Assembly: GCA_964476665.1 (NCBI GenBank)
Contig: CAYZBO010000005.1
Location: forward strand, 1 to 60,592
Direction of reading: 5' to 3'
Length of the DNA: 60,592 nucleotides
Origin: an uncultured Chryseobacterium sp.
Lineage (GTDB): Bacteria; Bacteroidota; Bacteroidia; Flavobacteriales_F; PHOS-HE28
In this document: positions 1-60,592 of the stretch, piece by piece
How positions within the stretch are numbered: position 1 is the first letter of the stretch
Layout of the letters: each line of letters opens with the position of its first letter
Program-made: the position numbers and the translations under genes
The notes under the pieces: model-generated
Told to the model about the DNA's origin: nothing
Database searches by the model: none
Seen by the model: the letters and a program-made list of their open reading frames with translations, nothing else

Positions 1-229
1 GATCACACCGCTGCGCGGCATGATCACGCCGTCGCGCAACTTGATCACGACGCTGTACAACATGATCACGACGTCGTGCAACTTGATCACGACGCTGTAC
101 AACATGATCACGCGGTCGTGCAACATGATCACGACGCTGTACAACATGATCACGCCGTCGTGCAACTTGATCACGACGCTGCGCGACATGATCACGCCGT
201 CGCGCGACCGGATCGCTCCGTCGTGGAAC
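1..229. repeat. Tandem array of a 21-bp unit with at least 11 copies, truncated by the window edge. Approximate consensus is WTGATCACGMCGYYGYRCAAC. Two subtypes alternate, giving a 42-bp higher-order period.
   Basis: Read directly: units begin at 20, 41, 62, 83, 104, 125, 146, 167, 188 and 209. Almost every unit carries the palindrome TGATCA (GATC core). The last unit (209-229) is degenerate. Confidence 0.9.
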
Positions 230-493
230 CTATTGCCCCTGCGGAGGCTGTATGCCGCGCATGTGCGGCCGTTCCGGAGCGGCGTTCCACTACCTTATTC
301 CGCTGATGCTCAGCAACGTACGCGTACCGGTCACAACCGCGGTCCCCCACAGCAAGCACCCGCACGCGGACCGCCACGCCAACGCGTGCGACCCGAGGAC
401 CGGGGTCAACAGGTCCGTTCGATCACACAACTTTTCTTTTTCACTGCGGGGTCACCCGGCGCATTCAGGGTGACAAAACCAACACAGAAAGAC

Positions 494-1108
494 ATGGCAG
501 CCATACGTGAAACAACTCGGCTGACGCCGAGCGAACTGGCCAACAAGGCCGACCACATCGTGGAACAGATGACGGGCAACCCCACCTTCCCCTCCCCCGA
601 GCCCAGCCTGGCCTCGATCACCACTGCAACGGCAGCGTTGCGTGCGGCGATCACGGCTTCGATGGGCGGCGGACGGATGGAGACGGCGTTGCGCAACCTG
701 CGCCGCAAAGAGCTAAAGAACCTCCTGGACCGCTTGGCGGACCACGTCTCGAGCGTGGCCGGCAAGAACGAGGAGGCAGTGCTCAGCAGCGGCTATGGCT
801 TCCGCAGGCCCGGCACTCCCCAAGGCGAACCCGGCATGCCCCGTAACCTCACGGCCCGCATCAGCGAGCACGTGGGTCGCGTGGACCTGACCTGGACGCC
901 CGTGGCCGAGGCGCTGACCTACCACATCCTGCACCACGCGAGCGATCCGCTTGCGGTGGACGGCTGGGAGCTGGTGGGTGTGAGCACCCGCGCGGCCTAT
1001 GTGGTGAAAGGCTTGCCGAGCGGCAAGCAGGCACACTTCAAGGTGTGCGGCATCGGCACGCGCGGCATGGGTCCGTGGAGCCAGGTGGCCAGTAGCTTGG
1101 TGAAGTAG
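494..1108 (+). CDS. Hypothetical protein with a C-terminal fibronectin type III-like domain
   Basis: The ATG at 494 is in frame with ORF 20..1108. The C-terminal part (PRNLTARISEHVGRVDLTWTPV...YHIL...AHFKVCGIGTRGMGPWS) reads like Fn3. The upstream part of the ORF only translates the 21-bp repeat and low-complexity sequence, so I trimmed it. Confidence 0.6.
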   Translation: MAAIRETTRLTPSELANKADHIVEQMTGNPTFPSPEPSLASITTATAALRAAITASMGGGRMETALRNLRRKELKNLLDRLADHVSSVAGKNEEAVLSSGYGFRRPGTPQGEPGMPRNLTARISEHVGRVDLTWTPVAEALTYHILHHASDPLAVDGWELVGVSTRAAYVVKGLPSGKQAHFKVCGIGTRGMGPWSQVASSLVK

Positions 1109-1185
1109 GCGGGGGCGGAGGGGCCGCGGCAACGGCTTCCCTCCACTCCCACTTTAATACTACTCACCTAACACTCCGAAGAAGT

Positions 1186-1217
1186 GAAGGCCCTGCGAAA
1201 GTAGGGCCTTCGCTTTT
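1186..1217 (+). terminator. Rho-independent terminator candidate
   Basis: Perfect 9-bp stem GAAGGCCCT/AGGGCCTTC with an 8-nt loop, followed by GCTTTTGG. It lies 78 nt after the stop at 1108. Confidence 0.55.
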
Positions 1218-1930
1218 GGGGGTGCAAGGGGGAATGAGCGGTGAGGGGGTCTGTGTGGTGGAGAGGGGTGGTGGGTTCGCTGCGGGAGGTTGTATCAGTG
1301 GCCAGGGGTCGCCTTGGTGGTGTTCGGGATGGGTGGGTGGTACTGGCTGCCCAGAAATACATCCATTCCACTTTTTGGCGGCAAAAAGTTGTGCAGGTGT
1401 TCCCACGCTGTTCGCTGGCTGCGCGTGGGTCTGCCCCGTGGCTGCGGCGTTGCTGCGGAGCTTACAGAGCGGGTGCTCTGCGCGCTTCTTGCGCCTTGCA
1501 TCCGCGCGGCATCCCGCTCGCTCGCCGACGCGCCCAGCATGGGAGCACCTGCGGCAAAAACCGCCACGATCAACCCACGGCGCTTGAGTTCTCGGACACA
1601 TGGTGGTATGTTCTCTGGGCCGTGCCGCGCTGATCGTGCCCCGAGTTCTCGGGGGCCCACCGCACCCTGTGTGCTGGAGAGCGGTGGTGGGTTCGCACCG
1701 GGTGGTTGGGGGGGTGGTCGCTCGGGTGGTGCTCTTCGAGTGCCTCGGAGCTCGCCCCCCAGGACATCCTCTTGCCGACCGCTTCCCTCTTGTTGAACCG
1801 TGTAAATCGGGTGCTAGCGGATCCGGGAAACCTCCGCCATCCCTATGCGGGATGGTGGTTGTCATCATGTCCACCACTATGCGATACACCCGACTTCATG
1901 CATCCGGTAGCGGAGGCAGCAGCAACACGC

Positions 1931-4156
1931 TCAGTCGTTGAGGCTGAAGTTCACTGTTTCGGTCATACGCACATCCACGGGTCGGCCATCCTTGAGACCC
2001 GGCTCCCACCCAACCATTCCAGTAATGAGCCGTTTTGCTTCCGTATCGAAGTTCGCGTTACCAGGGTTGCTTACTGTTACCTCGCGGACCTGACCGGTTG
2101 GCGAGACCACAAAGCTCACACGTACCTTGGCCACCTGTCCAGCGACCTTTTCGGCGGCCGGATACTGCCGCGTGGCCAGGTAGGCCTTAAGCGCCCTGTT
2201 CCCGCCCGGGAAACGAGGAGCCTGATCCACCTCGTTGACGGCATACACCTTGGGTTTGGCTCGTGTTGCGGACTCCGCGCCGCTACCGTTCCGGACCGGT
2301 CCCGTGGATGTTGGCGGCTCCTTTGCGGCGGGCTCACGGATGGCGTCTTCCGCCTTCACCTCCGGCATCAATACATACAACTCGTAGATGACCGGAGCGG
2401 CGCCTTCATCGAAGGCTTCCGCGTTGGCCAAAGTGGTCTGTCGGCTCACAATGGTCCACCGCGCATCATCACGCGGCAGTGCGTCCATCGGAAAGCCGCT
2501 AACCGTGCTGGTGGCGCAATAGAAGGGTCGTTTCACCACCCCGTCCGGCGTCTCCACACCGAACCAAGCATAGCACGCCGCACCGCTGCAATCATAGGAA
2601 TGGAAACGGCCTTGCAAGGTGTCCGTCAACGTATGCAGGCTGTCGCGGTAAGCATCGAACCGGGCTTCGCGTCCGGCCAGCACATCCGCCTGCAGCCTGG
2701 CCACCACATCCACGGCCACGGCCATCTGGGTGAAGGTGGCATCGCCATTCCTCATCGTGAACCGGATACTGTCCCCGTTGAGATAGTGTAACATAACAAC
2801 ACCCTGGCTCCTGGTGTAGAGCAGGCTATCGGGCAGACCAATGGCCTCGTGGGACAGCGAGAAGGTGGATCGTAACAGGTCCCGACCATTTTGCAGGGCA
2901 TGTTGGAACATGATGGTGCCATAGGGGTCAACATCGAACTGCGGCGCGGAAACGATGAAGGTTGCGGCCGTATCCACACCCGCAAAAAGCCGCCAGCCAA
3001 AGCGTCTACCTTCATAGGGCTTGAACAAATCGGCCGCCTGCTGCAGCTCCAGCGTCGTGAGCGAATGTCTGCGAAGGTGCTCGCGAATGGTCTCCACTGT
3101 AGGGTAGAGGCTGTACACCACAGCGATGGCCAGCCCCTGGGCCCATACGCGCGGCCTGCTAAAACCCACCTGCAACCGTCCGTTCCGTTCGCGCAACAAC
3201 AGTGCTACGGCAAGGCAGATCAACACCAGCAGGAAGATCAACAGTGGCTGTTCCTTCTCGATATAGACCCAGGCCGCAGATCGCTCGTCATTCTCCGCCA
3301 CCAAGCGGAAAACCCCGCGAACGGCAATGGCGATGGCGATCCCCACCAATGCCGTGGCCGATGCGGACCAGTTGCGCGACATGGCCAGCCACAGCGCGGC
3401 CAGCACCGGAATCAGAGGCAGGTATTCATGCAGCGGCAGGGCCATCATCAGATAGCACAGCACCCCGATAGCGAACCCGGCCCAGGTGAACTGTGTGGTG
3501 GATGCGGCCGGTGGTGCAGGGCTGATCGGTTCCTGACCGTGCCGCTGCAGCCGAGTATTATTGGCAATGGCAAAGAGCACCTCGATCCCTTCGGCGAACC
3601 ATCGCCCCAACATCATGGTAAGGAAGCCTCCCACCGGGGCCGCCACGAGCACCAAGGGGCTGGGACCCACCATGGACCGCAACCACCCACCCACGAACGG
3701 TATATCGTCAAGGCCGTTGGCGAGCGGCCAGATGACCAGGAAGGAAAGCACACCGATGAACCCGGCTGCAGATCCGAGCGCCTCGGTGAGCGTACGGAAC
3801 ACATGGGCGACAATGGGACCAGCAAGAAAGACGCGGTGACCTTCGGTATGCTGGTCCAGATCATCAGCGCGAGTCCACCATAAGCGCGCCAGGAAAAAGC
3901 CGACGAACAGGCAAGCCAGGCCAGCGAGCACACCCACCTGCATCCCCAGTACGGCCGGCACATACTGATCTGCTTCATAGAGCTTGACACAACCGTACAC
4001 GGCGCTCCCCAAGACCGCCAATGCGGCGACAATGCCTCCCACGCCCAACAATATGGCCAGCCCCCTGTATACGGCGCGCCAAGGTTGCCGGAAGAATGAA
4101 CCATCATCCAAGAGATCGACCAGCTTGTCCGTAACATTTGTCGTCCATGACCACAT
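1931..4156 (-). CDS. Polytopic membrane protein with a C-terminal TonB (TonB_C) domain
   Basis: The last ~100 aa (VDQAPRFPGGNRALKAYL...VRVSFVVSPTGQVREVTV...GWEPGLKDGRPVDVRMTETVNF) match the TonB C-terminal fold signature. The N-terminal half has many hydrophobic helices. The ATG is at 4154-4156. Confidence 0.75.
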   Translation of the reverse strand: MWSWTTNVTDKLVDLLDDGSFFRQPWRAVYRGLAILLGVGGIVAALAVLGSAVYGCVKLYEADQYVPAVLGMQVGVLAGLACLFVGFFLARLWWTRADDLDQHTEGHRVFLAGPIVAHVFRTLTEALGSAAGFIGVLSFLVIWPLANGLDDIPFVGGWLRSMVGPSPLVLVAAPVGGFLTMMLGRWFAEGIEVLFAIANNTRLQRHGQEPISPAPPAASTTQFTWAGFAIGVLCYLMMALPLHEYLPLIPVLAALWLAMSRNWSASATALVGIAIAIAVRGVFRLVAENDERSAAWVYIEKEQPLLIFLLVLICLAVALLLRERNGRLQVGFSRPRVWAQGLAIAVVYSLYPTVETIREHLRRHSLTTLELQQAADLFKPYEGRRFGWRLFAGVDTAATFIVSAPQFDVDPYGTIMFQHALQNGRDLLRSTFSLSHEAIGLPDSLLYTRSQGVVMLHYLNGDSIRFTMRNGDATFTQMAVAVDVVARLQADVLAGREARFDAYRDSLHTLTDTLQGRFHSYDCSGAACYAWFGVETPDGVVKRPFYCATSTVSGFPMDALPRDDARWTIVSRQTTLANAEAFDEGAAPVIYELYVLMPEVKAEDAIREPAAKEPPTSTGPVRNGSGAESATRAKPKVYAVNEVDQAPRFPGGNRALKAYLATRQYPAAEKVAGQVAKVRVSFVVSPTGQVREVTVSNPGNANFDTEAKRLITGMVGWEPGLKDGRPVDVRMTETVNFSLND

Positions 4157-4171
4157 GAGCAGGATAGGGAT

Positions 4172-5461
4172 TTACTCAGGCAGCACGTTCACGATACGGC
4201 CCAACGTGTGTGAATAGACCAGCTCCTTGGTCAGCAGTGGGTCGCTGTTGAACTTGAACCCAACGACAGGGCGCTCCATGAAGACCAACTTGAACTCCTC
4301 TTTGGACAGGTCATAGACCAGGTCTCGTGAATCACGCACATCGGACAGCTGCCAATCGCTGACCGCTACCGGGTTCCTCCGAAAAGCTCCCGGGGAGAGG
4401 TTCATGCGCACCCGCAACAATTCCAGTTCGGCATCACCGCGCGAACCGCTCGGGGTCACGCCCTCCAGTGGCACGGGGAACAACTCCTCCTTGTACCGCT
4501 TACCATTTGCCGTGTTGATGTGCAACTCATGTCGCAGACCTGGCTTTCCAAGATCGTAAGTGACGATACGGAAGGTGTCAAGGGAGCCCACCTCGCTGAA
4601 CACATGCAGCACCGTGTACACCGATAGCGCAGCGAACTGCTCGGGCGGCTCGGTCAAAGAACGATACGACAAGTCATCGCCACCGGGTCCTGAAGGCTGA
4701 GGCCCTGGGGTCGATGAAGGCACGTTGGAGGCCGGAACCTGCGCTGGTGGCACCGGTACTGGCACATCGTCCGAATAGGCCGACGAGCGTACGACGACCG
4801 GTTCTTGATCCATGGTATGCCAGGTAACGGTATCCGATGCCGTGGAGCCGACCGTTGGGGGCCCATCATCACCCGAACCGGTCTGCTCGCCCCCAGCCAC
4901 CTCCCCACCAACTGCTGCTCCACGCTCCAACGCGGATGATCCTCGCAAAGGCATGGTACCATCGACACAATCCATTGCCTCGACAAAACCCTTCGCGAAC
5001 AGGGGTGTTGGCCGAAGGATGCGGCCACCCGAACTGAGCTCCTGCAGGGCTGCCGTCCTTAACCAGGCCCATTCAGAGGCATCGACCGCGTAGAACGATA
5101 GCCGGCGAATACGGCCCTCTCCGGCCGGGGCCTCCTCCAGCCTACTACGTTCAAACACCTTGCGCTGCCCGTTCCGCAGGGTCATGACCAGCTCTTCGCT
5201 GAACTCCGTGTCCTCCTCCTTCGATCCGGCCAGCACCAACTCGCGCCCCCCCAAGCTGTTGGCCCCGATCATCATGTCCTCCCGGTCAGCCGACTGAAGC
5301 GTACTAAGAGCGAGCGGTTCGGTGCGCACCATGCGATACTGACCAGTCCTACTGGTCCAATCCAAACTCCACCTGCAACTAGCTCCCTGACCCTGCACCT
5401 GCAAGGCGCACAAGAGCAGAAGCACAACGGCGAATAGAGGTGTCTTATCACGGAGGACCAT
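4172..5461 (-). CDS. Hypothetical secreted protein
   Basis: I chose the internal start MVLRDKTPLFAVVLLLLCALQVQGQ (signal peptide). It lies 13 nt downstream of the upstream gene's stop, and the gene ends 15 nt before the TonB_C gene, so it looks operonic. Confidence 0.6.
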   Translation of the reverse strand: MVLRDKTPLFAVVLLLLCALQVQGQGASCRWSLDWTSRTGQYRMVRTEPLALSTLQSADREDMMIGANSLGGRELVLAGSKEEDTEFSEELVMTLRNGQRKVFERSRLEEAPAGEGRIRRLSFYAVDASEWAWLRTAALQELSSGGRILRPTPLFAKGFVEAMDCVDGTMPLRGSSALERGAAVGGEVAGGEQTGSGDDGPPTVGSTASDTVTWHTMDQEPVVVRSSAYSDDVPVPVPPAQVPASNVPSSTPGPQPSGPGGDDLSYRSLTEPPEQFAALSVYTVLHVFSEVGSLDTFRIVTYDLGKPGLRHELHINTANGKRYKEELFPVPLEGVTPSGSRGDAELELLRVRMNLSPGAFRRNPVAVSDWQLSDVRDSRDLVYDLSKEEFKLVFMERPVVGFKFNSDPLLTKELVYSHTLGRIVNVLPE

Positions 5462-5474
5462 GCGAATACGACCC

Positions 5475-5999
5475 TTACATAGCGCCCCCACTAACGAGCG
5501 CGGCGACCATTCCGACAAGGACCAATATAAGGATGGCGATACCTGCTCCCCCCTTCTTTTTCGGTTCGCTGTCGGTATGGGCCTCAGCCACCTGAACGGG
5601 CCTCTGCATTCCGGCCTCAATGAATGGCAGGTCGTCAAGTGTTGCTTTGCGGAAATTGCGGTAGTTGGCTGGAAAGCCGGTTACCGTCACCACGATGCGA
5701 CTGGAGCTAACCGGATTGATGTCGAATATCGGCTCCACCAATAGGTCGGCTCCCGAATCTTTTACAGCACTCGCCACGGCCTGTACCCGCAGTGCTGCCT
5801 GGCTCGTGGCAGGACCGGTGGCCTCCCCGCTCACTTTGGTATTGCGCACGTCGAGGTCGGCCATCACCGGATGATGAACGACCCCTGCCCCGTGCACAAA
5901 GGTGAAGCGCGCGCTGTCCGTTCGGGGAAGGATGGCACAGGAGCTGAACAGGGTTTGAAAAACAACGATGCACAAGAAGAGCGTGTTGCGTTGGAACAT
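5475..5999 (-). CDS. Hypothetical lipoprotein with a C-terminal TM anchor
   Basis: The start MFQRNTLFLCIVVFQTLFSSC has a lipobox-like LFSSC. The C-terminal hydrophobic stretch is GIAILILVLVGMVAALV. Confidence 0.55.
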   Translation of the reverse strand: MFQRNTLFLCIVVFQTLFSSCAILPRTDSARFTFVHGAGVVHHPVMADLDVRNTKVSGEATGPATSQAALRVQAVASAVKDSGADLLVEPIFDINPVSSSRIVVTVTGFPANYRNFRKATLDDLPFIEAGMQRPVQVAEAHTDSEPKKKGGAGIAILILVLVGMVAALVSGGAM

Positions 6000-6402
6000 G
6001 GCAGTTCGATGTAGGTGGCCGAAAATAGTAAATGCCCCGATATCATGGCCGCAGGATCGAAGCATTCAAGAAACATCGGCCCTAAACTTTCCTGGTTCAC
6101 AGGAAAGGCACGCTGAACAACAGGGGCTTTACAATGAGCGACCATACCTCGGCCCGTTGAACAAGGGGCAGGTCAGATCCCCCAGGATGTTAGATGCGCA
6201 TCCGTGCTTCCATCACTATTCGAGGCATGGACTGCGATCAGCCTGTTGCCATTGAACGTATCATGACCGTGGCACCTGATGGAGTGCAGACTATCGGCCC
6301 GAAACCGACCTTGCCCGCGCCCGCTCGGTCAACACGCACCATGGAACACCCTCACACCCACAGAAGCACTTCCCAATGGCCGTTACGCATGCCATGGGAA
6401 CA

Positions 6403-9400
6403 TCACTGCACGATCAACCTGACATGACGCACTGAGCCATCCTGCTCCACCGATAGCATGTACGTGCCTGGTGGTGCAGCGCCCAGATCCAACGGGTACG
6501 GCGATGATACCGACGTCCAGTTGCCCACGATCCTGCCCACGGCATCGTGCATCATGATGCGTGCGGTGGCCGAGCCCGGGAACCACACCACGCACTGGTC
6601 GTGCGCCGGGTTCGGTACCAGGATGAACGGTGATGCAGGGGCCGTATGCACCCCGGTGCCTATTTCGGCATAGAACACCACGGACGCCGTACCGACACAG
6701 CCCAGCGAATCATAGGTGTAGAAGAGGGTGTGCGGACCAAGGCTCATACCTTCTCCATTGATGGTGGTAATGGGGGTCGGGTCATCATCCAACGTGTACA
6801 CTCCTCCCGGGGGGGTGCCCTCGTTGGTCAGTACATGCGCTTCGCCATTGACGAGGAATTCGGTAAACCCAAGTTCGAGTGAAACCTGGGGTACGCTCAA
6901 CACGTGCAGCGAGTCGAACAGTGTTACCTGACATCCGTTCGTGCCTGTCACCATGAACGTGAACGGGTAGGTACCAGAACCCAACAGCGAAGGGTCCACC
7001 GGATCCGAGGTGATACCGGACCCGGAAAGTCCCCCTCCGAACACACCGACCGTATCAGCCTCTACGCTGATCAAGCTGTCATACGCGCAAACCGACAAGG
7101 GGGATAAGATCGCCGCTTCGGGCAACGAAAGCACCACGAGGTTTTGCTCCAATACCGCTTCACATCCGCTGGCATCCGTTACGGTGAAGGTGAACGGGTG
7201 GTTGCCCAGGCCCAACAGGGAAGGGTCCAGCGGATCCGAGGTGATACCGGACCCGGAGAGTCCACCTCCGAACACGCCGACCGTATCAGCCTCTACGCTG
7301 ATCAAGCTGTCATAAGCGCAAACGGACAACGGGGAAAGGATGGCCGCTTCCGGCAAGGAACGCACGATGAGGTTCTGTACCAATACGGTTTCGCATCCGT
7401 TGGCATCCGTGACGGCGAAGGTGAACGGGTAGCTGCCCGGGCCCAACAGGGAAGGGTCCAGCGGATCCGAGGTGATACCGGACCCGGAGAGTCCACCTCC
7501 GAACACGCCGACCGTATCAGCCTCTACGCTGATCAAGCTGTCATACGCGCAAACATCAAGGGCGGAGAGGATCTGGGGCGATGGACCGGGGACCACCGTG
7601 ACCAACAGGGTATCGAAACCAGGGCATGCACCAGGTCCTGAAGCCGTGCCTGTGAATTCATAGACCCCTGGGCCAACGGTCGGATGGAAAAAGCCGAACA
7701 CCGTTGCAGGTGGTTCGAACTGGACACGATCAAAGCCACCCAATGACGCAGCGCCGATGAAGGGTCCCTGCAACGTGACCATCAAGGTATCCTCCTTCAT
7801 ACACAACTGCTGATCAGGCCCGAGGTCCACAGGCGTGCATGCCAACAGCTCGAAGAAGTTGGGGCCACCCGCAGTACAATCGCCTCCGTTCACCGCGTCC
7901 ATGGTATAAACTACTGGCCCGAATGACGGCCTTGCCTCACAGGAGCGATCCACAACACCGAAGGCATTCGCGACACCGGACCACGTGCCTCCCGAGGGAC
8001 TGGCCCCATAGATCACGGGGTCAGTATCACACCCGTTGAGTGGATCACCACTCAGCACGGTCAGCGTTGGGCTCTGTACCACCACGATCGACTGGGAAGC
8101 ACTGAGCGGACAACCCGTCCCCCCATCGGCCACGGTGTAGACCAGCTCGAAAACACCCTCACCGGATGGGGTGAACACGTTGTCGATCACGCCGGGGCCG
8201 CTCCAACTACCTCCGGCAGGTAACGCGTGATCCAAGGCATACGATTGGCCTGATGCGCAGAGAGTGTCGAATGGTGTGAATTCGATTCCTTCGGATAGAG
8301 CCGGACTCACAATGATCGTAGCTTGAGCGACCAAAGGGCATGGGGCATTCACCGAGTATGTCAATGTAAAGGAGCCAGAACCAGTGGAGGAAGGGTAGAA
8401 CATTGTACCTCCTACACCTGGACCGAACCACATACCGCCCGCAGGAGATGCTTGGTTCAGTAGATAAGGAGCACCGAACTCACACAGAGTCTCGAACGGC
8501 AGCAACGTGATACCCTCGGCAGGCGTCATTGAGGGAAGCTCATTGGGATACCATGAGAGAACGGAACTGTCAGGCCTCCTATGAAGGAGGTCTGCACGCC
8601 CATCACCATTAAGGTCCGCAGAAGTCACAAACCCAGGAATGAGATTGGAGATCACCTGCGACAAAGGAGGTGCCACAAATTCACCGAGTTCAGCATCGAA
8701 AAAAGTCCAAAATAGATAACCAGCCACCCCTTGAAAATGTACAATTGCCACCTCTGATCCACAACCGATCGAGACAGCGTGACCCCAGTGATTTGCAACC
8801 TCCCCACCAACCTCATGCACTACAAACGGGAGAACATTACTGGGAGTCGACAAGTTCTCAGCCCAATCTAACAGGCCCCAATTCGACATGACAAAATCTA
8901 GATCATCATCGCCATCAACATCGATCAATTGGAGTCGCGAACCAGGTGTGGTTGTACCGACCTCCACCATCATCGCAGCGATCACACCACCACTTCCGGT
9001 CAGCAGAACACTTAAAACCCCGTCGCTGTCCATGACCACGAGATCCACATTGCCGTCAAGGTCGATATCACCCATCAAAAGCTTCAGCCCTGGACCAGGT
9101 GTTCCATAAGGAACAATAACTGGAGCGCCGAAAATCCCCCCATCATTGATGAACACGTGAACCTCAGCATCATTGACCGAGTTCGAGGCGACAGCCACAT
9201 CGGTCTGCCCATCCACGTCAAGGTCAGAGCAGATCAGAGAAAGGACTTCGCCATCAATAGAAGCAATCAGCACAGGGCTAGCGAATACGCCCAGTCCATT
9301 CGAGTTGGATCTCCAGCTCAGTTGATCGACGTCGTCCACGATCACGACATCCGAATTGCCATCATTGTTAATGTCCCCAATGGCGAAAAGCCGTATCGCG

Positions 9401-9675
9401 GTTGCAATGATGTTCGGTGTACCATAGTTTCCGAGCCCATCAAGGTTCTGAGCGCATACGAGATCATTCCCGACCATGAATATCAGATCGATGTCGGAGT
9501 CCCCATCAATGTCAACCGCTTCGACGCGCCCATTAAAATCGCCAGGGACACCTTCTGCGATGTCCACCCCCGGACCAAACTGCGAATACAATATTGCTGG
9601 CCATTGAGCCAGAATAACGATCGCGATCAACTGAAGTCGGCCTTGTTTCATGATTGTCTGGATTTCTTGGGTCAT
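6403..9675 (-). CDS. FG-GAP/VCBS repeat protein with Ig-like repeats and a T9SS type A C-terminal sorting domain
   Basis: The N-terminal region has repeated DxDxDGxxD loops (DIDGDSDIDLIF, GDINNDGNSDVVIV, GDIDLDGNVDLVVM, ADLNGDGRADLL). The C-terminus (FILVPNPAHDQCVVWF...GTYMLSVEQDGSVRHVRLIVQ) is a typical Por-secretion tail. The start could instead be 9651 (MKQGRLQL). Confidence 0.85.
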   Translation of the reverse strand: MTQEIQTIMKQGRLQLIAIVILAQWPAILYSQFGPGVDIAEGVPGDFNGRVEAVDIDGDSDIDLIFMVGNDLVCAQNLDGLGNYGTPNIIATAIRLFAIGDINNDGNSDVVIVDDVDQLSWRSNSNGLGVFASPVLIASIDGEVLSLICSDLDVDGQTDVAVASNSVNDAEVHVFINDGGIFGAPVIVPYGTPGPGLKLLMGDIDLDGNVDLVVMDSDGVLSVLLTGSGGVIAAMMVEVGTTTPGSRLQLIDVDGDDDLDFVMSNWGLLDWAENLSTPSNVLPFVVHEVGGEVANHWGHAVSIGCGSEVAIVHFQGVAGYLFWTFFDAELGEFVAPPLSQVISNLIPGFVTSADLNGDGRADLLHRRPDSSVLSWYPNELPSMTPAEGITLLPFETLCEFGAPYLLNQASPAGGMWFGPGVGGTMFYPSSTGSGSFTLTYSVNAPCPLVAQATIIVSPALSEGIEFTPFDTLCASGQSYALDHALPAGGSWSGPGVIDNVFTPSGEGVFELVYTVADGGTGCPLSASQSIVVVQSPTLTVLSGDPLNGCDTDPVIYGASPSGGTWSGVANAFGVVDRSCEARPSFGPVVYTMDAVNGGDCTAGGPNFFELLACTPVDLGPDQQLCMKEDTLMVTLQGPFIGAASLGGFDRVQFEPPATVFGFFHPTVGPGVYEFTGTASGPGACPGFDTLLVTVVPGPSPQILSALDVCAYDSLISVEADTVGVFGGGLSGSGITSDPLDPSLLGPGSYPFTFAVTDANGCETVLVQNLIVRSLPEAAILSPLSVCAYDSLISVEADTVGVFGGGLSGSGITSDPLDPSLLGLGNHPFTFTVTDASGCEAVLEQNLVVLSLPEAAILSPLSVCAYDSLISVEADTVGVFGGGLSGSGITSDPVDPSLLGSGTYPFTFMVTGTNGCQVTLFDSLHVLSVPQVSLELGFTEFLVNGEAHVLTNEGTPPGGVYTLDDDPTPITTINGEGMSLGPHTLFYTYDSLGCVGTASVVFYAEIGTGVHTAPASPFILVPNPAHDQCVVWFPGSATARIMMHDAVGRIVGNWTSVSSPYPLDLGAAPPGTYMLSVEQDGSVRHVRLIVQ
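6895..7588. repeat. Three tandem copies of a 231-bp (77-aa) unit inside the FG-GAP gene
   Basis: The landmark GGATCCGAGGTGATACCGGACCCGGA recurs at 7001, 7232 and 7463, a period of 231. The protein repeat is LSVCAYDSLISVEADTVGVFGGGLSGSGITSDP.DPSLLG.G..PFTF.VT...GC. Confidence 0.9.
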
Positions 9676-9947
9676 TGGTGCACTCCTTCGTTTAGGTCGT
9701 CATTGATGGATCCCACGCTCCCAATGGCAGCATACAGGTGTCTCAGGCTAGAACCAACTTCCGCGAGTGCCTTCGCATGGGGCAAAACAGCCTCCGCCTT
9801 TTGTGAAGTCCTAGCCTCACCGTTCGTTCCCGCACCGTAGTAACCAATGTTACCAATGGGCAGTCCTGATCCAAATTGAGCGCACAGTGAGTGCAGCGTG
9901 AGGATCATCGCCGGAAGGATCGTCAGTCTTCCAAAGTTCATGGTCAT
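9672..9947 (-). CDS. Small hypothetical secreted protein (91 aa)
   Basis: The start MTMNFGRLTILPAMILTLHSLCAQ is a signal peptide. The stop overlaps the FG-GAP start codon (ATGA at 9672-9675). There is no recognisable domain. Confidence 0.35.
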   Translation of the reverse strand: MTMNFGRLTILPAMILTLHSLCAQFGSGLPIGNIGYYGAGTNGEARTSQKAEAVLPHAKALAEVGSSLRHLYAAIGSVGSINDDLNEGVHQ

Positions 9948-10220
9948 GTGGTTTTGGGAAGGGGAATATAGGCAATCCTTTCGGACGAACAACTCGATCG
10001 AGCAGACGAACGAACTATAACGCTCGCTGGAGGCCTTGACTGAGCCGCTGGCGTTCACTCCCTCCGCGCCTTCCCTGAGCGCTGACATCGCCATCCACAC
10101 ACCCGTTCCCGCCATCCGCTCGATCGGGCTGGTTCCCAGGGCAGTGTCTCAGCAGTTTTGGCCTCGCAGCGGGCAAATGCCGCTGGGATGACCCGAACCG
10201 AACCCCAACCACCCAACGCC

Positions 10221-11078
10221 ATGAACACCAACATCCTTATCACCGCAGTCCTCAGCATCCTGCTTTACACAAGCGCGCGCCATGCCCAGGGGCAGGAAGT
10301 CCTTACCAATGCCGACCTCCTCCAGCTCGCCGAGCTCGGCATGGGGGAGACCATCATCCTCAGCCGGGTGGAGACGGCTGCGAACACCTTCGACGTGAGC
10401 ACATCGGCCCTGGTCGCCATGAAGCGCGCGGGCCTCTCCGATGCAGTGCTCGCGGCCGTGGTGAAAGCGGCGAACGATCCGGCCCGGAAAGCGGTGGACC
10501 CCAACGACCCGTTGGCACCCCACCGGCCGGGCATCTACTACTTCGATGAAGCCGGCCGATTGGTGGAGCTGTTGCCCACGGTGACCTCGCAGGGCAAGGA
10601 TAAAGGGCGGTTGGCCACCGCGCTGACCTATGGGTTGGCGAAGACCACGGTAGTGGCGCGCGTATCGGGTGCACAGGCACGCGCTCAGTTACCGACCGCA
10701 CGCGAGTTCTACTTCTACTTCAATCAGCAGAATGCGGCCTTTGACCAGAGCAGCATCGCCTTCTACGGGTTCCAGCAGGCCACCAGCCCCAATGAGTTCA
10801 CTCTTGCCCGGCTTGATGATGCGTCGGGTGCCCGCGAATTGGAGATGGGCTCCGCGAACAGCTTCTCCTCCGAGTTCGGTATCGATGAGAAGCACACCCG
10901 GTCATTCGGTATCGAGCAACTCGCACCTGGCATCTACAAGGTGACCCCTGAGGGCCTAGAGATGGGCGAGTACTGCTTCGTCTATGCCGGCGCCTCGTCG
11001 TATGGCCAGGGCGCCCATAAGCTCTATGATTTCGGCGTTGGCCGGATCGCTGCACAAGGCGTGATCAGCGGGCAGTGA
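10221..11078 (+). CDS. Hypothetical secreted protein
   Basis: The ATG at 10221 gives the signal peptide MNTNILITAVLSILLYTSARHAQGQ. The frame is long with ordinary composition. The C-terminal motif (L.PGIYKV...GEYCFVYAG...KLYDFGV) resembles the next gene. Confidence 0.6.
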   Translation: MNTNILITAVLSILLYTSARHAQGQEVLTNADLLQLAELGMGETIILSRVETAANTFDVSTSALVAMKRAGLSDAVLAAVVKAANDPARKAVDPNDPLAPHRPGIYYFDEAGRLVELLPTVTSQGKDKGRLATALTYGLAKTTVVARVSGAQARAQLPTAREFYFYFNQQNAAFDQSSIAFYGFQQATSPNEFTLARLDDASGARELEMGSANSFSSEFGIDEKHTRSFGIEQLAPGIYKVTPEGLEMGEYCFVYAGASSYGQGAHKLYDFGVGRIAAQGVISGQ

Positions 11079-11114
11079 ACCCCACGGCATACCGAAAGCA
11101 ATAAAGCACCGACC

Positions 11115-11861
11115 ATGCGCCACCAACACCCCTCCCTCCACCGGTCCCAGGCATGGTTCCCGGTCCTTCTCGCCATCGCCCTTGTCGTCGGCACTGCTCA
11201 ACAAGGCTCTGCACAGATCAGCGCAGCGAATGATGGCTCGCTCGTAAGCGACAGCTCGCGGGGATCGTGGGCCAATGAGAAGAGCGCCCCAGCCCCGAAC
11301 TGGTCTTGGAGCGGTGAGCGTGCCCAAGCTCCTCAGCAGCGCATCCTCGTTGGTCCGGCCACTGCGCCGGTGGAACTGATCCAGGAGCGCACCAGTGCAG
11401 CGCGCAGCAAATACCCGTCGCTGGTCATGTCCATGGGCATCGTGTACAAACTCGATGGTGAGAGGTCGGCCGTTCGCTTGGCAGGGGACTCATCTATCGT
11501 GCTGCGCGTGGAGACCCTCTCGTCACCGGATGCGGATACATCCACTGCCAACACGGCGCAGGTCCCGGACGATCTGCTTTTGGTGCGCCTTCAGCCCGCG
11601 ACGAACGCACGCACACTGGTGGTCGTGGAACAGACCTGCTATAGCTACCGCGATGTGCGCCGGCCTGGAGGATCCATCCCGTTCCAACGCGCGGCAGGCG
11701 GGCCCGGACAATGGGAGCTCCGGATGGATGGACTCCAACCGGGTGAGTACGCCCTTGTGGCTGCCGAGCAGATCACCAGGCCCGCCGGGCCGATTGCCGT
11801 CCACACGTTCGGGGTCGGCGAACCAGACCCTACTGCGCCCGCCCACCCTACTGCACACTGA
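11115..11861 (+). CDS. Hypothetical secreted protein, distant paralogue of the preceding gene
   Basis: Signal-like WFPVLLAIALVVGTAQQGSAQ. The C-terminal part (LQPGEYALVAAE...IAVHTFGVG) parallels that of 10221..11078. Confidence 0.55.
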   Translation: MRHQHPSLHRSQAWFPVLLAIALVVGTAQQGSAQISAANDGSLVSDSSRGSWANEKSAPAPNWSWSGERAQAPQQRILVGPATAPVELIQERTSAARSKYPSLVMSMGIVYKLDGERSAVRLAGDSSIVLRVETLSSPDADTSTANTAQVPDDLLLVRLQPATNARTLVVVEQTCYSYRDVRRPGGSIPFQRAAGGPGQWELRMDGLQPGEYALVAAEQITRPAGPIAVHTFGVGEPDPTAPAHPTAH

Positions 11862-11884
11862 ACCTCAACGCAACCCTGACCACC

Positions 11885-12130
11885 ATGACCAGCACTGCTT
11901 TCCTTCCGTTCCGCTCAGCTATCCTGTTGATGCTCGCAGCTCTCTTCCTGCTCCCGGCCTGCCAGAAGTGCGAGACCTGCTCCTACACGTACGATGTAAG
12001 CAACGGACAGCAGGAGACCTACACCTTCCCCGAGGTGTGCGGGGAAAAGTTCAAACGAGAAGCGCAAGAGGAGCGTTGCCGCACGGCCGCGCAAATGGCG
12101 GGCACCACCTGCACCTGCCAGAAAAGCTGA
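11885..12130 (+). CDS. Small Cys-rich lipoprotein (81 aa)
   Basis: Lipobox LLPAC after a hydrophobic N-terminus; 8 Cys in the mature part. Confidence 0.5.
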   Translation: MTSTAFLPFRSAILLMLAALFLLPACQKCETCSYTYDVSNGQQETYTFPEVCGEKFKREAQEERCRTAAQMAGTTCTCQKS

Positions 12131-12158
12131 CACCCAACAAACCACAACCCCCACGAAC

Positions 12159-13259
12159 ATGCGTAACACAGTCACCCTTCTCCTTCTCTCGCTGGTGACC
12201 GGGCTCCAAGCCCAGGTGATAACCCTCTTGCACAATGGCTCTTCATCGTTTTTCTACGATGTCAATGATCTCGCCACTGTGATGAACGCCGCACAAGCAG
12301 GCGATACCATCGTCCTTCCAGGTGGCGAGATCGATCCGAACGGGTCGCTCACCTTCAACAAGCCCCTCGTCTGGGTGGGGGCTGGATACAGACCGGATAC
12401 GACCATGGTGACCCAGCCAACGATCATGGCTTCGCACCCCACGTTCCAGTTCTCCATGTCCCAACAGGCATCGGGCTCCCGGTTCCATGGAATACGGTTC
12501 GAGCGTGTTATCCGCGTGGGCCTTACGGGTGTGAACAACCCGGCCGTGGACAACGTCAGCTTTACCCGTTGCGAGTTCACCACTGGCCTGAGCCTTGCAG
12601 GGGGTGGCGCGTTCGCTGCGACGAACTGTCAGTTGCGGCAATGTGTGCTTCGCGAAGGGGTAAGTGTTCCATTCGGAAACATAGCCCCATTGGCGAACGC
12701 ACTGAACGCACCCACCGGCTTCCTAGCCGAGAATTGCATTATAACGGGTTCGGTCAGATTCGGAAACTCACCCACAAGTGGCCAAGTGGTCAATTGTGTA
12801 CTCCTGAGCCCTGATCTCTCCTCCGCCACGCTCAATAGCGGGCTGGCTTACACGAACTGCATTTTTGCCGCCACGGTGAACTATCCAGCAGTGAACAACC
12901 CATCCTCCTTCCAACGCTGCTTGTTCGCCCAGGCCGGGGGAGCGCTGCCCAACTGGGGTGCGAACACGGTGAATCTAGGTGGCAATGCCGCTTCAAGCCT
13001 AACGGCCACCAACGTTTTCAGGAACGTGCCGAGCTGGATCCAATTCAGCTACAACCATGACTACAGACTCGCCGTTGGCAGTCCGGCAGCGAACATGGGC
13101 GGAACAGATTCGGGCGTGTACGGCGGTCCTCCCGGTGCGACTTGGAAGGAAGGTGGCATCCCCTTCAACCCGCATTGGATCGGCCTCTCCCCCTCGCTGG
13201 GCAGCACCAATGGCGGCGTGATCAACGTGAACCTCTCGGGCGCAGCCCAGCAGAACTGA
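12159..13259 (+). CDS. Hypothetical secreted protein, possibly a beta-helix
   Basis: Signal peptide MRNTVTLLLLSLVTGLQAQ. Repetitive N/C/G-rich segments (NCQLRQC, ENCIITG, VNCVLLS, TNCIFAA) suggest parallel beta-helix rungs; this fold call is weak. Confidence 0.6.
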   Translation: MRNTVTLLLLSLVTGLQAQVITLLHNGSSSFFYDVNDLATVMNAAQAGDTIVLPGGEIDPNGSLTFNKPLVWVGAGYRPDTTMVTQPTIMASHPTFQFSMSQQASGSRFHGIRFERVIRVGLTGVNNPAVDNVSFTRCEFTTGLSLAGGGAFAATNCQLRQCVLREGVSVPFGNIAPLANALNAPTGFLAENCIITGSVRFGNSPTSGQVVNCVLLSPDLSSATLNSGLAYTNCIFAATVNYPAVNNPSSFQRCLFAQAGGALPNWGANTVNLGGNAASSLTATNVFRNVPSWIQFSYNHDYRLAVGSPAANMGGTDSGVYGGPPGATWKEGGIPFNPHWIGLSPSLGSTNGGVINVNLSGAAQQN

Positions 13260-13265
13260 AGCGCC

Positions 13266-15554
13266 ATGATCCGCCACTTCACCTTCCTATTGGCAGCCGC
13301 AGCGATCGTCCTCACCGCTGCAGGCCAGAGCCCCACCATCGTGGGCTATGAGTACTGGTTCGACCAGAACGATGGCGCCCGCACCTATGTGCCTGTGGCC
13401 CCGGCACAGACCGTGAACCTGAGCAACGCGCCCTTGAACACCAGCGGGCTCTCGCTCGGTCCCCATGTGGTGAACCTCCGTTGGAAGGACCAGGGGCCCG
13501 GCGGTGCCAAGCGCTGGAGTTCCGTGGTGACCCGTGCGCTGCAGGTGGGCCAACCCGGCCCATGGGAGATCGTGGCCGTGCGCTACTGGGTGGGCAACCC
13601 TGCCAACGATGCCGACCCGCTCGTCCGCACCAAGGTCTTCAGCACCCCACAAACGGTACTTTCCTACAACGGACTACTGGACCTGTGCGGGTACCCCACA
13701 GGGACCCAGACGCTCAAGCTCCAACTGCTGGACAACCATGGACAATGGAGCTCGGTGGTGGCACGGCCGGTGAACATCAGTCTTGCGGGTTCGCTTGGGC
13801 AACCGGTGATCACCGCATCGGCCACCACCTTCTGCCCCGGCGATGTGGTCACCTTCACGGCAACGCCGCAGATCGGCCCTGGTTTCGCCACTCCGACCGG
13901 CTACACCTGGCAGGTGCCCACAGGCAATGGCTGGAGCGCGCTGCCCTCGGACAGTGCAGGCATCGTGGTCACCATCGGTGATCTCTCCGGCACGGTACAG
14001 GTGACCCCCAGCAATTTCTGCGGCACCGGCCCGAGCGCGTCCCTCGCCATCGGCATCGCCCCAACACCGGACCAGCCCGGCTTCATCACCGGACCGCTCC
14101 AGGCCTGTGCGGGTGGCACCGGCACCTTTGGAACGCCCGCCGTGCCCGGCATCACCTATGCGTGGTCGATCAGTGGTGGGTGGACGGCCAGCGGAGGCCC
14201 AGATGCCTCGATCACCACCACGATCGGCACCGCGGATGCCAACATCGCCGTGACCCCCTTCAATGCCTGTGGTGTGGCCGGCCCCACACGTGAAGCGCAG
14301 ATCAGTGTGACCCTGCCTCCCAACGCCGGAACCAACGGCGATCTGGTCATCTGCTCCGATGCAGGGCCGGTCAACCTCTTCCTTCAGCTTCAGGGCACTC
14401 CCGACAGCGGCGGAGTATGGTCGTTCAATACCGATGCGGTGTCCGGCATCTACAACCCGGCATTGAACTCCCCCGGCACATACAGCTACACGGTGAGCGG
14501 CTCTGGCCCCTGTCCGGATGCCACAGCCACGGTGACGGTGATCGAGCCGCAGGCCCCCAACGCCGGCCTCGACGGGACCATCGCCCTCTGCAGCAACGCT
14601 GGGCCGGTCAGCATGACGGATGCGCTGGGCGGCTCGCCCGATGCCAATGGAACCTGGTCGGGCCCCAGCTCCACAGCCGGCCAGTTCGATCCGGGCACGA
14701 TGGTCGCTGGCGTGTACACCTACACGGTGAGCGGCACAACACCCTGTGCCAACGCCACGGCCTCGCTCACCATTGCAGTGCAGCAGGCGCCCAATGCGGG
14801 CGTGGGCGGCACATTGGAACTGTGCGCGGGAGCTGGATCAACTGACCTGCTGGGTGCGCTCAGCGAAGACCCCGACCCAACGGGCAGTTGGAGCGGTCCT
14901 CAAGGCCCCCATGGTGGCACCTTCACCCCTGGTGGCGACCCGGAGGGTGTATACACCTACACGGTGCCGGGTGCAGGAATATGCGGCGCGGCAAGTGCCA
15001 CCCTGAACGTGAACGTGATGGAGCTTGTCCTATCCAGCATTGGTGGTCCGCTGTCGGTGATGGAGGCCGCACAATTGGAATACACAGCCGCCCCGCCGCT
15101 GGCCGATGCGGACTCGATCGCTTGGACCCTTCCTTCCGGTTGGACATGGGCTTCCGACGATACTGACCCGTATGATGCCGTCGCTCGCGTCGTACCCTCC
15201 GACCAAGCGATGGTGGTGAGCCTTTGCGCACAAGCCTTTGGTGGTGGTTGTGCCGGGAACGAGGTGTGCGTGACGGTGGATGTGACGGTCGGGATCGAGG
15301 GGCGTGATGTGGAGGCCGCTGGGGTGATGGTGTTCCCGAACCCGAGCGCGGGTCGATTCATACTCCGAAGCGCAGATCAAGGAGAGGAACTGGAGGTGCG
15401 GGTGCATGACATGCTTGGTCAGGAGATCGCGATGTTCCGACACCGAGGCGGTGACCTGGCGATGGAACTCGGCCACCTCCCAGCCGCAACCTATGTGCTC
15501 CGATGGGTCAACAACGGTCGCAGTGGCACTATCCCGGTGATCGTGGCACATTGA
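13266..15554 (+). CDS. Repeat-rich secreted protein with a T9SS type A C-terminal sorting domain
   Basis: There are four repeats of NAG.(N/D)G.L..C......L...L.G.PD..G.WS. The C-terminus (VMVFPNPSAGRFILRS...ATYVLRWVNNGRSGTIPVIVAH) is a Por tail. Confidence 0.85.
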   Translation: MIRHFTFLLAAAAIVLTAAGQSPTIVGYEYWFDQNDGARTYVPVAPAQTVNLSNAPLNTSGLSLGPHVVNLRWKDQGPGGAKRWSSVVTRALQVGQPGPWEIVAVRYWVGNPANDADPLVRTKVFSTPQTVLSYNGLLDLCGYPTGTQTLKLQLLDNHGQWSSVVARPVNISLAGSLGQPVITASATTFCPGDVVTFTATPQIGPGFATPTGYTWQVPTGNGWSALPSDSAGIVVTIGDLSGTVQVTPSNFCGTGPSASLAIGIAPTPDQPGFITGPLQACAGGTGTFGTPAVPGITYAWSISGGWTASGGPDASITTTIGTADANIAVTPFNACGVAGPTREAQISVTLPPNAGTNGDLVICSDAGPVNLFLQLQGTPDSGGVWSFNTDAVSGIYNPALNSPGTYSYTVSGSGPCPDATATVTVIEPQAPNAGLDGTIALCSNAGPVSMTDALGGSPDANGTWSGPSSTAGQFDPGTMVAGVYTYTVSGTTPCANATASLTIAVQQAPNAGVGGTLELCAGAGSTDLLGALSEDPDPTGSWSGPQGPHGGTFTPGGDPEGVYTYTVPGAGICGAASATLNVNVMELVLSSIGGPLSVMEAAQLEYTAAPPLADADSIAWTLPSGWTWASDDTDPYDAVARVVPSDQAMVVSLCAQAFGGGCAGNEVCVTVDVTVGIEGRDVEAAGVMVFPNPSAGRFILRSADQGEELEVRVHDMLGQEIAMFRHRGGDLAMELGHLPAATYVLRWVNNGRSGTIPVIVAH

Positions 15555-15570
15555 GCAGCGACTGTGCAGC

Positions 15571-15600
15571 GGGGCTGCTGGGTATGCCAGCAGCCCCGTT
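15571..15600 (+). terminator. Rho-independent terminator candidate
   Basis: 11-bp perfect stem GGGGCTGCTGG/CCAGCAGCCCC with a 5-nt loop, then GTTTG. It begins 17 nt after the stop at 15554. Confidence 0.55.
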
Positions 15601-15671
15601 TGCAGGAGATCGTACTTGCCCTCCGCTCATCGATGTTCACAAGAGCCATCAAGGTGAATAACGCGCTTTTC

Positions 15672-15680
15672 ATTGTCCAT
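15672..15680. repeat. Left copy of the target-site duplication ATTGTCCAT
   Basis: An identical 9-mer directly abuts the other IS end at 17007..17015. Confidence 0.85.
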
Positions 15681-17006
15681 CACTGCTGTCCGGTTAAGAA
15701 TCGAACAGAATCAACTGGTTCAGAGGGTTGGAGCCTGACTCTTCCTCTTGGGTCTTCTGAAAGGCTTGCTGGATGGGCATTTTCTCGAAGGGCATGACCG
15801 AACAGATCTGTAGAATGGAATGGAGCGAAGCATCCAACTTCAGCCGCTTGCGAACGATGGCCACCAGCAGGTACACGGAGACGGCGATCCAGATCTGGCA
15901 CTTGACGGCGTTCTCCGAGAGGCCGTAGAACTTCTTGATACGCAGATGCTGCTTGATCCACTTGAAGAACAGTTCGACCTGCCATCGGTTGCGATAGAGC
16001 TCGGCGATGGTAGTGGCGGGCAGCGCGAAGTTGTTGGTGATGAAAACCAGAAGACGCCCACTCTCCAGGTCCTTGAGCTTGATGCGCCGGAGCTTGTGGG
16101 GGTAGTCCGAAGCCGACTTGATGCCTGCGAAGACAACGGTCTGGTCGCAGATGATGCCGGTGGTGCGATCGGTGGGCGCAGAGTACAGACGCCGCAGATC
16201 CGTGTTGGACTTGGCCCGAGTAATGAAGAACGCCCCGCATACGTGCAGTGTGCAAAGGCGCTCCAGAGCCAGGTAGGCGCGGTCCATGACGTAGAAACTG
16301 CCCGCCTCCGGGATGAGCAGATCCAAGGCATTCACGTCGTGCATCTTTCCATCGCTCACGTGGATGAAGCTGGGGATAGAGCCACGCAGGTCCATGAGCG
16401 TATGCATCTTCACGGCCGCCTTGGTCTTGCGGAACACCGCCCAGGGGAAAGAGGACAGGCACAGGTCGATGGTGGTGGAATCCAGCGCATAGACCGTCTC
16501 TTTGAGATCCAGAACGCCAGGTTCGCTTGCGTGCAGCTTGCGTGCTTGGGCGATCAAAACCTGGGCAAAGTCCGAGTAAATGCGCCAGTCGCGCAGTTCG
16601 TTCGCATCGGCCAGGGTGCTGCGCTTCACCGGGTTGCTCAAACCCATGCGGTACAGCTTGCCGGGCTGGGCGCTCAAGCAGGTCTCGATGTCTCGCAGGC
16701 TCTCACGATAGGTGAGTTGCGCGAAGGCCATCGCCCTGAAGTGCTCCCGACAGGAAAGGGTCCGGACCCGATAGTCCCCGGCATAGCGCTCCACGATGCG
16801 GTCGAACGTTGTCCAGGGAAGATGCGCCATCAACTGGCTGAAGACCGTGCTGCCGACGTTCATACGGAGTTCCTTGAGTTGTCCTCAAGGAAACCCACAT
16901 CAGCAAGTGGCTGCCATTCAAATCCGCCCCATGCATTTTCGTTCGATAGGCCGCGTCCATATTGGGCTCATCCTATGTTTGACCAAGGCTTAACCGGACA
17001 GCAGTG
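15681..17006 (-). mobile_element. Intact IS4-family insertion sequence (1326 bp)
   Basis: Perfect 18-bp terminal inverted repeats: CACTGCTGTCCGGTTAAG at 15681-15698, and its reverse complement at 16989-17006. It contains a single DDE transposase ORF and is flanked by a 9-bp direct repeat. Confidence 0.9.
15694..16863 (-). CDS. IS4-family DDE transposase
   Basis: Candidate DDE residues lie in YALDSTTIDL and YVMDRAYL. The Y-x2-R-x3-E-x6-K signature is YRNRWQVELFFKWIK. The N-terminus (FSQLMAHLPW..FDRIV.RY.GDYRVR.LSC..HF) is typical of DUF4372-type IS4 transposases. Confidence 0.95.
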   Translation of the reverse strand: MNVGSTVFSQLMAHLPWTTFDRIVERYAGDYRVRTLSCREHFRAMAFAQLTYRESLRDIETCLSAQPGKLYRMGLSNPVKRSTLADANELRDWRIYSDFAQVLIAQARKLHASEPGVLDLKETVYALDSTTIDLCLSSFPWAVFRKTKAAVKMHTLMDLRGSIPSFIHVSDGKMHDVNALDLLIPEAGSFYVMDRAYLALERLCTLHVCGAFFITRAKSNTDLRRLYSAPTDRTTGIICDQTVVFAGIKSASDYPHKLRRIKLKDLESGRLLVFITNNFALPATTIAELYRNRWQVELFFKWIKQHLRIKKFYGLSENAVKCQIWIAVSVYLLVAIVRKRLKLDASLHSILQICSVMPFEKMPIQQAFQKTQEEESGSNPLNQLILFDS

Positions 17007-17015
17007 ATTGTCCAT
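17007..17015. repeat. Right copy of the target-site duplication ATTGTCCAT
   Basis: Matches 15672..15680 exactly. Confidence 0.85.
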
Positions 17016-17037
17016 TTATTCTCTTTTCCCATATTTG
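17008..17037 (+). promoter_or_regulatory. Candidate Bacteroidota-type promoter: -33 TTG, 19-nt spacer, -7-like CATATTTG
   Basis: TTG at 17008-17010 lies inside the TSD, and CATATTTG is at 17030-17037. The element is about 100 nt upstream of the ATG at 17136. This is a pattern match only. Confidence 0.3.
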
Positions 17038-17135
17038 AGTCATTCAGCCGCAACGTTGGAACAGGCCCACACCATCTCGATAACACGATGCGGCCACATC
17101 TGACGATGGGGTTCACGGCAGGATCTGTTGCGCCT

Positions 17136-20100
17136 ATGAAGGCGGTGCTTCTCTGTGTTATGGCCTGCCTTTCAATAGGCGCCAATGGCCAGTTCAGCAT
17201 CACCATCGCCCCCAATAACCTACCGCCGTATTGCGGGCAGGAGATCCTCACGTTCCAAGTGAATGGCGTGCCGTGCGGGCCGGGTAGCACGGTCGCTTGG
17301 TCTTTCACGAATGGCACTGGACCCTCAACTGGTGGGAATGGCTCCGCCTCAAATCCTTGTTCATATACGGCCCTCTTTGGTGTGGGGTGTTGGGATGCGA
17401 CCGTGACGGTGAACGGGACCACCTACCCGGTCCTTGACAATCTGTTTTGTGTGAATCCCTTTCCGGTGGCCTCCTTCACCGTGTCCCAGACCAATATCTG
17501 CGAGGGGGGGTGCATCACCTTCACCGATGCGAGCGAGCCGGCGGGCCAGATCGATAGCTTGACCTGGACCGGCCTGCCGTGCGCACAGGCCGGCACTGGG
17601 CTACCCACTTTCAGTTGCTGCTTCCCGGATGCAGGGACCTATTATCCCGATCTCACGGTTTTTGCGAACGGCTGTCCGGATGCGGTGCTTGATTCCATCC
17701 CGATCATGGTGAGCGGTGACTATCCGACAGCTTCATTCAATCCCATCAGCTTGCTGGACTGTCCGGCTCCGCTGGACCTCAACCTGATCAATGCCTCGGG
17801 GCCTGGATTGACATCCTCTTGGGAGCTGACCAACACAGCCACCGGCACCGTGGTCTGCGACGCACTAACCACGGATCTTCTTTGCACCGGGGTTGACACG
17901 GGGACCTATGAAGCCTGCCTGGAGGTGACCAATTCCGGTGGATGCAGCAATGAGGTCTGCCACCCGGTCACGATCTTCGAGGCTCCTGTCCTGGGCATCA
18001 CGGTCAGCCCCTCGCCCACATGCGCGAGCGTGCCGGTCACCTTCTCTGCCGCCGCGACGCAGCCCGCCTCACCCGGCCTGGTGCAATGGAATATCGGGTG
18101 CGATGGAAACGTCGATGGTACCGGCTTGGATTGGAGTCACCCATTCAGTGACGCCGGAACCTATCAGGTCTGCGCACACATCGAGTACTCCTCGACTTGT
18201 TCTGCGGACACCACCTTCACCATCGAGGTCTTCGACCCGCTTGTGGCAGCGTTCACGCCAGGCGACACCACGGTGTGCTTCAGCCCGGTCACGTTGACGT
18301 TCGTGAACCAATCCAGCGGGAGTGGGACCTTGAGCTATAGCTGGCACGTCAATGGCACGCCTCAAGCCAACACCACCGACTTCACGTGGACCTTCCCCAC
18401 GAGCAGCGTCGTGCAGCTCGTCGTCACCAATGACCAAGGCTGCACGGCCACGGAGCAGATCAACGTCGTGCTCGACCTGCCGGAGTTGAATTTGACGGGT
18501 ATTCCATTTGGTGTTTGTGCGGGGCAGACCATTTCGCCGCAGTTCGTCCTGAACGTCATTCCCGGCGAGGCGCCTTACAGCTATTCATGGGATTTCGATG
18601 GCGGGGGGGAGGACAGCAACTTGCCGAATCCCATCTGGTCGTATAACACGACCGGTAGCTACACCATCTGCCTTACGGTGACGACGGCATCGGGTTGCAT
18701 TGTCACCGATTGCCAGGACATCCTGGTATCACCGGCCTTGGATGCCGGGTTCGGACCTGTGCCTCAAGCCTTGTGCGCCGGCGCGGGCGTTGCCTTGCAG
18801 GCGGACAATCCGGACGGTTCTTCCTACCTGTGGAATTTCGGAGATGGCTGGACAGTGACCACGCCAGGACCATCCGTGAACTACATGTACAACGACACCG
18901 GCTGCTTCAATGTGACGCTGACCATCTCCAACCTGGGCTGCGCGGCCGATTCCACTTACCCCAACGCCATCTGCATCTGGGGGCCGGTCGCCGATTTCAC
19001 CATCGCACAGGACTGCGCCACTCCCTTCGAAGTGTCGTTCAGCAACCAATCACTCTTCGACGACAGCCTGTTCTGGGACTTTGGTGATGGCACATATCTG
19101 GTCGGCGATTCTGCGGACGATGCACCTGATATCCATGCGCCCACGCATGTCTACGCGAACGAAGGCATCTACACGGTATGCCTGACCGCATCCGCCGATA
19201 CCTCCACCTGTCCGCATACGCGCTGCTTCGAAGTGTATATCGATGTGCCCAGCGCGGAGCTCCAATTCACGCCCACAAGTGGTTGTCCTCCCCTGTGCGT
19301 GGAGTTCAGCACCACGGAGACCTTCAATGTGGAATGGGAGATCGACTTCGGCAATGGGGATACGCTTGTGGCCACGGCACCAGGTTGCACTCCGCCTCCC
19401 GACGACATCGATGATTGCGCCGACTGGTCTGTTACCTTCACGGACAGCCCGGTGCCAGCGTCCGGCTATTTTGTGCCGTTCCAAGGCGGGAACATCTTCC
19501 CGGCCTGTGTGAACTACGAGGATGCGGGCAGCTACACGATAACGGCGATCGCCACGAACATCAATGGGTGCACCGATACCACGGTTTATCAGAATGCCAT
19601 CACCATCAGCACGGCACCGGACTTCGCCACCTTCACCTACTCGGTCACCAACCCCTGTGGGCCGTACTGCGTAGACCTGAACGCGGACAACAGCCTGAAC
19701 AGCTACCAATGGTCCTACCGCTTGTTCCCCTTCGGCCCGTGGACGGCGATACCGGGCAACACGGATGCCGTGTCGCTCTGCCTGGATGACCCGCCCGGCT
19801 TTCTGGAGGTGCAATTGGAAGGCGACCAGGGCACCTGTTCGGATAGCCAGACCGTGCAAGTGGTCTTCCCGGTTCCAGCGGCAGCTTCGTTCAGCATCGA
19901 CGATGCCACGCCATGCCTTGGGCAGGAAGTGCAGTTCACCGAGCTGGTTGGGGGCGTAACCGGCCATGTGTGGAGAGTGGATGGTGACCCTGTTCCGGGG
20001 GCGCAGAGCATGGCGCATACGTTCGTCGTGAATGGCATTCACGAGGTCTGCCTGAGCGTTGTCGATGCACAGTACAACTGCCCGGACACCAGCTGCCAGA

Positions 20101-22910
20101 CCGTGGAAGTCTATACCCCCGTGCCGGCTTTCGAGGTGAGCATCAGCCCGCTTGGATGCGAGTACAACATCGAGGTGTGCGACACAAGTAACCTCGCAGG
20201 CAATAGCTATATCTACACCCTGCATTACATCTTTCCTCAAGGACCTTCACAAGTCCTCCCTGCGAACAGCTCGAACCCGTGTGTGCCATTCACGGTCGAG
20301 GCGGGTGTGTATGACTTGGAGATCAACGTTGCAGGACCTGGCGGTTGGAGCAACTGTGTCGCGGTGGACACCCTTGAAGATCTGCTGAATCTGGCGGATG
20401 TTCTTGGGCCCTGGTCCTGGGAGCCCGTCGATTCCGTGAACTGCGCGCCCTATTGCGTCGAATTCGAGGTGTTCAATCCACTGGCGGCAGGCGTCACCTA
20501 CCTCTGGGACTTTGATGATGGCACAGGAGGTGGCGGAGCGATGACAACCCACTGCTACACAGACACCGGTACATACTGTCCCACCCTGCAAGTCGTCTTC
20601 CCGAACCAGTGCGATGCCTACTTCCCTTGCGTCGATTCTATCGTGGTGCTGCCCTATAACGTACAATTGGCTTATGACAGCTTGATCTGCGAAGCCGACA
20701 CGGCATTGGTGCAGTTCACCGCCGATGCGCCCTTTGATATCACCGACATTGCATTCCTTCCCAACACGGAGGTGACCCCCGGCCCGCCTTGGACTTTCTC
20801 CCTGCATCCTACAGGTACCAGCACCTTTGTTGCCACCAGTACCTATGCCCAATGCGTCGATGCGGATACCCTACAGATCACGGTGAACCCGCTACCCGAT
20901 GTCACAGCGGAACCGTTCGGACCATTCTGCATAGACGCAGGCACCTTACCGGTACCGGTTGTTGCTCCAGTGCCCGGTAGCTTCGCATGGCCATCGAACA
21001 GCACGGACCCGCTCATCATCGGTGGCGGGAATCACGAGGTGGTTTATTCGTTCACGGATGCGAACGGGTGCACCAACACCCTCGCCATCCCCTTCACCAT
21101 CCACGACACCACGGATGTGACCTTCGACAGCATCCATACCTGCATCGATGCCGACCCATTCAACCTGCACCCTTTCGTGGATCTGCCAGGTGATACATTC
21201 TATGCGCGGTATGATGGAGTGACCTGGACCCCGTTGCCGGACCTCTTCGACCCGGCGGCCTTGCTCCCGGCACCGACCGCTGCAGAGCAGGTCGGGATCC
21301 GCTACCTCTATACGAATGCGAACGGGTGCGAGAGCACCAACGACACGGTGCTCACCGTGCATCCGCTCCCCCAAGTGCAGTTCAGCGCGCCGGATATCTG
21401 TTCCTACTCGCCGCTGGATATCACCAACAGCAGTACGATCACCTCGGGTGCGATTGACACCTGGGCGTGGAACATCACCGGGCAGCCCACACTGAGCAGT
21501 GAACAGGCGGGGCCGTTCGCCTACCCCGTTGCCGATACGCTCAACGTATCCCTCACGGCCACATCGGACCGTGGCTGTGCTAACACGGTGGAAGAGGAGG
21601 TGATCATCCATCCGGTTCCCGTGGCCAGCTTCACTTCGTCCGATGCCTGCCAGTACGATACGGTACCCTACCTGGACCAGTCCACGATTGAATGGAACGC
21701 CGGGGTGGATGTGATCGACACATGGGACTGGCGTTTCGGGGATGACCAGGGTGCCACCGGTACAGCTCCAACACATGCATGGCAGCTCTGGGGCAGCTAC
21801 GCGGACACGCTCATCGTGACCTCCGCATTCGGCTGCGCGGATACGGCCACACGCAGCATCGTCATCCACCCCGCCCCGGTGAACAGCATGCTCCTCGACC
21901 CCAACTGCTTCGGGCAGAGCACGACGCTCACCAGCAACTCCACCATTCCCCAGGGCACCATCGAGACGACGCAGTGGTTCATGGATGCAGGTCCGGTCAA
22001 TTATGTTGGACCGGTCGCCACTCACACCTTCTCCTCCGCCGGGTTCTTCCCCATCACCGTACAGACGCAGAGCGATCAGGGCTGCATCACCCTCCTCACC
22101 GACACCCTGGAGATCTGGCCCCTGCCCCGGGTGGCCTTTATCCCGACCGATACCGTACGATGCGTGAACGAGCCCGTGACATTCACCGACGCGAGCACGA
22201 TCCCGCCACCCTACACGAACAGCGCGTGGCAATGGTCCATCAACGGGACGCTCACCGGTGACGGGCCCATCCTGACGGCCGCCTTCGATACCGCCGGGAC
22301 CTATTCGGTCGGCCTGGTCGTCACCAGTGGTAACGGCTGCCAGGACTCCCTTGCCGTCGCAGACCTTATCACCGTGCATCCCCTGCCCATCGCTGGGTTC
22401 TACCCGGACCCTGCCCGCACCGGCATCCTCACCCCCGAGATCCAGGTGGCGGACACGGCACAGCTCGCTGTTGAGTGGGCCTACGACCTCGGGGATGGCC
22501 ATACCTCGACCGACCGGCAACCGGTACACACCTACGCCACCTTCGGCACTTACCTCATCCAGCAGATCGTCACCAGCATCCACGGCTGTTTGGACACTGC
22601 CTACCAGCAGTTAGTCATCGACCCTGACCTGCTCATCTACGTGCCCAACGCGTTCACCCCGGACGGCGATGGCATCAACGATGCTTTCCTGCCCTCGCTG
22701 GACGGTTTCGCCGTGCGTGAGTACAACCTGACGATCTGGAACCGCTGGGGCGAGTTGATCTTCGAAACGAACGATGAGTCCGTGGCCTGGGATGGGAGCC
22801 TGGGAGGCTCACTGGTTCAGGATGGCGTGTATATCTGGCAGATTGACCTGCACGCACAGGACTTCGTGGGGAGGAAGAGGTTGAGGGGGCATGTGACGGT
22901 GTTGAGGTAG
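17136..22910 (+). CDS. Giant PKD-repeat adhesin-like protein with a T9SS type B (gliding motility-associated) C-terminal domain
   Basis: The start MKAVLLCVMACLSIGANGQ is a signal peptide. There are many ~85-aa PKD-like units (W.FGDG....NP.H.Y...G.Y.V.L.V....GC). The C-terminus (YVPNAFTPDGDGINDAFLP...YNLTIWNRWGELIFE...WDG....G.YIW) is the type B sorting domain. The track start at 17004 lies in the IS end, so I rejected it. Confidence 0.9.
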   Translation: MKAVLLCVMACLSIGANGQFSITIAPNNLPPYCGQEILTFQVNGVPCGPGSTVAWSFTNGTGPSTGGNGSASNPCSYTALFGVGCWDATVTVNGTTYPVLDNLFCVNPFPVASFTVSQTNICEGGCITFTDASEPAGQIDSLTWTGLPCAQAGTGLPTFSCCFPDAGTYYPDLTVFANGCPDAVLDSIPIMVSGDYPTASFNPISLLDCPAPLDLNLINASGPGLTSSWELTNTATGTVVCDALTTDLLCTGVDTGTYEACLEVTNSGGCSNEVCHPVTIFEAPVLGITVSPSPTCASVPVTFSAAATQPASPGLVQWNIGCDGNVDGTGLDWSHPFSDAGTYQVCAHIEYSSTCSADTTFTIEVFDPLVAAFTPGDTTVCFSPVTLTFVNQSSGSGTLSYSWHVNGTPQANTTDFTWTFPTSSVVQLVVTNDQGCTATEQINVVLDLPELNLTGIPFGVCAGQTISPQFVLNVIPGEAPYSYSWDFDGGGEDSNLPNPIWSYNTTGSYTICLTVTTASGCIVTDCQDILVSPALDAGFGPVPQALCAGAGVALQADNPDGSSYLWNFGDGWTVTTPGPSVNYMYNDTGCFNVTLTISNLGCAADSTYPNAICIWGPVADFTIAQDCATPFEVSFSNQSLFDDSLFWDFGDGTYLVGDSADDAPDIHAPTHVYANEGIYTVCLTASADTSTCPHTRCFEVYIDVPSAELQFTPTSGCPPLCVEFSTTETFNVEWEIDFGNGDTLVATAPGCTPPPDDIDDCADWSVTFTDSPVPASGYFVPFQGGNIFPACVNYEDAGSYTITAIATNINGCTDTTVYQNAITISTAPDFATFTYSVTNPCGPYCVDLNADNSLNSYQWSYRLFPFGPWTAIPGNTDAVSLCLDDPPGFLEVQLEGDQGTCSDSQTVQVVFPVPAAASFSIDDATPCLGQEVQFTELVGGVTGHVWRVDGDPVPGAQSMAHTFVVNGIHEVCLSVVDAQYNCPDTSCQTVEVYTPVPAFEVSISPLGCEYNIEVCDTSNLAGNSYIYTLHYIFPQGPSQVLPANSSNPCVPFTVEAGVYDLEINVAGPGGWSNCVAVDTLEDLLNLADVLGPWSWEPVDSVNCAPYCVEFEVFNPLAAGVTYLWDFDDGTGGGGAMTTHCYTDTGTYCPTLQVVFPNQCDAYFPCVDSIVVLPYNVQLAYDSLICEADTALVQFTADAPFDITDIAFLPNTEVTPGPPWTFSLHPTGTSTFVATSTYAQCVDADTLQITVNPLPDVTAEPFGPFCIDAGTLPVPVVAPVPGSFAWPSNSTDPLIIGGGNHEVVYSFTDANGCTNTLAIPFTIHDTTDVTFDSIHTCIDADPFNLHPFVDLPGDTFYARYDGVTWTPLPDLFDPAALLPAPTAAEQVGIRYLYTNANGCESTNDTVLTVHPLPQVQFSAPDICSYSPLDITNSSTITSGAIDTWAWNITGQPTLSSEQAGPFAYPVADTLNVSLTATSDRGCANTVEEEVIIHPVPVASFTSSDACQYDTVPYLDQSTIEWNAGVDVIDTWDWRFGDDQGATGTAPTHAWQLWGSYADTLIVTSAFGCADTATRSIVIHPAPVNSMLLDPNCFGQSTTLTSNSTIPQGTIETTQWFMDAGPVNYVGPVATHTFSSAGFFPITVQTQSDQGCITLLTDTLEIWPLPRVAFIPTDTVRCVNEPVTFTDASTIPPPYTNSAWQWSINGTLTGDGPILTAAFDTAGTYSVGLVVTSGNGCQDSLAVADLITVHPLPIAGFYPDPARTGILTPEIQVADTAQLAVEWAYDLGDGHTSTDRQPVHTYATFGTYLIQQIVTSIHGCLDTAYQQLVIDPDLLIYVPNAFTPDGDGINDAFLPSLDGFAVREYNLTIWNRWGELIFETNDESVAWDGSLGGSLVQDGVYIWQIDLHAQDFVGRKRLRGHVTVLR

Positions 22911-22938
22911 AGCGATTCGTCGCTGAGGTCTTAACGAA

Positions 22939-25236
22939 TTGAGGTGCGTCTCCCACAGATATTTTACCGAGTGCTTCACATCAACAAAGCCACGATTGCT
23001 ATACTTTCACGGTGCTCGAATTACTCCATGTACCGTGTTCCAATCTACCAATCGCCTTATACTTAAAGCAGCCATCTGCCTGCTTGGCTTGTCGTGCGAA
23101 GTCGCAGTTGGCCAGTCCTTGCCCGTCTTGGCAAGGAGTGCACCACGGACTATCGATACATCATACTGTCAGGCATTGCTTGATAGTGGGGATTTCTATT
23201 TCAGCCGGAATTCTGATTCTGCAAAGTACTATTACTGGCATGTCCGCTCCATTACCAGCTCAGTACAGCATGATATCAGTCCCCCCCTCGTTCGATTGCA
23301 AGCAATGGCATTGAATGGTCTTGGACATGTACATGAATCAACTAGTCGTCCCGACTCGGCACTATTGCTATTCAGGAAAGCCGGGAAACTAGCGGAGGAG
23401 ATCAGGGACACATTACTCTTGTCTTCCTCGCTGAACTATCAGGGTAAACTGTACTACGGAACGGGTCAACTCGATAGCGCGGATCACTACTGGAGTCTGG
23501 CAGTGAGGCTCCGTCGCCGTCTTGGCGACAACCAGTTACTGGCGAACACATTGAACAATCTAGCATGGTTGAATCGGGAACGAGGTGATATAGCCATGAC
23601 GATCACGCTTCTAACGGAGGCCATTGGTCTTTGGGAGGCGGCCATGGATAGCTCCGGACTTGCTTTCGGCATGCATGCACTGGGGTCTTTGTATTACCAA
23701 TTGGGGCAGTACTCTCAGTCTCTACGTCACCATATGCGAAGTCTATCCATCCGCGAGGCCATCGGAGACAAAAGAGGAATGAGTGCCTCCCATAATGAGA
23801 TCGCATTGATCATGAAGGATGCCGCGGACTGGGATAGAGCCCTGCTTCATTTTCAGCGATCGAATGAATTGTGTCACGAACTCAATGATGCTTCCAGGTT
23901 GGGCATTCTGTACAATAACATTGCTGATATCTATGAAAAGAAACGATTATACGTAGAAGCCATGGATTATTTAATGAAAGCTGAGCAACTCTGTCTTGAA
24001 GCAGACCATCGAAAAGGTATTGCCTTGTCTAGAATGAATCGCGCTCAGGTTGAGATGAAGCTCGGCAATGTGAACGACGCTATGAGGTTAATAAGAGAGA
24101 GTCTAGCGCTTTATAGGAGCATTAAGGACCAGCACGGTATTGCCCGATGCCTCGCTGGCCTGGGCAGCATGCTCATGTCAGCCCAAGAGCTTTCAGAAGG
24201 CCACTCTGCCCTATTAGAGTCCGTTAATATCGCCCGTAGGCTCGGATCGAAGCGGGTCGAGGCAGATGCATTGGCAACGCTCCATGTATACTATCGGACA
24301 GCTGGCTCACATCAGAAGGCTTACTCCACAGCTGCTCGCTTATCTGTCTTACACGATAGCCTCGTCATTCGGGAAGCTGCAGCCGCGGTCGTTCGTTTTG
24401 ATCTGCTTCGAGAACAGAGATCGACATCATTGCGTGATAGTTTGATGCGGGCCGGCAACGCACAAATAGCAAACGCGGAACTCAAGCTATCCAACGAGGT
24501 CGCCGATGAACGTAACGAGCAATCCCGTGCGGTCGCATTTAGTGTGCTCGCAGCATTGTTGTTCGCCGGAGTTCTTGGTGGGGTCGGCGTGGGCCGATCA
24601 AGAATAGCCCAAACCAGAAAGAGGAACGCGATGGTCGCCAGAGTATGGCGCTCCCAGGTCAACCCCAACTTCATCCACACCGCGCTGCAGAACATCAACG
24701 CCTACGTCCAAGCCAATGAGCGGGACCTCGCCTCTTCCTTCCTCACGCGTTTTGCGCGGCTGATGCGGGCGGTACTGGAGAATGCAAGACAGGAAGAGGT
24801 CAGCTTGGCCGCTGATCTGGACGTCATGCGCGATTACCTCGAGCTTGAACGCCTGCGTTTGGCTGGCCGGTTCACCTACAGCTTGGAGGTGGACCCTGCC
24901 ATCGACCCGGAGGTCGTGATGGTGCCCCCCATGCTGTTGCAGCCCTATGCAGAGCAGGCGATATGGGGTCGAGCCAATCAGCAGGAAGACTGCGTGCGGT
25001 TGGTCATCCGAGTGCAACACCGGAAGGATAGCTTGGTACTCACTTTGGAGAATGACCTGGAGCCCAACGCTCCGCAGCGACCAGGCGGGTCAATGCGCTC
25101 AGAAGGAACGGATATAACCGAGGCGCGGCTGACCTTATTGGCCAAGAAAGGTGGTCGGCAGGCTTCGGTCAAGGTCATGCCTTTACCGGGCGGCCATTGC
25201 GTGGAACTCACCCTGCCCTACAATATGGCGGCCTAG
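22939..25236 (+). CDS. TPR-repeat LytS-like sensor kinase homologue with degenerate catalytic motifs (probable pseudokinase)
   Basis: TPR-like repeats are followed by one TM segment and a His_kinase-like region. That region reads VNPNFIHTALQNIN instead of NPHF.FNALN, EQAIWGR instead of ENAIWHG, and has no DDDGVG box. The start is uncertain: TTG at 22939 or GTG at 23035 (MFQSTNRLILKAAICLLGLSC). Confidence 0.8.
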   Translation: MRCVSHRYFTECFTSTKPRLLYFHGARITPCTVFQSTNRLILKAAICLLGLSCEVAVGQSLPVLARSAPRTIDTSYCQALLDSGDFYFSRNSDSAKYYYWHVRSITSSVQHDISPPLVRLQAMALNGLGHVHESTSRPDSALLLFRKAGKLAEEIRDTLLLSSSLNYQGKLYYGTGQLDSADHYWSLAVRLRRRLGDNQLLANTLNNLAWLNRERGDIAMTITLLTEAIGLWEAAMDSSGLAFGMHALGSLYYQLGQYSQSLRHHMRSLSIREAIGDKRGMSASHNEIALIMKDAADWDRALLHFQRSNELCHELNDASRLGILYNNIADIYEKKRLYVEAMDYLMKAEQLCLEADHRKGIALSRMNRAQVEMKLGNVNDAMRLIRESLALYRSIKDQHGIARCLAGLGSMLMSAQELSEGHSALLESVNIARRLGSKRVEADALATLHVYYRTAGSHQKAYSTAARLSVLHDSLVIREAAAAVVRFDLLREQRSTSLRDSLMRAGNAQIANAELKLSNEVADERNEQSRAVAFSVLAALLFAGVLGGVGVGRSRIAQTRKRNAMVARVWRSQVNPNFIHTALQNINAYVQANERDLASSFLTRFARLMRAVLENARQEEVSLAADLDVMRDYLELERLRLAGRFTYSLEVDPAIDPEVVMVPPMLLQPYAEQAIWGRANQQEDCVRLVIRVQHRKDSLVLTLENDLEPNAPQRPGGSMRSEGTDITEARLTLLAKKGGRQASVKVMPLPGGHCVELTLPYNMAA

Positions 25237-25239
25237 TTC

Positions 25240-27624
25240 ATGCGGGAACGGCCAACATATCGTATTGACGTCAGTATCCTGCGCATTCCATCATGGGGGG
25301 CGCTGTTGCTCATTCTGCTTTGCGGCCGCCCATGCGCGCTGGGCCAGGATGCCGTAATGGACTCCTTACGCGGTGCTATCTCTGTAGCAAAGAACGACAC
25401 GTCGCGCATCGGCGCGCTTATCGCCATGTCGGAGCACATCTATGCGACCGACCCGGATACGAACGCCGTCATCTGCCGCGATGCGATCAGGCAGGCGGAC
25501 AAAGCTCTACTCGGAGTGCAAGGGAGGACCCGGGTCCGCTCCACCCTGCTCCGGCAAAAGGCCACAGCCATCAACAATCTGGCGGTCACGCACTTCATCT
25601 ACGGCGAAATGGACAGCGCATTAGCCTGCTTCCGGAATGCGCGTTCCATCCACCGGGCGAACGGGGTAACGGTGGGTGAGGCGGACACGTGGAACAATGA
25701 GAGCCTCGTCCATGAGGCCCGCGGCGACCATGCTCAACAGAGACGTTGCCTGGCAGAGGCGGTCAGAGTCTATCAGCGCGCTGGTGACCAGCAGCGGATG
25801 GCCGCAGCATTGAACAACCTCGGGCAGTACCACACCACCCGAGGCATGATGGACAGCGCTCTGGTCTTCATGGACAGTAGCCTGGCGATCTACAGGTCAT
25901 TGAAGGATGATAGGGGCGTCGCCAATGCACTGCTCAACATTGCCATGAACCATCGCGATCGCGGCAGGCCGGCCGAGGCGTTGGAGATCCTGCTTTCCAG
26001 CGAGGAGGTGTACGAGCGCTTGGGTGATCGCGGGGCCTTGGCCACCTGCAAGAACAACATCGCCTCGATCTATGCCGATCAGGCAATGCCGGAACAGGCG
26101 CTGCGGTACTATCATCAGGCACTGGACATCAACACCGCGCTTGGCGACCGTATCGGGCAGGCCAACAACCACATGAACATCGGATCCGCACTGGAGACCC
26201 AAGGCGAACTGGACCTGGCATTGGAAGAGTTGCAGAGAAGCCTTGACCTGTACCGGGCTGCGGGGGACCGACGTGGTGAGGCCTTGGTACGAGGCCATTT
26301 GGGCGATCTATGGAAGAACATGGGTGACCGGACGAAAGCACTTCAGGAACTTGGACTGAGCCTTGAGCTCAGCAAGGAGTTGGATACCCCGCGCGAACAA
26401 GCCACGGCGCTCTACAAGATGGGGCACTACTTCGAGGATGAGGGTCAGCTGGATTCCGCTTTGTTCTACTACCATGCCGCGCTGAAGCTCGACCGCACCA
26501 TGGAGGACCGGGAGTCGGAATCATTCGCGCTCTACAGCATCGCCAAGGTGGTGCTTAGGCAAGGTCGGGTGAAGGAGGCGATCGCCTTCGCCCAGCAGGC
26601 GTTGGGCCTCGCCCAGCAAGGCGGCTATCCGGTGAACATCATGCGCGCCACGCAGGTGCTGCACGAGGCGCTTGCGCGGCAGGGGAACTGGTCACGCGCC
26701 TTGGAAATGCTAGAACTGCATCAGCAGATGAAGGACAGCGTAAACAATGCGGAGAACGCTAAAAAAACGGTGCGCCTACAGATGCGCTACGATTTCGATC
26801 GGAAGCAACTGGCCGACAGCATCGCCCACGCTGCGGCGATGGCCGAGCTGGATAATGAGCGGCGTATCGCAGTACTGGAGGGCCAACGGGCGCGCAATCG
26901 CACATGGGCCTTCGCCATAGGGGGTCTCATCCTGGTGGCTGGTGGTGGCCTGGTGTACCGCATCGACCGCAAACGCCGGAAGGAGCGTTTCGAGCGGGAT
27001 GCCGCGCTGCTGCAGATGAAGGCGCTACGCACACAGATGAATCCGCACTTCATCTTCAACGCCCTCAACAGCATCAACCACTATGTGCAGGAGAACGAGC
27101 GCGACCTGGCCAGTGGCTTTCTGACCAAGTTCGCGCGGCTCATGCGGCTGGTGTTGGAGAATAGTCGGCACAATGAGGTGCCCTTGGCATCGGACATGGA
27201 GGCCTTGCGCCTGTATATCGATCTGGAGCGGGCGCGCTTGAACAACCGGTTCAGCTATGAGGTGCAGATCGACCCCGGCATTGACGCTGAGACGACCTTG
27301 GTGCCCCCGCTCATCCTGCAGCCCTTCGTGGAGAACGCCATCTGGCACGGCCTGTCCAAGAAGGAAGGCGAAGGTCATCTGACGATCAGCGTGGACCGGT
27401 CGGCGGACATGCTGGTGGTCACCATCGATGACGATGGCGTAGGACGCAGCTCCGTAGAAAGATCCGGCCCTGCGCCGAATGAAGGCAAGACCTCTCTCGG
27501 CACGAGCATCACACAGGAGCGGTTGGCCACACTTGGGAGCAAAGGAGGGGCGCGAGCCGGCTTTAGCTATGTGGAGGCTGCTCAGGGAACGACGGTGGTG
27601 ATTTACATGCCGATTATATTTTAG
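25240..27624 (+). CDS. TPR-repeat sensor histidine kinase (LytS/His_kinase PF06580-type plus HATPase)
   Basis: There are about 10 TPR-like units, a TM segment (WAFAIGGLILVAGGGLVY), then MNPHFIFNALNSINHYV, PFVENAIWHG and TIDDDGVG. Confidence 0.88.
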   Translation: MRERPTYRIDVSILRIPSWGALLLILLCGRPCALGQDAVMDSLRGAISVAKNDTSRIGALIAMSEHIYATDPDTNAVICRDAIRQADKALLGVQGRTRVRSTLLRQKATAINNLAVTHFIYGEMDSALACFRNARSIHRANGVTVGEADTWNNESLVHEARGDHAQQRRCLAEAVRVYQRAGDQQRMAAALNNLGQYHTTRGMMDSALVFMDSSLAIYRSLKDDRGVANALLNIAMNHRDRGRPAEALEILLSSEEVYERLGDRGALATCKNNIASIYADQAMPEQALRYYHQALDINTALGDRIGQANNHMNIGSALETQGELDLALEELQRSLDLYRAAGDRRGEALVRGHLGDLWKNMGDRTKALQELGLSLELSKELDTPREQATALYKMGHYFEDEGQLDSALFYYHAALKLDRTMEDRESESFALYSIAKVVLRQGRVKEAIAFAQQALGLAQQGGYPVNIMRATQVLHEALARQGNWSRALEMLELHQQMKDSVNNAENAKKTVRLQMRYDFDRKQLADSIAHAAAMAELDNERRIAVLEGQRARNRTWAFAIGGLILVAGGGLVYRIDRKRRKERFERDAALLQMKALRTQMNPHFIFNALNSINHYVQENERDLASGFLTKFARLMRLVLENSRHNEVPLASDMEALRLYIDLERARLNNRFSYEVQIDPGIDAETTLVPPLILQPFVENAIWHGLSKKEGEGHLTISVDRSADMLVVTIDDDGVGRSSVERSGPAPNEGKTSLGTSITQERLATLGSKGGARAGFSYVEAAQGTTVVIYMPIIF
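27037..27575 (+). repeat. 539-bp near-identical segment (kinase core), copy 1
   Basis: Aligns without indels to 28932..29470 (constant offset 1895), with only scattered substitutions by eye. Confidence 0.9.
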
Positions 27625-27632
27625 TTTAATTC

Positions 27633-29525
27633 ATGTCACTTTACAGTCACGGTATGTTGAAGTTTTTCAATCGCTTATTACTTTTTTCTTTCTGCTTTAA
27701 ATCCTGCTCAAATCCCCCTGTTAAACAAACTGAAATCCTATCCCCGGTGCTGATTAACAAATCAGACAATAAATCATGTCAAACGCAAGCACTACTAAAC
27801 ATGGGCGAGGCGGCGCTCCACGACTGGAGCATCGAAGACAGGCTGTTGAATGCACGTCTGTGTTTCGAAGAGTGCAGGCATATTGCATATTCAGCGCACG
27901 ATAAACATCGATACGCAGATTGCACGATGCGGCTGGCTGTATCAGTCAATGATACCAAGCAAGCCTTACTGTACCTGGACGAAAGCCTTCATGCCTTTAC
28001 CGCAATAGGCGACACGGCAGGCATGATAGAATGTTTGAGGCACAGAGCTAGTGCGTACGCGCAGGTAGGAGATATCTCAAACGCCGAGAAGACACTGATT
28101 ATGGCAATCGAATTAAAGCGAGATATGCTGGACGCTGAATACGCTCAAATATGTCAACAACTTGGAATAGAATTAGCAATATGTCATAAGCATGAACTGG
28201 CACAGGCTTGGTTTATGCGTGGTTTCTATGCTGCACAATCTGCCCATGATTTTGGACTACAAATAGACTTATTAAGTGGATTAGCCCGATCACACAAAGC
28301 TCTATTGAACTCTGACAGCACAATAAAGTACGCCCTAAATCTCATTCGTACAGACCTCGAACATCCCGATACCGATTCTGTTACTAATGCATTTCGCCAA
28401 GTCATAGTCGCCGAGGCCAATCAACTGATAGCAGAAGCGTATTTACAAAAAGATGATAAAAAACGCGCAAAGGTATACGCACTCCGAGCACTAGATCTGG
28501 AAAGAAGAAATGATGGTAAAATAGTTTCATCCAGTGGATTTCTTCACCGAATACTGGTTGAGGTATTCGAAAGAGCGGGGGATTATAAGCGTGCATTAAA
28601 GCACCAACGGTTATTCTCAGAATTATTAGCAGAACAGAATTTGATGGAAATAATGATACGGAACCAAGTGAAGGAGCAGGAATATGAACATGCCAGACGA
28701 ACAGAGCGCGACAGCCTATTGCGAGCGTCCATCTCCGCCGAACTTCGCCATGCGAATGATTTGCGGGCTCAAGAAAGGAGCCAGTTCAGGCTCAGATTGT
28801 ATTTACTCTTTTTGTCGTCTATGTTCCTTGTCATAGTATTGGTGGCATTTAACCGCTGGAGGGTTCAACGACAACGTGCTCGTTCTGATCTATATTCTGC
28901 TTGGATGGAATCCAAGCTTCTTCGCACCCAGATGAATCCGCACTTCATTTTCAACGCCCTCAACAGCATCAACCACTATGTGCAGGATAACGAGCGCGAC
29001 CTGGCCAGTGGCTTTCTGACCAAGTTCGCGCGGCTCATGCGGCTGGTGTTGGAGAATAGTCGGCACAACGAGGTGCCCTTGGCATCGGACATGGAGGCCT
29101 TGAGCCTCTATATCGATCTGGAGCGGGCGCGCTTGAACAACCGGTTCAACTATGAAGTGCAGATCGACCAGGGCATTGACGCGGAGGCCACCCTGGTGCC
29201 CCCGCTCATCCTACAGCCCTTCGTGGAGAACGCCATCTGGCATGGCCTGTCCAAGAAGGAGGGCGAAGGACATCTCAGGATCAGCGTGTGCCGGTCGGAG
29301 GACATGCTGGTGGTCACCATCGATGACGATGGCGTAGGACGCAGCTCCGTAGAAAGATCCGGCCCTGCGCCGAATGGAGGCAAGACCTCGCTCGGAACGA
29401 GCATCACGCAGGAGCGGTTGGCCACTCTCGGGAGCAAGGAGGGGACGCAGGCCGGCTTCAGCTATGTGGATGTTCCCCGAGGAACGCGGGTGGAGGTGAA
29501 GATCCCCAGCCTGAGCGCAGTCTGA
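27633..29525 (+). CDS. Sensor histidine kinase (LytS/His_kinase type) with an AT-rich helical-repeat sensor module
   Basis: The C-terminal 180 aa are almost identical to the preceding kinase (MNPHFIFNALNSINHYV, ENAIWHG, DDDGVG). The TM segment is LYLLFLSSMFLVIVLVAF. An alternative start at 27654 (MLKFFNRLLLFSFCFKSC) is lipobox-like. Confidence 0.88.
   Translation: MSLYSHGMLKFFNRLLLFSFCFKSCSNPPVKQTEILSPVLINKSDNKSCQTQALLNMGEAALHDWSIEDRLLNARLCFEECRHIAYSAHDKHRYADCTMRLAVSVNDTKQALLYLDESLHAFTAIGDTAGMIECLRHRASAYAQVGDISNAEKTLIMAIELKRDMLDAEYAQICQQLGIELAICHKHELAQAWFMRGFYAAQSAHDFGLQIDLLSGLARSHKALLNSDSTIKYALNLIRTDLEHPDTDSVTNAFRQVIVAEANQLIAEAYLQKDDKKRAKVYALRALDLERRNDGKIVSSSGFLHRILVEVFERAGDYKRALKHQRLFSELLAEQNLMEIMIRNQVKEQEYEHARRTERDSLLRASISAELRHANDLRAQERSQFRLRLYLLFLSSMFLVIVLVAFNRWRVQRQRARSDLYSAWMESKLLRTQMNPHFIFNALNSINHYVQDNERDLASGFLTKFARLMRLVLENSRHNEVPLASDMEALSLYIDLERARLNNRFNYEVQIDQGIDAEATLVPPLILQPFVENAIWHGLSKKEGEGHLRISVCRSEDMLVVTIDDDGVGRSSVERSGPAPNGGKTSLGTSITQERLATLGSKEGTQAGFSYVDVPRGTRVEVKIPSLSAV
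28932..29470 (+). repeat. 539-bp near-identical segment (kinase core), copy 2
   Basis: See copy 1 at 27037..27575. Confidence 0.9.
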
Positions 29526-29607
29526 TGGACACCGCCGTTGGCGCGGCGAAGCTTGCCAGGTGCTCAGTGGAGCTGGTGAACGGAGGGCCACAGTAGCACC
29601 TTGCGGC

Positions 29608-30084
29608 ATGGAGGAGCTGTCTTTGGAAGTTGCCATTGGGCTGTTCGGTCTTTCCGTAGTGGCCTTGTGCTACGCACTCACCCCTGCCCGGACGGGCGTT
29701 CATATTCACGGCCGTTTCGTAACCACGCGGCCGGATGCGGTGCGCTTGGTAGAGGACCGGACAGGGCGGTCGTTGCCCATCGGGAAGCACGGCGCTCTCC
29801 ATGTATGGGTTGCTGCCTCCACATCGGCCACATGGATCATCCACGTGGAGGGGCAGCCGATCGGTTCGATGGAGGTGTTTCCATGGTCATCTGCCACTGG
29901 GGCCGCGCGAGCGGCAACCTTGATCGATGTGGGCACGATCGACCTGAGCGCCTGGGCCGATCAGTTGTCCCGCGCCCGAGTGGTGCACCGAGGACAGCAC
30001 ACTGTGCTGCTCACCCCGGCCAGCCACCACAGAACGCCCAGAAACCACCAGTTGCTCGATCGAGCGCCCCAGTGGATATATTAG
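29608..30084 (+). CDS. Hypothetical membrane protein (158 aa)
   Basis: ATG at 29608 gives MEELSLEVAIGLFGLSVVALCYAL (one TM). There is no recognisable domain, and a competing frame (29601..30101) looks less protein-like. Confidence 0.35.
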   Translation: MEELSLEVAIGLFGLSVVALCYALTPARTGVHIHGRFVTTRPDAVRLVEDRTGRSLPIGKHGALHVWVAASTSATWIIHVEGQPIGSMEVFPWSSATGAARAATLIDVGTIDLSAWADQLSRARVVHRGQHTVLLTPASHHRTPRNHQLLDRAPQWIY

Positions 30085-30097
30085 GCTTCGAGTTCTC

Positions 30098-31966
30098 ATG
30101 ATCTACAATGAATTTCGGGTCATGTCGATCCGCATTCCAATGCTCACCGATCCGATATGCTCGCCACAGCGTCCGAGCCTTCCATGGATCATGGTGCTGC
30201 AGGCATGGTGGCTTGTGGCTGTTATGGCAACGGCGCAGCAGGTCAATATCGAGACAATGGTGCCTGGTGGCTTCATAGTGCTGGACGCCATTGCTGCACT
30301 AGGCCCGAATGACGTGATCGTGGCCGGCTATCGCGCTGAGTTCGCCGAGCAGGCGCTGGTGGCTCGCATCACAAATGGCTCACCGCAATGGTGCAGGCTC
30401 CTGCGTGATACATCGTTCTTCTTCAACTCCTCCAGGATCTTCCATGCGCACATCGTCTCGAACGGGGACATTCTCCTTGCTGGAAGCGAGTCGAGAGCCG
30501 GACTGAGAATGAGTTGGGTCGCACGGCTCGCTGCGAATGGCACATTGATCTGGAGCACTTCAGTGGATGCCGGTGAAGGTATCGGGGAGTTCCATGCAGC
30601 TTGTGAGGCACCCGACGGTTCCATCTATGCGGTAGGTCGCAGCGGTACCGGCCTCCAACGCAACGAGTCCGTGGCACGGCTCAATGCCGCCGGGGATGTG
30701 CTTTGGATGAGGGACCTGCCTTATGCCGGAAGCCAGCGAGCCACTCATGCACTGATGCAGTCCGATACGCTTCTGGTGATGGGTTCCACCACGCTCGGCG
30801 CGGGCGCCAATGAGATCGCCTTGTTCCGTTTTGCACCGGATGGCACCTTGTTGGAACTCCGCACCCATGGAACGCCGAACAATGAGTTACCGACGGAATT
30901 GCTCAGCGATGGAACGGGCGGATATCTGATGTCATACATGGTCAACACTTCGCAGGGGGCTGTTGTACGCCTTGATGGGGATCTGAACCCGACGGGGCCA
31001 CCGCTCATCCTCGCATCGGTTTGGGATCTGAATGTTTCCGCTGGGGCTATCTGGGATGCTTTAATGGAGGAGGTGGTCTTCCTGGGTCGTGCCTCCAATG
31101 CTACAGATGGGTTCTCCATGGCCATACGGGTCTCCCTTCAGAGCGGCGCCGTGCTTTGGGACCGGAGCTTACCGGGTACCGGATTCGTCACAGCTGTCTC
31201 AAGCACTGGGACTGAAGCCGAGCTGAGTTGCTCTGCGAACGGGTTCAATGCCAACGGCTCCTATCCCGGCCATTTGGTCCGCTTGAACTTGCTCTCTGGT
31301 GAGGACGTGTTGGGCACGCCCTGTGAGCCTCCCATCGGATTGCAGCCCATTACCTACCTCGGCTCCCTCGTCACCATGCAACATGCCGTGGTCAGCCGTG
31401 TCCTATTGCCGGATGTGATCCGTGGTATACCGATGCAAGACCTGTTGTTGATGGCCAGTCCCTGCTTGAGCGATGCGTTGCCGATCGAGTTGTTGAGTTG
31501 GGAAGGGAAGGCCCAACCCGAGGGCAACCTGTTGACTTGGACCACCGCTTGGGAGTACAAAAATGCGCACTTCGTTATCGAGCATAGCCCGGATAACACA
31601 GCATGGAATACGCTACGAGTGTTTAATGTCTCGGGGTCCAGCGTGCAGCCAACACACTATCAATGGTTGCACAGCACATTGCCGCCCGGCTTGAACTATT
31701 ACCGTCTCCGGCAGGTGGATACGGATGGGAGCGAAACGCTTTCCCATGTGATCGCCGTGGACCGCAGCTCCATGGCTAACCGACCGCTCATCCACCCGAA
31801 TCCTGCGGCTCCCGGTGAGCTGGTCACGGTTTCGGAGCCGACTGTGCTCATGGACCTCGCTGGTCGGGTGGTGGCAGGTCCGTCGGGGCAGTTCGTGGCC
31901 CCTCAGCTCCCCGGCATCTATGTGGTGCGGGGCCGGGAGCGCACCGAGCGATTGGTGGTCCGGTGA
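30098..31966 (+). CDS. Secreted protein with a T9SS type A C-terminal sorting domain
   Basis: The N-terminus is hydrophobic (WIMVLQAWWLVAVMATAQQ). The repeated D/G-rich beta-strand pattern is propeller-like. The C-terminus is LIHPNPAAPGELVTVSEP...GIYVVRGRERTERLVVR. Confidence 0.8.
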   Translation: MIYNEFRVMSIRIPMLTDPICSPQRPSLPWIMVLQAWWLVAVMATAQQVNIETMVPGGFIVLDAIAALGPNDVIVAGYRAEFAEQALVARITNGSPQWCRLLRDTSFFFNSSRIFHAHIVSNGDILLAGSESRAGLRMSWVARLAANGTLIWSTSVDAGEGIGEFHAACEAPDGSIYAVGRSGTGLQRNESVARLNAAGDVLWMRDLPYAGSQRATHALMQSDTLLVMGSTTLGAGANEIALFRFAPDGTLLELRTHGTPNNELPTELLSDGTGGYLMSYMVNTSQGAVVRLDGDLNPTGPPLILASVWDLNVSAGAIWDALMEEVVFLGRASNATDGFSMAIRVSLQSGAVLWDRSLPGTGFVTAVSSTGTEAELSCSANGFNANGSYPGHLVRLNLLSGEDVLGTPCEPPIGLQPITYLGSLVTMQHAVVSRVLLPDVIRGIPMQDLLLMASPCLSDALPIELLSWEGKAQPEGNLLTWTTAWEYKNAHFVIEHSPDNTAWNTLRVFNVSGSSVQPTHYQWLHSTLPPGLNYYRLRQVDTDGSETLSHVIAVDRSSMANRPLIHPNPAAPGELVTVSEPTVLMDLAGRVVAGPSGQFVAPQLPGIYVVRGRERTERLVVR

Positions 31967-31992
31967 TATCTTCCGCACAGCAAACGAGAACC

Positions 31993-32748
31993 ATGGCCAC
32001 ATCGATCACCGCCGTCATCGTCGATGATGAGGACGCTCCGAGGAACCTCCTGATCAACCTTTTGGGACGCAGGCATCCGGAAGTCCAACTGCTCGGAACC
32101 GCCTCCGATGTCCCCTCCGGCATCGAGCTCATCCGCCGCACCGCCCCCCAAGTGCTCTTCCTCGATATCGAGCTGAAGGACCGGACGGGCTTCGACCTGC
32201 TCCGCACGCTGGGCGATCGGCGCCCGCACGTGATCTTCACCACGGCCCATGAGAGTTACGCCGTGAAGGCCATCCGCTTCAGCGCGCTCGACTACCTGCT
32301 GAAACCCATCGATGCGCAGGAGCTGGCCGATGCCATTGCCAAGGCCATGGAGGCCTCGCGCATCGCGGAGAAGCCGCCGATGGTGGACATGCTGCTCAAG
32401 AATATCGACCGCTCCATCGGCGACCGCGTGATCGCGCTGCCCGTGAGCGACGGACTGGAACTGGTACATGTGAACGAGATCGTGGTGTGCGGGTCGGACT
32501 CCAACTACACCACCCTGTACATGCGTGACGACAAGCGCCTGGTGATCTCACGCACCCTGAAGGAGTTCGAGGACCTGCTCGGGGAACAGGAGTTCATCCG
32601 GGTACACAACTCCTACCTGATCAGCAAGAAGCACATCCGGAAATACATAAAGGGCGAGGGTGGCGAGGTGATCATGTCCAACGGCATGAACATCGCGGTA
32701 TCCAGGCGAAAGAAACAGGAGCTTATGGATGCGCTGGTGCGCCTCTAA
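31993..32748 (+). CDS. LytTR-family response regulator (REC plus LytTR DNA-binding domain)
   Basis: The REC domain shows AVIVDDE, LLFLDIEL(K)D and VIFTTAH. The LytTR domain shows VHVNEIVVCGSDSNYTTLYM..DKRLVISRTLKEFEDLL....FIRVHNSYLI. A GTG at 31963 overlapping the upstream stop is an alternative start. Confidence 0.9.
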   Translation: MATSITAVIVDDEDAPRNLLINLLGRRHPEVQLLGTASDVPSGIELIRRTAPQVLFLDIELKDRTGFDLLRTLGDRRPHVIFTTAHESYAVKAIRFSALDYLLKPIDAQELADAIAKAMEASRIAEKPPMVDMLLKNIDRSIGDRVIALPVSDGLELVHVNEIVVCGSDSNYTTLYMRDDKRLVISRTLKEFEDLLGEQEFIRVHNSYLISKKHIRKYIKGEGGEVIMSNGMNIAVSRRKKQELMDALVRL

Positions 32749-32828
32749 ATACCGCGGGCTGGCCCCCCGCCGGCGTCGTTCCCGATTGACCATACCCTGT
32801 TCCAAGCATGCGGCCAGCCAACATGCAC

Positions 32829-32863
32829 GTCGACCCTTCCGGGCATGTTCCGAAAGGGTCGAC
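32829..32863. terminator. Bidirectional terminator candidate between convergent genes
   Basis: 10-bp perfect stem GTCGACCCTT/AAGGGTCGAC with a 15-nt loop, between the stop at 32748 (+) and the stop at 32901 (-). There is no clear U-tract. Confidence 0.4.
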
Positions 32864-32900
32864 ACGATCAATCTATGCGCTCCTCTATCGCGAGGTAGCA

Positions 32901-34580
32901 TTACTTCCGCTTGGGGAACAAGAACGACACACCCACGAACCAGCCCACCTTGTAGCGCTGCTCGGTCAGTGCATTTTCATCCAGGTCGGCGGTCACGAAG
33001 GAGCGATCGAAGTCCAGTTCACCCTTCAATACCTGCACAGGCTTGACGACCGGGCCGGCATGGATCGACACCCAGGGGTCACGGCCGAGCATGATCCCAG
33101 CACCTGCCAGCAGGGTCACGTTCTCGAACTCGGTCATGTCGATGGCTCCGCCGAGCATGAGGTCCGGCTTGATCAACCGGTCGGTCCGTTTTGAAATATG
33201 GATCGTGGCCATCAGCGCTGGCTGCACATCCTGCCGGTCGGCGTTGGCCACCACGAAGGAGTTGTTGGCATTGTTCGGGTCTGTCTGTAGGCGGTAGCTT
33301 TCGTCCTGCACCCCCAACAGTGCCACCGGCCCGGTGCCGAAATCGACCTTCACACCCCCACAGATGTAGACCTTGTAGGTGAAGGTGCCCTCGCGCGGCT
33401 CGCAGGCTCCGCTAAGGCCTGACTTGGCCTCCACTTTAACCTCGAACTCGATGAAGTCCCCCTCCGCCTGCACTGGCAAGCTACGGATAATGTACGCGCC
33501 ATCCGATCGCATGGAATTGTAGAACGCGTGATAGGACGCGACGATGGCCTTGTAGTCGTGTTTGCTGAACTCGGTCCGCACCGCGTTCACAGCATCCTTC
33601 AGTCCCGTGACCCGGGCACGTTCTTCAGCATTTTCATTCAAATGCTTGCTGACACTGGGCACCAGGAGGAATGCTTCGTAGCGCCGTTGAAAGGACTCCA
33701 GCGCTGCGGCCAGTTTGATCTCCTCTCCATTGAAACACACCTGCATGAACTCCTGGCCACACTTCGCGACTCGTTCGCGCAAGTCAGCGACCGACAAGCA
33801 GGGATCCTTCATCGTTGTTTCGAGCACCTTGAACTTGTCTCCCAACAGGACAAGGTCCCTCCATGCGTTATAGACCTCGGTCGCTTGTTCCTGCAACCTG
33901 ATGTACTCATCCGTAAAGGGATCCGTACGTAGCTGTTGGAGTTCGTCGTTCAAGGTCTTGATGCGTCCATTGATCTGCGTCATCCTCACGTTGCTGGCGG
34001 TGAGGCGCTCCGTCGCTTCCTTCAGCCTGTTGTTCCAGTCCGACCGGAGCCGGCTGATCAGCTCCGGCGTGCTCTTCTGGTTCAGCACTTCGGAGCTGTC
34101 AGGATAGATCGTGGCGAACTGTTCCAGGATGAACGTTCGGTCCTTGGACTTCGTCGCTGCATCCATCGTCCTGGTCAACACCTTCACGGAGTCTTCCAGT
34201 ACTGCCTTTTCGTACAGGAGGCCATCCTGCTCGCTGAGCAATGCGTCGATCTTTTCCTGGGTCTGATCAGTGCCTTCTCCTGGTGGGTCTTGTTGCGTCT
34301 GCTGCTGCAATGCTTGGCCCGCATCACTGTCAGGAAAGCCGCTGATGAGTTTGGTGGCCGCGTTCGGCTCGGTGTAAATGAGAACGTTCTTGGAGGTAAT
34401 GGTGATCGCCGTGGTAAGCGGATTCACATTTGTGAGCGTGAGGGATGCCGTGCCATCGAGCTTGAGGCACTTAGCTGGTGTCTCCATTTGCATGGTCTCC
34501 ATGTCAACTACAATGGAAGCGTGCTGTGCCCACAGAAGAGCAGGCAGGAAAAGTGTTACCGTCGTTAAGATCGCTCTCAT
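32901..34580 (-). CDS. Hypothetical secreted protein with a central coiled-coil and a beta-rich C-terminus
   Basis: The start MRAILTTVTLFLPALLWAQ is a signal peptide. The middle is heptad-like and Q/E/L-rich. The C-terminal 200 aa have an alternating beta pattern ending GWFVGVSFLFPKRK. GC looks lower than in the neighbours. Confidence 0.7.
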   Translation of the reverse strand: MRAILTTVTLFLPALLWAQHASIVVDMETMQMETPAKCLKLDGTASLTLTNVNPLTTAITITSKNVLIYTEPNAATKLISGFPDSDAGQALQQQTQQDPPGEGTDQTQEKIDALLSEQDGLLYEKAVLEDSVKVLTRTMDAATKSKDRTFILEQFATIYPDSSEVLNQKSTPELISRLRSDWNNRLKEATERLTASNVRMTQINGRIKTLNDELQQLRTDPFTDEYIRLQEQATEVYNAWRDLVLLGDKFKVLETTMKDPCLSVADLRERVAKCGQEFMQVCFNGEEIKLAAALESFQRRYEAFLLVPSVSKHLNENAEERARVTGLKDAVNAVRTEFSKHDYKAIVASYHAFYNSMRSDGAYIIRSLPVQAEGDFIEFEVKVEAKSGLSGACEPREGTFTYKVYICGGVKVDFGTGPVALLGVQDESYRLQTDPNNANNSFVVANADRQDVQPALMATIHISKRTDRLIKPDLMLGGAIDMTEFENVTLLAGAGIMLGRDPWVSIHAGPVVKPVQVLKGELDFDRSFVTADLDENALTEQRYKVGWFVGVSFLFPKRK

Positions 34581-34659
34581 GATGGGTCCAGGTTTTGCTC
34601 CCCGCAAACCAAGCCCCCCCTCCCCCCTCCCTCCTAGGTCCCTTTTCACCCCCCCGAGG

Positions 34660-34673
34660 CACGTAGTTTTCAC
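34660..34673 (+). promoter_or_regulatory. Degenerate copy (CACGTAGTTTTCAC) of the conserved intergenic motif core
   Basis: It shares CACGT-N-TTTTCAC with the three strong copies and lies 107 nt upstream of the ATG at 34780. The -7-like TAACCTTTG at 34700-34708 has a spacing 3 nt longer than in the others. Confidence 0.25.
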
Positions 34674-34779
34674 AGGGGGCGCGGCCTTCGCACCCCCCCT
34701 AACCTTTGTTCTATTGCCTTGGGGCCTGCGCCCGACTTAGGTTGCCGTGCCGTTCGCTTGCCCCGGACGGTATACGACC

Positions 34780-37700
34780 ATGACCCACCTGTACCTCCGT
34801 TCCTGCGCGCGCCTGTTCCTGGCGCTCTGCCTGCTGCTCTGCACCCTGCCCTCCTTCGCGCAGCAAAGCTGGCGGCCGGGCGAAGTGTTGCTGCTCCTGC
34901 GCAAGGACGCCCGACCGGAGGCGGTGCGCACGGAACTGCAACGGCGGTTGCCAACGGCCGTTGTGCTGAAGGAGATGACCCCGCTCGGACGGGACTCCCG
35001 CTACCACCTGGTGCGGTTGGATGGCACGGGCATCGATGAACCCACTCTTGAGCGGCTGCTGGCGCAAGCGCCGGGCGTGGAGGCCACCTCGCTCAACTAC
35101 GTCCTGGAGCTGCGCGCGCAGCCGAACGACGCCCTCTATGCCGACCAATGGGGCATGGCCGCCATCGACGTGGAGCCCGTGTGGAACATCACCACGGGCG
35201 GCAGCATGGCCAACGGCAGGCGCATCGCGGTGGGCATCGTGGACGCGCTGGTGCAGACCACGCACCCCGACCTCGCCGACAATATCTCACCGGCCAGTAC
35301 CTACGCAGGCGAAGGTTCCGAACACGGTACCATGGTGGCCGGTGTGGTGGGTGCCACGGGCAACAACGGCATCGGGGTAAGCGGGGTGAACTGGGACGTG
35401 GACCTGGTGCCCCTGGGCTACGGCGGTACCATGGCGGGGGCCATTTCGGGCTTCGAAGGCGCGCTGAGCCTGCGCGAGGATTTCACCAACAGTGCCGGTA
35501 CGGAAGGTGCCCTGGTGGTGGCCGTCACCGTGTCATGGGGCCTGCTTGGCACAAGCTGCGGATTCGGTTATGCCATCTTCGAGGACCTCGGCAACGCGGG
35601 GGTCCTGGCGATCACGGCGGGGCCCAACGAACCGGTGGATATCGATGTGGTTCCGGATTTCCCGTCGGGCTGTCCCAACAGCAACAACATCGCGGTGACC
35701 TGCATCGGCCCCAATGGGGAGAACCCCTTCGCGGTGGGCAACAGCACCATCCACCTGCAGGCACCGGGCCTTGAGATACCGACCACCTCAGTGAATGGCG
35801 GGTATGTGGTTACCGATGGTAATTCATTCGCCGTGCCCCATGTGGCCGGTGCGGTGGCCCTGCTCTATTCAGCACCCTGCCCTGCGTTCGCGCAGCTGGT
35901 GATGACGGACCCGGCCGCCGCGGCGCAACTGGTGAAGAGCGCCATCCTGCAAGGCGGTGCGCCCGTGCCGGGCGGCAACAACATCACCATCACCGGTCGC
36001 CAATTGAACGTGCTGGGTGCCTACCAAATGCTGATGGCACAGTGCATCCAGACCTGCACGGACCTGACGATGACCTTCACCCCAACGGAGGGCACGGTGG
36101 CCGAAGCCGTGATCACCGGTCCGCAAGGCAATGTGGTGACCACGGCCAGCGGCCCCGTGCTGCAGGGCTGCTGGGAGGATGGCTGCTACCAGGCCTCCTT
36201 CAGCGCGGCCGGGGGGGCACCGGTGGGCGGCAGCTGGAGCGTGACGGACGGAGCGGCCAATGTGGTGGACAGCGGGACAAGCGCCAATGGGCAGGTGTCC
36301 TTCAGCTTCGGCACGATCGTTCCCGGTTGCACCACGCCGAACTCGGGCAACTTCGACCCGGGTGCCAATTGCAACGACGGCAGCTGCTGTCCGGGTGATA
36401 TCGTGCGTGTGAAGGTCCTTGCCGAGGACCTGGTGAGCGAGGGCACCGCGCAGGTGACCATCACCGTGGGCGGCAGCGTGGTGCACGACGGTCCGGTGGC
36501 CATCACAGCGGGTGCCGACCCGGAGTTCGGAGTGGGATACGCCGTAGGCACCGTAGAGCTGTGCGCACCCGATGGATGCATGAGCATTGCCGTGACCAGC
36601 GGCTCCACCCCGCTCCACGAAGTCGGCTTCGTGTACATCGGCAACGATGGTCCGATCCCGTTCCAGCTGGCGGACGGCCATCTCGGCGCTGTGGGCAACG
36701 CCGGTGGGCTGGAGGTCTGTGATGGACAGGACAACGATTGTGATGGCGAGGTGGACGAGGATTTCCGCTGGTACGCCGATGCGGATGGGGACGGCTTCGG
36801 GGATCCGGCCACCCTGCAGATCGCGTGCTCCCCCGTGCCTGGCGCGGTGCAGAACGGCATTGACTGCAACGATGCCGATGCGACGATCACAGCCGTGGGA
36901 TCGGCATGTGACGATGGCGACCCGAACACCCTGAACGACTTCGTCCGCTCCAACTGCCAGTGCGCGGGCATCGACCAGGGCAGCTGCCCGCCGGGGGAGA
37001 TACCGGACTGCAACGGCAACTGCGCACCGGCGGACTGGCTGGGGGACGGCCTCTGCAACAATGGTTCCATGGAGTGGCAGGGCAACCTCATCGTGTTCAC
37101 CTGCGCGGAGCTCAACAACGACGGGGGCGACTGCTTCGATCCCTGCGGGCCGGAGATCTGCGATGGCCTGGACAACGATTGTGATGGAGAGGTGGATGAG
37201 GACCACACCTGGTACACGGACGCGGATGGTGATGGCTTCGGCGATGATGCCACGGCGACCGTCAGCTGCCTGCCACCCCTGGGTGCGGTGCTGGTGGGTG
37301 GTGACTGTGATGACGGGAACAACGCCGTGCACCCGGGCGCCACTGAGGCCTGCGATACCATCGACAACGATTGCGATGGGGCCGTGGACGAGGACTTCAT
37401 CTGGTACGAGGATGCCGATGGCGATGGGCTGGGCAACGATGCCACCGTGCAATTCTCCTGCACACCCCTGTCCGGCTTCGTCCATGTGGGCGGGGACTGC
37501 AACGACAGCGATGCCGGCATCGCCGGCGTGGGCGCGGCCTGCGATGATGGCAACCCCGCCACGGTGTACGACATCGTCCGCACCGATTGCCAGTGCCAGG
37601 GCTTCATCCAAGGCACCTGCCCGCCCGGCCAGATCGAGGACTGCAACGGCAACTGTGCACCGGTTTTCTGGTTGGCTGATGGCCTATGCGATGATGGCAG

Positions 37701-40700
37701 TTCCATGTGGGAGGGCAACCTCATCTTCCTCAACTGCCCCGGGCTGAGCTACGACATGGGGGATTGCAGCATCCCCTGCCTTCCGGAGACCTGCGACGGA
37801 CTGGACAACGATTGTGATGGCGCGGTGGACGAGGACTTCGTCTGGTACACGGATGCGGACGGCGATGGCTATGGCGACGATGCCACGGCCCAAGCCTCCT
37901 GTGTGCCGGTACCCGGTGCGGTGCAGGTGGCCGGTGACTGCGACGATGCGAACGCAGCGGTCCAGGGTGGCGTCGTCCTGTATGTAGGCAGCGCGTTCGG
38001 CATCACTTCCGGAACGGCCCACTACGTGATCACCCAGGGAGCCACCACGCACGAAGGGGATATGGCGCTGACCGATACCGGAGCGGACTATGCCGCAGGC
38101 AGCGTATCCGTGTGCCTGGGCGCCGGATGCTTCAGCGTGCAGGTGACGCCGAACGATGTGCCCCTGGGCGAGGTGGCCGTCGTGCAGATGGATCTGAACC
38201 CCGGCCAGAGCGGCGGTTTCCCGGTGGCCGATGGCTTCTTCGGCAGTGCCACACCGCCCGCCTCGGAGCTTTGCGACGGGCTGGACAACGACTGCGACGG
38301 TGAGGTGGACGAGGACTTCCGCTGGTACGCGGATGCCGATGGCGACGGCTTCGGCGATGCGTCCACCATGCAGATCAGTTGCACGCCCCTACCCGGCTTT
38401 GTGCAGGTGGTCGGCGACTGCAACGATGCGGACCCCGGCCTGACCGCCATCGGCATGGCCTGCGACGACGGTGACCCGAACACCGTGAACGACACGGTGC
38501 GCCCGGACTGCAGCTGCCTGGGCCTGCTGCCCGGCGAATGCCCGCCGGGAGAGATCGCCGACTGCAACGGCAACTGCGCACCGGCCGAATGGGTGGGCGA
38601 TGGCTTCTGCGATGATGGCAGTTTCGAGCACAACGGCAACTTCATCTTCTTCAACTGCCCCGAGTTCGGCAACGACGGCGGCGATTGCGGCGGCAGCGGT
38701 TGCGTGACGGAGGTCTGCGACGGGCTGGACAACGACTGCGACGGCGAGGTGGACGAGGATTTCGTGTGGTACACCGATGCCGACGCCGATGGATTCGGGG
38801 ACTTCGCCACAGCGACGATCAGCTGCACGCCACTTGTCGGCGCGGTGCAACTAGGCGGTGATTGCGACGACAACGACCCCGCCACCTACCCCGGCGCGCC
38901 GGAGGGCTGCGAGGGTGTGGACCGCAACTGCGACGGCATCGTGCCGGGTGCCAACCCCAACGACGTGTACAGCCCCGACTGGACCGCCACGGCCACCACC
39001 GGCCAGAGCGTGAACCTGTACGACCTGCTGGCACAAGGGAAGACCGTGGTGCTGGACCTCTTCGCGGCGTGGTGCCCGCCCAGCCAGCAGATGCTCACGG
39101 CCAACTTCCTGCAGGACTGGAACGCGCACATGGGTCCGGATGGAACGGACCAGATCCGCATCGTGGCCATTGCGGTGGACCAAAGTGCCGGTAGTGTGAC
39201 GCCCTTCATCGAGGAGGCGCAATGGCCCGTGATCGTGCAGGACGGCGAGTCCTTCGGTCCGCTGTACAACGCCATCGGCATGTATGACAACGCGGTGCCC
39301 ACCCTGCTGATGATCTGCCCCGACCGGTCGGTGACGATGCTCTACCCGCAACCCGACGACCTGCCCTACACCGGCCTGTTCAACTACGATCCCGCGGCGG
39401 GGCTGGCGCTGGTGAACGAGCGCTGCGGATGCCGCAGCACCTGCGTGGCCAACATCGGCTGCATGGACCCGAATTCCTGTGACTACGATCCCGATGCCAC
39501 CTGCCCCGGCCCCTGCGCGCAGGCCCAGGAGTGGTTCGCGGACAACGATGGCGATGGCGTGGGTGGCAGCTCGCTCGGAACTGCCTGCACACAACCGCCC
39601 AACAGTGCGCCAACCGGCGGCGACTGCGACGATGACAACGCGTCGGTGCAACAAGGCTTCACGCTTATCGTGCTCACCAACGACCCCGGCGACTTCGGCA
39701 CGGCGCACTACGTGATCCAACACGGTGGCGGCATCCTGGAAGGCGACCTGGACCTTCCGCAGGAGACCGAGGGCATCGGTGAACTGCAGGTGTGCATCGC
39801 CAACGGCTGCTACACCATCAGCATCAGCCAGAACGATGTCCTGCTGTGGGAGGAGGCCTACCTGCTGTTGCCCCAAGCACCGGAGGAGCCCGTGGTCTTC
39901 TCCACCTTCGACGGCTACCAGGGCGGCGCGAGCGCTGAGGTCTGCGACGGCATCGACAACGATTGCGACGGCACGGTGGACGAAGGCTGCGGCAACTGCT
40001 CCGATGCCGACCGCGCGTGGATCCTCGCCAACCAGGCCACCATCGAGGGCATCGTGGGCAACACCTTCCTGAGCTGCGGCGCCACGGAACAGTGCCTGCT
40101 GGACGCGCTCCTGGCCGGGACCCCGCTGCCCGAGAGCTGCGCCACCTGTGTGGCCCAGCGCTACGTGTGCATCCTGGAGAGCTGCCTCGCCCAATGCGTT
40201 GGTGGCTTCGGCGCGCCGCCCTGCGTGGAATGCGTGAACGCCACCTGCAACGCGGCCTACTTCGCCTGCGCAGGCTTCACCGACAACGATGGCGATGGGG
40301 TGGTGGCCGAACTGGATTGCGATGACAGCGACCCGAACGTGTTCCCCGGTGCGAACGAGATCTGCGACACCATCGACAACGACTGCGATGGGCTGATCGA
40401 TGAGACGCCCACCACCTACTACGCGGACCTGGATGGCGACGGCTGGGGCGATGAGAACAACACCGTGGAAGGCGGCTGCAGCCCGCCCAACGGCGCCACC
40501 AGCCAGGTCGGCGACTGCGATGACAGCGACCCCGACATCTACCCCGGTGCGCCCGAGATCTGCAACGGGATCGACGATGACTGCGATGGGGAGGTGGATG
40601 ACAACGCGGGCATCGCCTACTACGTGGATGCGGACGGCGATGGCTACGGCGACATCAACAGTGAGCAGTTCTCCTGCACCCCGATCCCCGGCCTGATCAC

Positions 40701-43266
40701 CCAGGGCGGTGACTGCGACGACACCGACGAGACCATCAACCCCGGCGCCGCCGACCCCTGCGATACCATCGACCAGGACTGCAGCGGCGGGCCCGTGCTC
40801 AGCACCTGGTTCGTGGACAACGACGGTGACGGCTTCGGCAACGACGCCACCACCACGCAGGATTGCACGCAGCCCACCGGGTACGTGGCCATCAGCGGGG
40901 ACTGTGACGATACCAACAGCGATGTCTTCCCCGGCAATGGCTGCAGCAACTGCACGCTCACCGAGCAGGCGTGGCTCGCTGCGAACCAACAGACGCTGCT
41001 GGCGGCCGTGAACGACTGCACGCTGCAATGCTTCGGCGACCCCACCTGCATCGCCAGCTGTCTGCAGAGCAGCGGTGTACCACTGGGTGCCGTGTGCCTC
41101 AGCTGCATCGATGGCTACCTCCTGTGCGTACAGGACAACTGCAGTATCCAATGCCTCAACTCACCGGAATTCTGCTTCAGCTGCCAGGTGCAGGAGGGCT
41201 GTCTGGCCGCGCTGGCCAGCTGCATGGGCCAGGTGGATGCCGATGGCGACGGTTGGTGGGCCGGCAGCGACTGCGACGACAGCAACGGCAGCATATTCCC
41301 CGGGGCCACCGAGGTCTGCGACGGCGTGGACAACGATTGTGACGGCGATACGGACGAAGGGCTCAGCGTGACCTACTACACCGATGCGGACGGCGATGGC
41401 TTCGGCCTGGACGGCACGGAGATCACCGGCACCTGCGACCAACCGCCCGGCACGGCCACCCAGGGCGGCGACTGCGACGATGCGGACGACACGGTGTTCC
41501 CCGGCGCGCCGGAGCTCTGTGACGGCATCGACAACGACTGCAACGGCGAGACCGACGACAACGCGGGCACGCTCTACTACACCGATGCCGACGGCGATGG
41601 CTACGGCGATGATGCCACGGGCCAGTTCTCCTGCACGCCCATCCCCGGCACGGTGACCCTGGGCGGCGACTGCAACGATGCCAACGACGCCATCAACCCT
41701 GGCGCGGCCGACCCCTGCGATGCCATCGACCAGGACTGCAGCGGCGGACCGGTGCTCACCACCTGGTACCAGGACAACGACGGTGATGGCTTCGGCAACG
41801 ATGCGGTGAGCCTCAGCGATTGCGTGCAGCCCGTGGGCTACGTGGCGCAGCAGGGCGACTGCGACGACAGCAACAGCGACCTCTTCCCGGGCAACGGTTG
41901 CAGCACATGCAGCGTGACCGAGCAGCAGTGGCTCGCCACCAACCAGCAGACCCTGCTGAACGCGCTGAACAGCTGCGCCCTGCAGTGCCTCACGGGCGAT
42001 CCGGGGTGCATCAGCAGTTGCCTGCAGGATGAAGGGGTGCCGCTGGGCGCCTTCTGCCTCACCTGCGTGGAGGACTACGTGCTGTGCTGGCAGGGCAACT
42101 GCCCGATCCAATGCCTCGGCAGTGAGCAGGCCTGCCTGGAATGCCAGCTGCAGAGCGGCTGCTTCGCCACCTTCGCCAGCTGCCTGGGCATGGTGGACGC
42201 GGACGAGGATGGCTGGTGGGCCGGCAGCGACTGCGACGACAACGATCCTGCGGTGAACCCGGGCGCGAGCGAAGTGTGCAACGGGGTGGACGATGACTGC
42301 GACGGCACCGTGGACAACAACACCGGCGATGCCTACTACCCCGATGCGGACGGCGATGGCTTCGGCGACAGCGATGGCATGGTGCTGTCCTGCACCCCCG
42401 TGCCCGGCTTCATCACACAGGCCGGCGACTGCAACGACAACGACGCCACGGTGAACCCCCTGGGTACGGAGACCTGCAACGGGCTGGACGATGACTGCGA
42501 TGGCGAGGTGGATGAGGATTGCGTGCTGCTGGACCTGAAGGTGCTGCTGGACGGTCCGTACAGCCCCAGCACCGGCCTGATGAACGACGGCCTGCGCGCC
42601 CTGGGCCTGGTGCCCACCACGGAGCCCTACAGCGCGCTCGGCTACAGCTACACGGGCGGCAGCGCCACTACGACATCGGCTGTCGTGCTGGCCACCACCG
42701 GTCCGGATGCCATTGTGGACTGGGTGGTGGTGGAGCTGCGGGCCGGCACCGACCCCACCAGCGTGGTACACAGCCGCTGTGCCCTGCTGCAGCGCGACGG
42801 TGATGTGGTGGACCTCGACGGCATCAACCCGCTGAGCCTGCAGGCTGCGCCGGGCGATCTGTACGTGGCGCTGCGCCACCGCAACCACCTGGGGGTGATG
42901 ACCGCGGTGCCCTTCCTGCTGAGCAACACGGTCACCACGATCGATCTGCGCACTGCGGCGGAGGCCTGCTTCGGGGCCGATGCGCGGCGCAGCGTGAGCG
43001 GTGCCTTCCCCGCCACCACCTTGTGGACCGGCGATGTGGACCGCAACAACGTGGTGCGCTACACCGGCCCCGCCAACGACCGCGACCCCCTGCTGCAGGC
43101 CATCGGCGGCTCGGTGCCCACCAACACCACCACCGGCTACCTGCCGCAGGACGTGAACATGGACGGCACCGTGAAGTACACCGGTCCGGCCAACGACCGC
43201 GACCCCATCCTGCAGACCGTGGGCGGCAGCGTGCCCACCAACACCCGCAGCGGCACCCTGCCCTGA
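34780..43266 (+). CDS. Giant secreted multidomain protein. Domain order is S8 (subtilisin-like) peptidase, MopE-like DNDCDG metal-binding motif arrays, LNR-like Cys modules, a thioredoxin-like domain, Cys-rich helical modules, and the shared C-terminal module.
   Basis: The ATG at 34780 gives the signal peptide MTHLYLRSCARLFLALCLLLCTLPSFAQQ. The S8 triad contexts are GIVDA, EHGTMVAGV and GNSFAVPHVAGA. About 17 copies of C(D/N)G.D(N/D)DCDG..DE..(W/Y)Y.DADGDG(F/Y)GD are present. Confidence 0.9.
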   Translation: MTHLYLRSCARLFLALCLLLCTLPSFAQQSWRPGEVLLLLRKDARPEAVRTELQRRLPTAVVLKEMTPLGRDSRYHLVRLDGTGIDEPTLERLLAQAPGVEATSLNYVLELRAQPNDALYADQWGMAAIDVEPVWNITTGGSMANGRRIAVGIVDALVQTTHPDLADNISPASTYAGEGSEHGTMVAGVVGATGNNGIGVSGVNWDVDLVPLGYGGTMAGAISGFEGALSLREDFTNSAGTEGALVVAVTVSWGLLGTSCGFGYAIFEDLGNAGVLAITAGPNEPVDIDVVPDFPSGCPNSNNIAVTCIGPNGENPFAVGNSTIHLQAPGLEIPTTSVNGGYVVTDGNSFAVPHVAGAVALLYSAPCPAFAQLVMTDPAAAAQLVKSAILQGGAPVPGGNNITITGRQLNVLGAYQMLMAQCIQTCTDLTMTFTPTEGTVAEAVITGPQGNVVTTASGPVLQGCWEDGCYQASFSAAGGAPVGGSWSVTDGAANVVDSGTSANGQVSFSFGTIVPGCTTPNSGNFDPGANCNDGSCCPGDIVRVKVLAEDLVSEGTAQVTITVGGSVVHDGPVAITAGADPEFGVGYAVGTVELCAPDGCMSIAVTSGSTPLHEVGFVYIGNDGPIPFQLADGHLGAVGNAGGLEVCDGQDNDCDGEVDEDFRWYADADGDGFGDPATLQIACSPVPGAVQNGIDCNDADATITAVGSACDDGDPNTLNDFVRSNCQCAGIDQGSCPPGEIPDCNGNCAPADWLGDGLCNNGSMEWQGNLIVFTCAELNNDGGDCFDPCGPEICDGLDNDCDGEVDEDHTWYTDADGDGFGDDATATVSCLPPLGAVLVGGDCDDGNNAVHPGATEACDTIDNDCDGAVDEDFIWYEDADGDGLGNDATVQFSCTPLSGFVHVGGDCNDSDAGIAGVGAACDDGNPATVYDIVRTDCQCQGFIQGTCPPGQIEDCNGNCAPVFWLADGLCDDGSSMWEGNLIFLNCPGLSYDMGDCSIPCLPETCDGLDNDCDGAVDEDFVWYTDADGDGYGDDATAQASCVPVPGAVQVAGDCDDANAAVQGGVVLYVGSAFGITSGTAHYVITQGATTHEGDMALTDTGADYAAGSVSVCLGAGCFSVQVTPNDVPLGEVAVVQMDLNPGQSGGFPVADGFFGSATPPASELCDGLDNDCDGEVDEDFRWYADADGDGFGDASTMQISCTPLPGFVQVVGDCNDADPGLTAIGMACDDGDPNTVNDTVRPDCSCLGLLPGECPPGEIADCNGNCAPAEWVGDGFCDDGSFEHNGNFIFFNCPEFGNDGGDCGGSGCVTEVCDGLDNDCDGEVDEDFVWYTDADADGFGDFATATISCTPLVGAVQLGGDCDDNDPATYPGAPEGCEGVDRNCDGIVPGANPNDVYSPDWTATATTGQSVNLYDLLAQGKTVVLDLFAAWCPPSQQMLTANFLQDWNAHMGPDGTDQIRIVAIAVDQSAGSVTPFIEEAQWPVIVQDGESFGPLYNAIGMYDNAVPTLLMICPDRSVTMLYPQPDDLPYTGLFNYDPAAGLALVNERCGCRSTCVANIGCMDPNSCDYDPDATCPGPCAQAQEWFADNDGDGVGGSSLGTACTQPPNSAPTGGDCDDDNASVQQGFTLIVLTNDPGDFGTAHYVIQHGGGILEGDLDLPQETEGIGELQVCIANGCYTISISQNDVLLWEEAYLLLPQAPEEPVVFSTFDGYQGGASAEVCDGIDNDCDGTVDEGCGNCSDADRAWILANQATIEGIVGNTFLSCGATEQCLLDALLAGTPLPESCATCVAQRYVCILESCLAQCVGGFGAPPCVECVNATCNAAYFACAGFTDNDGDGVVAELDCDDSDPNVFPGANEICDTIDNDCDGLIDETPTTYYADLDGDGWGDENNTVEGGCSPPNGATSQVGDCDDSDPDIYPGAPEICNGIDDDCDGEVDDNAGIAYYVDADGDGYGDINSEQFSCTPIPGLITQGGDCDDTDETINPGAADPCDTIDQDCSGGPVLSTWFVDNDGDGFGNDATTTQDCTQPTGYVAISGDCDDTNSDVFPGNGCSNCTLTEQAWLAANQQTLLAAVNDCTLQCFGDPTCIASCLQSSGVPLGAVCLSCIDGYLLCVQDNCSIQCLNSPEFCFSCQVQEGCLAALASCMGQVDADGDGWWAGSDCDDSNGSIFPGATEVCDGVDNDCDGDTDEGLSVTYYTDADGDGFGLDGTEITGTCDQPPGTATQGGDCDDADDTVFPGAPELCDGIDNDCNGETDDNAGTLYYTDADGDGYGDDATGQFSCTPIPGTVTLGGDCNDANDAINPGAADPCDAIDQDCSGGPVLTTWYQDNDGDGFGNDAVSLSDCVQPVGYVAQQGDCDDSNSDLFPGNGCSTCSVTEQQWLATNQQTLLNALNSCALQCLTGDPGCISSCLQDEGVPLGAFCLTCVEDYVLCWQGNCPIQCLGSEQACLECQLQSGCFATFASCLGMVDADEDGWWAGSDCDDNDPAVNPGASEVCNGVDDDCDGTVDNNTGDAYYPDADGDGFGDSDGMVLSCTPVPGFITQAGDCNDNDATVNPLGTETCNGLDDDCDGEVDEDCVLLDLKVLLDGPYSPSTGLMNDGLRALGLVPTTEPYSALGYSYTGGSATTTSAVVLATTGPDAIVDWVVVELRAGTDPTSVVHSRCALLQRDGDVVDLDGINPLSLQAAPGDLYVALRHRNHLGVMTAVPFLLSNTVTTIDLRTAAEACFGADARRSVSGAFPATTLWTGDVDRNNVVRYTGPANDRDPLLQAIGGSVPTNTTTGYLPQDVNMDGTVKYTGPANDRDPILQTVGGSVPTNTRSGTLP
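35128..35871 (+). other. S8 peptidase catalytic domain within the giant protein
   Basis: Asp (VGIVDALV), His (GSEHGTMVAGVVG) and Ser (DGNSFAVPHVAGAVALL) occur in the canonical order. An I9-like propeptide segment lies upstream. Confidence 0.8.
38968..39345 (+). other. Thioredoxin-fold (TlpA/AhpC-TSA-like) domain with a monothiol WCPPS motif
   Basis: GKTVVLDLFAAWCPPSQQM...IRIVAIAVDQS...VPTLLMICPDRSV has a redoxin-like layout. WCPPS is encoded at 39070-39084. Confidence 0.6.
42520..43263 (+). other. Shared C-terminal module, copy A (about 248 aa)
   Basis: VLLDGPY...GL.P..EPY.ALGY...AIVDWVVVELR...ALLQRDGDVVDLDG...YVALRHRNHLGVMT...GDVDRNNVVRYTGPANDRDPLLQ.IGG...DVNMDGTVKYTGPANDRDPILQTVGG. It aligns along its full length to copies B and C. 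Confidence 0.85.
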
Positions 43267-43274
43267 TCGCGGCC
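43033..43274 (+). repeat. 242-bp highly similar tract (3-prime end of the module plus 8 nt past the stop), copy 1
   Basis: Aligns to 52126..52367 at a constant offset of 9093 with few substitutions. The identity continues through TGATCGCGGCC. Confidence 0.85.
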
Positions 43275-43350
43275 TCTCCCCCGTTGATCGATGTACGCCG
43301 CCCGGCCCTTGTGGTCGGGCGGTGTGCGTGGGGGGGTGAGATCTCACCTG

Positions 43351-43374
43351 CCCGACCACGTCTTTTTCACCTGT
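43351..43374 (+). promoter_or_regulatory. Conserved intergenic motif CCCGACCACGTCTTTTTCACCTGT (copy 1)
   Basis: The same 24-mer, with 1-2 changes, occurs at 52383 and 59705. A -7-like TTCTTTCG ends at 43402, exactly 45 nt after the C of CACGT as in the other copies. The ATG is at 43406. Confidence 0.5.
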
Positions 43375-43405
43375 TGCAGGAGGGGGCACCCCGCTTCTTT
43401 CGCAG

Positions 43406-44029
43406 ATGATGCAAGCCAGGAACGGACCATCCATCCTCATCCTCAGCAACGAGCGCCTGTTCGCCGAGGGTTTGAAAGCCCTGCTGGAGCGTCGGCGGGG
43501 ATACGTGGTGGAGCTCATCACCACCATGGATGACCTGCTGCACCAGGTGCAGGAGCGCACCGCAGACCTGGTGCTGGTGGACCGGTCCCTGTTGCAGATG
43601 CACATCCTCCCCCTGGAGCGGATGCTGCGCAATGGACGGAGCACCGGGAAGTACATCGCCCTGTGCGCGAACCAGCAGGCAGGTCTCCTGCCAACGTGGA
43701 AGGAAATGGGCTATGCGGGAGCCGTCAAGCGCGGGGACAGCGCGGCCGACCTGTTCCGCACCGTGGAGGCCGTGCTTGCCGGCCGGGACCCGACACCTGC
43801 GGACAGCACCGCACACATGCACCCGAACGGGTCGTCCATGCCGCTTACACGCCGGGAAGCCGAAGTGGTGCTGCACCTGGCCAACGGGCTGTGCAGCCGC
43901 CTGATCGCGCTTCAGCTGGGGATCAGTCCCGCCACGGTGTTCACGCACCGGCGCAACATCGCCCGCAAGCTCGGCACGCGCAGTGCCGCCCACCTGATCA
44001 GCGAAGCACAGAACATGGGCCTCATCTGA
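43406..44029 (+). CDS. LuxR/NarL-family response regulator (atypical REC plus LuxR-type HTH)
   Basis: The C-terminal HTH is LTRREAEVVLHLANGLCSRLIALQLGISPATVFTHRRNIARKLG. The N-terminal REC-like domain has DLVLVD (a candidate phosphoacceptor) but SNE in place of the usual DD acidic pair. Confidence 0.85.
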   Translation: MMQARNGPSILILSNERLFAEGLKALLERRRGYVVELITTMDDLLHQVQERTADLVLVDRSLLQMHILPLERMLRNGRSTGKYIALCANQQAGLLPTWKEMGYAGAVKRGDSAADLFRTVEAVLAGRDPTPADSTAHMHPNGSSMPLTRREAEVVLHLANGLCSRLIALQLGISPATVFTHRRNIARKLGTRSAAHLISEAQNMGLI

Positions 44030-44316
44030 AACCGCCTTCCTGATGGAACGACCCGGCGCACCACAGCTCACCCCCGAACCATGAACGGATCGCTCCCCGC
44101 CCCCATGGTCGCTCTCATCAGCGCGTGCCGGACCGGGCCCCCTGTGGAGCATGCATGCATCCCAAGCGCTGCAGCTGCCGAACAGGCTCCTGCGGGCACG
44201 CACCATGCCCCGGCATGCGCGGACAAAAAAGCGGCCGCTGTAGTGCGCATACCTGAAACTGGGTATGCCTGATCATCTGAAGGACACCAATTTGCCCATC
44301 CCCAATTCATGCCAAC

Positions 44317-47300
44317 ATGACCCGTTCCTTGTTCCTGATCGCAGCGGTGGCCCTCGTGCTGGCCGGAAATGCCCAGACCAACGTCTCCGGCACCATTGCC
44401 AGCAACACCACCTGGACCACCACCGGCAGCCCTTACACCGTTACGGCCCAGCTCACCATCAACGCCGGGGTCACCCTCACCATCGACCCCGGGGTGCAGG
44501 TGCTGATGAACAGCACCAGCATCCAGGTGAACGGAACGCTCGATGCCGATGATGTGGATTTCGCAGCCAACGGTAGCCCCAACGGCTGGAACATCAGCGT
44601 GAACAACGGCGGGCTGGCCACGCTCACGGATTGCAGCATGGCGAACGGCAATCAGATCGGCGTGTCCGTCGGTGGCACTGCCACGTTGAGCGGCACCGGA
44701 CTCACGAACCTGGCCATCAATTCCGGGGGGACCATCAATATGACCGGTGGTGCTGTGACCAAACCGGGCAGCACCGCTGTGACCATTTCGGGCTCTGCCA
44801 CCTTCAATGGAACCTCCATCTCGAACAGCACCACAGCGGTTGCAGTGAACGCGGGTACGGCATCTTTCACCGGCGTTATCGTGGGTGCCAGCACCAATGC
44901 CTACACCCTCTCGGCTGGCACCACCACCATCCAGAGCCTCACCATCAGCGGCACCACCTACCCATTCACCTTCAATGGTCCCGCTGCGTTAGTGAACAAC
45001 GGTGGACACAGCATCAGCGGCAACACCTTCAATGTGGCCCGCACCGCCTTCAACACGCTGTCGACCAACTGGACAATGCCCTCGCTGCCCATCCCATGGT
45101 ACATGGAAAGCAGCAGCACGTTCACGGTGAACAGCGGCATCACATGGACCATCGCCTCCAACAACATCATCAAGCTGGGGGACAGCAAGCAGCTGGCCAT
45201 CAATGGCAAGGTGGTGGCCAACGCGGCCGCGGGTGAGAGCATCGTGTTCACCAGCTTCCGCGACGACAACCAGGGGGGCGACAGCAACGGCAACGGCTCG
45301 GGCAATGCGCCCAGCGTGGGCATCTGGCAGGGCCTGCGCTTCAGCAACCTGGCCGACCCCACCAGCTCCCTCACCCGCTGCACCTTCTTCTTCGCAGGCG
45401 AGTCCACCACCCGCGGCGCGGTGGACGTGAACACCATCGCCCCCAGCATCGTGGGCTGCACCTTCCAGCTGAACCGCTTCGGCATCACCCTGCGCAACGG
45501 CAGCCAGGCGCTGATCCAGGACTGCACCATCGGCAGCAGCACCAGCACCCCCATCGCCATGACGCTGGACTGCAACCCGCAGTTCGTGAACAACACCTTC
45601 TCCTTCATCGACAACCAATACGACGCCATCGGCATCCTCACCACCACGCTCACGGCGGACAACACGCTGGTGCAGCGCAATGTGACCGGCATCAACAACG
45701 TGACCTACGTGTTGCTTGGCACGATCGAGATCCCCGCAGGCCGCACGCTGAACATCGTGCCCGGCATCGTGATCAAGGCCACGAGCAGCCGCGACCTCAT
45801 GGTGGCCGGCACCCTGAACATGCTGGGCACCGCCGGGGAGCCGATCACCTTCACCAGCATCGCGGACGACAACGTGGGCAACCCGAACGACACCAACAAG
45901 GATGGCAACCTGAGCCTGCCTACCACTGCTGCGAACAGGCCTGGTGGCATCGGCATCAATACCGGAGCCACGGTGGCCCTGGAGCATGTGAACCTGAGGT
46001 TCTGCTCTTCGAGTACAACGGTCTTTGGCGTTGGATCATGGAGCCCCTTCATCAATTCTTGGATGGTCTTCGACCTCGGCGGAAGCGTCAGCTTGCAGAA
46101 CTGCCTGCTCAGCGATGGCACCTACGGCTACCAAGGCTCCGAGACCTCGGCCGCGGTCTTCACCAACGTCACCTTCCAGAACCTGTCGCAGGCACCCATC
46201 TCCATCCAGGCGCCGGCCAACCCCAGCTTCACCAACGTGGCCTTCACCAACGTGGGCCTGCGTGCACTGGGCATCCTGGGCGGCACCATCACCGTGAACG
46301 GATCGCTGCAGCAGCGCACCCTCGCGGGCTTCACCAACATCACGCAGGTGCTGTTGGGCAACCTTACCGTGGCGGCCGGCACCTACCTGGAGGTGCAACC
46401 CGGCGTGGTGTTGAAGGTAGGGCAGAGCGCAAGTTCCATTGAGGTGAACGGTGGCTTCCGCCTTTTTGGGACCGCAGGGCAACCAGTGGTGATCACCGAC
46501 TGGCGCGATGATGCCTACGGCAATCCGGCCGACACCAACGAGGATGGAGGCAACACAAGCCCGAACCCGGGCAACTGGGTCGGTATCCGGTACAATGCCG
46601 CGGCCGATGATGCTTACAATTCTGTGCAACACACGATCATCCGCTTTGCGGGGCAGGGGAGTTGTGATGCGGGTGCACGGGGGGCGGTAACCTACGTGAA
46701 TGCTGGCGGCACGATGAACAACAGCACCATCAGCAGCGGCATGTTCGGTCTGGTCTTCATCGGCAACTCGGACCCCGCCATCAGCACCATCAGTATCGAC
46801 AACTGCCGGATCGATGCCTTCGCGCAGTCCTGGGAAGCCACTCCGGCATTGAACAACATCAGCCTGGGCAATCAGAACGGCAGCAATGGGATCCGCCTGC
46901 TCAACGCCACCATCACCAGCGACCTCACCATCGGTCCCGGCTTCATCAACGGGGTGGGACCGGTGAGCTACCTATCCTCTGAACTCACGGTCGCCACTGG
47001 AGCGACCCTCACCATCCTGCCCGGGACTAACTTCAAATGGGGATCGCAGAACTACCCCAACTGGAGTTCCTGTGGATCGTCTTGTGTGTACTGGACCATC
47101 AATGGCGCCTTGGTCGCGGTGGGCACTTCGGGCCAACCCATCGTCTTCACTTCCTTCAAGGACGATTCGGTGGACGGGGATACCAATAACGACGGCAACT
47201 CTTCGACCCCCCAGGCAACCGATGGTACCAGAATAGTCTTTACGAGCACGTCCAATGCGGCATTGAACCAACTTCGACATTGCCAGTTGAGGTATTCTTC

Positions 47301-49785
47301 GTACGGTTGTGGAGGAGACGACGATCACGGTGTCATTCAGTTCCACAGCAGCGGTGGCATGGTCCAGGACTGCATCATTGATCTCACGCAATACGCAGCA
47401 TTCCATTTCCGGGGAAGCGCCAACCCCACTGTCCAGAACAACTTCATCAACAATGTCCTGTCCGATGCTCCTGTGTTGATGAGCGCGTTCGCCAACCCCA
47501 CGCTGCTGAACAATACGATAAGCAATGTGAGCACGTTCGCGATCAGGTTAAGAAGGGAGACGTGGAGCACCAGTGGAACGATACCCTTGAGGGCACTGGG
47601 GGGATACTATCCCATTCCCTATGTTGTCAATCAAAGCTTTTTCGGGTCGTCCTTTGAAATAACCAACAACGCGGTCATAACCATTCAACCCGGCACTGTG
47701 TTCAAGAGCGGAGGTTACACCATGTTCCGTGTGCAGAACGGAGGTAGACTGATGGTCGAAGGAACAGCCTCGGAACCGGTGGTATTCACGTCGATAAACG
47801 ATGATTCTGAGGGCTCTTTGGGGGACACCAATCAGGATGGCAATGCAACATCACCAAGCATCCTTGGTGCGAATGGTCACATTACGTTCGAGGGTACCAG
47901 CGATGACCTGAGCAGGATCGAACATGCACGCTTCAAGTTCATGGAAAAGCCGATCGTCTCCATCAATGCTCGGCCACGGATCCGCAACAGCAGCTTCCAG
48001 AGCTGCACCTATGGCATCGAAGCACGTGGTACCGAAGGCCCCTTCATGCCCTACAACACCTTCCACGACCTGAGCCAGACGCCGGTGCTCACCTCCATCC
48101 TGAGCATACCGGACAGCCTGATGGGCAACGTGATGACCGGGACCACCAAGAAGATGTTGCAATTGGATTCGGAAACCCTGTTGCAGGACCGCACCCTGCA
48201 CAAGCTGGATTTCGGCGATGTGAGCAATATCCCCTACTACATCGACGGTACTTTCACGGTGGGCACCAACGCCAACCTGAGCATTGCACCCGGTGTGCGG
48301 ATGAAGTTCGGCAGCGGTGGCCGCCTGGTGGTGAACCGCGGCCTGCTGGCCCTGGGTGGCCCCACACCGGACAGCCTGATCGTATTCACCCACGAGGCGG
48401 ACGACTTCTACGGCGGTGACAGCAACAGCAACGGGCCGGGTGCGGTGCCCAGCGGTGGCTGGCAGGGCATCACCTTCGAGAACGCAGCGGTGGACCCATC
48501 CTGTCTGCTGGACCACTGCGTGATCCGCTACGCCAACAGCAGTACCTACGGCGGGGTGCGCTGCAACAGTGCATCGCCCACCATCACCAATACCCGCTTC
48601 CAATTCTGCCACAGTGGTGTGCGCGCCGAGGGGGTGAGCAACCCGCTGGTGAACTGGTGCGACTTCCAGAGCCTCACTACGCAAGGGGTGAACAACGTGA
48701 GCCAGAACTTCAACATCAACGCGGAGAACTGCTACTGGGGCCACCCCAGCGGTCCCACGCACAGCGGCAACCCCGGCGGCACGGGCGTAAGCGTGACCAA
48801 CCAGGTGGACTACCTGCCCTTCCAGACCGGTCCCAACGCGCCACTGATGGGCGATGTGAGCCTGAACGGCACGGTGACGGCCTTCGATGCCTCACTGGTG
48901 CTGCAGAGCACGGTGAACCTGATCACCCTGAGCCCCCAGCAGGAGCTGGTGGCCGAGGTGAGCGGCAACGGCACGGTGACGGCCTTCGACGCCTCGCTGA
49001 TCCTGCAGTACACCGTGGGGCTCATCGACAACTTCCCGGTGACGCAGAACATAGGTGGTGGTGGCGGTGGCGGCATGCAGCAGATGAAGCTGCTCACCGA
49101 GCCGGCCACCCTGCTGCTGCCCAGCGTACAGGTGGCACCGGGCGACACCTTCTTCGTGGACGTGCTGCTGGGCGATGTGGCGAGCCTGCTGAGCCTGGAG
49201 GCCACCCTGGGCTACGATGCCGGCCTGCTGGAGCTGCTGGAGGTGGAGCCCCTGCTGCCGCTTTCCTTCAGCGCGCTGCATGCCACGCCCAGCCCGGGCA
49301 TCCTGATGCTCTCGGCGGCTTCGGCCTTCCCGCTCACCAGCGATGCGGCCGCGTTCCGCCTGCACTTCGTGGCCAACGCCACCGTGACGGAGAGCACCGC
49401 CAGCCTGCTGGACCCGCTGGTGGTGATCCTGGATGAGCAGGATGCCACGGCGCAGGCCCTGGCCGGCGAGGTGCTCATCACGCCCGGCATCACCACGAGC
49501 ATCATCGACGCATCCTCCCTGCCGCCCCTGGGCATCTACCCGAACCCCAGCACCGATGGCTTCACCGTGGTGTGGAGCGGTGCCACGGCGGGCGAAGCGG
49601 TGGAACTGCAGCTCTTCGACAACGCCGGTCGCATGGTATATGCCCTGCGCACCATGCCCGCACAGGGCAGCCGTGGCGTGGAGCTGCGGGTGGAGCGCGG
49701 CGCACTGGGCGGTGTGAGCGGCCTGCTCTTCGTGCGCTTGGCGCAGGGTGCGAACGTGGTGTGGGACCGGGTGGTGCTCCAGTAA
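44317..49785 (+). CDS. Giant secreted parallel beta-helix repeat protein with a dockerin module, a cohesin-like module and a T9SS type A sorting domain
   Basis: Signal peptide MTRSLFLIAAVALVLAGNAQ. There are many repeats of the pattern (V/I).F.G......I.N....G... and DD..G(D/N)(S/T)N.DG segments. See the sub-features for the C-terminal modules. Confidence 0.9.
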   Translation: MTRSLFLIAAVALVLAGNAQTNVSGTIASNTTWTTTGSPYTVTAQLTINAGVTLTIDPGVQVLMNSTSIQVNGTLDADDVDFAANGSPNGWNISVNNGGLATLTDCSMANGNQIGVSVGGTATLSGTGLTNLAINSGGTINMTGGAVTKPGSTAVTISGSATFNGTSISNSTTAVAVNAGTASFTGVIVGASTNAYTLSAGTTTIQSLTISGTTYPFTFNGPAALVNNGGHSISGNTFNVARTAFNTLSTNWTMPSLPIPWYMESSSTFTVNSGITWTIASNNIIKLGDSKQLAINGKVVANAAAGESIVFTSFRDDNQGGDSNGNGSGNAPSVGIWQGLRFSNLADPTSSLTRCTFFFAGESTTRGAVDVNTIAPSIVGCTFQLNRFGITLRNGSQALIQDCTIGSSTSTPIAMTLDCNPQFVNNTFSFIDNQYDAIGILTTTLTADNTLVQRNVTGINNVTYVLLGTIEIPAGRTLNIVPGIVIKATSSRDLMVAGTLNMLGTAGEPITFTSIADDNVGNPNDTNKDGNLSLPTTAANRPGGIGINTGATVALEHVNLRFCSSSTTVFGVGSWSPFINSWMVFDLGGSVSLQNCLLSDGTYGYQGSETSAAVFTNVTFQNLSQAPISIQAPANPSFTNVAFTNVGLRALGILGGTITVNGSLQQRTLAGFTNITQVLLGNLTVAAGTYLEVQPGVVLKVGQSASSIEVNGGFRLFGTAGQPVVITDWRDDAYGNPADTNEDGGNTSPNPGNWVGIRYNAAADDAYNSVQHTIIRFAGQGSCDAGARGAVTYVNAGGTMNNSTISSGMFGLVFIGNSDPAISTISIDNCRIDAFAQSWEATPALNNISLGNQNGSNGIRLLNATITSDLTIGPGFINGVGPVSYLSSELTVATGATLTILPGTNFKWGSQNYPNWSSCGSSCVYWTINGALVAVGTSGQPIVFTSFKDDSVDGDTNNDGNSSTPQATDGTRIVFTSTSNAALNQLRHCQLRYSSYGCGGDDDHGVIQFHSSGGMVQDCIIDLTQYAAFHFRGSANPTVQNNFINNVLSDAPVLMSAFANPTLLNNTISNVSTFAIRLRRETWSTSGTIPLRALGGYYPIPYVVNQSFFGSSFEITNNAVITIQPGTVFKSGGYTMFRVQNGGRLMVEGTASEPVVFTSINDDSEGSLGDTNQDGNATSPSILGANGHITFEGTSDDLSRIEHARFKFMEKPIVSINARPRIRNSSFQSCTYGIEARGTEGPFMPYNTFHDLSQTPVLTSILSIPDSLMGNVMTGTTKKMLQLDSETLLQDRTLHKLDFGDVSNIPYYIDGTFTVGTNANLSIAPGVRMKFGSGGRLVVNRGLLALGGPTPDSLIVFTHEADDFYGGDSNSNGPGAVPSGGWQGITFENAAVDPSCLLDHCVIRYANSSTYGGVRCNSASPTITNTRFQFCHSGVRAEGVSNPLVNWCDFQSLTTQGVNNVSQNFNINAENCYWGHPSGPTHSGNPGGTGVSVTNQVDYLPFQTGPNAPLMGDVSLNGTVTAFDASLVLQSTVNLITLSPQQELVAEVSGNGTVTAFDASLILQYTVGLIDNFPVTQNIGGGGGGGMQQMKLLTEPATLLLPSVQVAPGDTFFVDVLLGDVASLLSLEATLGYDAGLLELLEVEPLLPLSFSALHATPSPGILMLSAASAFPLTSDAAAFRLHFVANATVTESTASLLDPLVVILDEQDATAQALAGEVLITPGITTSIIDASSLPPLGIYPNPSTDGFTVVWSGATAGEAVELQLFDNAGRMVYALRTMPAQGSRGVELRVERGALGGVSGLLFVRLAQGANVVWDRVVLQ
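48850..49041 (+). other. Dockerin type I-like module (two EF-hand-like segments)
   Basis: GDVSLNGTVTAFDASLVLQSTV and EVSGNGTVTAFDASLILQYTVG both fit the D/E-x-S-x-N-G-x-V-x-x-x-D calcium loop followed by a helix. Confidence 0.75.
49087..49488 (+). other. Cohesin-like module
   Basis: LLLPSVQVAPGDTFFVDVLLGDVASLLSLEATLGYDAGLLELLEVE...AAFRLHFVANATVTES fits the cohesin pattern. It is separated from the dockerin by a Gly7 linker and followed by a T9SS tail (49528..49782: LGIYPNPSTDGFTVVW...LLFVRLAQGANVVWDRVVLQ). Confidence 0.6.
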
Positions 49786-49809
49786 GGCACGGCCACAACA
49801 GCCCCTGCC

Positions 49810-52359
49810 ATGAAGAAGCTCCTCACCTTCCTCGCCGCCGTGGCCGTGCTGGCCACGGCGCGCGCCCAGACCGTGAACATCGCGGCGGGCACCATCACCG
49901 GCCAGTTCCCCGGCGATGTGTTCGACCTGCCCATCACGGTGAACACCGACCTGACCGGCCTGAACGTGTTCAGCTTCCAGCTGAGCGTGAGCCGGCCATC
50001 GTTCTGCACCTTCCAGTCCATCATCGTGGAGCCGGGGGACCTGCTGCAGGCCTGGGGTACCCCGGCGGCCAGCGCGGGCACCAACGTGCTGGTGAGCGGT
50101 GCCGGTGCCGTGCCCCTGAGCGGCAGCGGCGTGCTGTTCCGTATCCGCTTCCAGGCCGTGACGAACGGCACCGCCACGGTATCCTTCACACCCACGGCCA
50201 GCAACTTCCTGAACGAGGGTACACCGGGGCTCGCCTTCATCAGCGGTTCGGTGCAGGTGCAGCCCTTCCCCACCATATCGGTGAGCCCCAGCTCGGCCGT
50301 GCAGGTCATCGGGGAGAGCCTTAGCCTGAGCGCGTCAGGCGGCCAGGCGCCCTACACCTTCAGCACGCTGCACCCGGCGGTGGGCACGGTGAGCGGTAAC
50401 CAGTGGAACGCCGTGGGCCAGGGCTTGGGCAAGGCCCAAGCCAATGACGCCAACAGCTTCAGTGGTGCCACCAGCGGCTGGTACGATGTGCGCACCTTCC
50501 AGATGGGCATCGGCAACGCCACGGGGCCGGTGACGCAGGAGCTGCGCGTACCGATCACCATGCAGAACCCCTCGGGCGCATCGTTCTTCTCCGGCGAGCT
50601 GCAGGTGAACGCCAGCACGCAGATCCAATTGAGCGGCGTGGATGTGCAGGGCTATTTGCTGGAGGGCGCCACGCTCTTCACCAACACGGCAGGAGGCAAC
50701 GTGCAACTGGCCTTCAGCGGCACAACGGCCATCACACCCGCAGCGGCCACGGACACCTTGTGCTGGCTGAAGTTCACCAAGGTGAACACTGCCAGCGGTG
50801 GCTTCTACTCGCTGAGCTATGGAAGTGCCTTGTTCGATGAGCTGCTGAACGCGCGCTTTGGCACGGGCAACGTCAACTTCCAGGCGCTGCCCAACATCAC
50901 CATCTCGCCCAACACGGCCACGCGGCAGGCGGGGCAGACGCAGCAGTTCACGGCATCGGCCGCTGCGGTGCCGCCGCTCACCTGGGGCGTGACGAACCCG
51001 GCGGTGGGCAGCGTCAACGCCAGCGGCCTGTTCACCGCCCTGAACGGCGGCACCACGCAGGTGACGGTGACGGACGCCATCGGCAACACCGCCACGAGTG
51101 GCACCATCAGCGTGCACGATGCGGTGCTGCAGATGGTGAGCGGGCAGGGGCCGGTGGGCGGGCAGGTTTGGGTGCCGGTGGTGCTGGGCCCCTCGGTGAA
51201 CAACGAGCAGGTGTTCTCCTACCAGCTCACCTTCGGGTTCAATGCGTCGCAGTTGTCATTCCAGGCCTGGGAGATCAACGGCACGTTGAGCAATGGATGG
51301 ACGCCGCTGGTGGTGCCGGGCACGGGGCAGGTGACGGTGGTGGCGGCGGGCGCCACGCCCTTCCAGCCGGGCGGGCTCATCGGCTTCCTGCGTTTCCAGC
51401 TGCAGCCGGGGTTCAACAACGGCCAGACATCGAGCGTCACCAGCGTGAGCCGCCTGTTCAACGAGGGCGATCCGGTGGTGATCCACCAGAACGGCACGGT
51501 GACGGCCAGCAACGGCGCATGTCCCACCAGCGGCTGCACCAACCCTTACGCCTGCAACTACGACCCGGCCGCCACGTGCGAGGATGGGAGTTGTGCGTTC
51601 AACCTGCCCTGCGCGGTGGGGGTGCAGGTGCGGGCCATGTTGGAAGGACCTTACGCCAGCGTTCCCGGCACCATGAACGATGCGCTGCGCAGTGCGGGGC
51701 TCATCCCCACTGCGGACCCCTACCCGGCACTGGGCTATGTGCACGTGGGTGCTGGCGGTGGTACCGTGGCACCAGCGGTGTTCAGCGTGGCGGGCAACAA
51801 TGCCATCGTGGACTGGGTTGTGCTGGAGTTACGGTCCGCAGGTGATGCCGCTGCGATCGTGGCCACACGGTCCGCCCTGGTGCAACGCGATGGGGATGTG
51901 GTGGCGCTGGACGGGGTCTCTCCCGTATCGTTCACCATGCCGCCGGGCAACTACTTCGTGGCCCTGCGGCACCGCAACCACCTCGGAGTGATGACCGCTG
52001 CACCGGTGACCCTGGGCGCTGTGCCGGCCGTGGTGGACTTCACTTCGGGCTCCACCACCACCTACGGCAGCGACGCTCAACGAGCGATCACCGGCACCTT
52101 CCCCACACGTGCGCTCTGGGCCGGCGATGTGGACCGCAACAACGTGGTGCGCTACACCGGCCCGGCCAACGACCGCGACCCCCTGCTCCAAGTCATCGGC
52201 GGCAGCGTGCCCACCAACACCACCACCGGCTACCTGCCGCAGGATGTGAACATGGACGGGGTGGTGCGCTACGTGGGCGCTGCCAACGACCGCGACCCCA
52301 TCCTGCAGACCGTGGGCGGCAGCATACCCACCAACACCCGCTCCGGCACCCTCCCCTGA
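49810..52359 (+). CDS. Scaffoldin-like secreted protein: three cohesin-like modules interleaved with two Big_2 Ig-like domains, then the shared C-terminal module
   Basis: Signal peptide MKKLLTFLAAVAVLATARAQ. The Big_2 domains are ISVSPSSAVQVIGESLSLSASGG.APYTFS and ITISPNTATRQAGQTQQFTASAA....WGVTNPAVGSVNASGLFTA. The gap to the upstream gene is 24 nt. Confidence 0.9.
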   Translation: MKKLLTFLAAVAVLATARAQTVNIAAGTITGQFPGDVFDLPITVNTDLTGLNVFSFQLSVSRPSFCTFQSIIVEPGDLLQAWGTPAASAGTNVLVSGAGAVPLSGSGVLFRIRFQAVTNGTATVSFTPTASNFLNEGTPGLAFISGSVQVQPFPTISVSPSSAVQVIGESLSLSASGGQAPYTFSTLHPAVGTVSGNQWNAVGQGLGKAQANDANSFSGATSGWYDVRTFQMGIGNATGPVTQELRVPITMQNPSGASFFSGELQVNASTQIQLSGVDVQGYLLEGATLFTNTAGGNVQLAFSGTTAITPAAATDTLCWLKFTKVNTASGGFYSLSYGSALFDELLNARFGTGNVNFQALPNITISPNTATRQAGQTQQFTASAAAVPPLTWGVTNPAVGSVNASGLFTALNGGTTQVTVTDAIGNTATSGTISVHDAVLQMVSGQGPVGGQVWVPVVLGPSVNNEQVFSYQLTFGFNASQLSFQAWEINGTLSNGWTPLVVPGTGQVTVVAAGATPFQPGGLIGFLRFQLQPGFNNGQTSSVTSVSRLFNEGDPVVIHQNGTVTASNGACPTSGCTNPYACNYDPAATCEDGSCAFNLPCAVGVQVRAMLEGPYASVPGTMNDALRSAGLIPTADPYPALGYVHVGAGGGTVAPAVFSVAGNNAIVDWVVLELRSAGDAAAIVATRSALVQRDGDVVALDGVSPVSFTMPPGNYFVALRHRNHLGVMTAAPVTLGAVPAVVDFTSGSTTTYGSDAQRAITGTFPTRALWAGDVDRNNVVRYTGPANDRDPLLQVIGGSVPTNTTTGYLPQDVNMDGVVRYVGAANDRDPILQTVGGSIPTNTRSGTLP
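49873..50265 (+). other. Cohesin-like module 1
   Basis: VNIAAGTITGQFPGDVFDLPITVNTDLTGLNVFSFQLSVS...SGVLFRIRFQAVTNGTATVSF. Confidence 0.6.
50488..50883 (+). other. Cohesin-like module 2
   Basis: VTQELRVPITMQNPSGASFFSGELQVNASTQIQLSGVDV...DTLCWLKFTKVNTASGGFYSLSY. Confidence 0.5.
51106..51510 (+). other. Cohesin-like module 3
   Basis: GGQVWVPVVLGPSVNNEQVFSYQLTFGFNASQLSFQAWEI...GGLIGFLRFQLQPGFNNGQTSSV. Confidence 0.5.
51622..52356 (+). other. Shared C-terminal module, copy B
   Basis: AMLEGPY...GLIPTADPYPALGY...AIVDWVVLELR...ALVQRDGDVVALDG...FVALRHRNHLGVMT...GDVDRNNVVRYTGPANDRDPLLQVIGG...DVNMDGVVRYVGAANDRDPILQTVGG. Confidence 0.85.
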
Positions 52360-52367
52360 TCGCGGCC
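52126..52367 (+). repeat. 242-bp highly similar tract, copy 2
   Basis: See 43033..43274. Confidence 0.85.
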
Positions 52368-52382
52368 ACCAGGAACACATGA

Positions 52383-52407
52383 CCCGACCACGTCTTTTTC
52401 ACCTTGT
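52383..52407 (+). promoter_or_regulatory. Conserved intergenic motif CCCGACCACGTCTTTTTCACCTTGT (copy 2), with a downstream -7-like TTGATTTG
   Basis: CACGT starts at 52389 and TTGATTTG is at 52427-52434, so it ends at +45. TTG at 52404-52406 gives a 20-nt spacer. The downstream CDS starts at 52540. Confidence 0.5.
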
Positions 52408-52539
52408 CATGGCCCGCTCCTGCATGTTGATTTGTCCCGCTGTGAACGCCGTACCACCCACCGCATGCCGCTCCCGCGGTACGCATGGATGATGCGGAGC
52501 GCACCGCACCCGAAGTAGAACGTTCAACCTCCCTTGGAA

Positions 52540-55038
52540 ATGTTCCGCAACACGACCCCGCAACGCCTCGGCCGCCTCTCCCTTCCTGCGCTGCTGGCCA
52601 CCCTCGGCGCCCTCTTCGGCCCGGAGGCGAGCCACGCCCAGCGGGTGCTGCCCTTCGGAGAAGGCAGCACAGGAGGCTTGGGCGCGTATGACATGATCGT
52701 GCACGAGGACCGGCTCTACGTCGCCGGGCTCTACACCTCCTTCCTGGGCAACCCCCGCCGCAACATCCAGGCGTGGGATGGAAGCACCTTCCACGACCTG
52801 CCGGGCGCCTTCACCAACGCACCCCAACGCGTGCGCGACCTGGCGGTGTTCAACGGTGAGGTGATCGCCACGGGGAACGAAGCCACGTTCGGACACGTGG
52901 CGCGCTGGGACGGTGCTGCCTGGCAGACCATGGGCAGCGGCCTGGCCGCACAAGGCCGCGCGCTCTGCATCCACAACAACGAACTCTACGCGGCCGCGAA
53001 CGATGGTTCCGTGAGCCGGTGGGACGGCGGCGCCTGGCAGCCCGTGGGGGCGGCCTTCAACGGGGCCGTGGCTTCCCTGGAGTCGCACAACGGCGCGTTG
53101 TACGCCGGCGGCGCGTTCGACTTCGATGTGGACTCCACCCAGCAATTGCGGCGGCTGGTGCGATGGACCGGTGCCGTCTGGGAGGAAGTGGGCACCGGCT
53201 TGAACGCATCCGTGTCCGACATGCTATCCACCCCCGAGGGTCTCGTGGTGACCGGCTCCTTCAGCACCGCAGGCGACGGCACCCTGCAACTGCCCCGGTG
53301 GACGGTCTATGATGGCGCCACGTTCTCACAGCCTACGGACTCCATTCCAGGTACGCAGATCGAAGCCGTATGCGCGCATCCCGATGGCGGCATCCTGCTC
53401 GGCAACAGCTCTGCTGCGCTTTGGGTGAACAACAACGAGGTGCGCGCCATCCGCTACCGATCGCTGCGCGCGGCAGTCAACTTCGGCGGCGAACGGCTGA
53501 TCGGTGGCTTGAGCAGTATCTCCTACTCCGATGTGGGCATTGTGGGTCGCCTGCTGGATGGCAACGACCTGGACCACCTGAACGTGAACCAGCTTAAAGC
53601 CGACGCCACCCCGTCCACGAACCTGTTCTTCGACCCGTGGAATAACAGGCCAGGATTCGAAGCGCCACAGGGTAGCGGGGTGTATGCCATCTACTCCGCT
53701 TCTCCTTGGGTCACCGGCTTCCACAACGGTACGATGCACAGCGCGGCCCCCACCTACGACAACCAACCCGCACCCACTGCGGGGCCGCACGCTGCGGTGA
53801 TGGATGCCGATTTCTACGAGCGCTACTACCAGGTATGGAAGCTGGACCAGGCCACCATCGCCCAGCATGCCCAGCAATGGGACCAGAGCGGCTATGTGAT
53901 GCCGTATGCCATCACCACCTGGCCGGGCAATGGCAATGTGGACAACGGCGAGCCGGCCCGGTTGGCGCCCTTCAAGGACCTGGACAACGACGGGCTGTAT
54001 GAACCAGCCAGCGGCGAATACCCCTTGATCCGCGGCGACCAGGCCGTCTATTTCATCCTCCACAGCGAGCAGGATGCCGACAGCCTACATCCGCCCATGC
54101 AGTTGGACCTGCATGTGATGCACTACGCCTACAACACGGCGGGCAATGCGGACCTGCAGCACACGGTCTTCACCAACTACCGCATCGTGAACCGCGGCGA
54201 CCTGGACTTTACCGGCGTTCGCTTTGGCGCCTTCACCGACATGGATCTGGGCTATGACAGCGATGATCTTGCCGGCTGCGATTCGCTGCTCGGGCTGTTC
54301 TTCAACTACAACGGCGATGGGCTGGATGAGCCCGGCTTCGGGTCGCCCGGTTATGGTGCGAACATACCCGCACAGGGCGTGCTCTTCCTGAACCAGGCCA
54401 TGAGCGCGCACAACGCCATTTGTCGTTCAGCGGGCTTCGTTACCCCTTTGGAGGATGCAATCTATGGCACCTTTCAAGGAGCCCCCTTCGCCCAACCCTT
54501 GAGCCCACTGGACCACCCCACACACTTCGAGTACCCAGGCGGGGCATGGGTGGACCAACTCAACAGCTGCTCCGGTCGGTATGCCGTGGGCTCCTCCGGT
54601 CCCTTCACGCTCAACGCCGGCGACACCTTGTGCGTGGACCTGGCCTACCCCTGGGCACGTGCGGCCAGCGGCGATCCGCTGGAAAGCCTGGAAGCGCTCC
54701 GCACCCGGGCGCAGGCGGTGAAGAACTGGTACCAGGCCCAGGCCTGGGATTGCGGGGAGGTGGAGGACATCATCACCCGCCTCGATGATATGGGCAGCAC
54801 AACCGGGCTGAAACTCCATCCCAATCCGGCGAACAGCTGGGTGGTGGTGGAGCGCGGTGAATGGAATGGCCCAGCGAGATTCCACTTGATGGATGTCTCG
54901 GGCCGTTCATTGCTGGACCAAAGCGGCAACGGGCCATCGGTGACGCTTGATCTGGCCGGCATCGCCCCCGGCAGCTACCTCGTGGTGGTGGACGATGGCA
55001 CACAGCGCCACACCCGCACCCTGGTGATCACCCACTGA
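52540..55038 (+). CDS. Secreted protein with N-terminal Kelch/propeller-like repeats and a T9SS type A sorting domain
   Basis: ATG at 52540 gives MFRNTTPQRLGRLSLPALLATLGALFGPEASHAQ. The (R/A)WDG.(A/T)W...G motif is repeated. The C-terminus is LKLHPNPANSWVVVERG...GSYLVVVDDGTQRHTRTLVITH. The track start at 52534 is a TTG. Confidence 0.85.
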   Translation: MFRNTTPQRLGRLSLPALLATLGALFGPEASHAQRVLPFGEGSTGGLGAYDMIVHEDRLYVAGLYTSFLGNPRRNIQAWDGSTFHDLPGAFTNAPQRVRDLAVFNGEVIATGNEATFGHVARWDGAAWQTMGSGLAAQGRALCIHNNELYAAANDGSVSRWDGGAWQPVGAAFNGAVASLESHNGALYAGGAFDFDVDSTQQLRRLVRWTGAVWEEVGTGLNASVSDMLSTPEGLVVTGSFSTAGDGTLQLPRWTVYDGATFSQPTDSIPGTQIEAVCAHPDGGILLGNSSAALWVNNNEVRAIRYRSLRAAVNFGGERLIGGLSSISYSDVGIVGRLLDGNDLDHLNVNQLKADATPSTNLFFDPWNNRPGFEAPQGSGVYAIYSASPWVTGFHNGTMHSAAPTYDNQPAPTAGPHAAVMDADFYERYYQVWKLDQATIAQHAQQWDQSGYVMPYAITTWPGNGNVDNGEPARLAPFKDLDNDGLYEPASGEYPLIRGDQAVYFILHSEQDADSLHPPMQLDLHVMHYAYNTAGNADLQHTVFTNYRIVNRGDLDFTGVRFGAFTDMDLGYDSDDLAGCDSLLGLFFNYNGDGLDEPGFGSPGYGANIPAQGVLFLNQAMSAHNAICRSAGFVTPLEDAIYGTFQGAPFAQPLSPLDHPTHFEYPGGAWVDQLNSCSGRYAVGSSGPFTLNAGDTLCVDLAYPWARAASGDPLESLEALRTRAQAVKNWYQAQAWDCGEVEDIITRLDDMGSTTGLKLHPNPANSWVVVERGEWNGPARFHLMDVSGRSLLDQSGNGPSVTLDLAGIAPGSYLVVVDDGTQRHTRTLVITH

Positions 55039-55056
55039 CACAAGATCCCGGCACCC

Positions 55057-57576
55057 ATGTTCCGCCTTGCCCGCCTGCTTGCCTCCTGCACTGCCTTCGT
55101 CGCCATGTCCGATGTGCTGCCGCAGTGCACCAGTTGGTGCGTGAACACCGGCACCGCATACATCAGCCAAACGCCTTCCTGTTTTGGCGAGAGCTACGCG
55201 ATCACCATCGCTGGTGAGTATAGCTGGAACAGTTGGTCGGGAGGGACCAGCGGGACATTCAGCATTGGCCCGGGTACCTACACCATCCAGTTCATCAGCA
55301 ACTGCTACACCCAGACACCCTACCAGTATTGCTGTCAGCAGTGCTACGATGAGTTGGGGAACCTGTACTGCTGCCTATCCTGCACCGCCTGCGAACAATA
55401 CAACTACACCAGCGAGCACAGCGTCACCATCATCATACCCGAGTATCCCTGCACCATGGACGGTAGCGCCGCAGGGCACGCACCATCCGTGTTCGGGTGC
55501 AGTGATGGCTCCATTACCTATAGCGGCACCACCAATGCCTGCAACGGTTTCTTGGTCTATGGACCCAATGGATGGCAGGGGCAAGGCAATGGCACCATCA
55601 CCGGGCTCGCGGCGGGCCAATACACGTTGTACTTCTACAGCGATCCCGGGGGCTGTTACGATGAGGTGCTCGTCACCGTGCCCTCCGGCCCCTGCACGCT
55701 CAGTGCCGCCATTTCCGCCGAGGATGCCTCCAGCACTGTCTGCGCGGATGGCTCCATATCCGTGACCGGGAACTCCGGGACCTGCCTCCCATGGTCCCTC
55801 TGGATAAGCCGGGACGGCACGGAACAGTTCTGGGGGAGCTTTGCGGATGGCGAGACCGTCACGATCCCGTCGCTGCTGCCCGGCAACTATTCCGTGGGCC
55901 TTGAGCACAGCGATGGGGAGGGCACCTGCCAGCAGCAGTACCCGGTCAGCATCACCTCACCCGGCTGCCTCTTCCCCTTCACCACCGCCACCGTGGAAGC
56001 AACCGCCGGTGGTGCCTGTGCCGATGGGCGCATCGTGCTCACCAACAACACCGGCTGCGACCAACTGGTGAGCATCCATGCTGCGGATAGCACCACCTTG
56101 ATCGGCACGTACTGGCATTCCTGGTATGCGAACGATACCGTGCCCGCCCTCTTCAACGCCGGCACCTACTTGGTGCGGGCGTTCAGTCAGGCCTACGACC
56201 CCTTCACACAACAGACCATTACATGCGACCAATGGAGCAGCGTGGTGGTGGGTGAACCCTGCCAGCTGGATGCCTCGGCATGGACCACGGCGCCCTCCAG
56301 CCTGGCCTGTTCGGATGGGTCCATCCACCTTACCAGCGCGATGGGCGGCTGTTTCCAGCAGCAGGCACAGCTCTATCGCCTTGGGGGACCATCCCCTGTT
56401 CAGAACGCGCAGGCGGAACAGGGCGACACCATCCGGTTCTCGGAATTGATGCCCGGCACCTACGTGCTCCACACCCAGCAGTTCCCCTGGATGCCGGGGG
56501 GATGCGAACAACGGGACACCCTCACCGTGGCCAATCCCGGCTGCCTCTTCCCCTTCACCACCGCCACCGTGGAAGCAACCGCCGGTGGTGCCTGTGCCGA
56601 TGGGCGCATCGTGCTCACCAACAACACCGGCTGCGACCAACTGGTGAGCATCCATGCTGCGGATAGCACCACCTTGATCGGCACGTACTGGCATTCCTGG
56701 TATGCGAACGATACCGTGCCCGCCCTCTTCAACGCCGGCACCTACTTGGTGCGGGCGTTCAGTCAGGCCTACGACCCCTTCACACAACAGACCATTACAT
56801 GCGACCAATGGAGCAGCGTGGTGGTGAACTGCGCGGCGCAGGTCTCGCTCAGCGGTCGCGTATTGTTGGAGGGACCGTACGACCCAGGCAGTGGCCTGAT
56901 GCATGATCACCTGCGCATCGCCGATCTGATCCCTGCTACGGAACCATACACGGCCCTGGGCCACGTGGACGTTGCTACAGACGGCTCGGTCGGCCCCAGC
57001 GTGTTCGCCACGACGGGGAACAACGCCATCGTGGACTGGGTGCTGCTGGAACTGCGGGACCCCACCGATCCCGCGCTCATCCGGGCCAGCCGTGCGGCAC
57101 TGGTGCAGCGCGATGGGGACCTGGTGGCAGAGGACGGCTTCTCCCCTGTTCCCTTGCCCCTGCCAGCGGGATCATACCTGGTGGCCGTGCACCATCGCAA
57201 CCACCTGGGGTGCATGACCGCCCAAGCGGTCGCCATGGACCTCCAACCCGTTCCGGTTGACTTCACCAGCCCCGCGCTGATCACCCACGGCACCGATGCC
57301 CGCAGGGCCCATGGCAGTACCATGCTCCTGTGGGCCGGCGATGTGGACCACAACAAGGTGGTGCGCTACACCGGCCCGGCCAATGACCGGGACCCCTTGC
57401 TGCAGACCATCGGTGGCGCCGTGCCCACGGCCACGCTCACCGGCCAATACAGGGCTGAGGACGTGAACCTCGACGGTGAGGTCAAGTACGTGGGGCCCGC
57501 GAACGACCGCGACCCCATCCTGCAAAGCATCGGTGGCACCACCCCCACCGCCACGCGAACAGCACACGTACCGTGA
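55057..57576 (+). CDS. Cys-rich SprB-repeat-like surface protein ending in the shared C-terminal module
   Basis: Repeated ~90-aa units each begin with a C.DGSI/C.DGRI motif (GCSDGSITYSG, VCADGSISVTG, ACADGRIVLTN, ACSDGSIHLTS), which resembles SprB repeats. The gap to the upstream gene is 18 nt. Confidence 0.85.
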   Translation: MFRLARLLASCTAFVAMSDVLPQCTSWCVNTGTAYISQTPSCFGESYAITIAGEYSWNSWSGGTSGTFSIGPGTYTIQFISNCYTQTPYQYCCQQCYDELGNLYCCLSCTACEQYNYTSEHSVTIIIPEYPCTMDGSAAGHAPSVFGCSDGSITYSGTTNACNGFLVYGPNGWQGQGNGTITGLAAGQYTLYFYSDPGGCYDEVLVTVPSGPCTLSAAISAEDASSTVCADGSISVTGNSGTCLPWSLWISRDGTEQFWGSFADGETVTIPSLLPGNYSVGLEHSDGEGTCQQQYPVSITSPGCLFPFTTATVEATAGGACADGRIVLTNNTGCDQLVSIHAADSTTLIGTYWHSWYANDTVPALFNAGTYLVRAFSQAYDPFTQQTITCDQWSSVVVGEPCQLDASAWTTAPSSLACSDGSIHLTSAMGGCFQQQAQLYRLGGPSPVQNAQAEQGDTIRFSELMPGTYVLHTQQFPWMPGGCEQRDTLTVANPGCLFPFTTATVEATAGGACADGRIVLTNNTGCDQLVSIHAADSTTLIGTYWHSWYANDTVPALFNAGTYLVRAFSQAYDPFTQQTITCDQWSSVVVNCAAQVSLSGRVLLEGPYDPGSGLMHDHLRIADLIPATEPYTALGHVDVATDGSVGPSVFATTGNNAIVDWVLLELRDPTDPALIRASRAALVQRDGDLVAEDGFSPVPLPLPAGSYLVAVHHRNHLGCMTAQAVAMDLQPVPVDFTSPALITHGTDARRAHGSTMLLWAGDVDHNKVVRYTGPANDRDPLLQTIGGAVPTATLTGQYRAEDVNLDGEVKYVGPANDRDPILQSIGGTTPTATRTAHVP
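55960..56250 (+). repeat. Perfect 291-bp direct repeat, copy 1
   Basis: Compared base by base by eye with 56536..56826 (offset 576); I found no difference. Confidence 0.9.
56536..56826 (+). repeat. Perfect 291-bp direct repeat, copy 2
   Basis: See 55960..56250. Confidence 0.9.
56857..57573 (+). other. Shared C-terminal module, copy C (most divergent)
   Basis: RVLLEGPY...DLIPATEPYTALGH...AIVDWVLLELR...ALVQRDGDLVAEDG...LVAVHHRNHLGCMT...GDVDHNKVVRYTGPANDRDPLLQTIGG...DVNLDGEVKYVGPANDRDPILQSIGG. Confidence 0.85.
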
Positions 57577-57660
57577 ACGCCACGGCTGTGCACTGCTGCC
57601 CACCTATAAGACCCCGCACTGAACCCCTGCTTTCACAACACACGCAACACCCACACACCC

Positions 57661-58206
57661 ATGAAGACCTACCCCAACCCCGCTTTCGCACTGGCGCTCG
57701 CAGCAGCCCTTTTCGCTGGCTGCACCAAGGAGGACAAGGAAGCCCTTGCCTTGGAGGCCGAACTGCTCATGCAGTACAATGCCATTGAGCTCACCGTGGA
57801 GCCCGGCACCTACGACGGGACCGTTGAGTTCGCCCTGAGCTTCAACGGACAGGAACTGCAGGACCTGTTGAGCCGCAACGGCTACAGCATGGAGCAGCTG
57901 CAGGAGTTCCAGTTCACCAAGGCCGAGCTGCGCATCCTCACCCCTGAGGAGCAGACCTTCGACGTGGTGGATGCCGTGGCCATGAAGCTGGCGCTGGGAG
58001 GGACGAACGACCGGACCATCGCCGCGCTCGATCCGGTGCCCGACGGCGTGCGCGAGGCGCTGCTGGTGCTCAATGAAGTGAACGTGGCCGACATCCTGCG
58101 CAATGACCAGGCTTCGCTGAAGCTGACGGCCAACATGAGCGGGGAGCTCACCGAGCCGGTGCTCCTGCGCGCCGACCTGGGCGGCCGGGTGGTGGTGCGT
58201 CCCTAA
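57661..58206 (+). CDS. Hypothetical lipoprotein
   Basis: MKTYPNPAFALALAAALFAGC has the lipobox FAGC. There is no recognisable domain. Confidence 0.65.
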   Translation: MKTYPNPAFALALAAALFAGCTKEDKEALALEAELLMQYNAIELTVEPGTYDGTVEFALSFNGQELQDLLSRNGYSMEQLQEFQFTKAELRILTPEEQTFDVVDAVAMKLALGGTNDRTIAALDPVPDGVREALLVLNEVNVADILRNDQASLKLTANMSGELTEPVLLRADLGGRVVVRP

Positions 58207-58226
58207 GGGTAGCAGCTGCACCTGCC

Positions 58227-59633
58227 ATGCGAGCCATGAAGGAGGCCTGGGCGCTGCTGATCGGCCTGCTGGCGCCGGGCCTCCTTGCCGTGCAGGCCCA
58301 GTACGGCGTGGGCATCGCCGGCGGCACCTGGGAGGGCGTCTGGGGCGTGGCGGCCCAGCCTGCCGCCCTGATGCTGAACCCCGACCGCGCGGAGATCAAC
58401 CTCTTCCGCGTGGGGGCCGACCTGGACAACAGCTACCTCTTCCTGGGCCGTGAAGAGCTCGGGCTCTTCGGCTTCGGCCGTCGCATCCGCGTGGATACCG
58501 CGCGCCTCGAGCTGGGGGCCTCCTCCCTGGACCGCGAGCGCGCGGTATCCATGGACGCGCGGTTCATGGGGCCTTCCTTCTCCCTGCGCCTGGGCGACCG
58601 CCATGCCGTGGCCTTCAGCAACAGCGTGCGTGTGGCGTTCACCGCGCTGGACCTGGACGACCTGGCACGCAAATTCGGCATCGACACCATCACGGTGGAG
58701 AACGGACGCCCCCGGCGGGTGAGCGAGGCGACCATCCGCGCCAGCGCCCTGAGCTGGACCGAACACGCCCTCAGCTATGCACGCACCATCCCGCTGGGGC
58801 CGGGCCGGCGGCTGCACCTGGGCATCTCCGCCAAGTACCTCCTGGGCATCTACGCGCTCTCGGTGGAGAACGAGGCCCCGCTGCTGAGCGCCCTGAACGA
58901 CTCCGTGGTGGGCGTGAGCGAGGTGAACCTGCGCTATGCCGCGGTGACCCTGGCCGACGATCCGTGGAAGGGTGGCCTGCCGGGCCTGGTCCATGGACAT
59001 GGCTGGGGCATGGACGCCGGTGTGATCTACGAGGTGGTGCCCGTGCTGGACTCCAGTGGCACCACGGCACCGGGCAGGCACGCCCTGCGCCTGGCCGCAT
59101 CGGTCACCGATGTGGGCCACATCCACTTCACGCGCGAAGCCCACCGGTACGCCATCCGCGATGGCCGCACCACGGTGCCCGCCCTCGAGGACTTCTCCGT
59201 GGGTAGCGCGAGCCAGCTGGACACCGCCCTCAGCTCCCTGCTCCTGGGCAGCCCCTACGCCTCCCGCCAGGCTGCCGGCTTCCGACAGTACCTGCCCACA
59301 GCGCTCCATGCCAGTGCGGATTACAGCCCGGTGAAAGGCTTCGCCCTGCGCCTGGCGGTGGTCACCGAGCTCGTCTCCCCCACCCGCGGGCCGGCCGTGC
59401 GCGAACAGTTGAGCCTGACGCCGCGCTTCGAAACGCGCAACTTCTGCGCCGCGCTCCCAGTGAGCATCGACGCCTTTGGCAACTGGGGCTTCGGTGCCAT
59501 GCTGCGCGTGGGCGGATTCATGATCGGCACCGACCGCATCGGAGGGCTCTTCGGGGTGAACGACCTGCGCGGCGCGGACCTGTACTTCGGGGCGAAAGTG
59601 CGCCTGAAGGGACGCACAGCAGCGCACCGGTGA
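58227..59633 (+). CDS. Putative outer-membrane beta-barrel protein (function unknown)
   Basis: Signal peptide MRAMKEAWALLIGLLAPGLLAVQAQ. The sequence has an alternating hydrophobic beta-strand pattern and Gly/aromatic-rich segments (HGWGMDAGVIYEV, GFGAMLRVGGFMIGTD, DLYFGAKVRL). The family assignment (DUF5723 or PorP/SprF-like) is not established. Confidence 0.65.
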   Translation: MRAMKEAWALLIGLLAPGLLAVQAQYGVGIAGGTWEGVWGVAAQPAALMLNPDRAEINLFRVGADLDNSYLFLGREELGLFGFGRRIRVDTARLELGASSLDRERAVSMDARFMGPSFSLRLGDRHAVAFSNSVRVAFTALDLDDLARKFGIDTITVENGRPRRVSEATIRASALSWTEHALSYARTIPLGPGRRLHLGISAKYLLGIYALSVENEAPLLSALNDSVVGVSEVNLRYAAVTLADDPWKGGLPGLVHGHGWGMDAGVIYEVVPVLDSSGTTAPGRHALRLAASVTDVGHIHFTREAHRYAIRDGRTTVPALEDFSVGSASQLDTALSSLLLGSPYASRQAAGFRQYLPTALHASADYSPVKGFALRLAVVTELVSPTRGPAVREQLSLTPRFETRNFCAALPVSIDAFGNWGFGAMLRVGGFMIGTDRIGGLFGVNDLRGADLYFGAKVRLKGRTAAHR

Positions 59634-59704
59634 ACGGCCCCTCCGCGTGGGTGGCCCTGCACTACCCACCAGCCCGGTCCTCCACCCGGGTACTATTCAC
59701 AGTC

Positions 59705-59728
59705 CCCGACCACGTATTTTTCACCTGT
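59705..59728 (+). promoter_or_regulatory. Conserved intergenic motif CCCGACCACGTATTTTTCACCTGT (copy 3), with a downstream -7-like TTGATTTG
   Basis: CACGT starts at 59711 and TTGATTTG is at 59749-59756, ending at +45 as in copy 2. The ATG at 59778 is 22 nt downstream. Confidence 0.5.
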
Positions 59729-59777
59729 GGGGACACCCGTAGCCACCGTTGATTTGCCCCCGAACAACACCAAAGCC

Positions 59778-60584
59778 ATGTCACAACGATCTTCCCAGTC
59801 CGGCACAAGCTCCCTGCTGACACGCCGCGCGAAGTTGTATCGCGGGTCAGAACTGACTCAAGCGAACGGGGTCTTCAAAAGGCAATTCAAGCTCAACAAG
59901 CCCGGCGATCTCACGAACGACCCGAAAGACCTGGAGGGGACTTCCGTAAAGATCAGCTTGGGATCGATCGAAGGCGTGGAGGCCGCCCTGCTGGGCAGGT
60001 ATGGCGCTCACGTACGGGGCATCTATTTCGACTATGGCATAAGTGGGATGGATTTCTGCCCGGTGGTTCGCTTCATGTTCCCAGACTTCACAGCCAAGGG
60101 GGATCTAAAGCTGTTCGAAGAGCGATACAAGGTGGTCGGTTCTGACCTGGTGGAGATCACCGCTTCGGCTGCGAATGATCTCACAGCCCTTTATCAGGAA
60201 AGGATCCGCATATTCCCAACGGACACCACCACACACAGGGCCCACGCAAACCATGGTACCTACCCCGACCCACAGGCCGAGTGGTTCGCCTACGCCGACA
60301 ACGTGAATAAACTGATCACGGACAACATCCAGCAACAGGCAGCTGATACAACGCTCCCGCCAGTGAAGCACTTGGTGGTCACCTGTATCTCTGAAGTGCT
60401 GGAATATGGGGCGATGGCACTGCATGGTGCAGGGCCCGAATACCGGCACATGCTCGCGCTTCATACAGCTACCGAAAATGGTGACCTGTTAGGTACAACA
60501 ACGATACCTCCCTCCGGAAGTTATGCCGGTCTCGCCATGGACCTCGGCCACCTCTGCCCGCCGCGCTGCAAGAAGGTGTTGTGA
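59778..60584 (+). CDS. Hypothetical cytoplasmic protein (268 aa)
   Basis: I preferred the ATG at 59778 (MSQRSSQSGTSS) over the GTG at 59727, which overlaps the motif. There is no signal peptide and no recognisable domain. GC appears lower than in the neighbours. Confidence 0.55.
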   Translation: MSQRSSQSGTSSLLTRRAKLYRGSELTQANGVFKRQFKLNKPGDLTNDPKDLEGTSVKISLGSIEGVEAALLGRYGAHVRGIYFDYGISGMDFCPVVRFMFPDFTAKGDLKLFEERYKVVGSDLVEITASAANDLTALYQERIRIFPTDTTTHRAHANHGTYPDPQAEWFAYADNVNKLITDNIQQQAADTTLPPVKHLVVTCISEVLEYGAMALHGAGPEYRHMLALHTATENGDLLGTTTIPPSGSYAGLAMDLGHLCPPRCKKVL

Positions 60585-60592
60585 ACGCGGCC

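Follow-up and report, generated by a model that had tools for sequence, protein, structure and literature searches.

A bipartite C-terminal module with dockerin-like repeats in secreted proteins of uncultured Flavobacteriales

Three secreted proteins with a common tail

The window (the whole stretch of DNA analyzed, 60,592 nucleotides from an uncultured Chryseobacterium sp.) encodes three proteins with predicted signal peptides and closely similar C-termini, interspersed with other large secreted proteins:

34747..43266, + strand: gene 1, 2839 aa; signal peptide, Peptidase_S8, 15 MopE metal-binding stretches, C-terminal module
49810..52359, + strand: gene 2, 849 aa; signal peptide, cohesin-like segments, Cys-rich linker, C-terminal module
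55057..57576, + strand: gene 3, 839 aa; signal peptide, passenger with weak Pfam matches only, C-terminal module
17004..22910, + strand: 1968-aa PKD protein; CHU_C type B T9SS tail, a clear match
44317..49785, + strand: 1822-aa beta-helix protein; bona fide dockerin (~48820-49050) and type A T9SS tail
52534..55038, + strand: 834-aa protein; type A T9SS tail, 23 bits, just under threshold

Translation yielded three collinear copies of ~240-248 aa each, 55-63% identical in pairs (tblastn E 1e-75 to 1e-103), and a tblastn search of the window found no fourth. All motifs that the initial annotation had quoted are present in the translated copies, and in 3/3 of them the last codon before the stop is the end of the module, which bears out its proposal of a ~240-aa C-terminal module common to three proteins. 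The limits defined by HMM (42523-43263, 51616-52356 and 56842-57573) enclose two halves per copy:

42523..43023, + strand: copy 1, beta-sandwich (“X-like”) half, HMM limits; AF2 pLDDT 92-99 over this half
43024..43263, + strand: copy 1, twin dockerin-like segments; the terminal ...NTRSGTLP abuts the stop
51616..52116, + strand: copy 2, beta-sandwich half, HMM limits
52117..52356, + strand: copy 2, twin dockerin-like segments; 83-100% aa identity to copy 1 there
56842..57330, + strand: copy 3, beta-sandwich half, HMM limits
57331..57573, + strand: copy 3, twin dockerin-like segments

Both tandem segments hold up: their starts are 39 residues apart, and Y-x-G-x-x-N-D-R-D-x-x-L is invariant in each. 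The passengers are mutually unrelated, as had been noted: Peptidase_S8 with 15 MopE stretches in gene 1, Cohesin with Big_2 in gene 2, and in gene 3 a weak fn3_3 as the sole Pfam match (an earlier “SprB-repeat” label for this protein could not be recovered at E<=0.01). The description of gene 2 as a three-cohesin protein holds for the protein as a whole, which passes the Pfam Cohesin threshold, and less firmly for the three single segments, which alternate with Big_2 and are weak individually (E 5e-4 to 8e-3).

Other secreted proteins of the window end in T9SS tails, as first described. The CHU_C tail of the PKD protein shows that the organism uses a T9SS, and in the genes at 13266-15554, 44317-49785 and 52534-55038 Por_Secre_tail (type A) scores slightly under the Pfam cutoff. 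The last of these genes sits between two module genes, and the beta-helix gene is conserved as the partner upstream of the cohesin gene.

A widespread family in the position of T9SS tails

The module was initially taken to be specific to this locus, which is not the case: a profile search matched 12,586 cluster representatives, at least 565 module loci occur in species genomes, and several copies per genome are found across a whole lineage of uncultured Flavobacteriales. The best 80 of these at least 565 loci all come from uncultured Flavobacteriales or Bacteroidota MAGs, with no cultured member found among them. An apparent divergent copy (29% identity) in locus L033 was rejected as a frameshifted pseudogene. 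The preference for the C-terminus is kept throughout, ~96% of copies lying at the extreme end of their proteins with a terminal R-x-x-Q-L-P. The end of the module is the end of the ORF in 146/150 profile matches, in 115/120 word-search matches and in 105/110 ORFs from the 80 genome loci and the window, and the terminal Pro is present in 257/257. When separate HMMs were used for the two halves, neither was found alone in the 80 loci, where they always occur together. This distribution also settles whether the shared tails could reflect only a recent duplication or gene conversion within the contig, without common function: copies 1 and 2 are indeed 82-92% identical in DNA across their last ~70 codons, but such an origin is refuted by the thousands of members spread over many genomes, whose motifs are conserved, whose fold is predicted with confidence and whose position is strict.

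T9SS cargo is at present recognized by three tail types, A, B and C (ChiA-type). Like these, the module lies at the extreme C-terminus of Bacteroidota Sec-exported proteins, a position that it has in common with type A, and it is borne by the same kinds of passenger, which are typical T9SS cargo, in genomes that also encode proteins with CTDs of types A and B. Moreover, it is exchanged with type A tails in relatives: in tandem PAD_porph paralogues one gene has the module and the other Por_Secre_tail, and syntenic cohesin orthologues carry PF18962 where gene 2 has the module. That the module takes the position of a T9SS sorting domain, as the initial annotation proposed, is thus well founded.

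These observations, together with the exact position and invariant end, would also fit a module whose main role is that of a C-terminal secretion signal for the T9SS, of a new class and recognized by the T9SS or by a PorV-type shuttle; its dockerin ancestry would then be incidental, and the partner co-evolving with its twin segments would be a T9SS component. Signals unrelated to type A do exist, and the type B signal requires >200 residues for secretion (PMC10202324). We nevertheless regard this explanation as rather unlikely. The module differs from the T9SS CTDs in both sequence and fold, with no match to type A (Por_Secre_tail, PF18962/TIGR04183), to type B (CHU_C, PF13585/TIGR04131) or to any NCBIfam model (Pfam E<=10, NCBIfam E<=1) and no T9SS CTD among the Foldseek structural matches; it is also ~3 times as large as a type A CTD, and it is homologous to a docking device (see below). 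Unlike type B, it showed no conserved PorP/SprF-like neighbor: clustering of the neighbors at 80 loci, after removal of antisense shadow ORFs of the module, revealed no conserved neighbor gene of any kind, PorP being judged by this clustering.

Dockerin homology and predicted fold

No named family was found for the sandwich or the whole unit (Pfam E<=10, NCBIfam E<=1, PDB sequence search), and our literature searches turned up no account of this unit. To this extent the module is uncharacterized, as first stated; its C-terminal third, however, is a divergent dockerin and hence of a known kind. Each twin segment consists of D-x-[DNT]-x-[ND]-[GN], then N-D-R-D, then a predicted helix, so that the pair forms the two tandem loop-helix repeats of a dockerin (helices H189-195 and H227-234). 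The canonical 12-residue EF-hand-type loop (D1, N3, D5, D12) is broken in each repeat by four inserted residues, Y-x-G-x, which follow loop position 8/9 and precede the acidic residue that aligns with D12. The window family gave no match to Dockerin_1 (PF00404) among 24 members at E<=10, by the same tools that pick up the true dockerin in the neighboring gene, and when the twin segments were compared directly with four true dockerins by hhalign, the probability was only 3%.

The relationship becomes apparent through a distant subfamily (Ignavibacteriae and others), in which the same sandwich is followed by a canonical dockerin. Although retrieved with a self-composed probe built from conserved sandwich motifs, its members are real database proteins. 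PF00404 is above threshold in 5/8 of those tested, and the subfamily profile matches solved dockerins (2vn5_B, E 3.7e-5; CipA XDoc 2b59_B, E 1.4e-3). In hhalign the window family matches this subfamily with a probability of 100% (E 5.7e-49), the twin segments match its dockerin half (87%, E 3.9e-6), the two repeats aligning in register and each having an insertion of 4 residues, and that dockerin half in turn matches true dockerins (85%, E 6e-6). Judged from these profiles, the twin segments are homologous, transitively, to recognized dockerins; together with the fold, this bears out their earlier description as dockerin-like. In common with type I dockerins (PF00404), to which the profile link runs through a subfamily that PF00404 detects, the module has two tandem loop-helix repeats starting G-D-x-[ND]-x-[DN]-G. 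It differs in escaping PF00404, in a repeat spacing of ~39 residues vs. ~22-35, in a loop end that reads Y-x-G-x-x-N-D-R-D instead of the canonical one, and in that its dockerin is always fused to the sandwich.

The proposed structure prediction supports this picture. An AF2 model from 123 sequences is confident (pLDDT 93.9, pTM 0.91), with pLDDT 92-99 over the sandwich and 82-96 over the twin segments; it replaced a run with 30 sequences, in which the twin segments reached only 36-76. Type II XDoc chains, as in CipA of C. thermocellum and ScaA of A. cellulolyticus (PDB 2b59, 4u3s, 5g5d), make up 5/6 of the best PDB matches to this model in Foldseek, although these matches are weak (probability 0.84-0.91, target-normalized TM 0.46-0.62, rmsd 5.6-8.4 A) and their E-values of 0.015-0.08 are not significant taken alone. 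In both cases a C-terminal beta-sandwich precedes a two-repeat dockerin, and gene 2, like CipA, comprises several cohesins with the unit at its end. In contrast to the XDocs, however, the module belongs to a Gram-negative organism with a T9SS, its sandwich is larger (~165 aa) and has no sequence relation to X-modules, its calcium loops bear the 4-residue insertion, and it occurs on hundreds of unrelated passengers beyond scaffoldins; its cohesin partner is putative.

The model predicts a beta-sandwich with putative calcium sites, which might also suit a calcium-dependent lectin or adhesin that binds polysaccharide or other cells instead of a protein partner on the same cell. Some members consist of little beyond a signal peptide and the module, and some of ~315 aa are named “hemagglutinin protein” at NCBI, but we found no NCBIfam model behind that name. 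Carbohydrate-binding modules, moreover, are not tied to the extreme C-terminus, and those of Bacteroidota usually precede a T9SS tail. Such a role, which leaves unexplained both the tail swap and the homogenization of the twin half alone, seems improbable.

This homogenization is confined to one half of the module. The twin halves are 70.9% identical within genomes vs. 59.8% between them, and the sandwiches 51.9% vs. 50.5% (non-independent pairs in both comparisons), and every one of the 19 genome-specific columns falls within the twin half, the two repeats being affected at corresponding positions. By these sequence comparisons the dockerin half appears to be under concerted evolution and the sandwich not to be homogenized within the genome, as would be expected of type II XDoc-like units that share a cohesin partner.

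A candidate docking tail and its partner

An obligately C-terminal location, the position of a T9SS domain and the dockerin-like twin segments make a docking or anchoring role the best reading of the module. Of the alternative sorting, anchoring or docking domain suggested at the outset, position and dockerin homology thus favor docking or anchoring, and the supposed restriction to this locus falls away. We rate it slightly better than even (roughly 55%) that the module takes the place of the T9SS CTD as an XDoc-like tail, by which passengers are docked to a shared, genome-specific partner. It would act as one bipartite unit of XDoc-like build, with a beta-sandwich of ~165 residues leading into a two-repeat dockerin whose putative calcium loops each have Y-x-G-x inserted ahead of the invariant N-D-R-D, joined to hundreds of different Sec-exported passengers in the slot of their relatives' T9SS C-terminal domain. 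After export, the dockerin-like half would bind the one partner of that genome, most simply a cohesin-like surface receptor, and this non-covalent contact would keep the passenger on the cell surface or within an assembly of several proteins. What the analysis shows is homology to relatives that bear dockerins, the fold, a strictly terminal location, the swapping of the module with T9SS tails and a dockerin half that evolves in concert; that it binds calcium, which partner it has and that its passengers pass through the T9SS we infer.

A dockerin alone gives no account of how the outer membrane of a Gram-negative cell is crossed. A T9SS signal and a docking tail overlap as explanations because both could be true, and it is tempting to speculate, if tentatively, that the module constitutes a fourth class of C-terminal signal for the T9SS, which routes cargo through that system and then docks it, in a calcium-dependent and non-covalent manner, to a genome-specific receptor of cohesin-like type.

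For the partner itself, co-occurrence with cohesin genes offered no regular link: no cohesin gene lies beside the module genes in the 80 loci and the gene 2 cohesin protein has only 22 detectable homologues, so that no partner was found by this route. A close parallel is the predicted cellulosome-like system of Ca. Stygibacter (Cloacimonadota), from the same Fibrobacterota-Chlorobiota-Bacteroidota superphylum, in which signal-peptide enzymes including an S8 peptidase have C-terminal dockerins and a cohesin scaffoldin is linked to a T9SS tail (PMC8542988). Its dockerins are canonical, whereas the window tail is a divergent sandwich-dockerin unit, and its scaffoldin bears a T9SS CTD, whereas the window cohesin protein itself bears the module; both systems are known in silico only.

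Overall, thousands of cargo-like proteins bear a fourth tail beyond the three known types. The lineage that carries it is common in activated sludge, and, because the tail is named in no database, secretome predictions for these bacteria miss the proteins. The 19 genome-specific positions provide a handle for locating the partner and, if binding is confirmed, the unit could find use as a tag for orthogonal surface display. The descent of the tail from the cohesin-dockerin system raises the testable idea that, in Gram-negatives, docking of the dockerin type may serve surface display in general and not cellulosomes alone. If the dual reading of signal plus docking is true, this would amount to Gram-negative cohesin-dockerin surface display of tens of cargo proteins per cell, replacing sortase-like attachment to lipopolysaccharide in a whole wastewater Flavobacteriales lineage.

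A shared tail on three secreted proteins

Translation of the three copies yields collinear modules of 248, 245 and 239 residues (copies 1, 2 and 3, carried by the S8/MopE, cohesin and third proteins, respectively), which are 55–63% identical to one another (tblastn E 1e-75 to 1e-103) and contain all motifs listed in the initial annotation; no fourth copy was found by tblastn across the whole window. Each copy closes a long ORF, its final residue being encoded by the codon preceding the stop, and all three proteins start with a Sec-type signal peptide. The shared tail is real and highly non-random. The T9SS tails claimed for other secreted proteins of the window were likewise recovered, CHU_C (type B) clearly in one and Por_Secre_tail (type A) near threshold in three.

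Module proteins and T9SS tails in the window
13266-15554, type A T9SS tail, Por_Secre_tail slightly under Pfam threshold
17004-22910, type B T9SS tail, CHU_C clear
34747-43266, S8/MopE protein, 2839 aa, Peptidase_S8 and 15 MopE stretches; C-terminal module copy 1 (terminal residues 43243-43263)
44317-49785, type A T9SS tail, Por_Secre_tail slightly under Pfam threshold
49810-52359, cohesin protein, 849 aa, Cohesin and Big_2; C-terminal module copy 2 (terminal residues 52336-52356)
52534-55038, type A T9SS tail, Por_Secre_tail slightly under Pfam threshold
55057-57576, third module protein, 839 aa, weak Pfam matches only; C-terminal module copy 3 (terminal residues 57553-57573)

In the cohesin protein the module is directly preceded by a Cys-rich linker (CPTSGCTNPYACNYDPAATCEDGSC, ~51523-51600), and a stretch 64% identical to it occurs in an unrelated module protein at another locus (L031). 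The secreted-protein genes adjoin a tandem run of three LytS-type TPR-His_kinase sensor genes with a LytTR response regulator (22939-32748), and similar kinase genes neighbour module genes at 10 loci, window included. The minus strand has long ORFs across the module genes (41161-43656, 51829-52380 and 55957-56964); we rejected these antisense ORFs as genes, since they are shadow ORFs opposite G+C-rich coding sequence (window G+C 61%), their "conservation" in 75 loci arising only because the module itself is conserved.

A large family in the position of T9SS tails

The module was initially thought specific to this locus, which proved wrong. No named family was returned by Pfam, NCBIfam or a profile search of PDB sequences (24 family members gave no Pfam match even at E ≤ 10), and relatives numbered 1,445 in a word-indexed search and 12,586 (E ≤ 1e-3; 4,107 at E ≤ 1e-30) in an exhaustive profile search, the latter counted after clustering at 50% identity, one representative per cluster. 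When each species was scanned through a single genome, at least 565 loci emerged; the 80 best all belong to MAGs of uncultured Flavobacteriales or Bacteroidota, many of them sampled from activated sludge and with multiple loci to a genome.

Module end and ORF end coincided exactly in 146/150 and 115/120 database hits, and in 105 of the 110 ORFs from the 80 loci and the window. The exceptions were truncated or frameshifted, apart from a few database proteins that continue C-terminally beyond the module or have partial copies in tandem. One database protein (P0238, 1083 aa) has three tandem modules, each without its last ~25 residues and none C-terminal. The terminal consensus is R(-6), Q(-3), L/V(-2), P(-1), with the final Pro in 257/257 database proteins and Q at -3 in 252; the window copies have an unusual T or H at -3 (...R-S-G-T-L-P or ...R-T-A-H-V-P).

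Passengers range from 11 to 2,983 residues (median 562), and the domains of 61 of them (DUF5122 propellers, GEVED, reprolysin, M43, M36, S8, PKD, SprB, MopE, MAM and GBD_T9SS_assoc) are the usual T9SS cargo repertoire. In minimal ~315-aa members (P0017, P0088, P0085, P0104), the module follows a signal peptide and an N-domain of ~65 aa that ends ...ILTQGFQQP. This N-domain also stands ahead of the sandwich in P0305, a protein of the distant subfamily described below, whose gene call stops inside the sandwich. Another minimal type (P0010, P0021) has SNIFSGGNGRGDVA repeats ahead of the module.

Module and T9SS tails also exchange on related passengers. At one locus (L042), two adjacent Porphyromonas-type peptidylarginine deiminase genes with 67% identical passengers end, respectively, in the module and in an above-threshold Por_Secre_tail (31 bits). 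Similarly, among the few homologues (22) of the window cohesin protein, the close P0247 and P0191 carry the module and the more distant P0384 and P0385 a Por_Secre_tail (47 and 29 bits). The cohesin protein belongs to a conserved two-gene cassette, in which a ~1800-aa beta-helix protein is directly followed by a ~800-aa cohesin/Big_2 protein, and which is syntenic in L082 (module tail) and L084 (type A tail).

Beta-helix/cohesin cassette
Window, 44317-52359
L082, 1208-9229
L084, 2593-10349

The window beta-helix protein combines a type A T9SS tail with a bona fide dockerin (~48820-49050, PDB dockerin matches down to 1e-8), and its L084 counterpart has recorded Pfam matches to Cohesin and FlgD_ig. 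The cassette may encode a true cohesin and dockerin pair of a Flavobacteriales bacterium.

Relationship to dockerins

A hand-written probe, based on sandwich motifs from other bacteria with conserved positions retained, retrieved 106 real database proteins, including ones from MAGs of Ignavibacteriae and Melioribacteraceae. In this distant subfamily, two dockerin repeats of canonical form (GDxNxDGxIxxxD) come after a module-type sandwich (VDWVLVELR ... HRNHLxIMS), and the proteins terminate in ...QVP. Pfam Dockerin_1 was above threshold in 5 of 8 members tested, and the subfamily profile matched solved dockerins (2vn5_B, E 3.7e-5; CipA XDoc 2b59_B, E 1.4e-3). On one 149.8-kb contig (L081, JGI 3300056625), many subfamily gene calls begin at the sandwich's conserved internal Met; the contig is split into many short ORFs, probably by indel errors, so that these ~200-aa "proteins" are likely C-terminal pieces of larger BNR-repeat proteins.

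In profile-profile comparison, the window family matched the distant subfamily with 100% probability (E 5.7e-49) over 252 columns, which take in the first repeat and the beginning of the second. The twin segments alone matched the subfamily's dockerin half at 87% (E 3.9e-6), the two repeats aligning in register and each being interrupted by a 4-residue insertion, and that half matched four true dockerins at 85%. Since the twin segments reach true dockerins directly at only 3% (register unchanged), the dockerin assignment rests on the intermediate subfamily.

The AlphaFold2 model (123 sequences; pLDDT 93.9, pTM 0.91) predicts a sandwich (residues ~1-165) followed by two strand-loop-helix repeats. 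Foldseek against the PDB gave no match below E 1e-3 and no T9SS CTD among the matches; five of the six best were type II X-module-dockerins (4u3s_B, 4wi0_B, 2b59_B, 4fl4_C, 5g5d_B; probability 0.84-0.91, target-length-normalised TM-score 0.46-0.62), and the top matches were unchanged with an earlier, poorer model. Neither half was ever found alone in the 80 loci.

Homogenised twin halves and a putative shared partner

When 99 full modules were sorted by genome, the sandwich half was 51.9% identical within genomes vs. 50.5% between, and the twin half 70.9% vs. 59.8% (non-independent pairs make the p-values only indicative). All 19 genome-specific columns (agreement within genomes at least 0.2 above that between) fell inside columns 163-241 and occupied corresponding sites in the two repeats, around K/R-Y-x-G-x and past the helix. 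Over the twin half, window copies 1 and 2 share 83-100% identity, against 37-63% over the sandwich; at the DNA level these halves share 82-92% (43024-43263 vs. 52117-52356) and 51-62%, respectively, a pattern indicative of gene conversion, or else of very strong selection, limited to the last ~80 codons. In cellulosomes, dockerins of one species show the pattern expected from fit to a shared partner, and the twin-half pattern would likewise suit tails fitting one genome-specific partner. No regular companion of the module genes, cohesin or other, was found in the 80 loci.

Most likely, the module is a docking tail resembling XDoc, which in this lineage takes the place of the T9SS CTD and tethers many secreted proteins to a single putative partner. 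The initial docking or sorting proposal was largely right. The chief alternative, which overlaps with the docking view, is that the module itself may act as a new T9SS signal, the partner co-evolving with it being a T9SS component, given that tails unrelated to type A exist and that type B needs >200 residues (PMC10202324). A lectin role, suggested by the NCBI name "hemagglutinin protein" of some minimal ~315-aa members, leaves the terminal position, the tail swap and the homogenised twin half without explanation.

For the docking tail, a comparable system has been proposed in silico in Cloacimonadota, with C-terminal dockerin enzymes and a cohesin scaffoldin bearing a T9SS tail (PMC8542988). 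We found no description of the sandwich-dockerin unit in the literature; it represents a new version, unnamed and very large, of a known kind of domain, and provides a clear, testable hypothesis on surface display in T9SS bacteria.

Follow-up and report, generated by a model that had tools for sequence, protein, structure and literature searches.

The window (the whole stretch of DNA analysed, 60,592 nucleotides or 60.6 kb) contains four copies of a short motif, all of them intergenic and co-oriented with the gene downstream. A search with the 24-mer pattern described in an earlier sequence-only reading resulted in exactly three matches in the window, all on the + strand and between ORFs (copies 1, 2 and 3), with no mismatch at 43351-43374 and 59705-59728 and a single one at 52383-52406 (...CACCTTG in place of ...CACCT[G/T]T). 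The pattern was matched in 0 of 100 shuffles that preserved dinucleotides, confirming the three intergenic + strand 24-mers of that reading. The degenerate copy that it had added at 34660 (CACGTAGTTTTCAC) also proved real, since two relatives have kept it ahead of the giant protease gene. The PWM scores were 31.0 bits for copy 3, 29.9 for copy 1, 28.4 for copy 2 and 24.8 for copy 4 (at 34660), that is 25–31 bits for the four copies against 10.9 bits or less for every other site in the window. The partial site that had been suggested at 436-444 reached 10.2 bits, a score no better than chance, as shuffled windows give 0–5 sites at or above 9 bits. The copies and the genes next to them are as follows.

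34660..34676, + strand: motif copy 4, CACGTAGTTTTCACAGG, upstream of the giant gene
34747-43266, + strand: giant S8-peptidase/MopE-repeat gene, downstream of copy 4
43351..43374, + strand: motif copy 1, core at 43357-43373, spanned by Logan contigs from three studies
43406..44029, + strand: orphan NarL/LuxR-type response regulator (Response_reg and GerE)
44317-49785, + strand: 1822-aa beta-helix/dockerin/T9SS-CTD protein, downstream of the orphan regulator
49810-52359, + strand: 849-aa cohesin/Big_2 protein, downstream of the orphan regulator
52383..52406, + strand: motif copy 2, core CACGTCTTTTTCACCTT at 52389-52405
52540-55038, + strand: T9SS-CTD protein of the copy 2 module (52540..59633)
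55057-57576, + strand: 839-aa protein with the shared C-terminal repeat, copy 2 module
57661-58206, + strand: 181-aa lipoprotein-like protein, copy 2 module
58227-59633, + strand: DUF5723 protein, copy 2 module
59705..59728, + strand: motif copy 3, the ancestral-type copy, 17-bp core CACGTATTTTTCACCTG at 59711-59727, preceding gene A
59778..60584, + strand: gene A, 268 aa, first gene of an operon whose remainder lies past the window end

In the operon that follows copy 3, the gene for an unknown protein (A) comes first, then that for protein B, which has 5 TM helices; next come those for a HisKA_3 kinase (one TM helix) and a response regulator of the NarL/LuxR (GerE) type. Protein A had no Pfam or NCBIfam match and no signal peptide; its C-terminal CPPxC is invariant, and its family comprises ~300 clusters at 50% identity. 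A fold search of its confident AlphaFold2 model (pLDDT 85) against the PDB returned no significant match. No LiaF or other Pfam/NCBIfam domain was identified in protein B, and no score reached a curated equivalog cut-off. The regulator is the best-conserved gene of the operon (73% vs 34% for A), and its closest solved relatives are NarL, VraR and DevR. The receiver N-terminus of the orphan regulator at 43406 is atypical, with SNE in place of DD, and no orthologue closer than 33% identity was found. Logan contigs were also mapped to an 86-nt motif region, an approach too insensitive for a 24-nt match that missed the contigs of copies 1 and 2. One further strain context was seen in X9.

Predicted promoter geometry and symmetry of the core

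The following elements surround copies 1 to 3.

43298..43322, + strand: hairpin CCGCCCGGCC-CTTGT-GGTCGGGCGG with a 10-bp stem, following the giant gene's stop codon
43335..43348: perfect 14-bp palindrome GGTGAGATCTCACC, taking the distal-box position of copy 1
43395..43402, + strand: -7-like box TTCTTTCG of copy 1, predicted start near 43407
52427..52434, + strand: -7-like box TTGATTTG of copy 2, predicted start near 52439, 5' UTR of ~100 nt
59693..59700, + strand: distal box CTATTCAC of copy 3, ~24 bp ahead of TTTTCAC in the core
59749..59756, + strand: -7-like box TTGATTTG of copy 3, 21 bp after the core, predicted start near 59761

In the aligned instances the information content is concentrated in a 17-bp core, CACGT[A/C]TTTTTCAC[C]TG, and in the box; the spacer contributes none. 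T-rich octamers ending exactly 45 nt after the C of CACGT had been proposed, and this was borne out in copies 1–3, each with a TTnnTT(T/C)G box exactly 21 bp downstream. TTnnTTTG occurs only four times on both strands of the window, two of these being the boxes of copies 2 and 3. All A-operon promoters examined carry TTnnTT(T/C)G at the same offset except that of CP129489.1 (L147), in which the spacer is 22 bp, not 21, placing the box 1 bp further. No such box was present at the +45 offset of copy 4, L134a and the third CP129489.1 site; copy 4 has a distal TTTTCAC at 34643-34649.

The sigma-A promoter of Bacteroidota consists of a -33 TTTG and a -7 TAnnTTTG element (PMC9723704), with the -7 box at -12..-5 (PMC9723704). 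The octamer resembles this -7 element in ending in TTTG and in its fixed place 19–25 nt before the start codon, and differs from it at position 2, which is T in every copy instead of A. The leaders between box and ATG (19–25 nt) are A/C-rich, as in that promoter type, and contain no Shine-Dalgarno sequence; in Flavobacterium the 5' UTR has a median length of 24 nt (PMC9723704). A -33 TTTG element was absent 19–21 bp upstream of the box, where CCTG or CTTG is found within the conserved operator, which would occupy the -33 place. With the box at -12..-5, the 24-mer would span about -56 to -33 and the centre of the proximal site would lie near -42, a predicted class II activator geometry. The predicted start near 43407 would imply a leaderless or nearly leaderless mRNA for copy 1. 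The transcription starts, the binding protein and the sign of regulation discussed here are those that we infer from the sequence. A search for RNA-seq runs containing the locus returned none. Scans for sigma-70 promoters and intrinsic terminators gave results not above shuffles. The hairpin at 43298..43322 is terminator-like, lacks a T run and may act as a terminator; it is kept upstream of the motif in L133-L137 and in the close relative AC1.1.

The sequence-only reading had described CACGT and CACCT as a direct repeat. Both are literally present, but across relatives only the CAC of the second element is conserved. The core appears better described as an imperfect inverted repeat, CACGT-N7-ACCTG, accompanied by a distal (A/T)TTCAC box, than as a direct repeat. 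The arms CACGT and ACCTG agree at 4/5 positions, the main 17-mer being imperfect and carrying an oriented T tract; variants of the motif include perfect palindromes, namely CCCGTG-T6-CACGGG in L141, CACGTATTAATACGTG in L144, and both CCCGTATTAATACGGG and CCCGT-N7-ACGGG in the paralogue operon of L132 (L132b). At the distal-box offset, (A/T)TTCAC recurs in most orthologous promoters, and the 14-bp palindrome that takes its place in copy 1 is also present in AC1.1 (L014/L145). Alternatively, the 17-mer and the distal box could be direct TTCAC repeats with a period of 23–24 bp. The recognition helix reads TVDG[FY]R[QE][GA] in regulators paired with variant motifs and TVDN[YFH]RI[SANG] in those paired with the main motif, a comparison of 2 variant with 6 main sequences that is confounded by phylogeny.

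Conservation in relatives and a candidate cognate regulator

The core, its spacing and the box were found before orthologues of gene A in ~12 other Flavobacteriales genomes or metagenome contigs. An identical 17-bp core precedes the A orthologues of L025, L131, L138 and L143, whose proteins are only ~23–42% identical. The composite pattern CACGTMTTTTTCAC-N24-TTNNTTYG was present at every relevant related locus and at 0 of ~115 chance loci listed by the genome scan; it was not found in viral contigs. Scanning the genome collection with GACCACGTNTTTTTCACC returned mostly coding matches (DHVFFT, aminotransferases and acetyltransferases), with L014 and L025 relevant among the matches listed, and in the JGI metagenome scan only L131 was relevant.

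The A-B-HisKA_3 kinase-GerE regulator operon follows the motif in L132, L133, L135, L139, L141, L145, L146 and L147, and this gene order is present in every motif locus long enough to show the operon. The other copies have counterparts as well. Copy 4 corresponds to a site upstream of the giant gene's orthologue in MAG AC1.1 (L145:2415) and to one at the corresponding position in L134 (at 1818), and the variant core of copy 2 recurs at L147:9889 (CP129489.1), before a 76%-identical orthologue. In CP129489.1, a complete genome, the motif precedes three genes, namely A, the orthologue of the copy 2 gene and one more, and the orthologous T9SS-179aa-DUF5723 module adjoins the two-component operon. 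A dispersed repeat (REP/MITE), named in the sequence-only reading as the finding that would speak against it, was not what emerged from the window and the related loci: there are four co-oriented intergenic copies in the window and 2–3 copies in each related 20-kb locus. The central proposal of that reading, an activator-type signal at a fixed distance from a -7-like box and a local regulon tied to a LuxR-type regulator, is supported by the ~12 genomes and by the operon with its HisKA_3 kinase and NarL/LuxR-type regulator.

We consider it probable that the motif is a conserved operator of an activator-dependent promoter, to which the NarL/LuxR regulator of the operon binds, regulating its own operon and co-regulating the neighbouring secreted-protein operons. 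Such a promoter would comprise, from its distal end, an (A/T)TTCAC box, an imperfect inverted repeat of 17 bp (the proximal site) overlapping the place of the missing -33 element, a 21-bp non-conserved spacer and a sigma-A-type -7 box. The ancestral copy would drive the A-B-HisKA_3 kinase-NarL/LuxR regulator operon; the phosphorylated regulator would bind there, probably in dimeric form and with another dimer or half-site placed at the distal box, and would recruit RNA polymerase, so that the operon would be autoregulated. Neighbouring operons that encode secreted or T9SS surface proteins may be co-regulated by the same regulator. We predict that the cognate regulator is most likely that of the A-B-HK-RR operon starting at copy 3. 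The orphan LuxR-type regulator at 43406, to which the motif had been linked before, is less likely to be the cognate protein, having no close homologues and being only distantly related.

Alternative readings of the motif

The same promoter-operator may be bound by another protein, either the LytTR regulator (31963-32748), the orphan LuxR-type regulator or an unlinked transcription factor, which we regard as possible but unlikely. In the LytTR version the distal and proximal TTCAC boxes would be read as direct repeats, and TTCAC-containing boxes do recur as direct repeats 23–24 bp apart. LytTR sites usually repeat at a period of ~21–22 bp, shorter than the one found here, and the arrangement expected of them (two ~9-bp direct repeats with a 12–13 bp spacer and a linked LytTR gene) was not found. 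VirR boxes (CCCAGTTNTNCAC) end in TNCAC, which we take as a lead only. Only this window and AC1.1 have a LytTR gene close to the motif, in both cases ~2 kb upstream of copy 4, whereas no LytTR gene was called in L132, L133, L135, L141 and L147, all five of which carry the motif; the LytTR regulator, put forward for binding tests in the sequence-only reading, shows no consistent synteny with it. In L138 a LytS-type kinase and a response regulator adjoin the operon, but no LytTR domain was detectable in this neighbour. The palindromic variants would suit a GerE dimer better. As for the orphan regulator, it directly follows copy 1, but it is without close homologues while the motif is widespread.

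Recombination at the motif has to be considered for one large segment.

43375..59728: 16,354-bp segment, bounded by copies 1 and 3, with copy 2 inside

This segment is absent from AC1.1, L146 and L133-L137. It holds two motif-bearing operons, one with the orphan LuxR-type regulator first and the other with the T9SS protein first. Contig L014 of AC1.1 matches window positions 41425-43374 (99.1%) and 59705-60592 (93.6%), and the two matches overlap on the 24-mer, inside which the junction falls. Because this two-operon insertion joins exactly inside the 24-mer, and because the A-B-HK-RR and T9SS-lipoprotein-DUF5723 modules are reordered in CP129489.1, the motif promoters might serve both as regulator sites and as preferred recombination joints, with operons gained, lost and reordered as modules pre-wired into the regulon. 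We hold such a dual role to be rather doubtful.

It is very unlikely that the conserved block is instead a promoter element of an alternative sigma factor (for example, ECF-type) with no activator site. The -33 TTTG is missing and the box departs from TAnnTTTG at position 2 in all copies, as might be the case for such a promoter. The 21–24 bp gap to the box, however, exceeds the spacing of an ECF -35/-10 pair, no sigma or anti-sigma gene was syntenic with the motif, and the dyad symmetry is perfect in variants. Non-sigma-A motifs are known from flavobacteria (SM4-6; PMC9723704), but the downstream box fits a sigma-A-type TnnnTTTG at the sigma-A position and not the ECF CGT -10 (PMC9723704).

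A function of the motif purely as a recombination or mobile-element site (att-like, a cassette boundary or a REP/MITE fragment) that inserts gene modules is highly improbable. The segment missing from AC1.1 with its junction within the 24-mer, the module order differing between this window and CP129489.1 with motifs at module starts, and short inverted repeats flanking copies 2 and 3 (p about 0.01–0.02 each) would agree with it. Against it, no recombinase domain was found in the segment or its flanks, the only transposase (15694-16863) being 26 kb away, and the ~12 genomes have the motif at the orthologous promoter without any insertion. Most instances lack flanking inverted repeats, no excision joint at the motif was among the best-supported joints listed for four metagenomes, and the absence of the composite pattern from viral contigs points the same way. 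The strictly kept distance from the -7 box and the shared orientation with genes are properties of a promoter, and copies 1 and 2 each follow a 276-bp paralogous gene end (86% identical) that can drive homologous recombination.

The motif as part of a structured RNA (a 5' leader, 3' UTR element or small RNA whose hairpin loop would hold the conserved sequence) is already largely refuted and hardly tenable: stems can be drawn around copies 1–3 (CCTGC/GCAGG, CATGAC/GTCATG and GTCCCC/GGGGAC), but most orthologues lack them, RNAalifold gave 0 consensus pairs in 14 instances, an Rfam search had no match at the gathering score, single-sequence folds were no more stable than shuffles save for the minus strand of copy 2 (z-score -2.23, with 4/200 shuffles folding as well), and transcription is predicted to start downstream of the motif. 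A hairpin or cruciform as a general feature was also rejected, copies 1–4 being flanked by differing inverted repeats with shuffle p<0.05 in only 3/14 instances.

Comparison with known regulatory systems

LuxR activates the luxI promoter in the class II manner from the lux box, an inverted repeat of 20 bp with its centre at about -42.5, and the tra box of TraR is similar. The promoters described here share with this system a (candidate) activator of the HTH(GerE) family, a probable inverted-repeat operator lying over or replacing the upstream hexamer, a predicted centre near -42 and a target promoter without a good upstream element. Unlike the autoinducer-binding LuxR, the candidate regulator has a phospho-receiver (NarL-type); the site is 17 bp long and imperfect, with an oriented T tract and a second, distal box, and the host promoter is of the Bacteroidota -7 type, position and binding being predicted.

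LiaFSR and VraSR are autoregulated three-component systems of the cell envelope in Firmicutes. They resemble the operon in that the HisKA_3 kinase has a sensing part reduced to a single TM helix and is paired with a NarL-family regulator, in that its gene directly follows one for a membrane protein, and in that an operator (a candidate one here) lies ahead of the first gene, which would imply positive autoregulation here. Protein B, in contrast, has 5 TM helices and no LiaF domain, protein A is an uncharacterised cytoplasmic protein, and phylum and promoter type differ. With the heptamer sites of NarL/NarP (TACYYMT, in the 7-2-7 arrangement) the motif has in common the family of its (candidate) regulator, apparently paired half-sites and multiple sites per promoter, but not sequence and spacing, as it consists of 5-bp arms and a 7-bp T-rich spacer. 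The VirR boxes of Clostridium perfringens, bound by a LytTR regulator, are two direct repeats just upstream of the -35 element; the motif would resemble them in its pair of directly repeated boxes, each ending in ...T(T)CAC and lying just ahead of the core promoter at a critical spacing, and the 23–24 bp period, the lack of a consistently syntenic LytTR gene and the palindromic variants are differences.

The motif is most likely of an ordinary kind, a two-component promoter-operator signal, and itself previously undescribed; a literature search for the 13-mer ACGTATTTTTCAC gave only one match, which was unrelated. To our knowledge, almost nothing is known of the transcriptional wiring of uncultured, high-GC Flavobacteriales of activated sludge. 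The analysis provides a concrete candidate regulon for these bacteria, with a defined operator, a predicted class II geometry and a candidate NarL-type two-component system that brings with it two uncharacterised partner proteins, A and B. Large secreted or T9SS surface proteins make up its candidate targets, namely the S8 protease with MopE repeats, the beta-helix/cohesin/dockerin-like proteins and the DUF5723 protein. Its value lies in annotation and in showing experimenters exactly which site to mutate and which protein to purify.

Copies of the motif in the window

The 24-mer described by the sequence-only reading was confirmed at 43351, 52383 and 59705 (copies 1, 2 and 3, the 52383 copy with one mismatch, at its last base), all on the + strand and between ORFs, and 100 dinucleotide-preserving shuffled windows contained no match. 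The T-rich octamer noted downstream (TTCTTTCG, TTGATTTG and TTGATTTG after copies 1, 2 and 3, respectively) indeed ends exactly 45 nt past the C of CACGT in all three. The G+C content of the window is mostly 53–68% and T-rich octamers of this type are scarce there; TTnnTTTG occurs four times (both strands summed), two of these being the boxes of copies 2 and 3. A PWM made from the motif instances gathered was run on the window, giving 25–31 bits at 59711, 43357, 52389 and 34660 and at most 10.9 bits at all other sites; shuffled windows yielded 0–5 matches at ≥9 bits. Because the PWM splits these four sites from all else, the supposedly degenerate copy at 34660 (copy 4) was retained and the partial copy proposed at 436-444 (10.2 bits) was dropped. 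Copies 1 and 2 are mutually not fully independent, since both are preceded by a 276-bp paralogous gene end (86% identical).

Genes and motif copies along the window (gene order from Pfam annotation; domains so assigned are marked Pfam)
31963-32748, +, LytTR response regulator (Pfam)
32901-34673, -, gene
34660, +, motif copy 4
34747-43266, +, 2839-aa S8 peptidase with 14 MopE repeats, the giant gene (Pfam)
43351, +, motif copy 1
43406-44029, +, orphan response regulator with GerE domain (Pfam)
44317-49785, +, beta-helix/dockerin/T9SS-CTD protein (Pfam)
49810-52359, +, cohesin/Big_2 protein (Pfam)
52383, +, motif copy 2
52540-55038, +, T9SS-CTD protein (Pfam)
55057-57576, +, 839-aa protein
57661-58206, +, 181-aa lipoprotein-like protein
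58227-59633, +, DUF5723 protein (Pfam)
59705, +, motif copy 3
59778-60584, +, protein A, 268 aa, no known domain

Gene A stops just short of the window's end at 60592. Three genes (encoding 2839, 849 and 839 aa) end in one tandem pair of ~116-nt modules (43022-43254, 52115-52347 and 57329-57564); the dockerin/EF-hand-like C-terminus that it encodes (...DVNMDG...DPILQTVGG...) is common to the three proteins and differs from the Pfam T9SS sorting domain. An IS element at 15672-17015 is bounded by 27-bp terminal inverted repeats of 89% complementarity and encodes, on the minus strand (15694-16863), a 389-aa DDE_Tnp_1/DUF4372 transposase; its right end holds the sole intergenic TAnnTTTG of the window (16974), immediately ahead of a 1968-aa gene at 17004. 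A 21-nt unit is repeated eight times in tandem at 1-250, within or ahead of the ORF at 20-1108, and three 231-nt tandem repeats (6931-7623, 72–84% identical) lie within a minus-strand 1090-aa gene (6403-9675). Around copy 4, poly-C/poly-G runs vary in length between strains (window 34600-34710 against L145, a contig of the MAG AC1.1, at 2360-2470), for example 7 C in this strain and 8 C in AC1.1 ahead of GAGG, so that copy 4 is at no constant distance from the TAACCTTTG downstream.

Promoter architecture across relatives

Scanning a genome collection with a loose pattern gave matches of which those listed were mostly coding sequence; at least two relevant Flavobacteriales MAGs, AC1.1 (GCA_041391845.1; L014) and L025, were among the matches listed, and a metagenome scan added one relevant locus, L131. 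In L025, L131 and at copy 3 the motif stands before homologous genes whose proteins are only 23–29% identical. The protein A family was gathered by profile search and the encoding contigs were then fetched, revealing the same promoter layout upstream of the family-A gene in every case examined: a distal (A/T)TTCAC box, ~10 nt, the core CACGT[A/C]TTTTTCAC[C]TG, an unconserved 21-nt spacer, the box TT[G/A/C]NTT[T/C]G, a 19–25 nt A/C-rich leader and ATG. At L138-L140 and L143 gene calling set the start too far upstream, and the called ORF thereby covered the motif. Two divergent orthologues have variants at the motif position, CCCGTG-TTTTTT-CACGGG (a perfect inverted repeat) in L141/L142 and CACGTATTAATCAC in L144, the latter preceded, at 24 bp, by the perfect 16-bp palindrome CACGTATTAATACGTG; in a paralogous operon of L132, CCCGTGAAAAGTACGGG comes after CCCGTATTAATACGGG. 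The 17-mer and the octamer alone carry high information content; that of the distal box is lower.

In the transcription-start map of Flavobacterium psychrophilum the sigma-A box TAnnTTTG lies at -12 to -5 and the median 5' UTR is 24 nt (PMC9723704). Carrying this box position over predicts transcription starts near 43407, 52439 and 59761. The 17-mer would then be centred near -42, the 24-mer would span roughly -56 to -33, and the distal box would lie around -66. CCTG, the end of the operator, occupies the place expected for the -33 TTTG, and the predicted geometry is that of an activator-dependent class II promoter.

Further variation was seen in individual strains. L135 (MAG GCA_025455765.1) has at 470-540 a ~33-nt tandem duplication holding the -7 box and leader (gagggatggtgTTGTTTTGcctcatccaaaaacg), a stretch present once in the near-identical JGI contigs L136 and L137. 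Sludge metagenome run X9 contains a further strain with a copy-3-type motif (window 59705-59739), in which the upstream context differs (...GATGGTATTTATTCACAGT) and the distal TTATTCAC box is retained.

The motif-led operon and its regulator

Wherever the contig is long enough, three more genes follow the motif-led gene A.

Products of the genes following gene A
Gene B, ~215 aa, five predicted TM helices, no known domain
Kinase, ~257 aa, HisKA_3/HATPase, single N-terminal TM helix
Regulator, ~225 aa, Response_reg and GerE

Among proteins of solved structure, NarL, VraR and DevR are nearest to the regulator, and no NCBIfam equivalog cut-off was reached. Comparing AC1.1 with the complete genome CP129489.1 (L147) gave identities of 73% for the regulator, 54% for the kinase, 52% for B and 34% for A; the near-invariance of the operator thus tracks the conservation of the regulator and not that of gene A. 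The recognition helix common to regulators that go with the main motif is HRRTVDN[Y/F/H]RI[S/A/N/G]LFEKF, and in the two regulators accompanying CCCGT-type variants it reads TVDG[F/Y]R[Q/E][G/A]; this pattern, drawn from few, related sequences, would fit co-variation of regulator and operator. In CP129489.1 another operator-like palindrome, TTCACAG-N7-CTGTGAA, followed by a TTGCTTCG box (L147 8236-8300), precedes 294-aa and 213-aa genes downstream of the regulator, so regulators of this family may use TTCAC as their basic half-site.

On synteny, the operon regulator is favoured as the candidate binder. Less probably, the LytTR regulator or the orphan regulator may bind the motif instead. The binder may read the site as an inverted or as a direct repeat. 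The orphan has SNE in place of the usual acidic DD pair of the receiver and no homologue above 33% identity among 5.8 billion proteins, and on these grounds may be phosphorylation-independent.

The AlphaFold2 model of protein A (59778-60584) is confident (pLDDT 85, pTM 0.85) and had no significant fold match in the PDB, the best being weak ones to double-hotdog thioesterases (TM-score ~0.13). Its family comprises 313 clusters at 50% identity; a CPPxC at the C-terminus is invariant, and the family is unannotated.

Strain differences and the candidate regulon

In support of a regulon signal, three motif sites occur within 22 kb of CP129489.1. One is ahead of the operon of A, B, kinase and regulator; another, sharing the variant core CACGTCTTTTTCACCTT and the 21-nt spacing of copy 2, is ahead of the copy 2 gene's orthologue (76% identical), after which come orthologues of the 181-aa and DUF5723 proteins; the third is on the opposite strand, ahead of a 306-aa gene. 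AC1.1 retains copy 4 ahead of its orthologue of the giant gene, and L134 has a copy at the matching place; the box at the +45 offset is absent from both counterparts. The motif is absent at L150, a more distant copy 2 gene orthologue with no two-component system nearby.

AC1.1 (L014/L145) matches the window at 41425-43374 (99.1%) and 59705-60592 (93.6%). The 24-mer is common to both matches, so AC1.1 lacks 16,354 bp containing copies 1–2 and their operons. The short arrangement (giant gene, hairpin, motif, A) also occurs in L146 and L133-L137, and is for this reason most simply taken as the probable ancestral state. The long arrangement is not an assembly artefact, being covered at copies 1, 2 and 3 by Logan contigs of three independent studies. 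We read the segment as modules with the same promoter, gained or exchanged by a homology-assisted route. A dedicated recombination site, to which the meeting of the two matches on the motif would point, is improbable; the segment encodes no recombinase, and no joints linking motif copies were among the best-supported joints listed for the Logan contigs.

An alternative-sigma promoter is unlikely, because the box is sigma-A-like and no sigma factor gene is linked. Short inverted repeats of differing sequence around copies 1–3 raised the possibility of a hairpin with a conserved loop; this was not general (p<0.05 against shuffled flanks in only 3 of 14 instances), RNAalifold gave no consensus pairs, single folds did not outperform shuffles except for the minus strand of copy 2, and the motif regions had no Rfam match. 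Across the relevant sequence covered (~200 kb) the motif is not a dispersed repeat, and viral contigs lacked it. We conclude that the promoter-operator element is real and strongly conserved, belonging to a putative NarL-type two-component regulon of sludge Flavobacteriales, undescribed before.

What the first reader, a model, noticed from the sequence alone, without database searches (positions are those of the whole stretch)
44317..52359. Cohesin/dockerin-type modules on T9SS-sorted giant proteins: candidate cellulosome-like surface scaffold in a Bacteroidota genome
The 1822-aa beta-helix protein carries a textbook dockerin (two D/E-x-S-x-N-G-T-V-T-A-F-D loops, 48850-49041). A Gly7 linker, a cohesin-like module (49087-49488) and a type A T9SS tail follow, so it should be exported and attached to the outer surface. 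Twenty-four nt downstream, a protein has the scaffoldin layout cohesin-Big_2-cohesin-Big_2-cohesin and ends in the shared module, whose twin segments are dockerin-like. That makes four cohesin-like receptors and up to four dockerin-like ligands (one canonical dockerin plus three shared modules on a protease, a scaffold and an SprB-like adhesin) within 23 kb. They lie under a common promoter motif next to a dedicated regulator. Cohesin and dockerin modules outside cellulosomes have been noted bioinformatically. A T9SS-anchored assembly recruiting a protease and adhesins would, as far as I know, be undescribed. No glycoside hydrolase is present, so the function would not be cellulolytic.
Basis: inference. 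Interest (0 to 1): 0.8.

Follow-up and report, generated by a model that had tools for sequence, protein, structure and literature searches.

The report
T9SS-anchored cohesin–dockerin gene pair
Two adjacent genes of an uncultured Flavobacteriales-type bacterium encode secreted surface proteins that carry real cohesin and dockerin modules (the "plug and socket" parts of cellulosomes), and the same pair recurs in many related bacteria, so it is probably an uncharacterised, non-cellulolytic surface assembly, but binding was not shown.

Summary
Gene A (44317-49785) encodes a 1822-aa beta-helix protein ending in a dockerin, a Gly7 linker, a cohesin and a T9SS type A tail. HMMs and an AlphaFold model support these parts, though the tail scores just under the curated cut-offs. 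Gene B starts 24 nt downstream (49810-52359). It reads cohesin-Big_2-cohesin-Big_2-cohesin plus a 245-aa C-terminal module. An S8 protease and an SprB-like protein carry the same module.

New here: the A-then-B pair recurs in 9 loci (GC 36-67%). B always has three cohesins, and A-like proteins form a large family. The pair is therefore the functional unit. A's dockerin most likely binds cohesins of B and/or A on the cell surface.

The shared module has no Pfam or NCBIfam model and always ends at the stop codon (R-x-x-Q-L-P). It is abundant in uncultured Flavobacteriales. It resembles an X-dockerin dyad only weakly. Other B orthologues carry a T9SS tail or a dockerin-like twin (sub-threshold for Dockerin_1) at that position, so an anchoring or docking role is plausible but unproven.

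Recruitment of the protease and adhesin is weakly supported. T9SS-anchored scaffoldins were already proposed for Cloacimonadota. Verdict: a real, moderately novel variant; binding is untested.

The parts
43406..44029 (+). NarL/LuxR-type response regulator (Response_reg + GerE), 287 nt upstream of gene A
   Evidence: Pfam GerE 55 bits, Response_reg 33.6 bits; NCBIfam response-regulator families. The motif CACGTCTTTTTCAC lies at 43357-43370, just upstream.
44247..44268 (+). Perfect palindrome GCATACC-N8-GGTATGC, 49 nt upstream of A's ATG; candidate operator (inference)
   Evidence: the only exact copy in the window. A 2-mismatch copy lies at 52463-52484. The count is not significant by shuffles.
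44317..49785 (+). Gene A: 1822-aa secreted beta-helix protein with a C-terminal dockerin-cohesin-T9SS tail cassette
   Evidence: Six beta-helix units each end in FTSxxDDxxGxxxDTNxDG.
48850..49041 (+). Dockerin (aa 1512-1575): two 12-residue Ca-type loops, each followed by a helix
   Evidence: Dockerin_1 29.7 bits (cut-off 22.9). AF2 helices at model residues 57-67, 75-81 and 91-101. Family HMM 116 bits.
49054..49074 (+). Gly7 linker (aa 1580-1586)
   Evidence: Read directly from the translation. The AF2 pLDDT dips here.
49087..49488 (+). Cohesin of A (aa 1591-1724)
   Evidence: PF00963 25.3 bits (cut-off 24.1). Foldseek to type I cohesins 6kgd_A, 1g1k_A, 2vn5 and 2xdh at TM 0.75-0.79.
49534..49782 (+). 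T9SS type A C-terminal sorting domain of A (aa 1740-1822)
   Evidence: TIGR04183 22.4 bits (cut-off 23). PF18962 25.8 bits (cut-off 27). Family HMM 46.5 bits. AF2 beta-sandwich. NCBI names homologues 'T9SS type A sorting domain-containing protein'.
49810..52359 (+). Gene B: 849-aa scaffoldin-like protein, 24 nt after A, with no terminator predicted in the gap
49870..50265 (+). B cohesin 1 (aa 21-152)
   Evidence: PF00963 20.4 bits as an isolated segment. The family HMM gives a partial hit of 16.5 bits.
50266..50493 (+). Big_2-like linker 1 (aa 153-228)
   Evidence: Not found by Pfam. It is 31% identical to linker 2 (E 1e-6). It is scored as Big_2 in homologues.
50494..50889 (+). B cohesin 2 (aa 229-360)
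   Evidence: PF00963 18 bits. Family HMM 23.1 bits.
50890..51105 (+). Big_2 (aa 361-432)
   Evidence: PF02368 34.9 bits.
51118..51516 (+). B cohesin 3 (aa 437-569)
   Evidence: PF00963 17 bits. Family HMM 39.6 bits.
51517..51621 (+). Cys-rich linker (GCTNPYACNYDP..C.DGSC), also present in B homologues P0122, P0123 and P0125
51622..52356 (+). Shared C-terminal module of B (aa 605-849): a beta-sandwich followed by duplicated Ca-loop-like segments (twin at 52108-52356)
   Evidence: AF2 pLDDT 93, pTM 0.91. No Pfam or NCBIfam hit. More than 1448 homologues. Twin halves match at P 1.9e-26.
42526..43263 (+). Shared module at the C-terminus of the 2839-aa S8 protease with MopE repeats (gene 34747-43266)
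   Evidence: 415 bits.
56836..57573 (+). Shared module at the C-terminus of the 839-aa Cys-rich SprB-like repeat protein (gene 55057-57576)
   Evidence: 385 bits.
34660..34673 (+). Motif CACGTAGTTTTCAC upstream of the protease gene; the other copies are at 43357-43370, 52389-52402 and 59711-59724
   Evidence: 4 exact copies, 0.15 expected. Extended consensus CCCGACCACGTNTTTTTCACCT.

Best explanation
A and B are a conserved, probably co-transcribed pair of surface proteins. Both have Sec signal peptides. A carries a T9SS type A tail, so it should be exported and attached to the outer face of the outer membrane. This step is inferred from what is known of T9SS type A cargo.

A's single dockerin is internally symmetric and type-I-like. 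It most likely binds, with calcium, to the cohesins of B (three sockets) and/or to A's own cohesin on a neighbouring molecule. That would cluster up to three large beta-helix proteins on one B scaffold. The product would be a non-enzymatic, adhesin-like surface array, not a cellulosome.

In most lineages B is itself held by a T9SS tail. In this lineage that tail is replaced by a 245-aa module that is strictly C-terminal: a beta-sandwich plus a duplicated Ca-loop segment. The module probably also serves surface retention or docking. Whether it plugs into a cohesin is open.

Shown: domain identities, folds, gene order and conservation. Inferred: export, binding partners and function.
For: Domain identities come from curated HMMs and models. 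A and B are 24 nt apart with no terminator predicted between them.

The A-then-B order recurs in 9 loci with GC from 36% to 67%: the window, L001, L004 (two copies), L005, L089, L090, L091 and L092. The neighbouring genes differ between loci. Every complete B-like protein has three cohesins, and every A-like protein has one dockerin just before the C-terminal tail.

A-like proteins form a large family. More than 100 of the best 150 cluster representatives (50% identity) are 1,580-2,300 aa and end in the whole cassette.

In the window, only A has a canonical dockerin and only A and B have cohesins. The two dockerin segments are nearly identical (NGTVTAFDASL[VI]LQ), as in dual-binding type I dockerins.

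At the position of B's module, orthologues carry a T9SS tail (P0127, P0129, P0130, P0132, P0133). One (P0125) carries a dockerin-like twin that is sub-threshold for Dockerin_1.
Against: No binding was tested, and AlphaFold-Multimer was not available. The three B cohesins are individually below Pfam's cut-off (17-20 bits). A's T9SS tail is just below the curated cut-offs. Many non-cellulosomal cohesins and dockerins have no known partner. There are four cohesins for one dockerin, so some sockets have no identified ligand. A dockerin placed about 15 residues before a cohesin in the same chain could bind in cis. The function of the beta-helix passenger is unknown: there was no PDB sequence match.
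Confidence: 0.55

Rival explanations
1. The shared C-terminal module is a dockerin-type ligand (an X-dockerin analogue). It plugs the S8 protease, the SprB-like protein and B itself into the cohesins of A and B. The result would be a T9SS-anchored protease/adhesin complex.
For: Foldseek's best PDB matches for the module model are type II X-dockerin dyads: 4u3s_B (E 0.022, prob 0.93), then 2b59_B, 5g5d_B and 4fl4. The module's twin profile aligns in register with both dockerin repeats, with one 4-residue insertion per loop. The local P is 3.4e-4 and the score 23.9, against 10.6 +/- 2.6 (max 20) for 150 column shuffles. Controls against cohesin and CTD profiles are weaker. P0125 has a dockerin-like twin at the same position, sub-threshold for Dockerin_1. 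All three module-bearing genes lie within 23 kb of the cohesins.
Against: Dockerin_1 finds nothing in the module at E<=10. TM-scores are only about 0.5. None of 80 other module loci has a cohesin or an A-type dockerin within about 6 kb. There are at least 568 module loci in species representatives, while B-like cohesin proteins were absent from that collection. The protease and SprB-like genes do not accompany the pair elsewhere. The helices after the loops are short (7 residues).
Confidence: 0.17
2. The shared module is a lineage-specific C-terminal sorting or anchoring domain and is unrelated to cohesins. It would be a further class of T9SS-linked or outer-membrane-retention signal.
For: In 102 of 115 HMM hits, including secondary and fragment hits, the module ends exactly at the stop codon, with a conserved R-x-x-Q-L-P end. 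It occupies the position of the T9SS tail of B orthologues. It sits on typical T9SS-type cargo that has no other tail: an S8 protease, SprB-like repeats, and MopE, Kelch and P_proprotein domains. There are several copies per genome, often clustered.
Against: It is three times larger than known CTDs. It has no hit to type A (TIGR04183), type B (TIGR04131) or type C (NF033708) models at E<=1 (PMC12398890). Stand-alone proteins of about 315 aa consist of little more than a signal peptide and the module, which is odd for a pure export tag.
Confidence: 0.3
3. A's dockerin binds A's own cohesin, either in cis as a clasp or in trans to give head-to-tail polymers. B is a separate scaffold for unknown ligands.
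For: The dockerin and cohesin are always adjacent in A-like proteins, joined by a short flexible linker (Gly7 here). The three-domain model has pTM 0.66.
Against: The model's coordinates and PAE were not available, so no contact could be read. The strict A-then-B linkage with three cohesins in B argues for a shared function. Cellulosomal proteins that carry both modules usually avoid self-binding (established knowledge).
Confidence: 0.2
4. The modules are only structural. The cohesin-like beta-sandwiches act as spacers and the dockerin-like Ca loops as stabilisers. There is no specific cohesin-dockerin pairing.
For: Most non-cellulosomal cohesins and dockerins have no demonstrated partner (Peer et al. 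2009, as cited in PMC8542988 and PMC6487960). The B cohesins score low against Pfam.
Against: One dockerin is conserved with cohesins in the same two-gene unit across GC 36-67% genomes. Dockerin positions are nearly invariant: G47, D48, D59, D82, D93, L98, Q99, Y100 in alignment A1.
Confidence: 0.12

Closest known systems
Clostridial cellulosome type I cohesin-dockerin systems (e.g. C. thermocellum CipA, C. cellulolyticum, C. acetobutylicum CaCohA2-Doc0917)
   Same: The cohesin fold matches (TM 0.75-0.79 to 6kgd_A, 1g1k_A, 2vn5, 1aoh). The dockerin is duplicated and has the F-hand form. One protein carries several cohesins separated by Ig-like linkers.
   Different: The organism is a Gram-negative of Bacteroidota type. 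Anchoring is by a T9SS tail, not SLH or sortase. There is no glycoside hydrolase or CBM. Only one canonical dockerin is present, and it sits on a non-enzymatic beta-helix protein. That same chain carries a cohesin right after the dockerin.
Proposed cellulosome-like complex of 'Ca. Stygibacter' (Cloacimonadota), PMC8542988
   Same: It belongs to the FCB group. [quoted passage not shown] The proposed function is not purely cellulolytic and includes S8 and C25 peptidases.
   Different: There, the dockerins sit on enzymes and the scaffoldin (3,755 aa) has CBMs. Here, the dockerin sits on a beta-helix protein encoded next to a three-cohesin partner. The local protease carries the non-canonical module, not a dockerin.
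Cag_2037/Cag_2038 of Chlorobium chlorochromatii (bioRxiv 10.64898/2026.03.19.712371)
   Same: Adjacent genes in an FCB-group bacterium encode complementary cohesin and dockerin modules on large surface proteins with Ig-like repeats. Binding was inferred by structure modelling, and a cell-contact role was proposed.
   Different: Export there is by T1SS, with an RTX/alginate-lyase passenger and a type II-like cohesin. The domain order and protein families differ.
Non-cellulosomal cohesin and dockerin of Archaeoglobus fulgidus (PDB 2xdh)
   Same: The modules lie outside any cellulosome. The cohesin fold matches (TMt 0.79).
   Different: It is archaeal, has no T9SS, and has different partner proteins.
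Type II X-dockerin dyads (CipA X-Doc 2b59_B; A. cellulolyticus ScaA X-Doc 4u3s_B)
   Same: These are the best, though weak, structural matches of the shared module: an Ig-like beta-sandwich followed by a duplicated Ca-loop segment at the C-terminus of a cohesin-bearing scaffoldin.
   Different: E is 0.02-0.3 and TM about 0.5. There is no Dockerin_1 HMM hit. The loops are 4 residues longer and the helices shorter. The module also occurs on hundreds of proteins with no cohesin nearby.
T9SS C-terminal sorting domains, types A, B and C
   Same: A's tail is type A-like. The shared module is likewise strictly C-terminal and replaces the type A tail of B orthologues.
   Different: The shared module is 245 aa, against 70-100 aa for known tails. 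It matches none of TIGR04183, TIGR04131 or NF033708.

Membership tests
Cohesin (PF00963) | Match to the family HMM above the curated cut-off | tested here: met
   A module: 25.3 bits vs 24.1. B whole protein: 38.1 bits with 3 stretches. The single B modules score 17-20.4 bits, below the cut-off. A family HMM built from A-type cohesins gives 16.5, 23.1 and 39.6 bits.
Cohesin (PF00963) | Nine-stranded jelly-roll beta-sandwich fold | tested here: met
   Tested for A's cohesin only. The AF2 model has pLDDT of about 90 or more over most of the domain. Foldseek gives prob 1.0 and TM 0.75-0.79 to solved cohesins. The B cohesins were not modelled.
Dockerin type I (PF00404) | HMM match above the cut-off; two duplicated 12-residue Ca-binding loops, each followed by a helix | tested here: met
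   29.7 bits vs 22.9 for aa 1512-1575. The loops are D-V-S-L-N-G-T-V-T-A-F-D and E-V-S-G-N-G-T-V-T-A-F-D. The model shows three helices.
Dockerin type I (PF00404) | Calcium-dependent binding to a cohesin | not testable with these tools
   No multimer prediction and no experiment were available.
T9SS type A CTD (TIGR04183 / PF18962) | HMM match at the extreme C-terminus of a protein with a signal peptide | tested here: inconclusive
   A: 22.4 bits vs 23 and 25.8 bits vs 27, both just under the cut-offs. The position, the YPNP-type motif, the beta-sandwich model and the naming of homologues all agree.
Cellulosome | Scaffoldin with several cohesins | tested here: met
   B has three cohesins.
Cellulosome | Dockerin-bearing glycoside hydrolases and a carbohydrate-binding module | tested here: not met
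   No GH or CBM was found in A, B or the neighbours scanned. The only dockerin is on a beta-helix protein.
Shared module as a dockerin / X-dockerin | Dockerin_1 HMM match | tested here: not met
   No Pfam family at E<=10. No PDB sequence relative.
Shared module as a dockerin / X-dockerin | Duplicated Ca-loop plus helix segment, with profile and fold similarity to dockerins | tested here: inconclusive
   The duplication is clear (P 1.9e-26). hhalign to the dockerin profile gives P 3.4e-4, with 0 of 150 shuffles reaching the score. Foldseek's top hits are X-Doc dyads at E 0.02-0.3 and TM about 0.5.
Shared module as a T9SS CTD (types A, B, C) | Match to TIGR04183, TIGR04131 or NF033708 | tested here: not met
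   No NCBIfam hit at E<=1. The type C model is named in PMC12398890.
Shared module as a T9SS CTD (types A, B, C) | Strictly C-terminal position on secreted cargo | tested here: met
   102 of 115 hits end at the stop codon, with a conserved R-x-x-Q-L-P end.

The most novel reading that the evidence does not exclude
The 245-aa shared module would be a previously unrecognised, strictly C-terminal docking and anchoring domain. It could be an X-dockerin analogue, or a fourth class of T9SS-linked C-terminal domain. It would tether hundreds of secreted proteins in an uncultured clade of Flavobacteriales. In this locus it would plug a giant S8 protease, an SprB-like adhesin and the three-cohesin scaffold into a T9SS-anchored cohesin. 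That would make a true non-cellulolytic 'proteo-adhesiosome' on a Gram-negative outer membrane.
Probability: 0.15. Interest if true: 0.8.

Novelty: new variant of a known kind. Interest (0 to 1): 0.55.

Why it matters
Cohesin-dockerin pairing is the textbook way Gram-positive anaerobes build cellulosomes. Bacteroidota are commonly said to lack these parts (e.g. PMC5831590).

A two-gene cohesin/dockerin cassette conserved across the FCB group, exported by T9SS and carrying no carbohydrate-active enzyme, would show the plug-and-socket principle reused for surface architecture or adhesion on an outer membrane. It would give a defined, testable pair of binding modules.

The shared C-terminal module is a large family with no curated model (no Pfam or NCBIfam hit). 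Its role would explain how many secreted proteins of abundant wastewater Flavobacteriales are retained or sorted.

Tried and rejected
1. The exact-sequence look-up of B in the assembly collection found nothing.
With the 4 closest sequences it found no relative among GTDB species representatives. The source species could therefore not be named.
3. Peer et al. 2009 (PMC3035643) is not held in the library.
4. A PDB sequence search found nothing with the beta-helix part of A or with the module profile.
5. I considered the module as a T9SS type A, B or C tail. This was rejected on HMM evidence. hhalign of its parts against a type A CTD profile gave only P 0.016-0.51.
6. I looked for cohesins or dockerins next to 80 other module genes and found none.
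7. The sigma-70 promoter scan of 43200-52600 found nothing, and the terminator-like hits there are at chance level.
8. The palindrome upstream of A is not statistically enriched in the window.
9. Whether the dockerin packs on the cohesin in the AF2 model could not be read. Only summary values are returned, and the Foldseek multi-domain matches have rmsd above 12.
Full report
**1. What is in the sequence**

The window has 53-68% GC. The region of the finding holds two long + strand ORFs, 44317-49785 (A, 1822 aa) and 49810-52359 (B, 849 aa), 24 nt apart. Both begin with typical Sec signal peptides.

Pfam on the whole of A gives:
- Beta_helix at 6.6e-19.
- Dockerin_1 at aa 1512-1565.
- Por_Secre_tail at aa 1740-1777.

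NCBIfam gives the T9SS type A domain at 22.4 bits against a cut-off of 23.

Scanned as isolated segments:
- The dockerin reaches 29.7 bits (cut-off 22.9).
- The segment 49087-49488 reaches 25.3 bits for Cohesin (cut-off 24.1).
- The tail reaches 25.8 bits for PF18962 (cut-off 27).

B scores 38.1 bits for Cohesin in three stretches and 34.9 bits for Big_2 at aa 361-432. Its single cohesins score 17-20.4 bits. A family HMM built from the cohesins of A-like proteins finds all three B cohesins, at 16.5, 23.1 and 39.6 bits. Pfam misses the first inter-cohesin linker, but that linker is 31% identical to the Big_2 linker (E 1e-6).

**2. Structure of A's C-terminal cassette**

I aligned A aa 1466-1822 with 49 homologues and modelled it. 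The model has pLDDT 86.7 and pTM 0.66. It shows:
- a three-helix dockerin;
- a low-confidence Gly linker;
- a beta-sandwich;
- a second beta-sandwich at the C-terminus.

Foldseek against the PDB returns solved cohesins at prob 1.0 and TM 0.75-0.79. They include CaCohA2 (6kgd_A), C. cellulolyticum (1g1k_A, 2vn5), CipA (1aoh) and the non-cellulosomal A. fulgidus cohesin (2xdh).

The two dockerin loops are D/E-V-S-x-N-G-T-V-T-A-F-D. The following helices are almost identical. By established knowledge, that symmetry is seen in dual-binding type I dockerins.

**3. The pair is the unit**

A search with the N-terminal 569 aa of B found only 17 relatives. Their contigs show an A-like gene directly upstream:
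- L001 (three contigs);
- L004, with two pairs plus an extra small cohesin-tail protein;
- L005;
- L089.

Pfam confirms Beta_helix + Dockerin_1 (+ Cohesin) + a T9SS-type tail in those A-like proteins.

Starting from the A side, three further contigs each have a B-like gene just downstream: L090, L091 and L092, with GC of 46%, 36% and 51%. Three cohesins are present wherever the gene is complete.

That makes 9 pairs over a GC range of 36-67%, and the surrounding genes differ from locus to locus.

A profile of the cassette finds 9,914 cluster representatives at E<=1e-30. More than 100 of the best 150 are 1,580-2,300 aa and match the full profile at their C-terminus. NCBI names some of them 'T9SS type A sorting domain-containing protein' or 'cohesin domain-containing protein'. 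Their sources are Bacteroidales, Paludibacter, Ignavibacteriales, Calditrichia, an FCB-group bacterium and Ca. Poribacteria.

**4. The shared module**

The last 245 aa of B recur at the C-termini of two other proteins:
- the 2839-aa protein at 34747-43266 (Peptidase_S8, 15 MopE repeats, a thioredoxin-like segment);
- the 839-aa Cys-rich SprB-like protein at 55057-57576.

Family and distribution:
- It has no Pfam or NCBIfam family, even at lenient thresholds.
- It has no PDB sequence relative.
- It has more than 1448 homologues. Nearly all come from uncultured Flavobacteriales, and a few are named 'hemagglutinin protein'.
- It has at least 568 loci among GTDB species representatives, with several per genome.

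Position in the host proteins:
- In 102 of 115 HMM hits, including secondary and fragment hits, it ends exactly at the stop codon, with R-x-x-Q-L-P.
- Host proteins range from about 315 aa (little more than the module) to over 1600 aa. Genes are often clustered two or three together.

The AF2 model is one compact domain (pLDDT 93, pTM 0.91).

Is it dockerin-like?
- Its best PDB matches are weak but consistent type II X-dockerin dyads: 4u3s_B (E 0.022, prob 0.93, TM 0.48), then 2b59_B, 5g5d_B and 4fl4. Transthyretin-like beta-sandwiches also appear.
- The C-terminal 83 aa are an internal duplication (P 1.9e-26).
- Their profile aligns with both repeats of the A-type dockerin profile in register, with a 4-residue insertion in each loop. 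Local P is 3.4e-4 and the score is 23.9, against 10.6 +/- 2.6 for 150 column shuffles, none of which reached it.
- Controls against cohesin and CTD profiles give P 0.06-0.5.

In B orthologues the same position holds:
- a T9SS tail in P0127, P0129, P0130, P0132 and P0133;
- in P0125 (60% identical), after the same Cys-rich linker, a dockerin-like twin (Dockerin_1 19.3 bits, E 1.3e-3, below the 22.9-bit cut-off).

Against a general cohesin partnership:
- None of 80 module loci has a cohesin or an A-type dockerin within about 6 kb.
- B-like proteins were not found in the species-representative collection, which holds hundreds of module genes.

**5. Regulation**

CACGTNNTTTTCAC occurs four times on the + strand against 0.15 expected. 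Its extended consensus is CCCGACCACGTNTTTTTCACCT. The copies lie upstream of four genes:
- the protease gene;
- a Response_reg + GerE regulator gene at 43406-44029, which sits 287 nt upstream of A;
- p834;
- p285.

None lies directly before A or B.

A perfect palindrome, GCATACC-N8-GGTATGC, lies 49 nt upstream of A's ATG. It is a candidate operator only.

**6. Mechanism**

Shown: domain identities, folds, gene order and conservation.

Inferred:
- A is exported by the T9SS and attached to the cell surface.
- A's dockerin binds cohesins of B and/or A with calcium.
- B can hold up to three A molecules.
- The product is a non-enzymatic beta-helix array.
- The module anchors or docks B in this lineage.

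No glycoside hydrolase or CBM is present, so this is not a cellulosome.

**7. Comparison and novelty**

- Naas et al. state that Bacteroidetes genomes lack cohesins and dockerins (PMC5831590).
- Rumen surveys found dockerins assigned to Prevotella and Bacteroides (PMC6487960).
- Williams et al. proposed a scaffoldin with a T9SS CTD plus dockerin-bearing S8 and C25 peptidases in Cloacimonadota (PMC8542988).
- A 2026 preprint models an adjacent cohesin/dockerin gene pair in Chlorobiota.

I found no paper on the beta-helix-Doc-Coh-tail / three-cohesin pair or on the shared module. The library does not cover most subscription journals.

I rate this a new variant of a known kind. The wider recruitment model is unproven and less likely than not.

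Noticed in passing
window 42526-43263, 51622-52356, 56836-57573; loci L007-L086: A 245-aa module, always at the extreme C-terminus and ending R-x-x-Q-L-P, has no Pfam or NCBIfam model. It occurs in at least 568 loci of uncultured Flavobacteriales species representatives. Genes often sit two or three together, on proteins from about 315 aa to over 1600 aa.
   Followed up: yes
window 34660-34673, 43357-43370, 52389-52402, 59711-59724: The motif CCCGACCACGTNTTTTTCACCT occurs four times on the + strand, each time upstream of a gene start (protease, LuxR-type regulator, p834, p285). Chance would give 0.15. It could be a shared promoter or a regulator site.
   Followed up: partly
window 44247-44268 and 52463-52484: A perfect palindrome, GCATACC-N8-GGTATGC, lies 49 nt upstream of gene A. 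A 2-mismatch copy lies upstream of p834. It is a possible operator for the adjacent GerE-type regulator. The count is not statistically enriched.
   Followed up: partly
window 22939-29525 and 31963-32748; L091 1-1714: Three tandem paralogous sensor kinases (TPR + PF06580) share a 300-nt stretch that is 95% identical between 27025-27324 and 28920-29219. A LytTR response regulator follows further downstream (31963-32748, after a 622-aa ORF). A PF06580 kinase plus a LytTR regulator also sit just upstream of the A-like gene in L091.
   Followed up: partly
window 55927-56226 and 56503-56802: The SprB-like protein p839 contains a 576-nt tandem duplication whose copies are 95% identical over 300 nt. 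This looks like a recent internal repeat expansion.
   Followed up: no
window 34747-43266: A giant 2839-aa protein combines a Peptidase_S8 domain, 15 MopE-type putative metal-binding repeats (370 bits) and a weak thioredoxin-like segment, and ends in the shared module.
   Followed up: no
window 44317-48711: The passenger part of A consists of six beta-helix units of about 200-215 aa. Each ends in a conserved loop FTSxxDDxxGxxxDTNxDG (aa 311, 512, 726, 944, 1157, 1357), which looks like a calcium site. There is no PDB sequence match.
   Followed up: partly
L004 12357-20087 and 5178-12040: One metagenomic contig carries two copies of the A/B pair in convergent (tail-to-tail) orientation, plus an extra 268-aa protein made of one cohesin and a T9SS-type tail.
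   Followed up: partly
L087 133-1278 (protein P0125): A B-like protein, 60% identical over the region it shares with B, ends after the same Cys-rich linker in a dockerin-like twin (GDINGDLIVNVQDFLIF / ADLNEDGVVNVQDFLIF; Dockerin_1 19.3 bits, sub-threshold) instead of the shared module.
   Followed up: partly
window 6403-9675 (-), 13266-15554, 17004-22910, 52534-55038: The window is dense in T9SS cargo. Type A tails occur on a 1090-aa protein (T9SS-cargo-like), a 762-aa PKD-like protein and p834. A type B tail (TIGR04131, 45 bits) occurs on a 1968-aa PKD-repeat protein.
   Followed up: partly
window 43367-44206 (-): The 279-aa ORF on the minus strand has no family hit. It overlaps the regulator gene on the + strand, so it is most likely a shadow ORF of this high-GC region.
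   Followed up: partly
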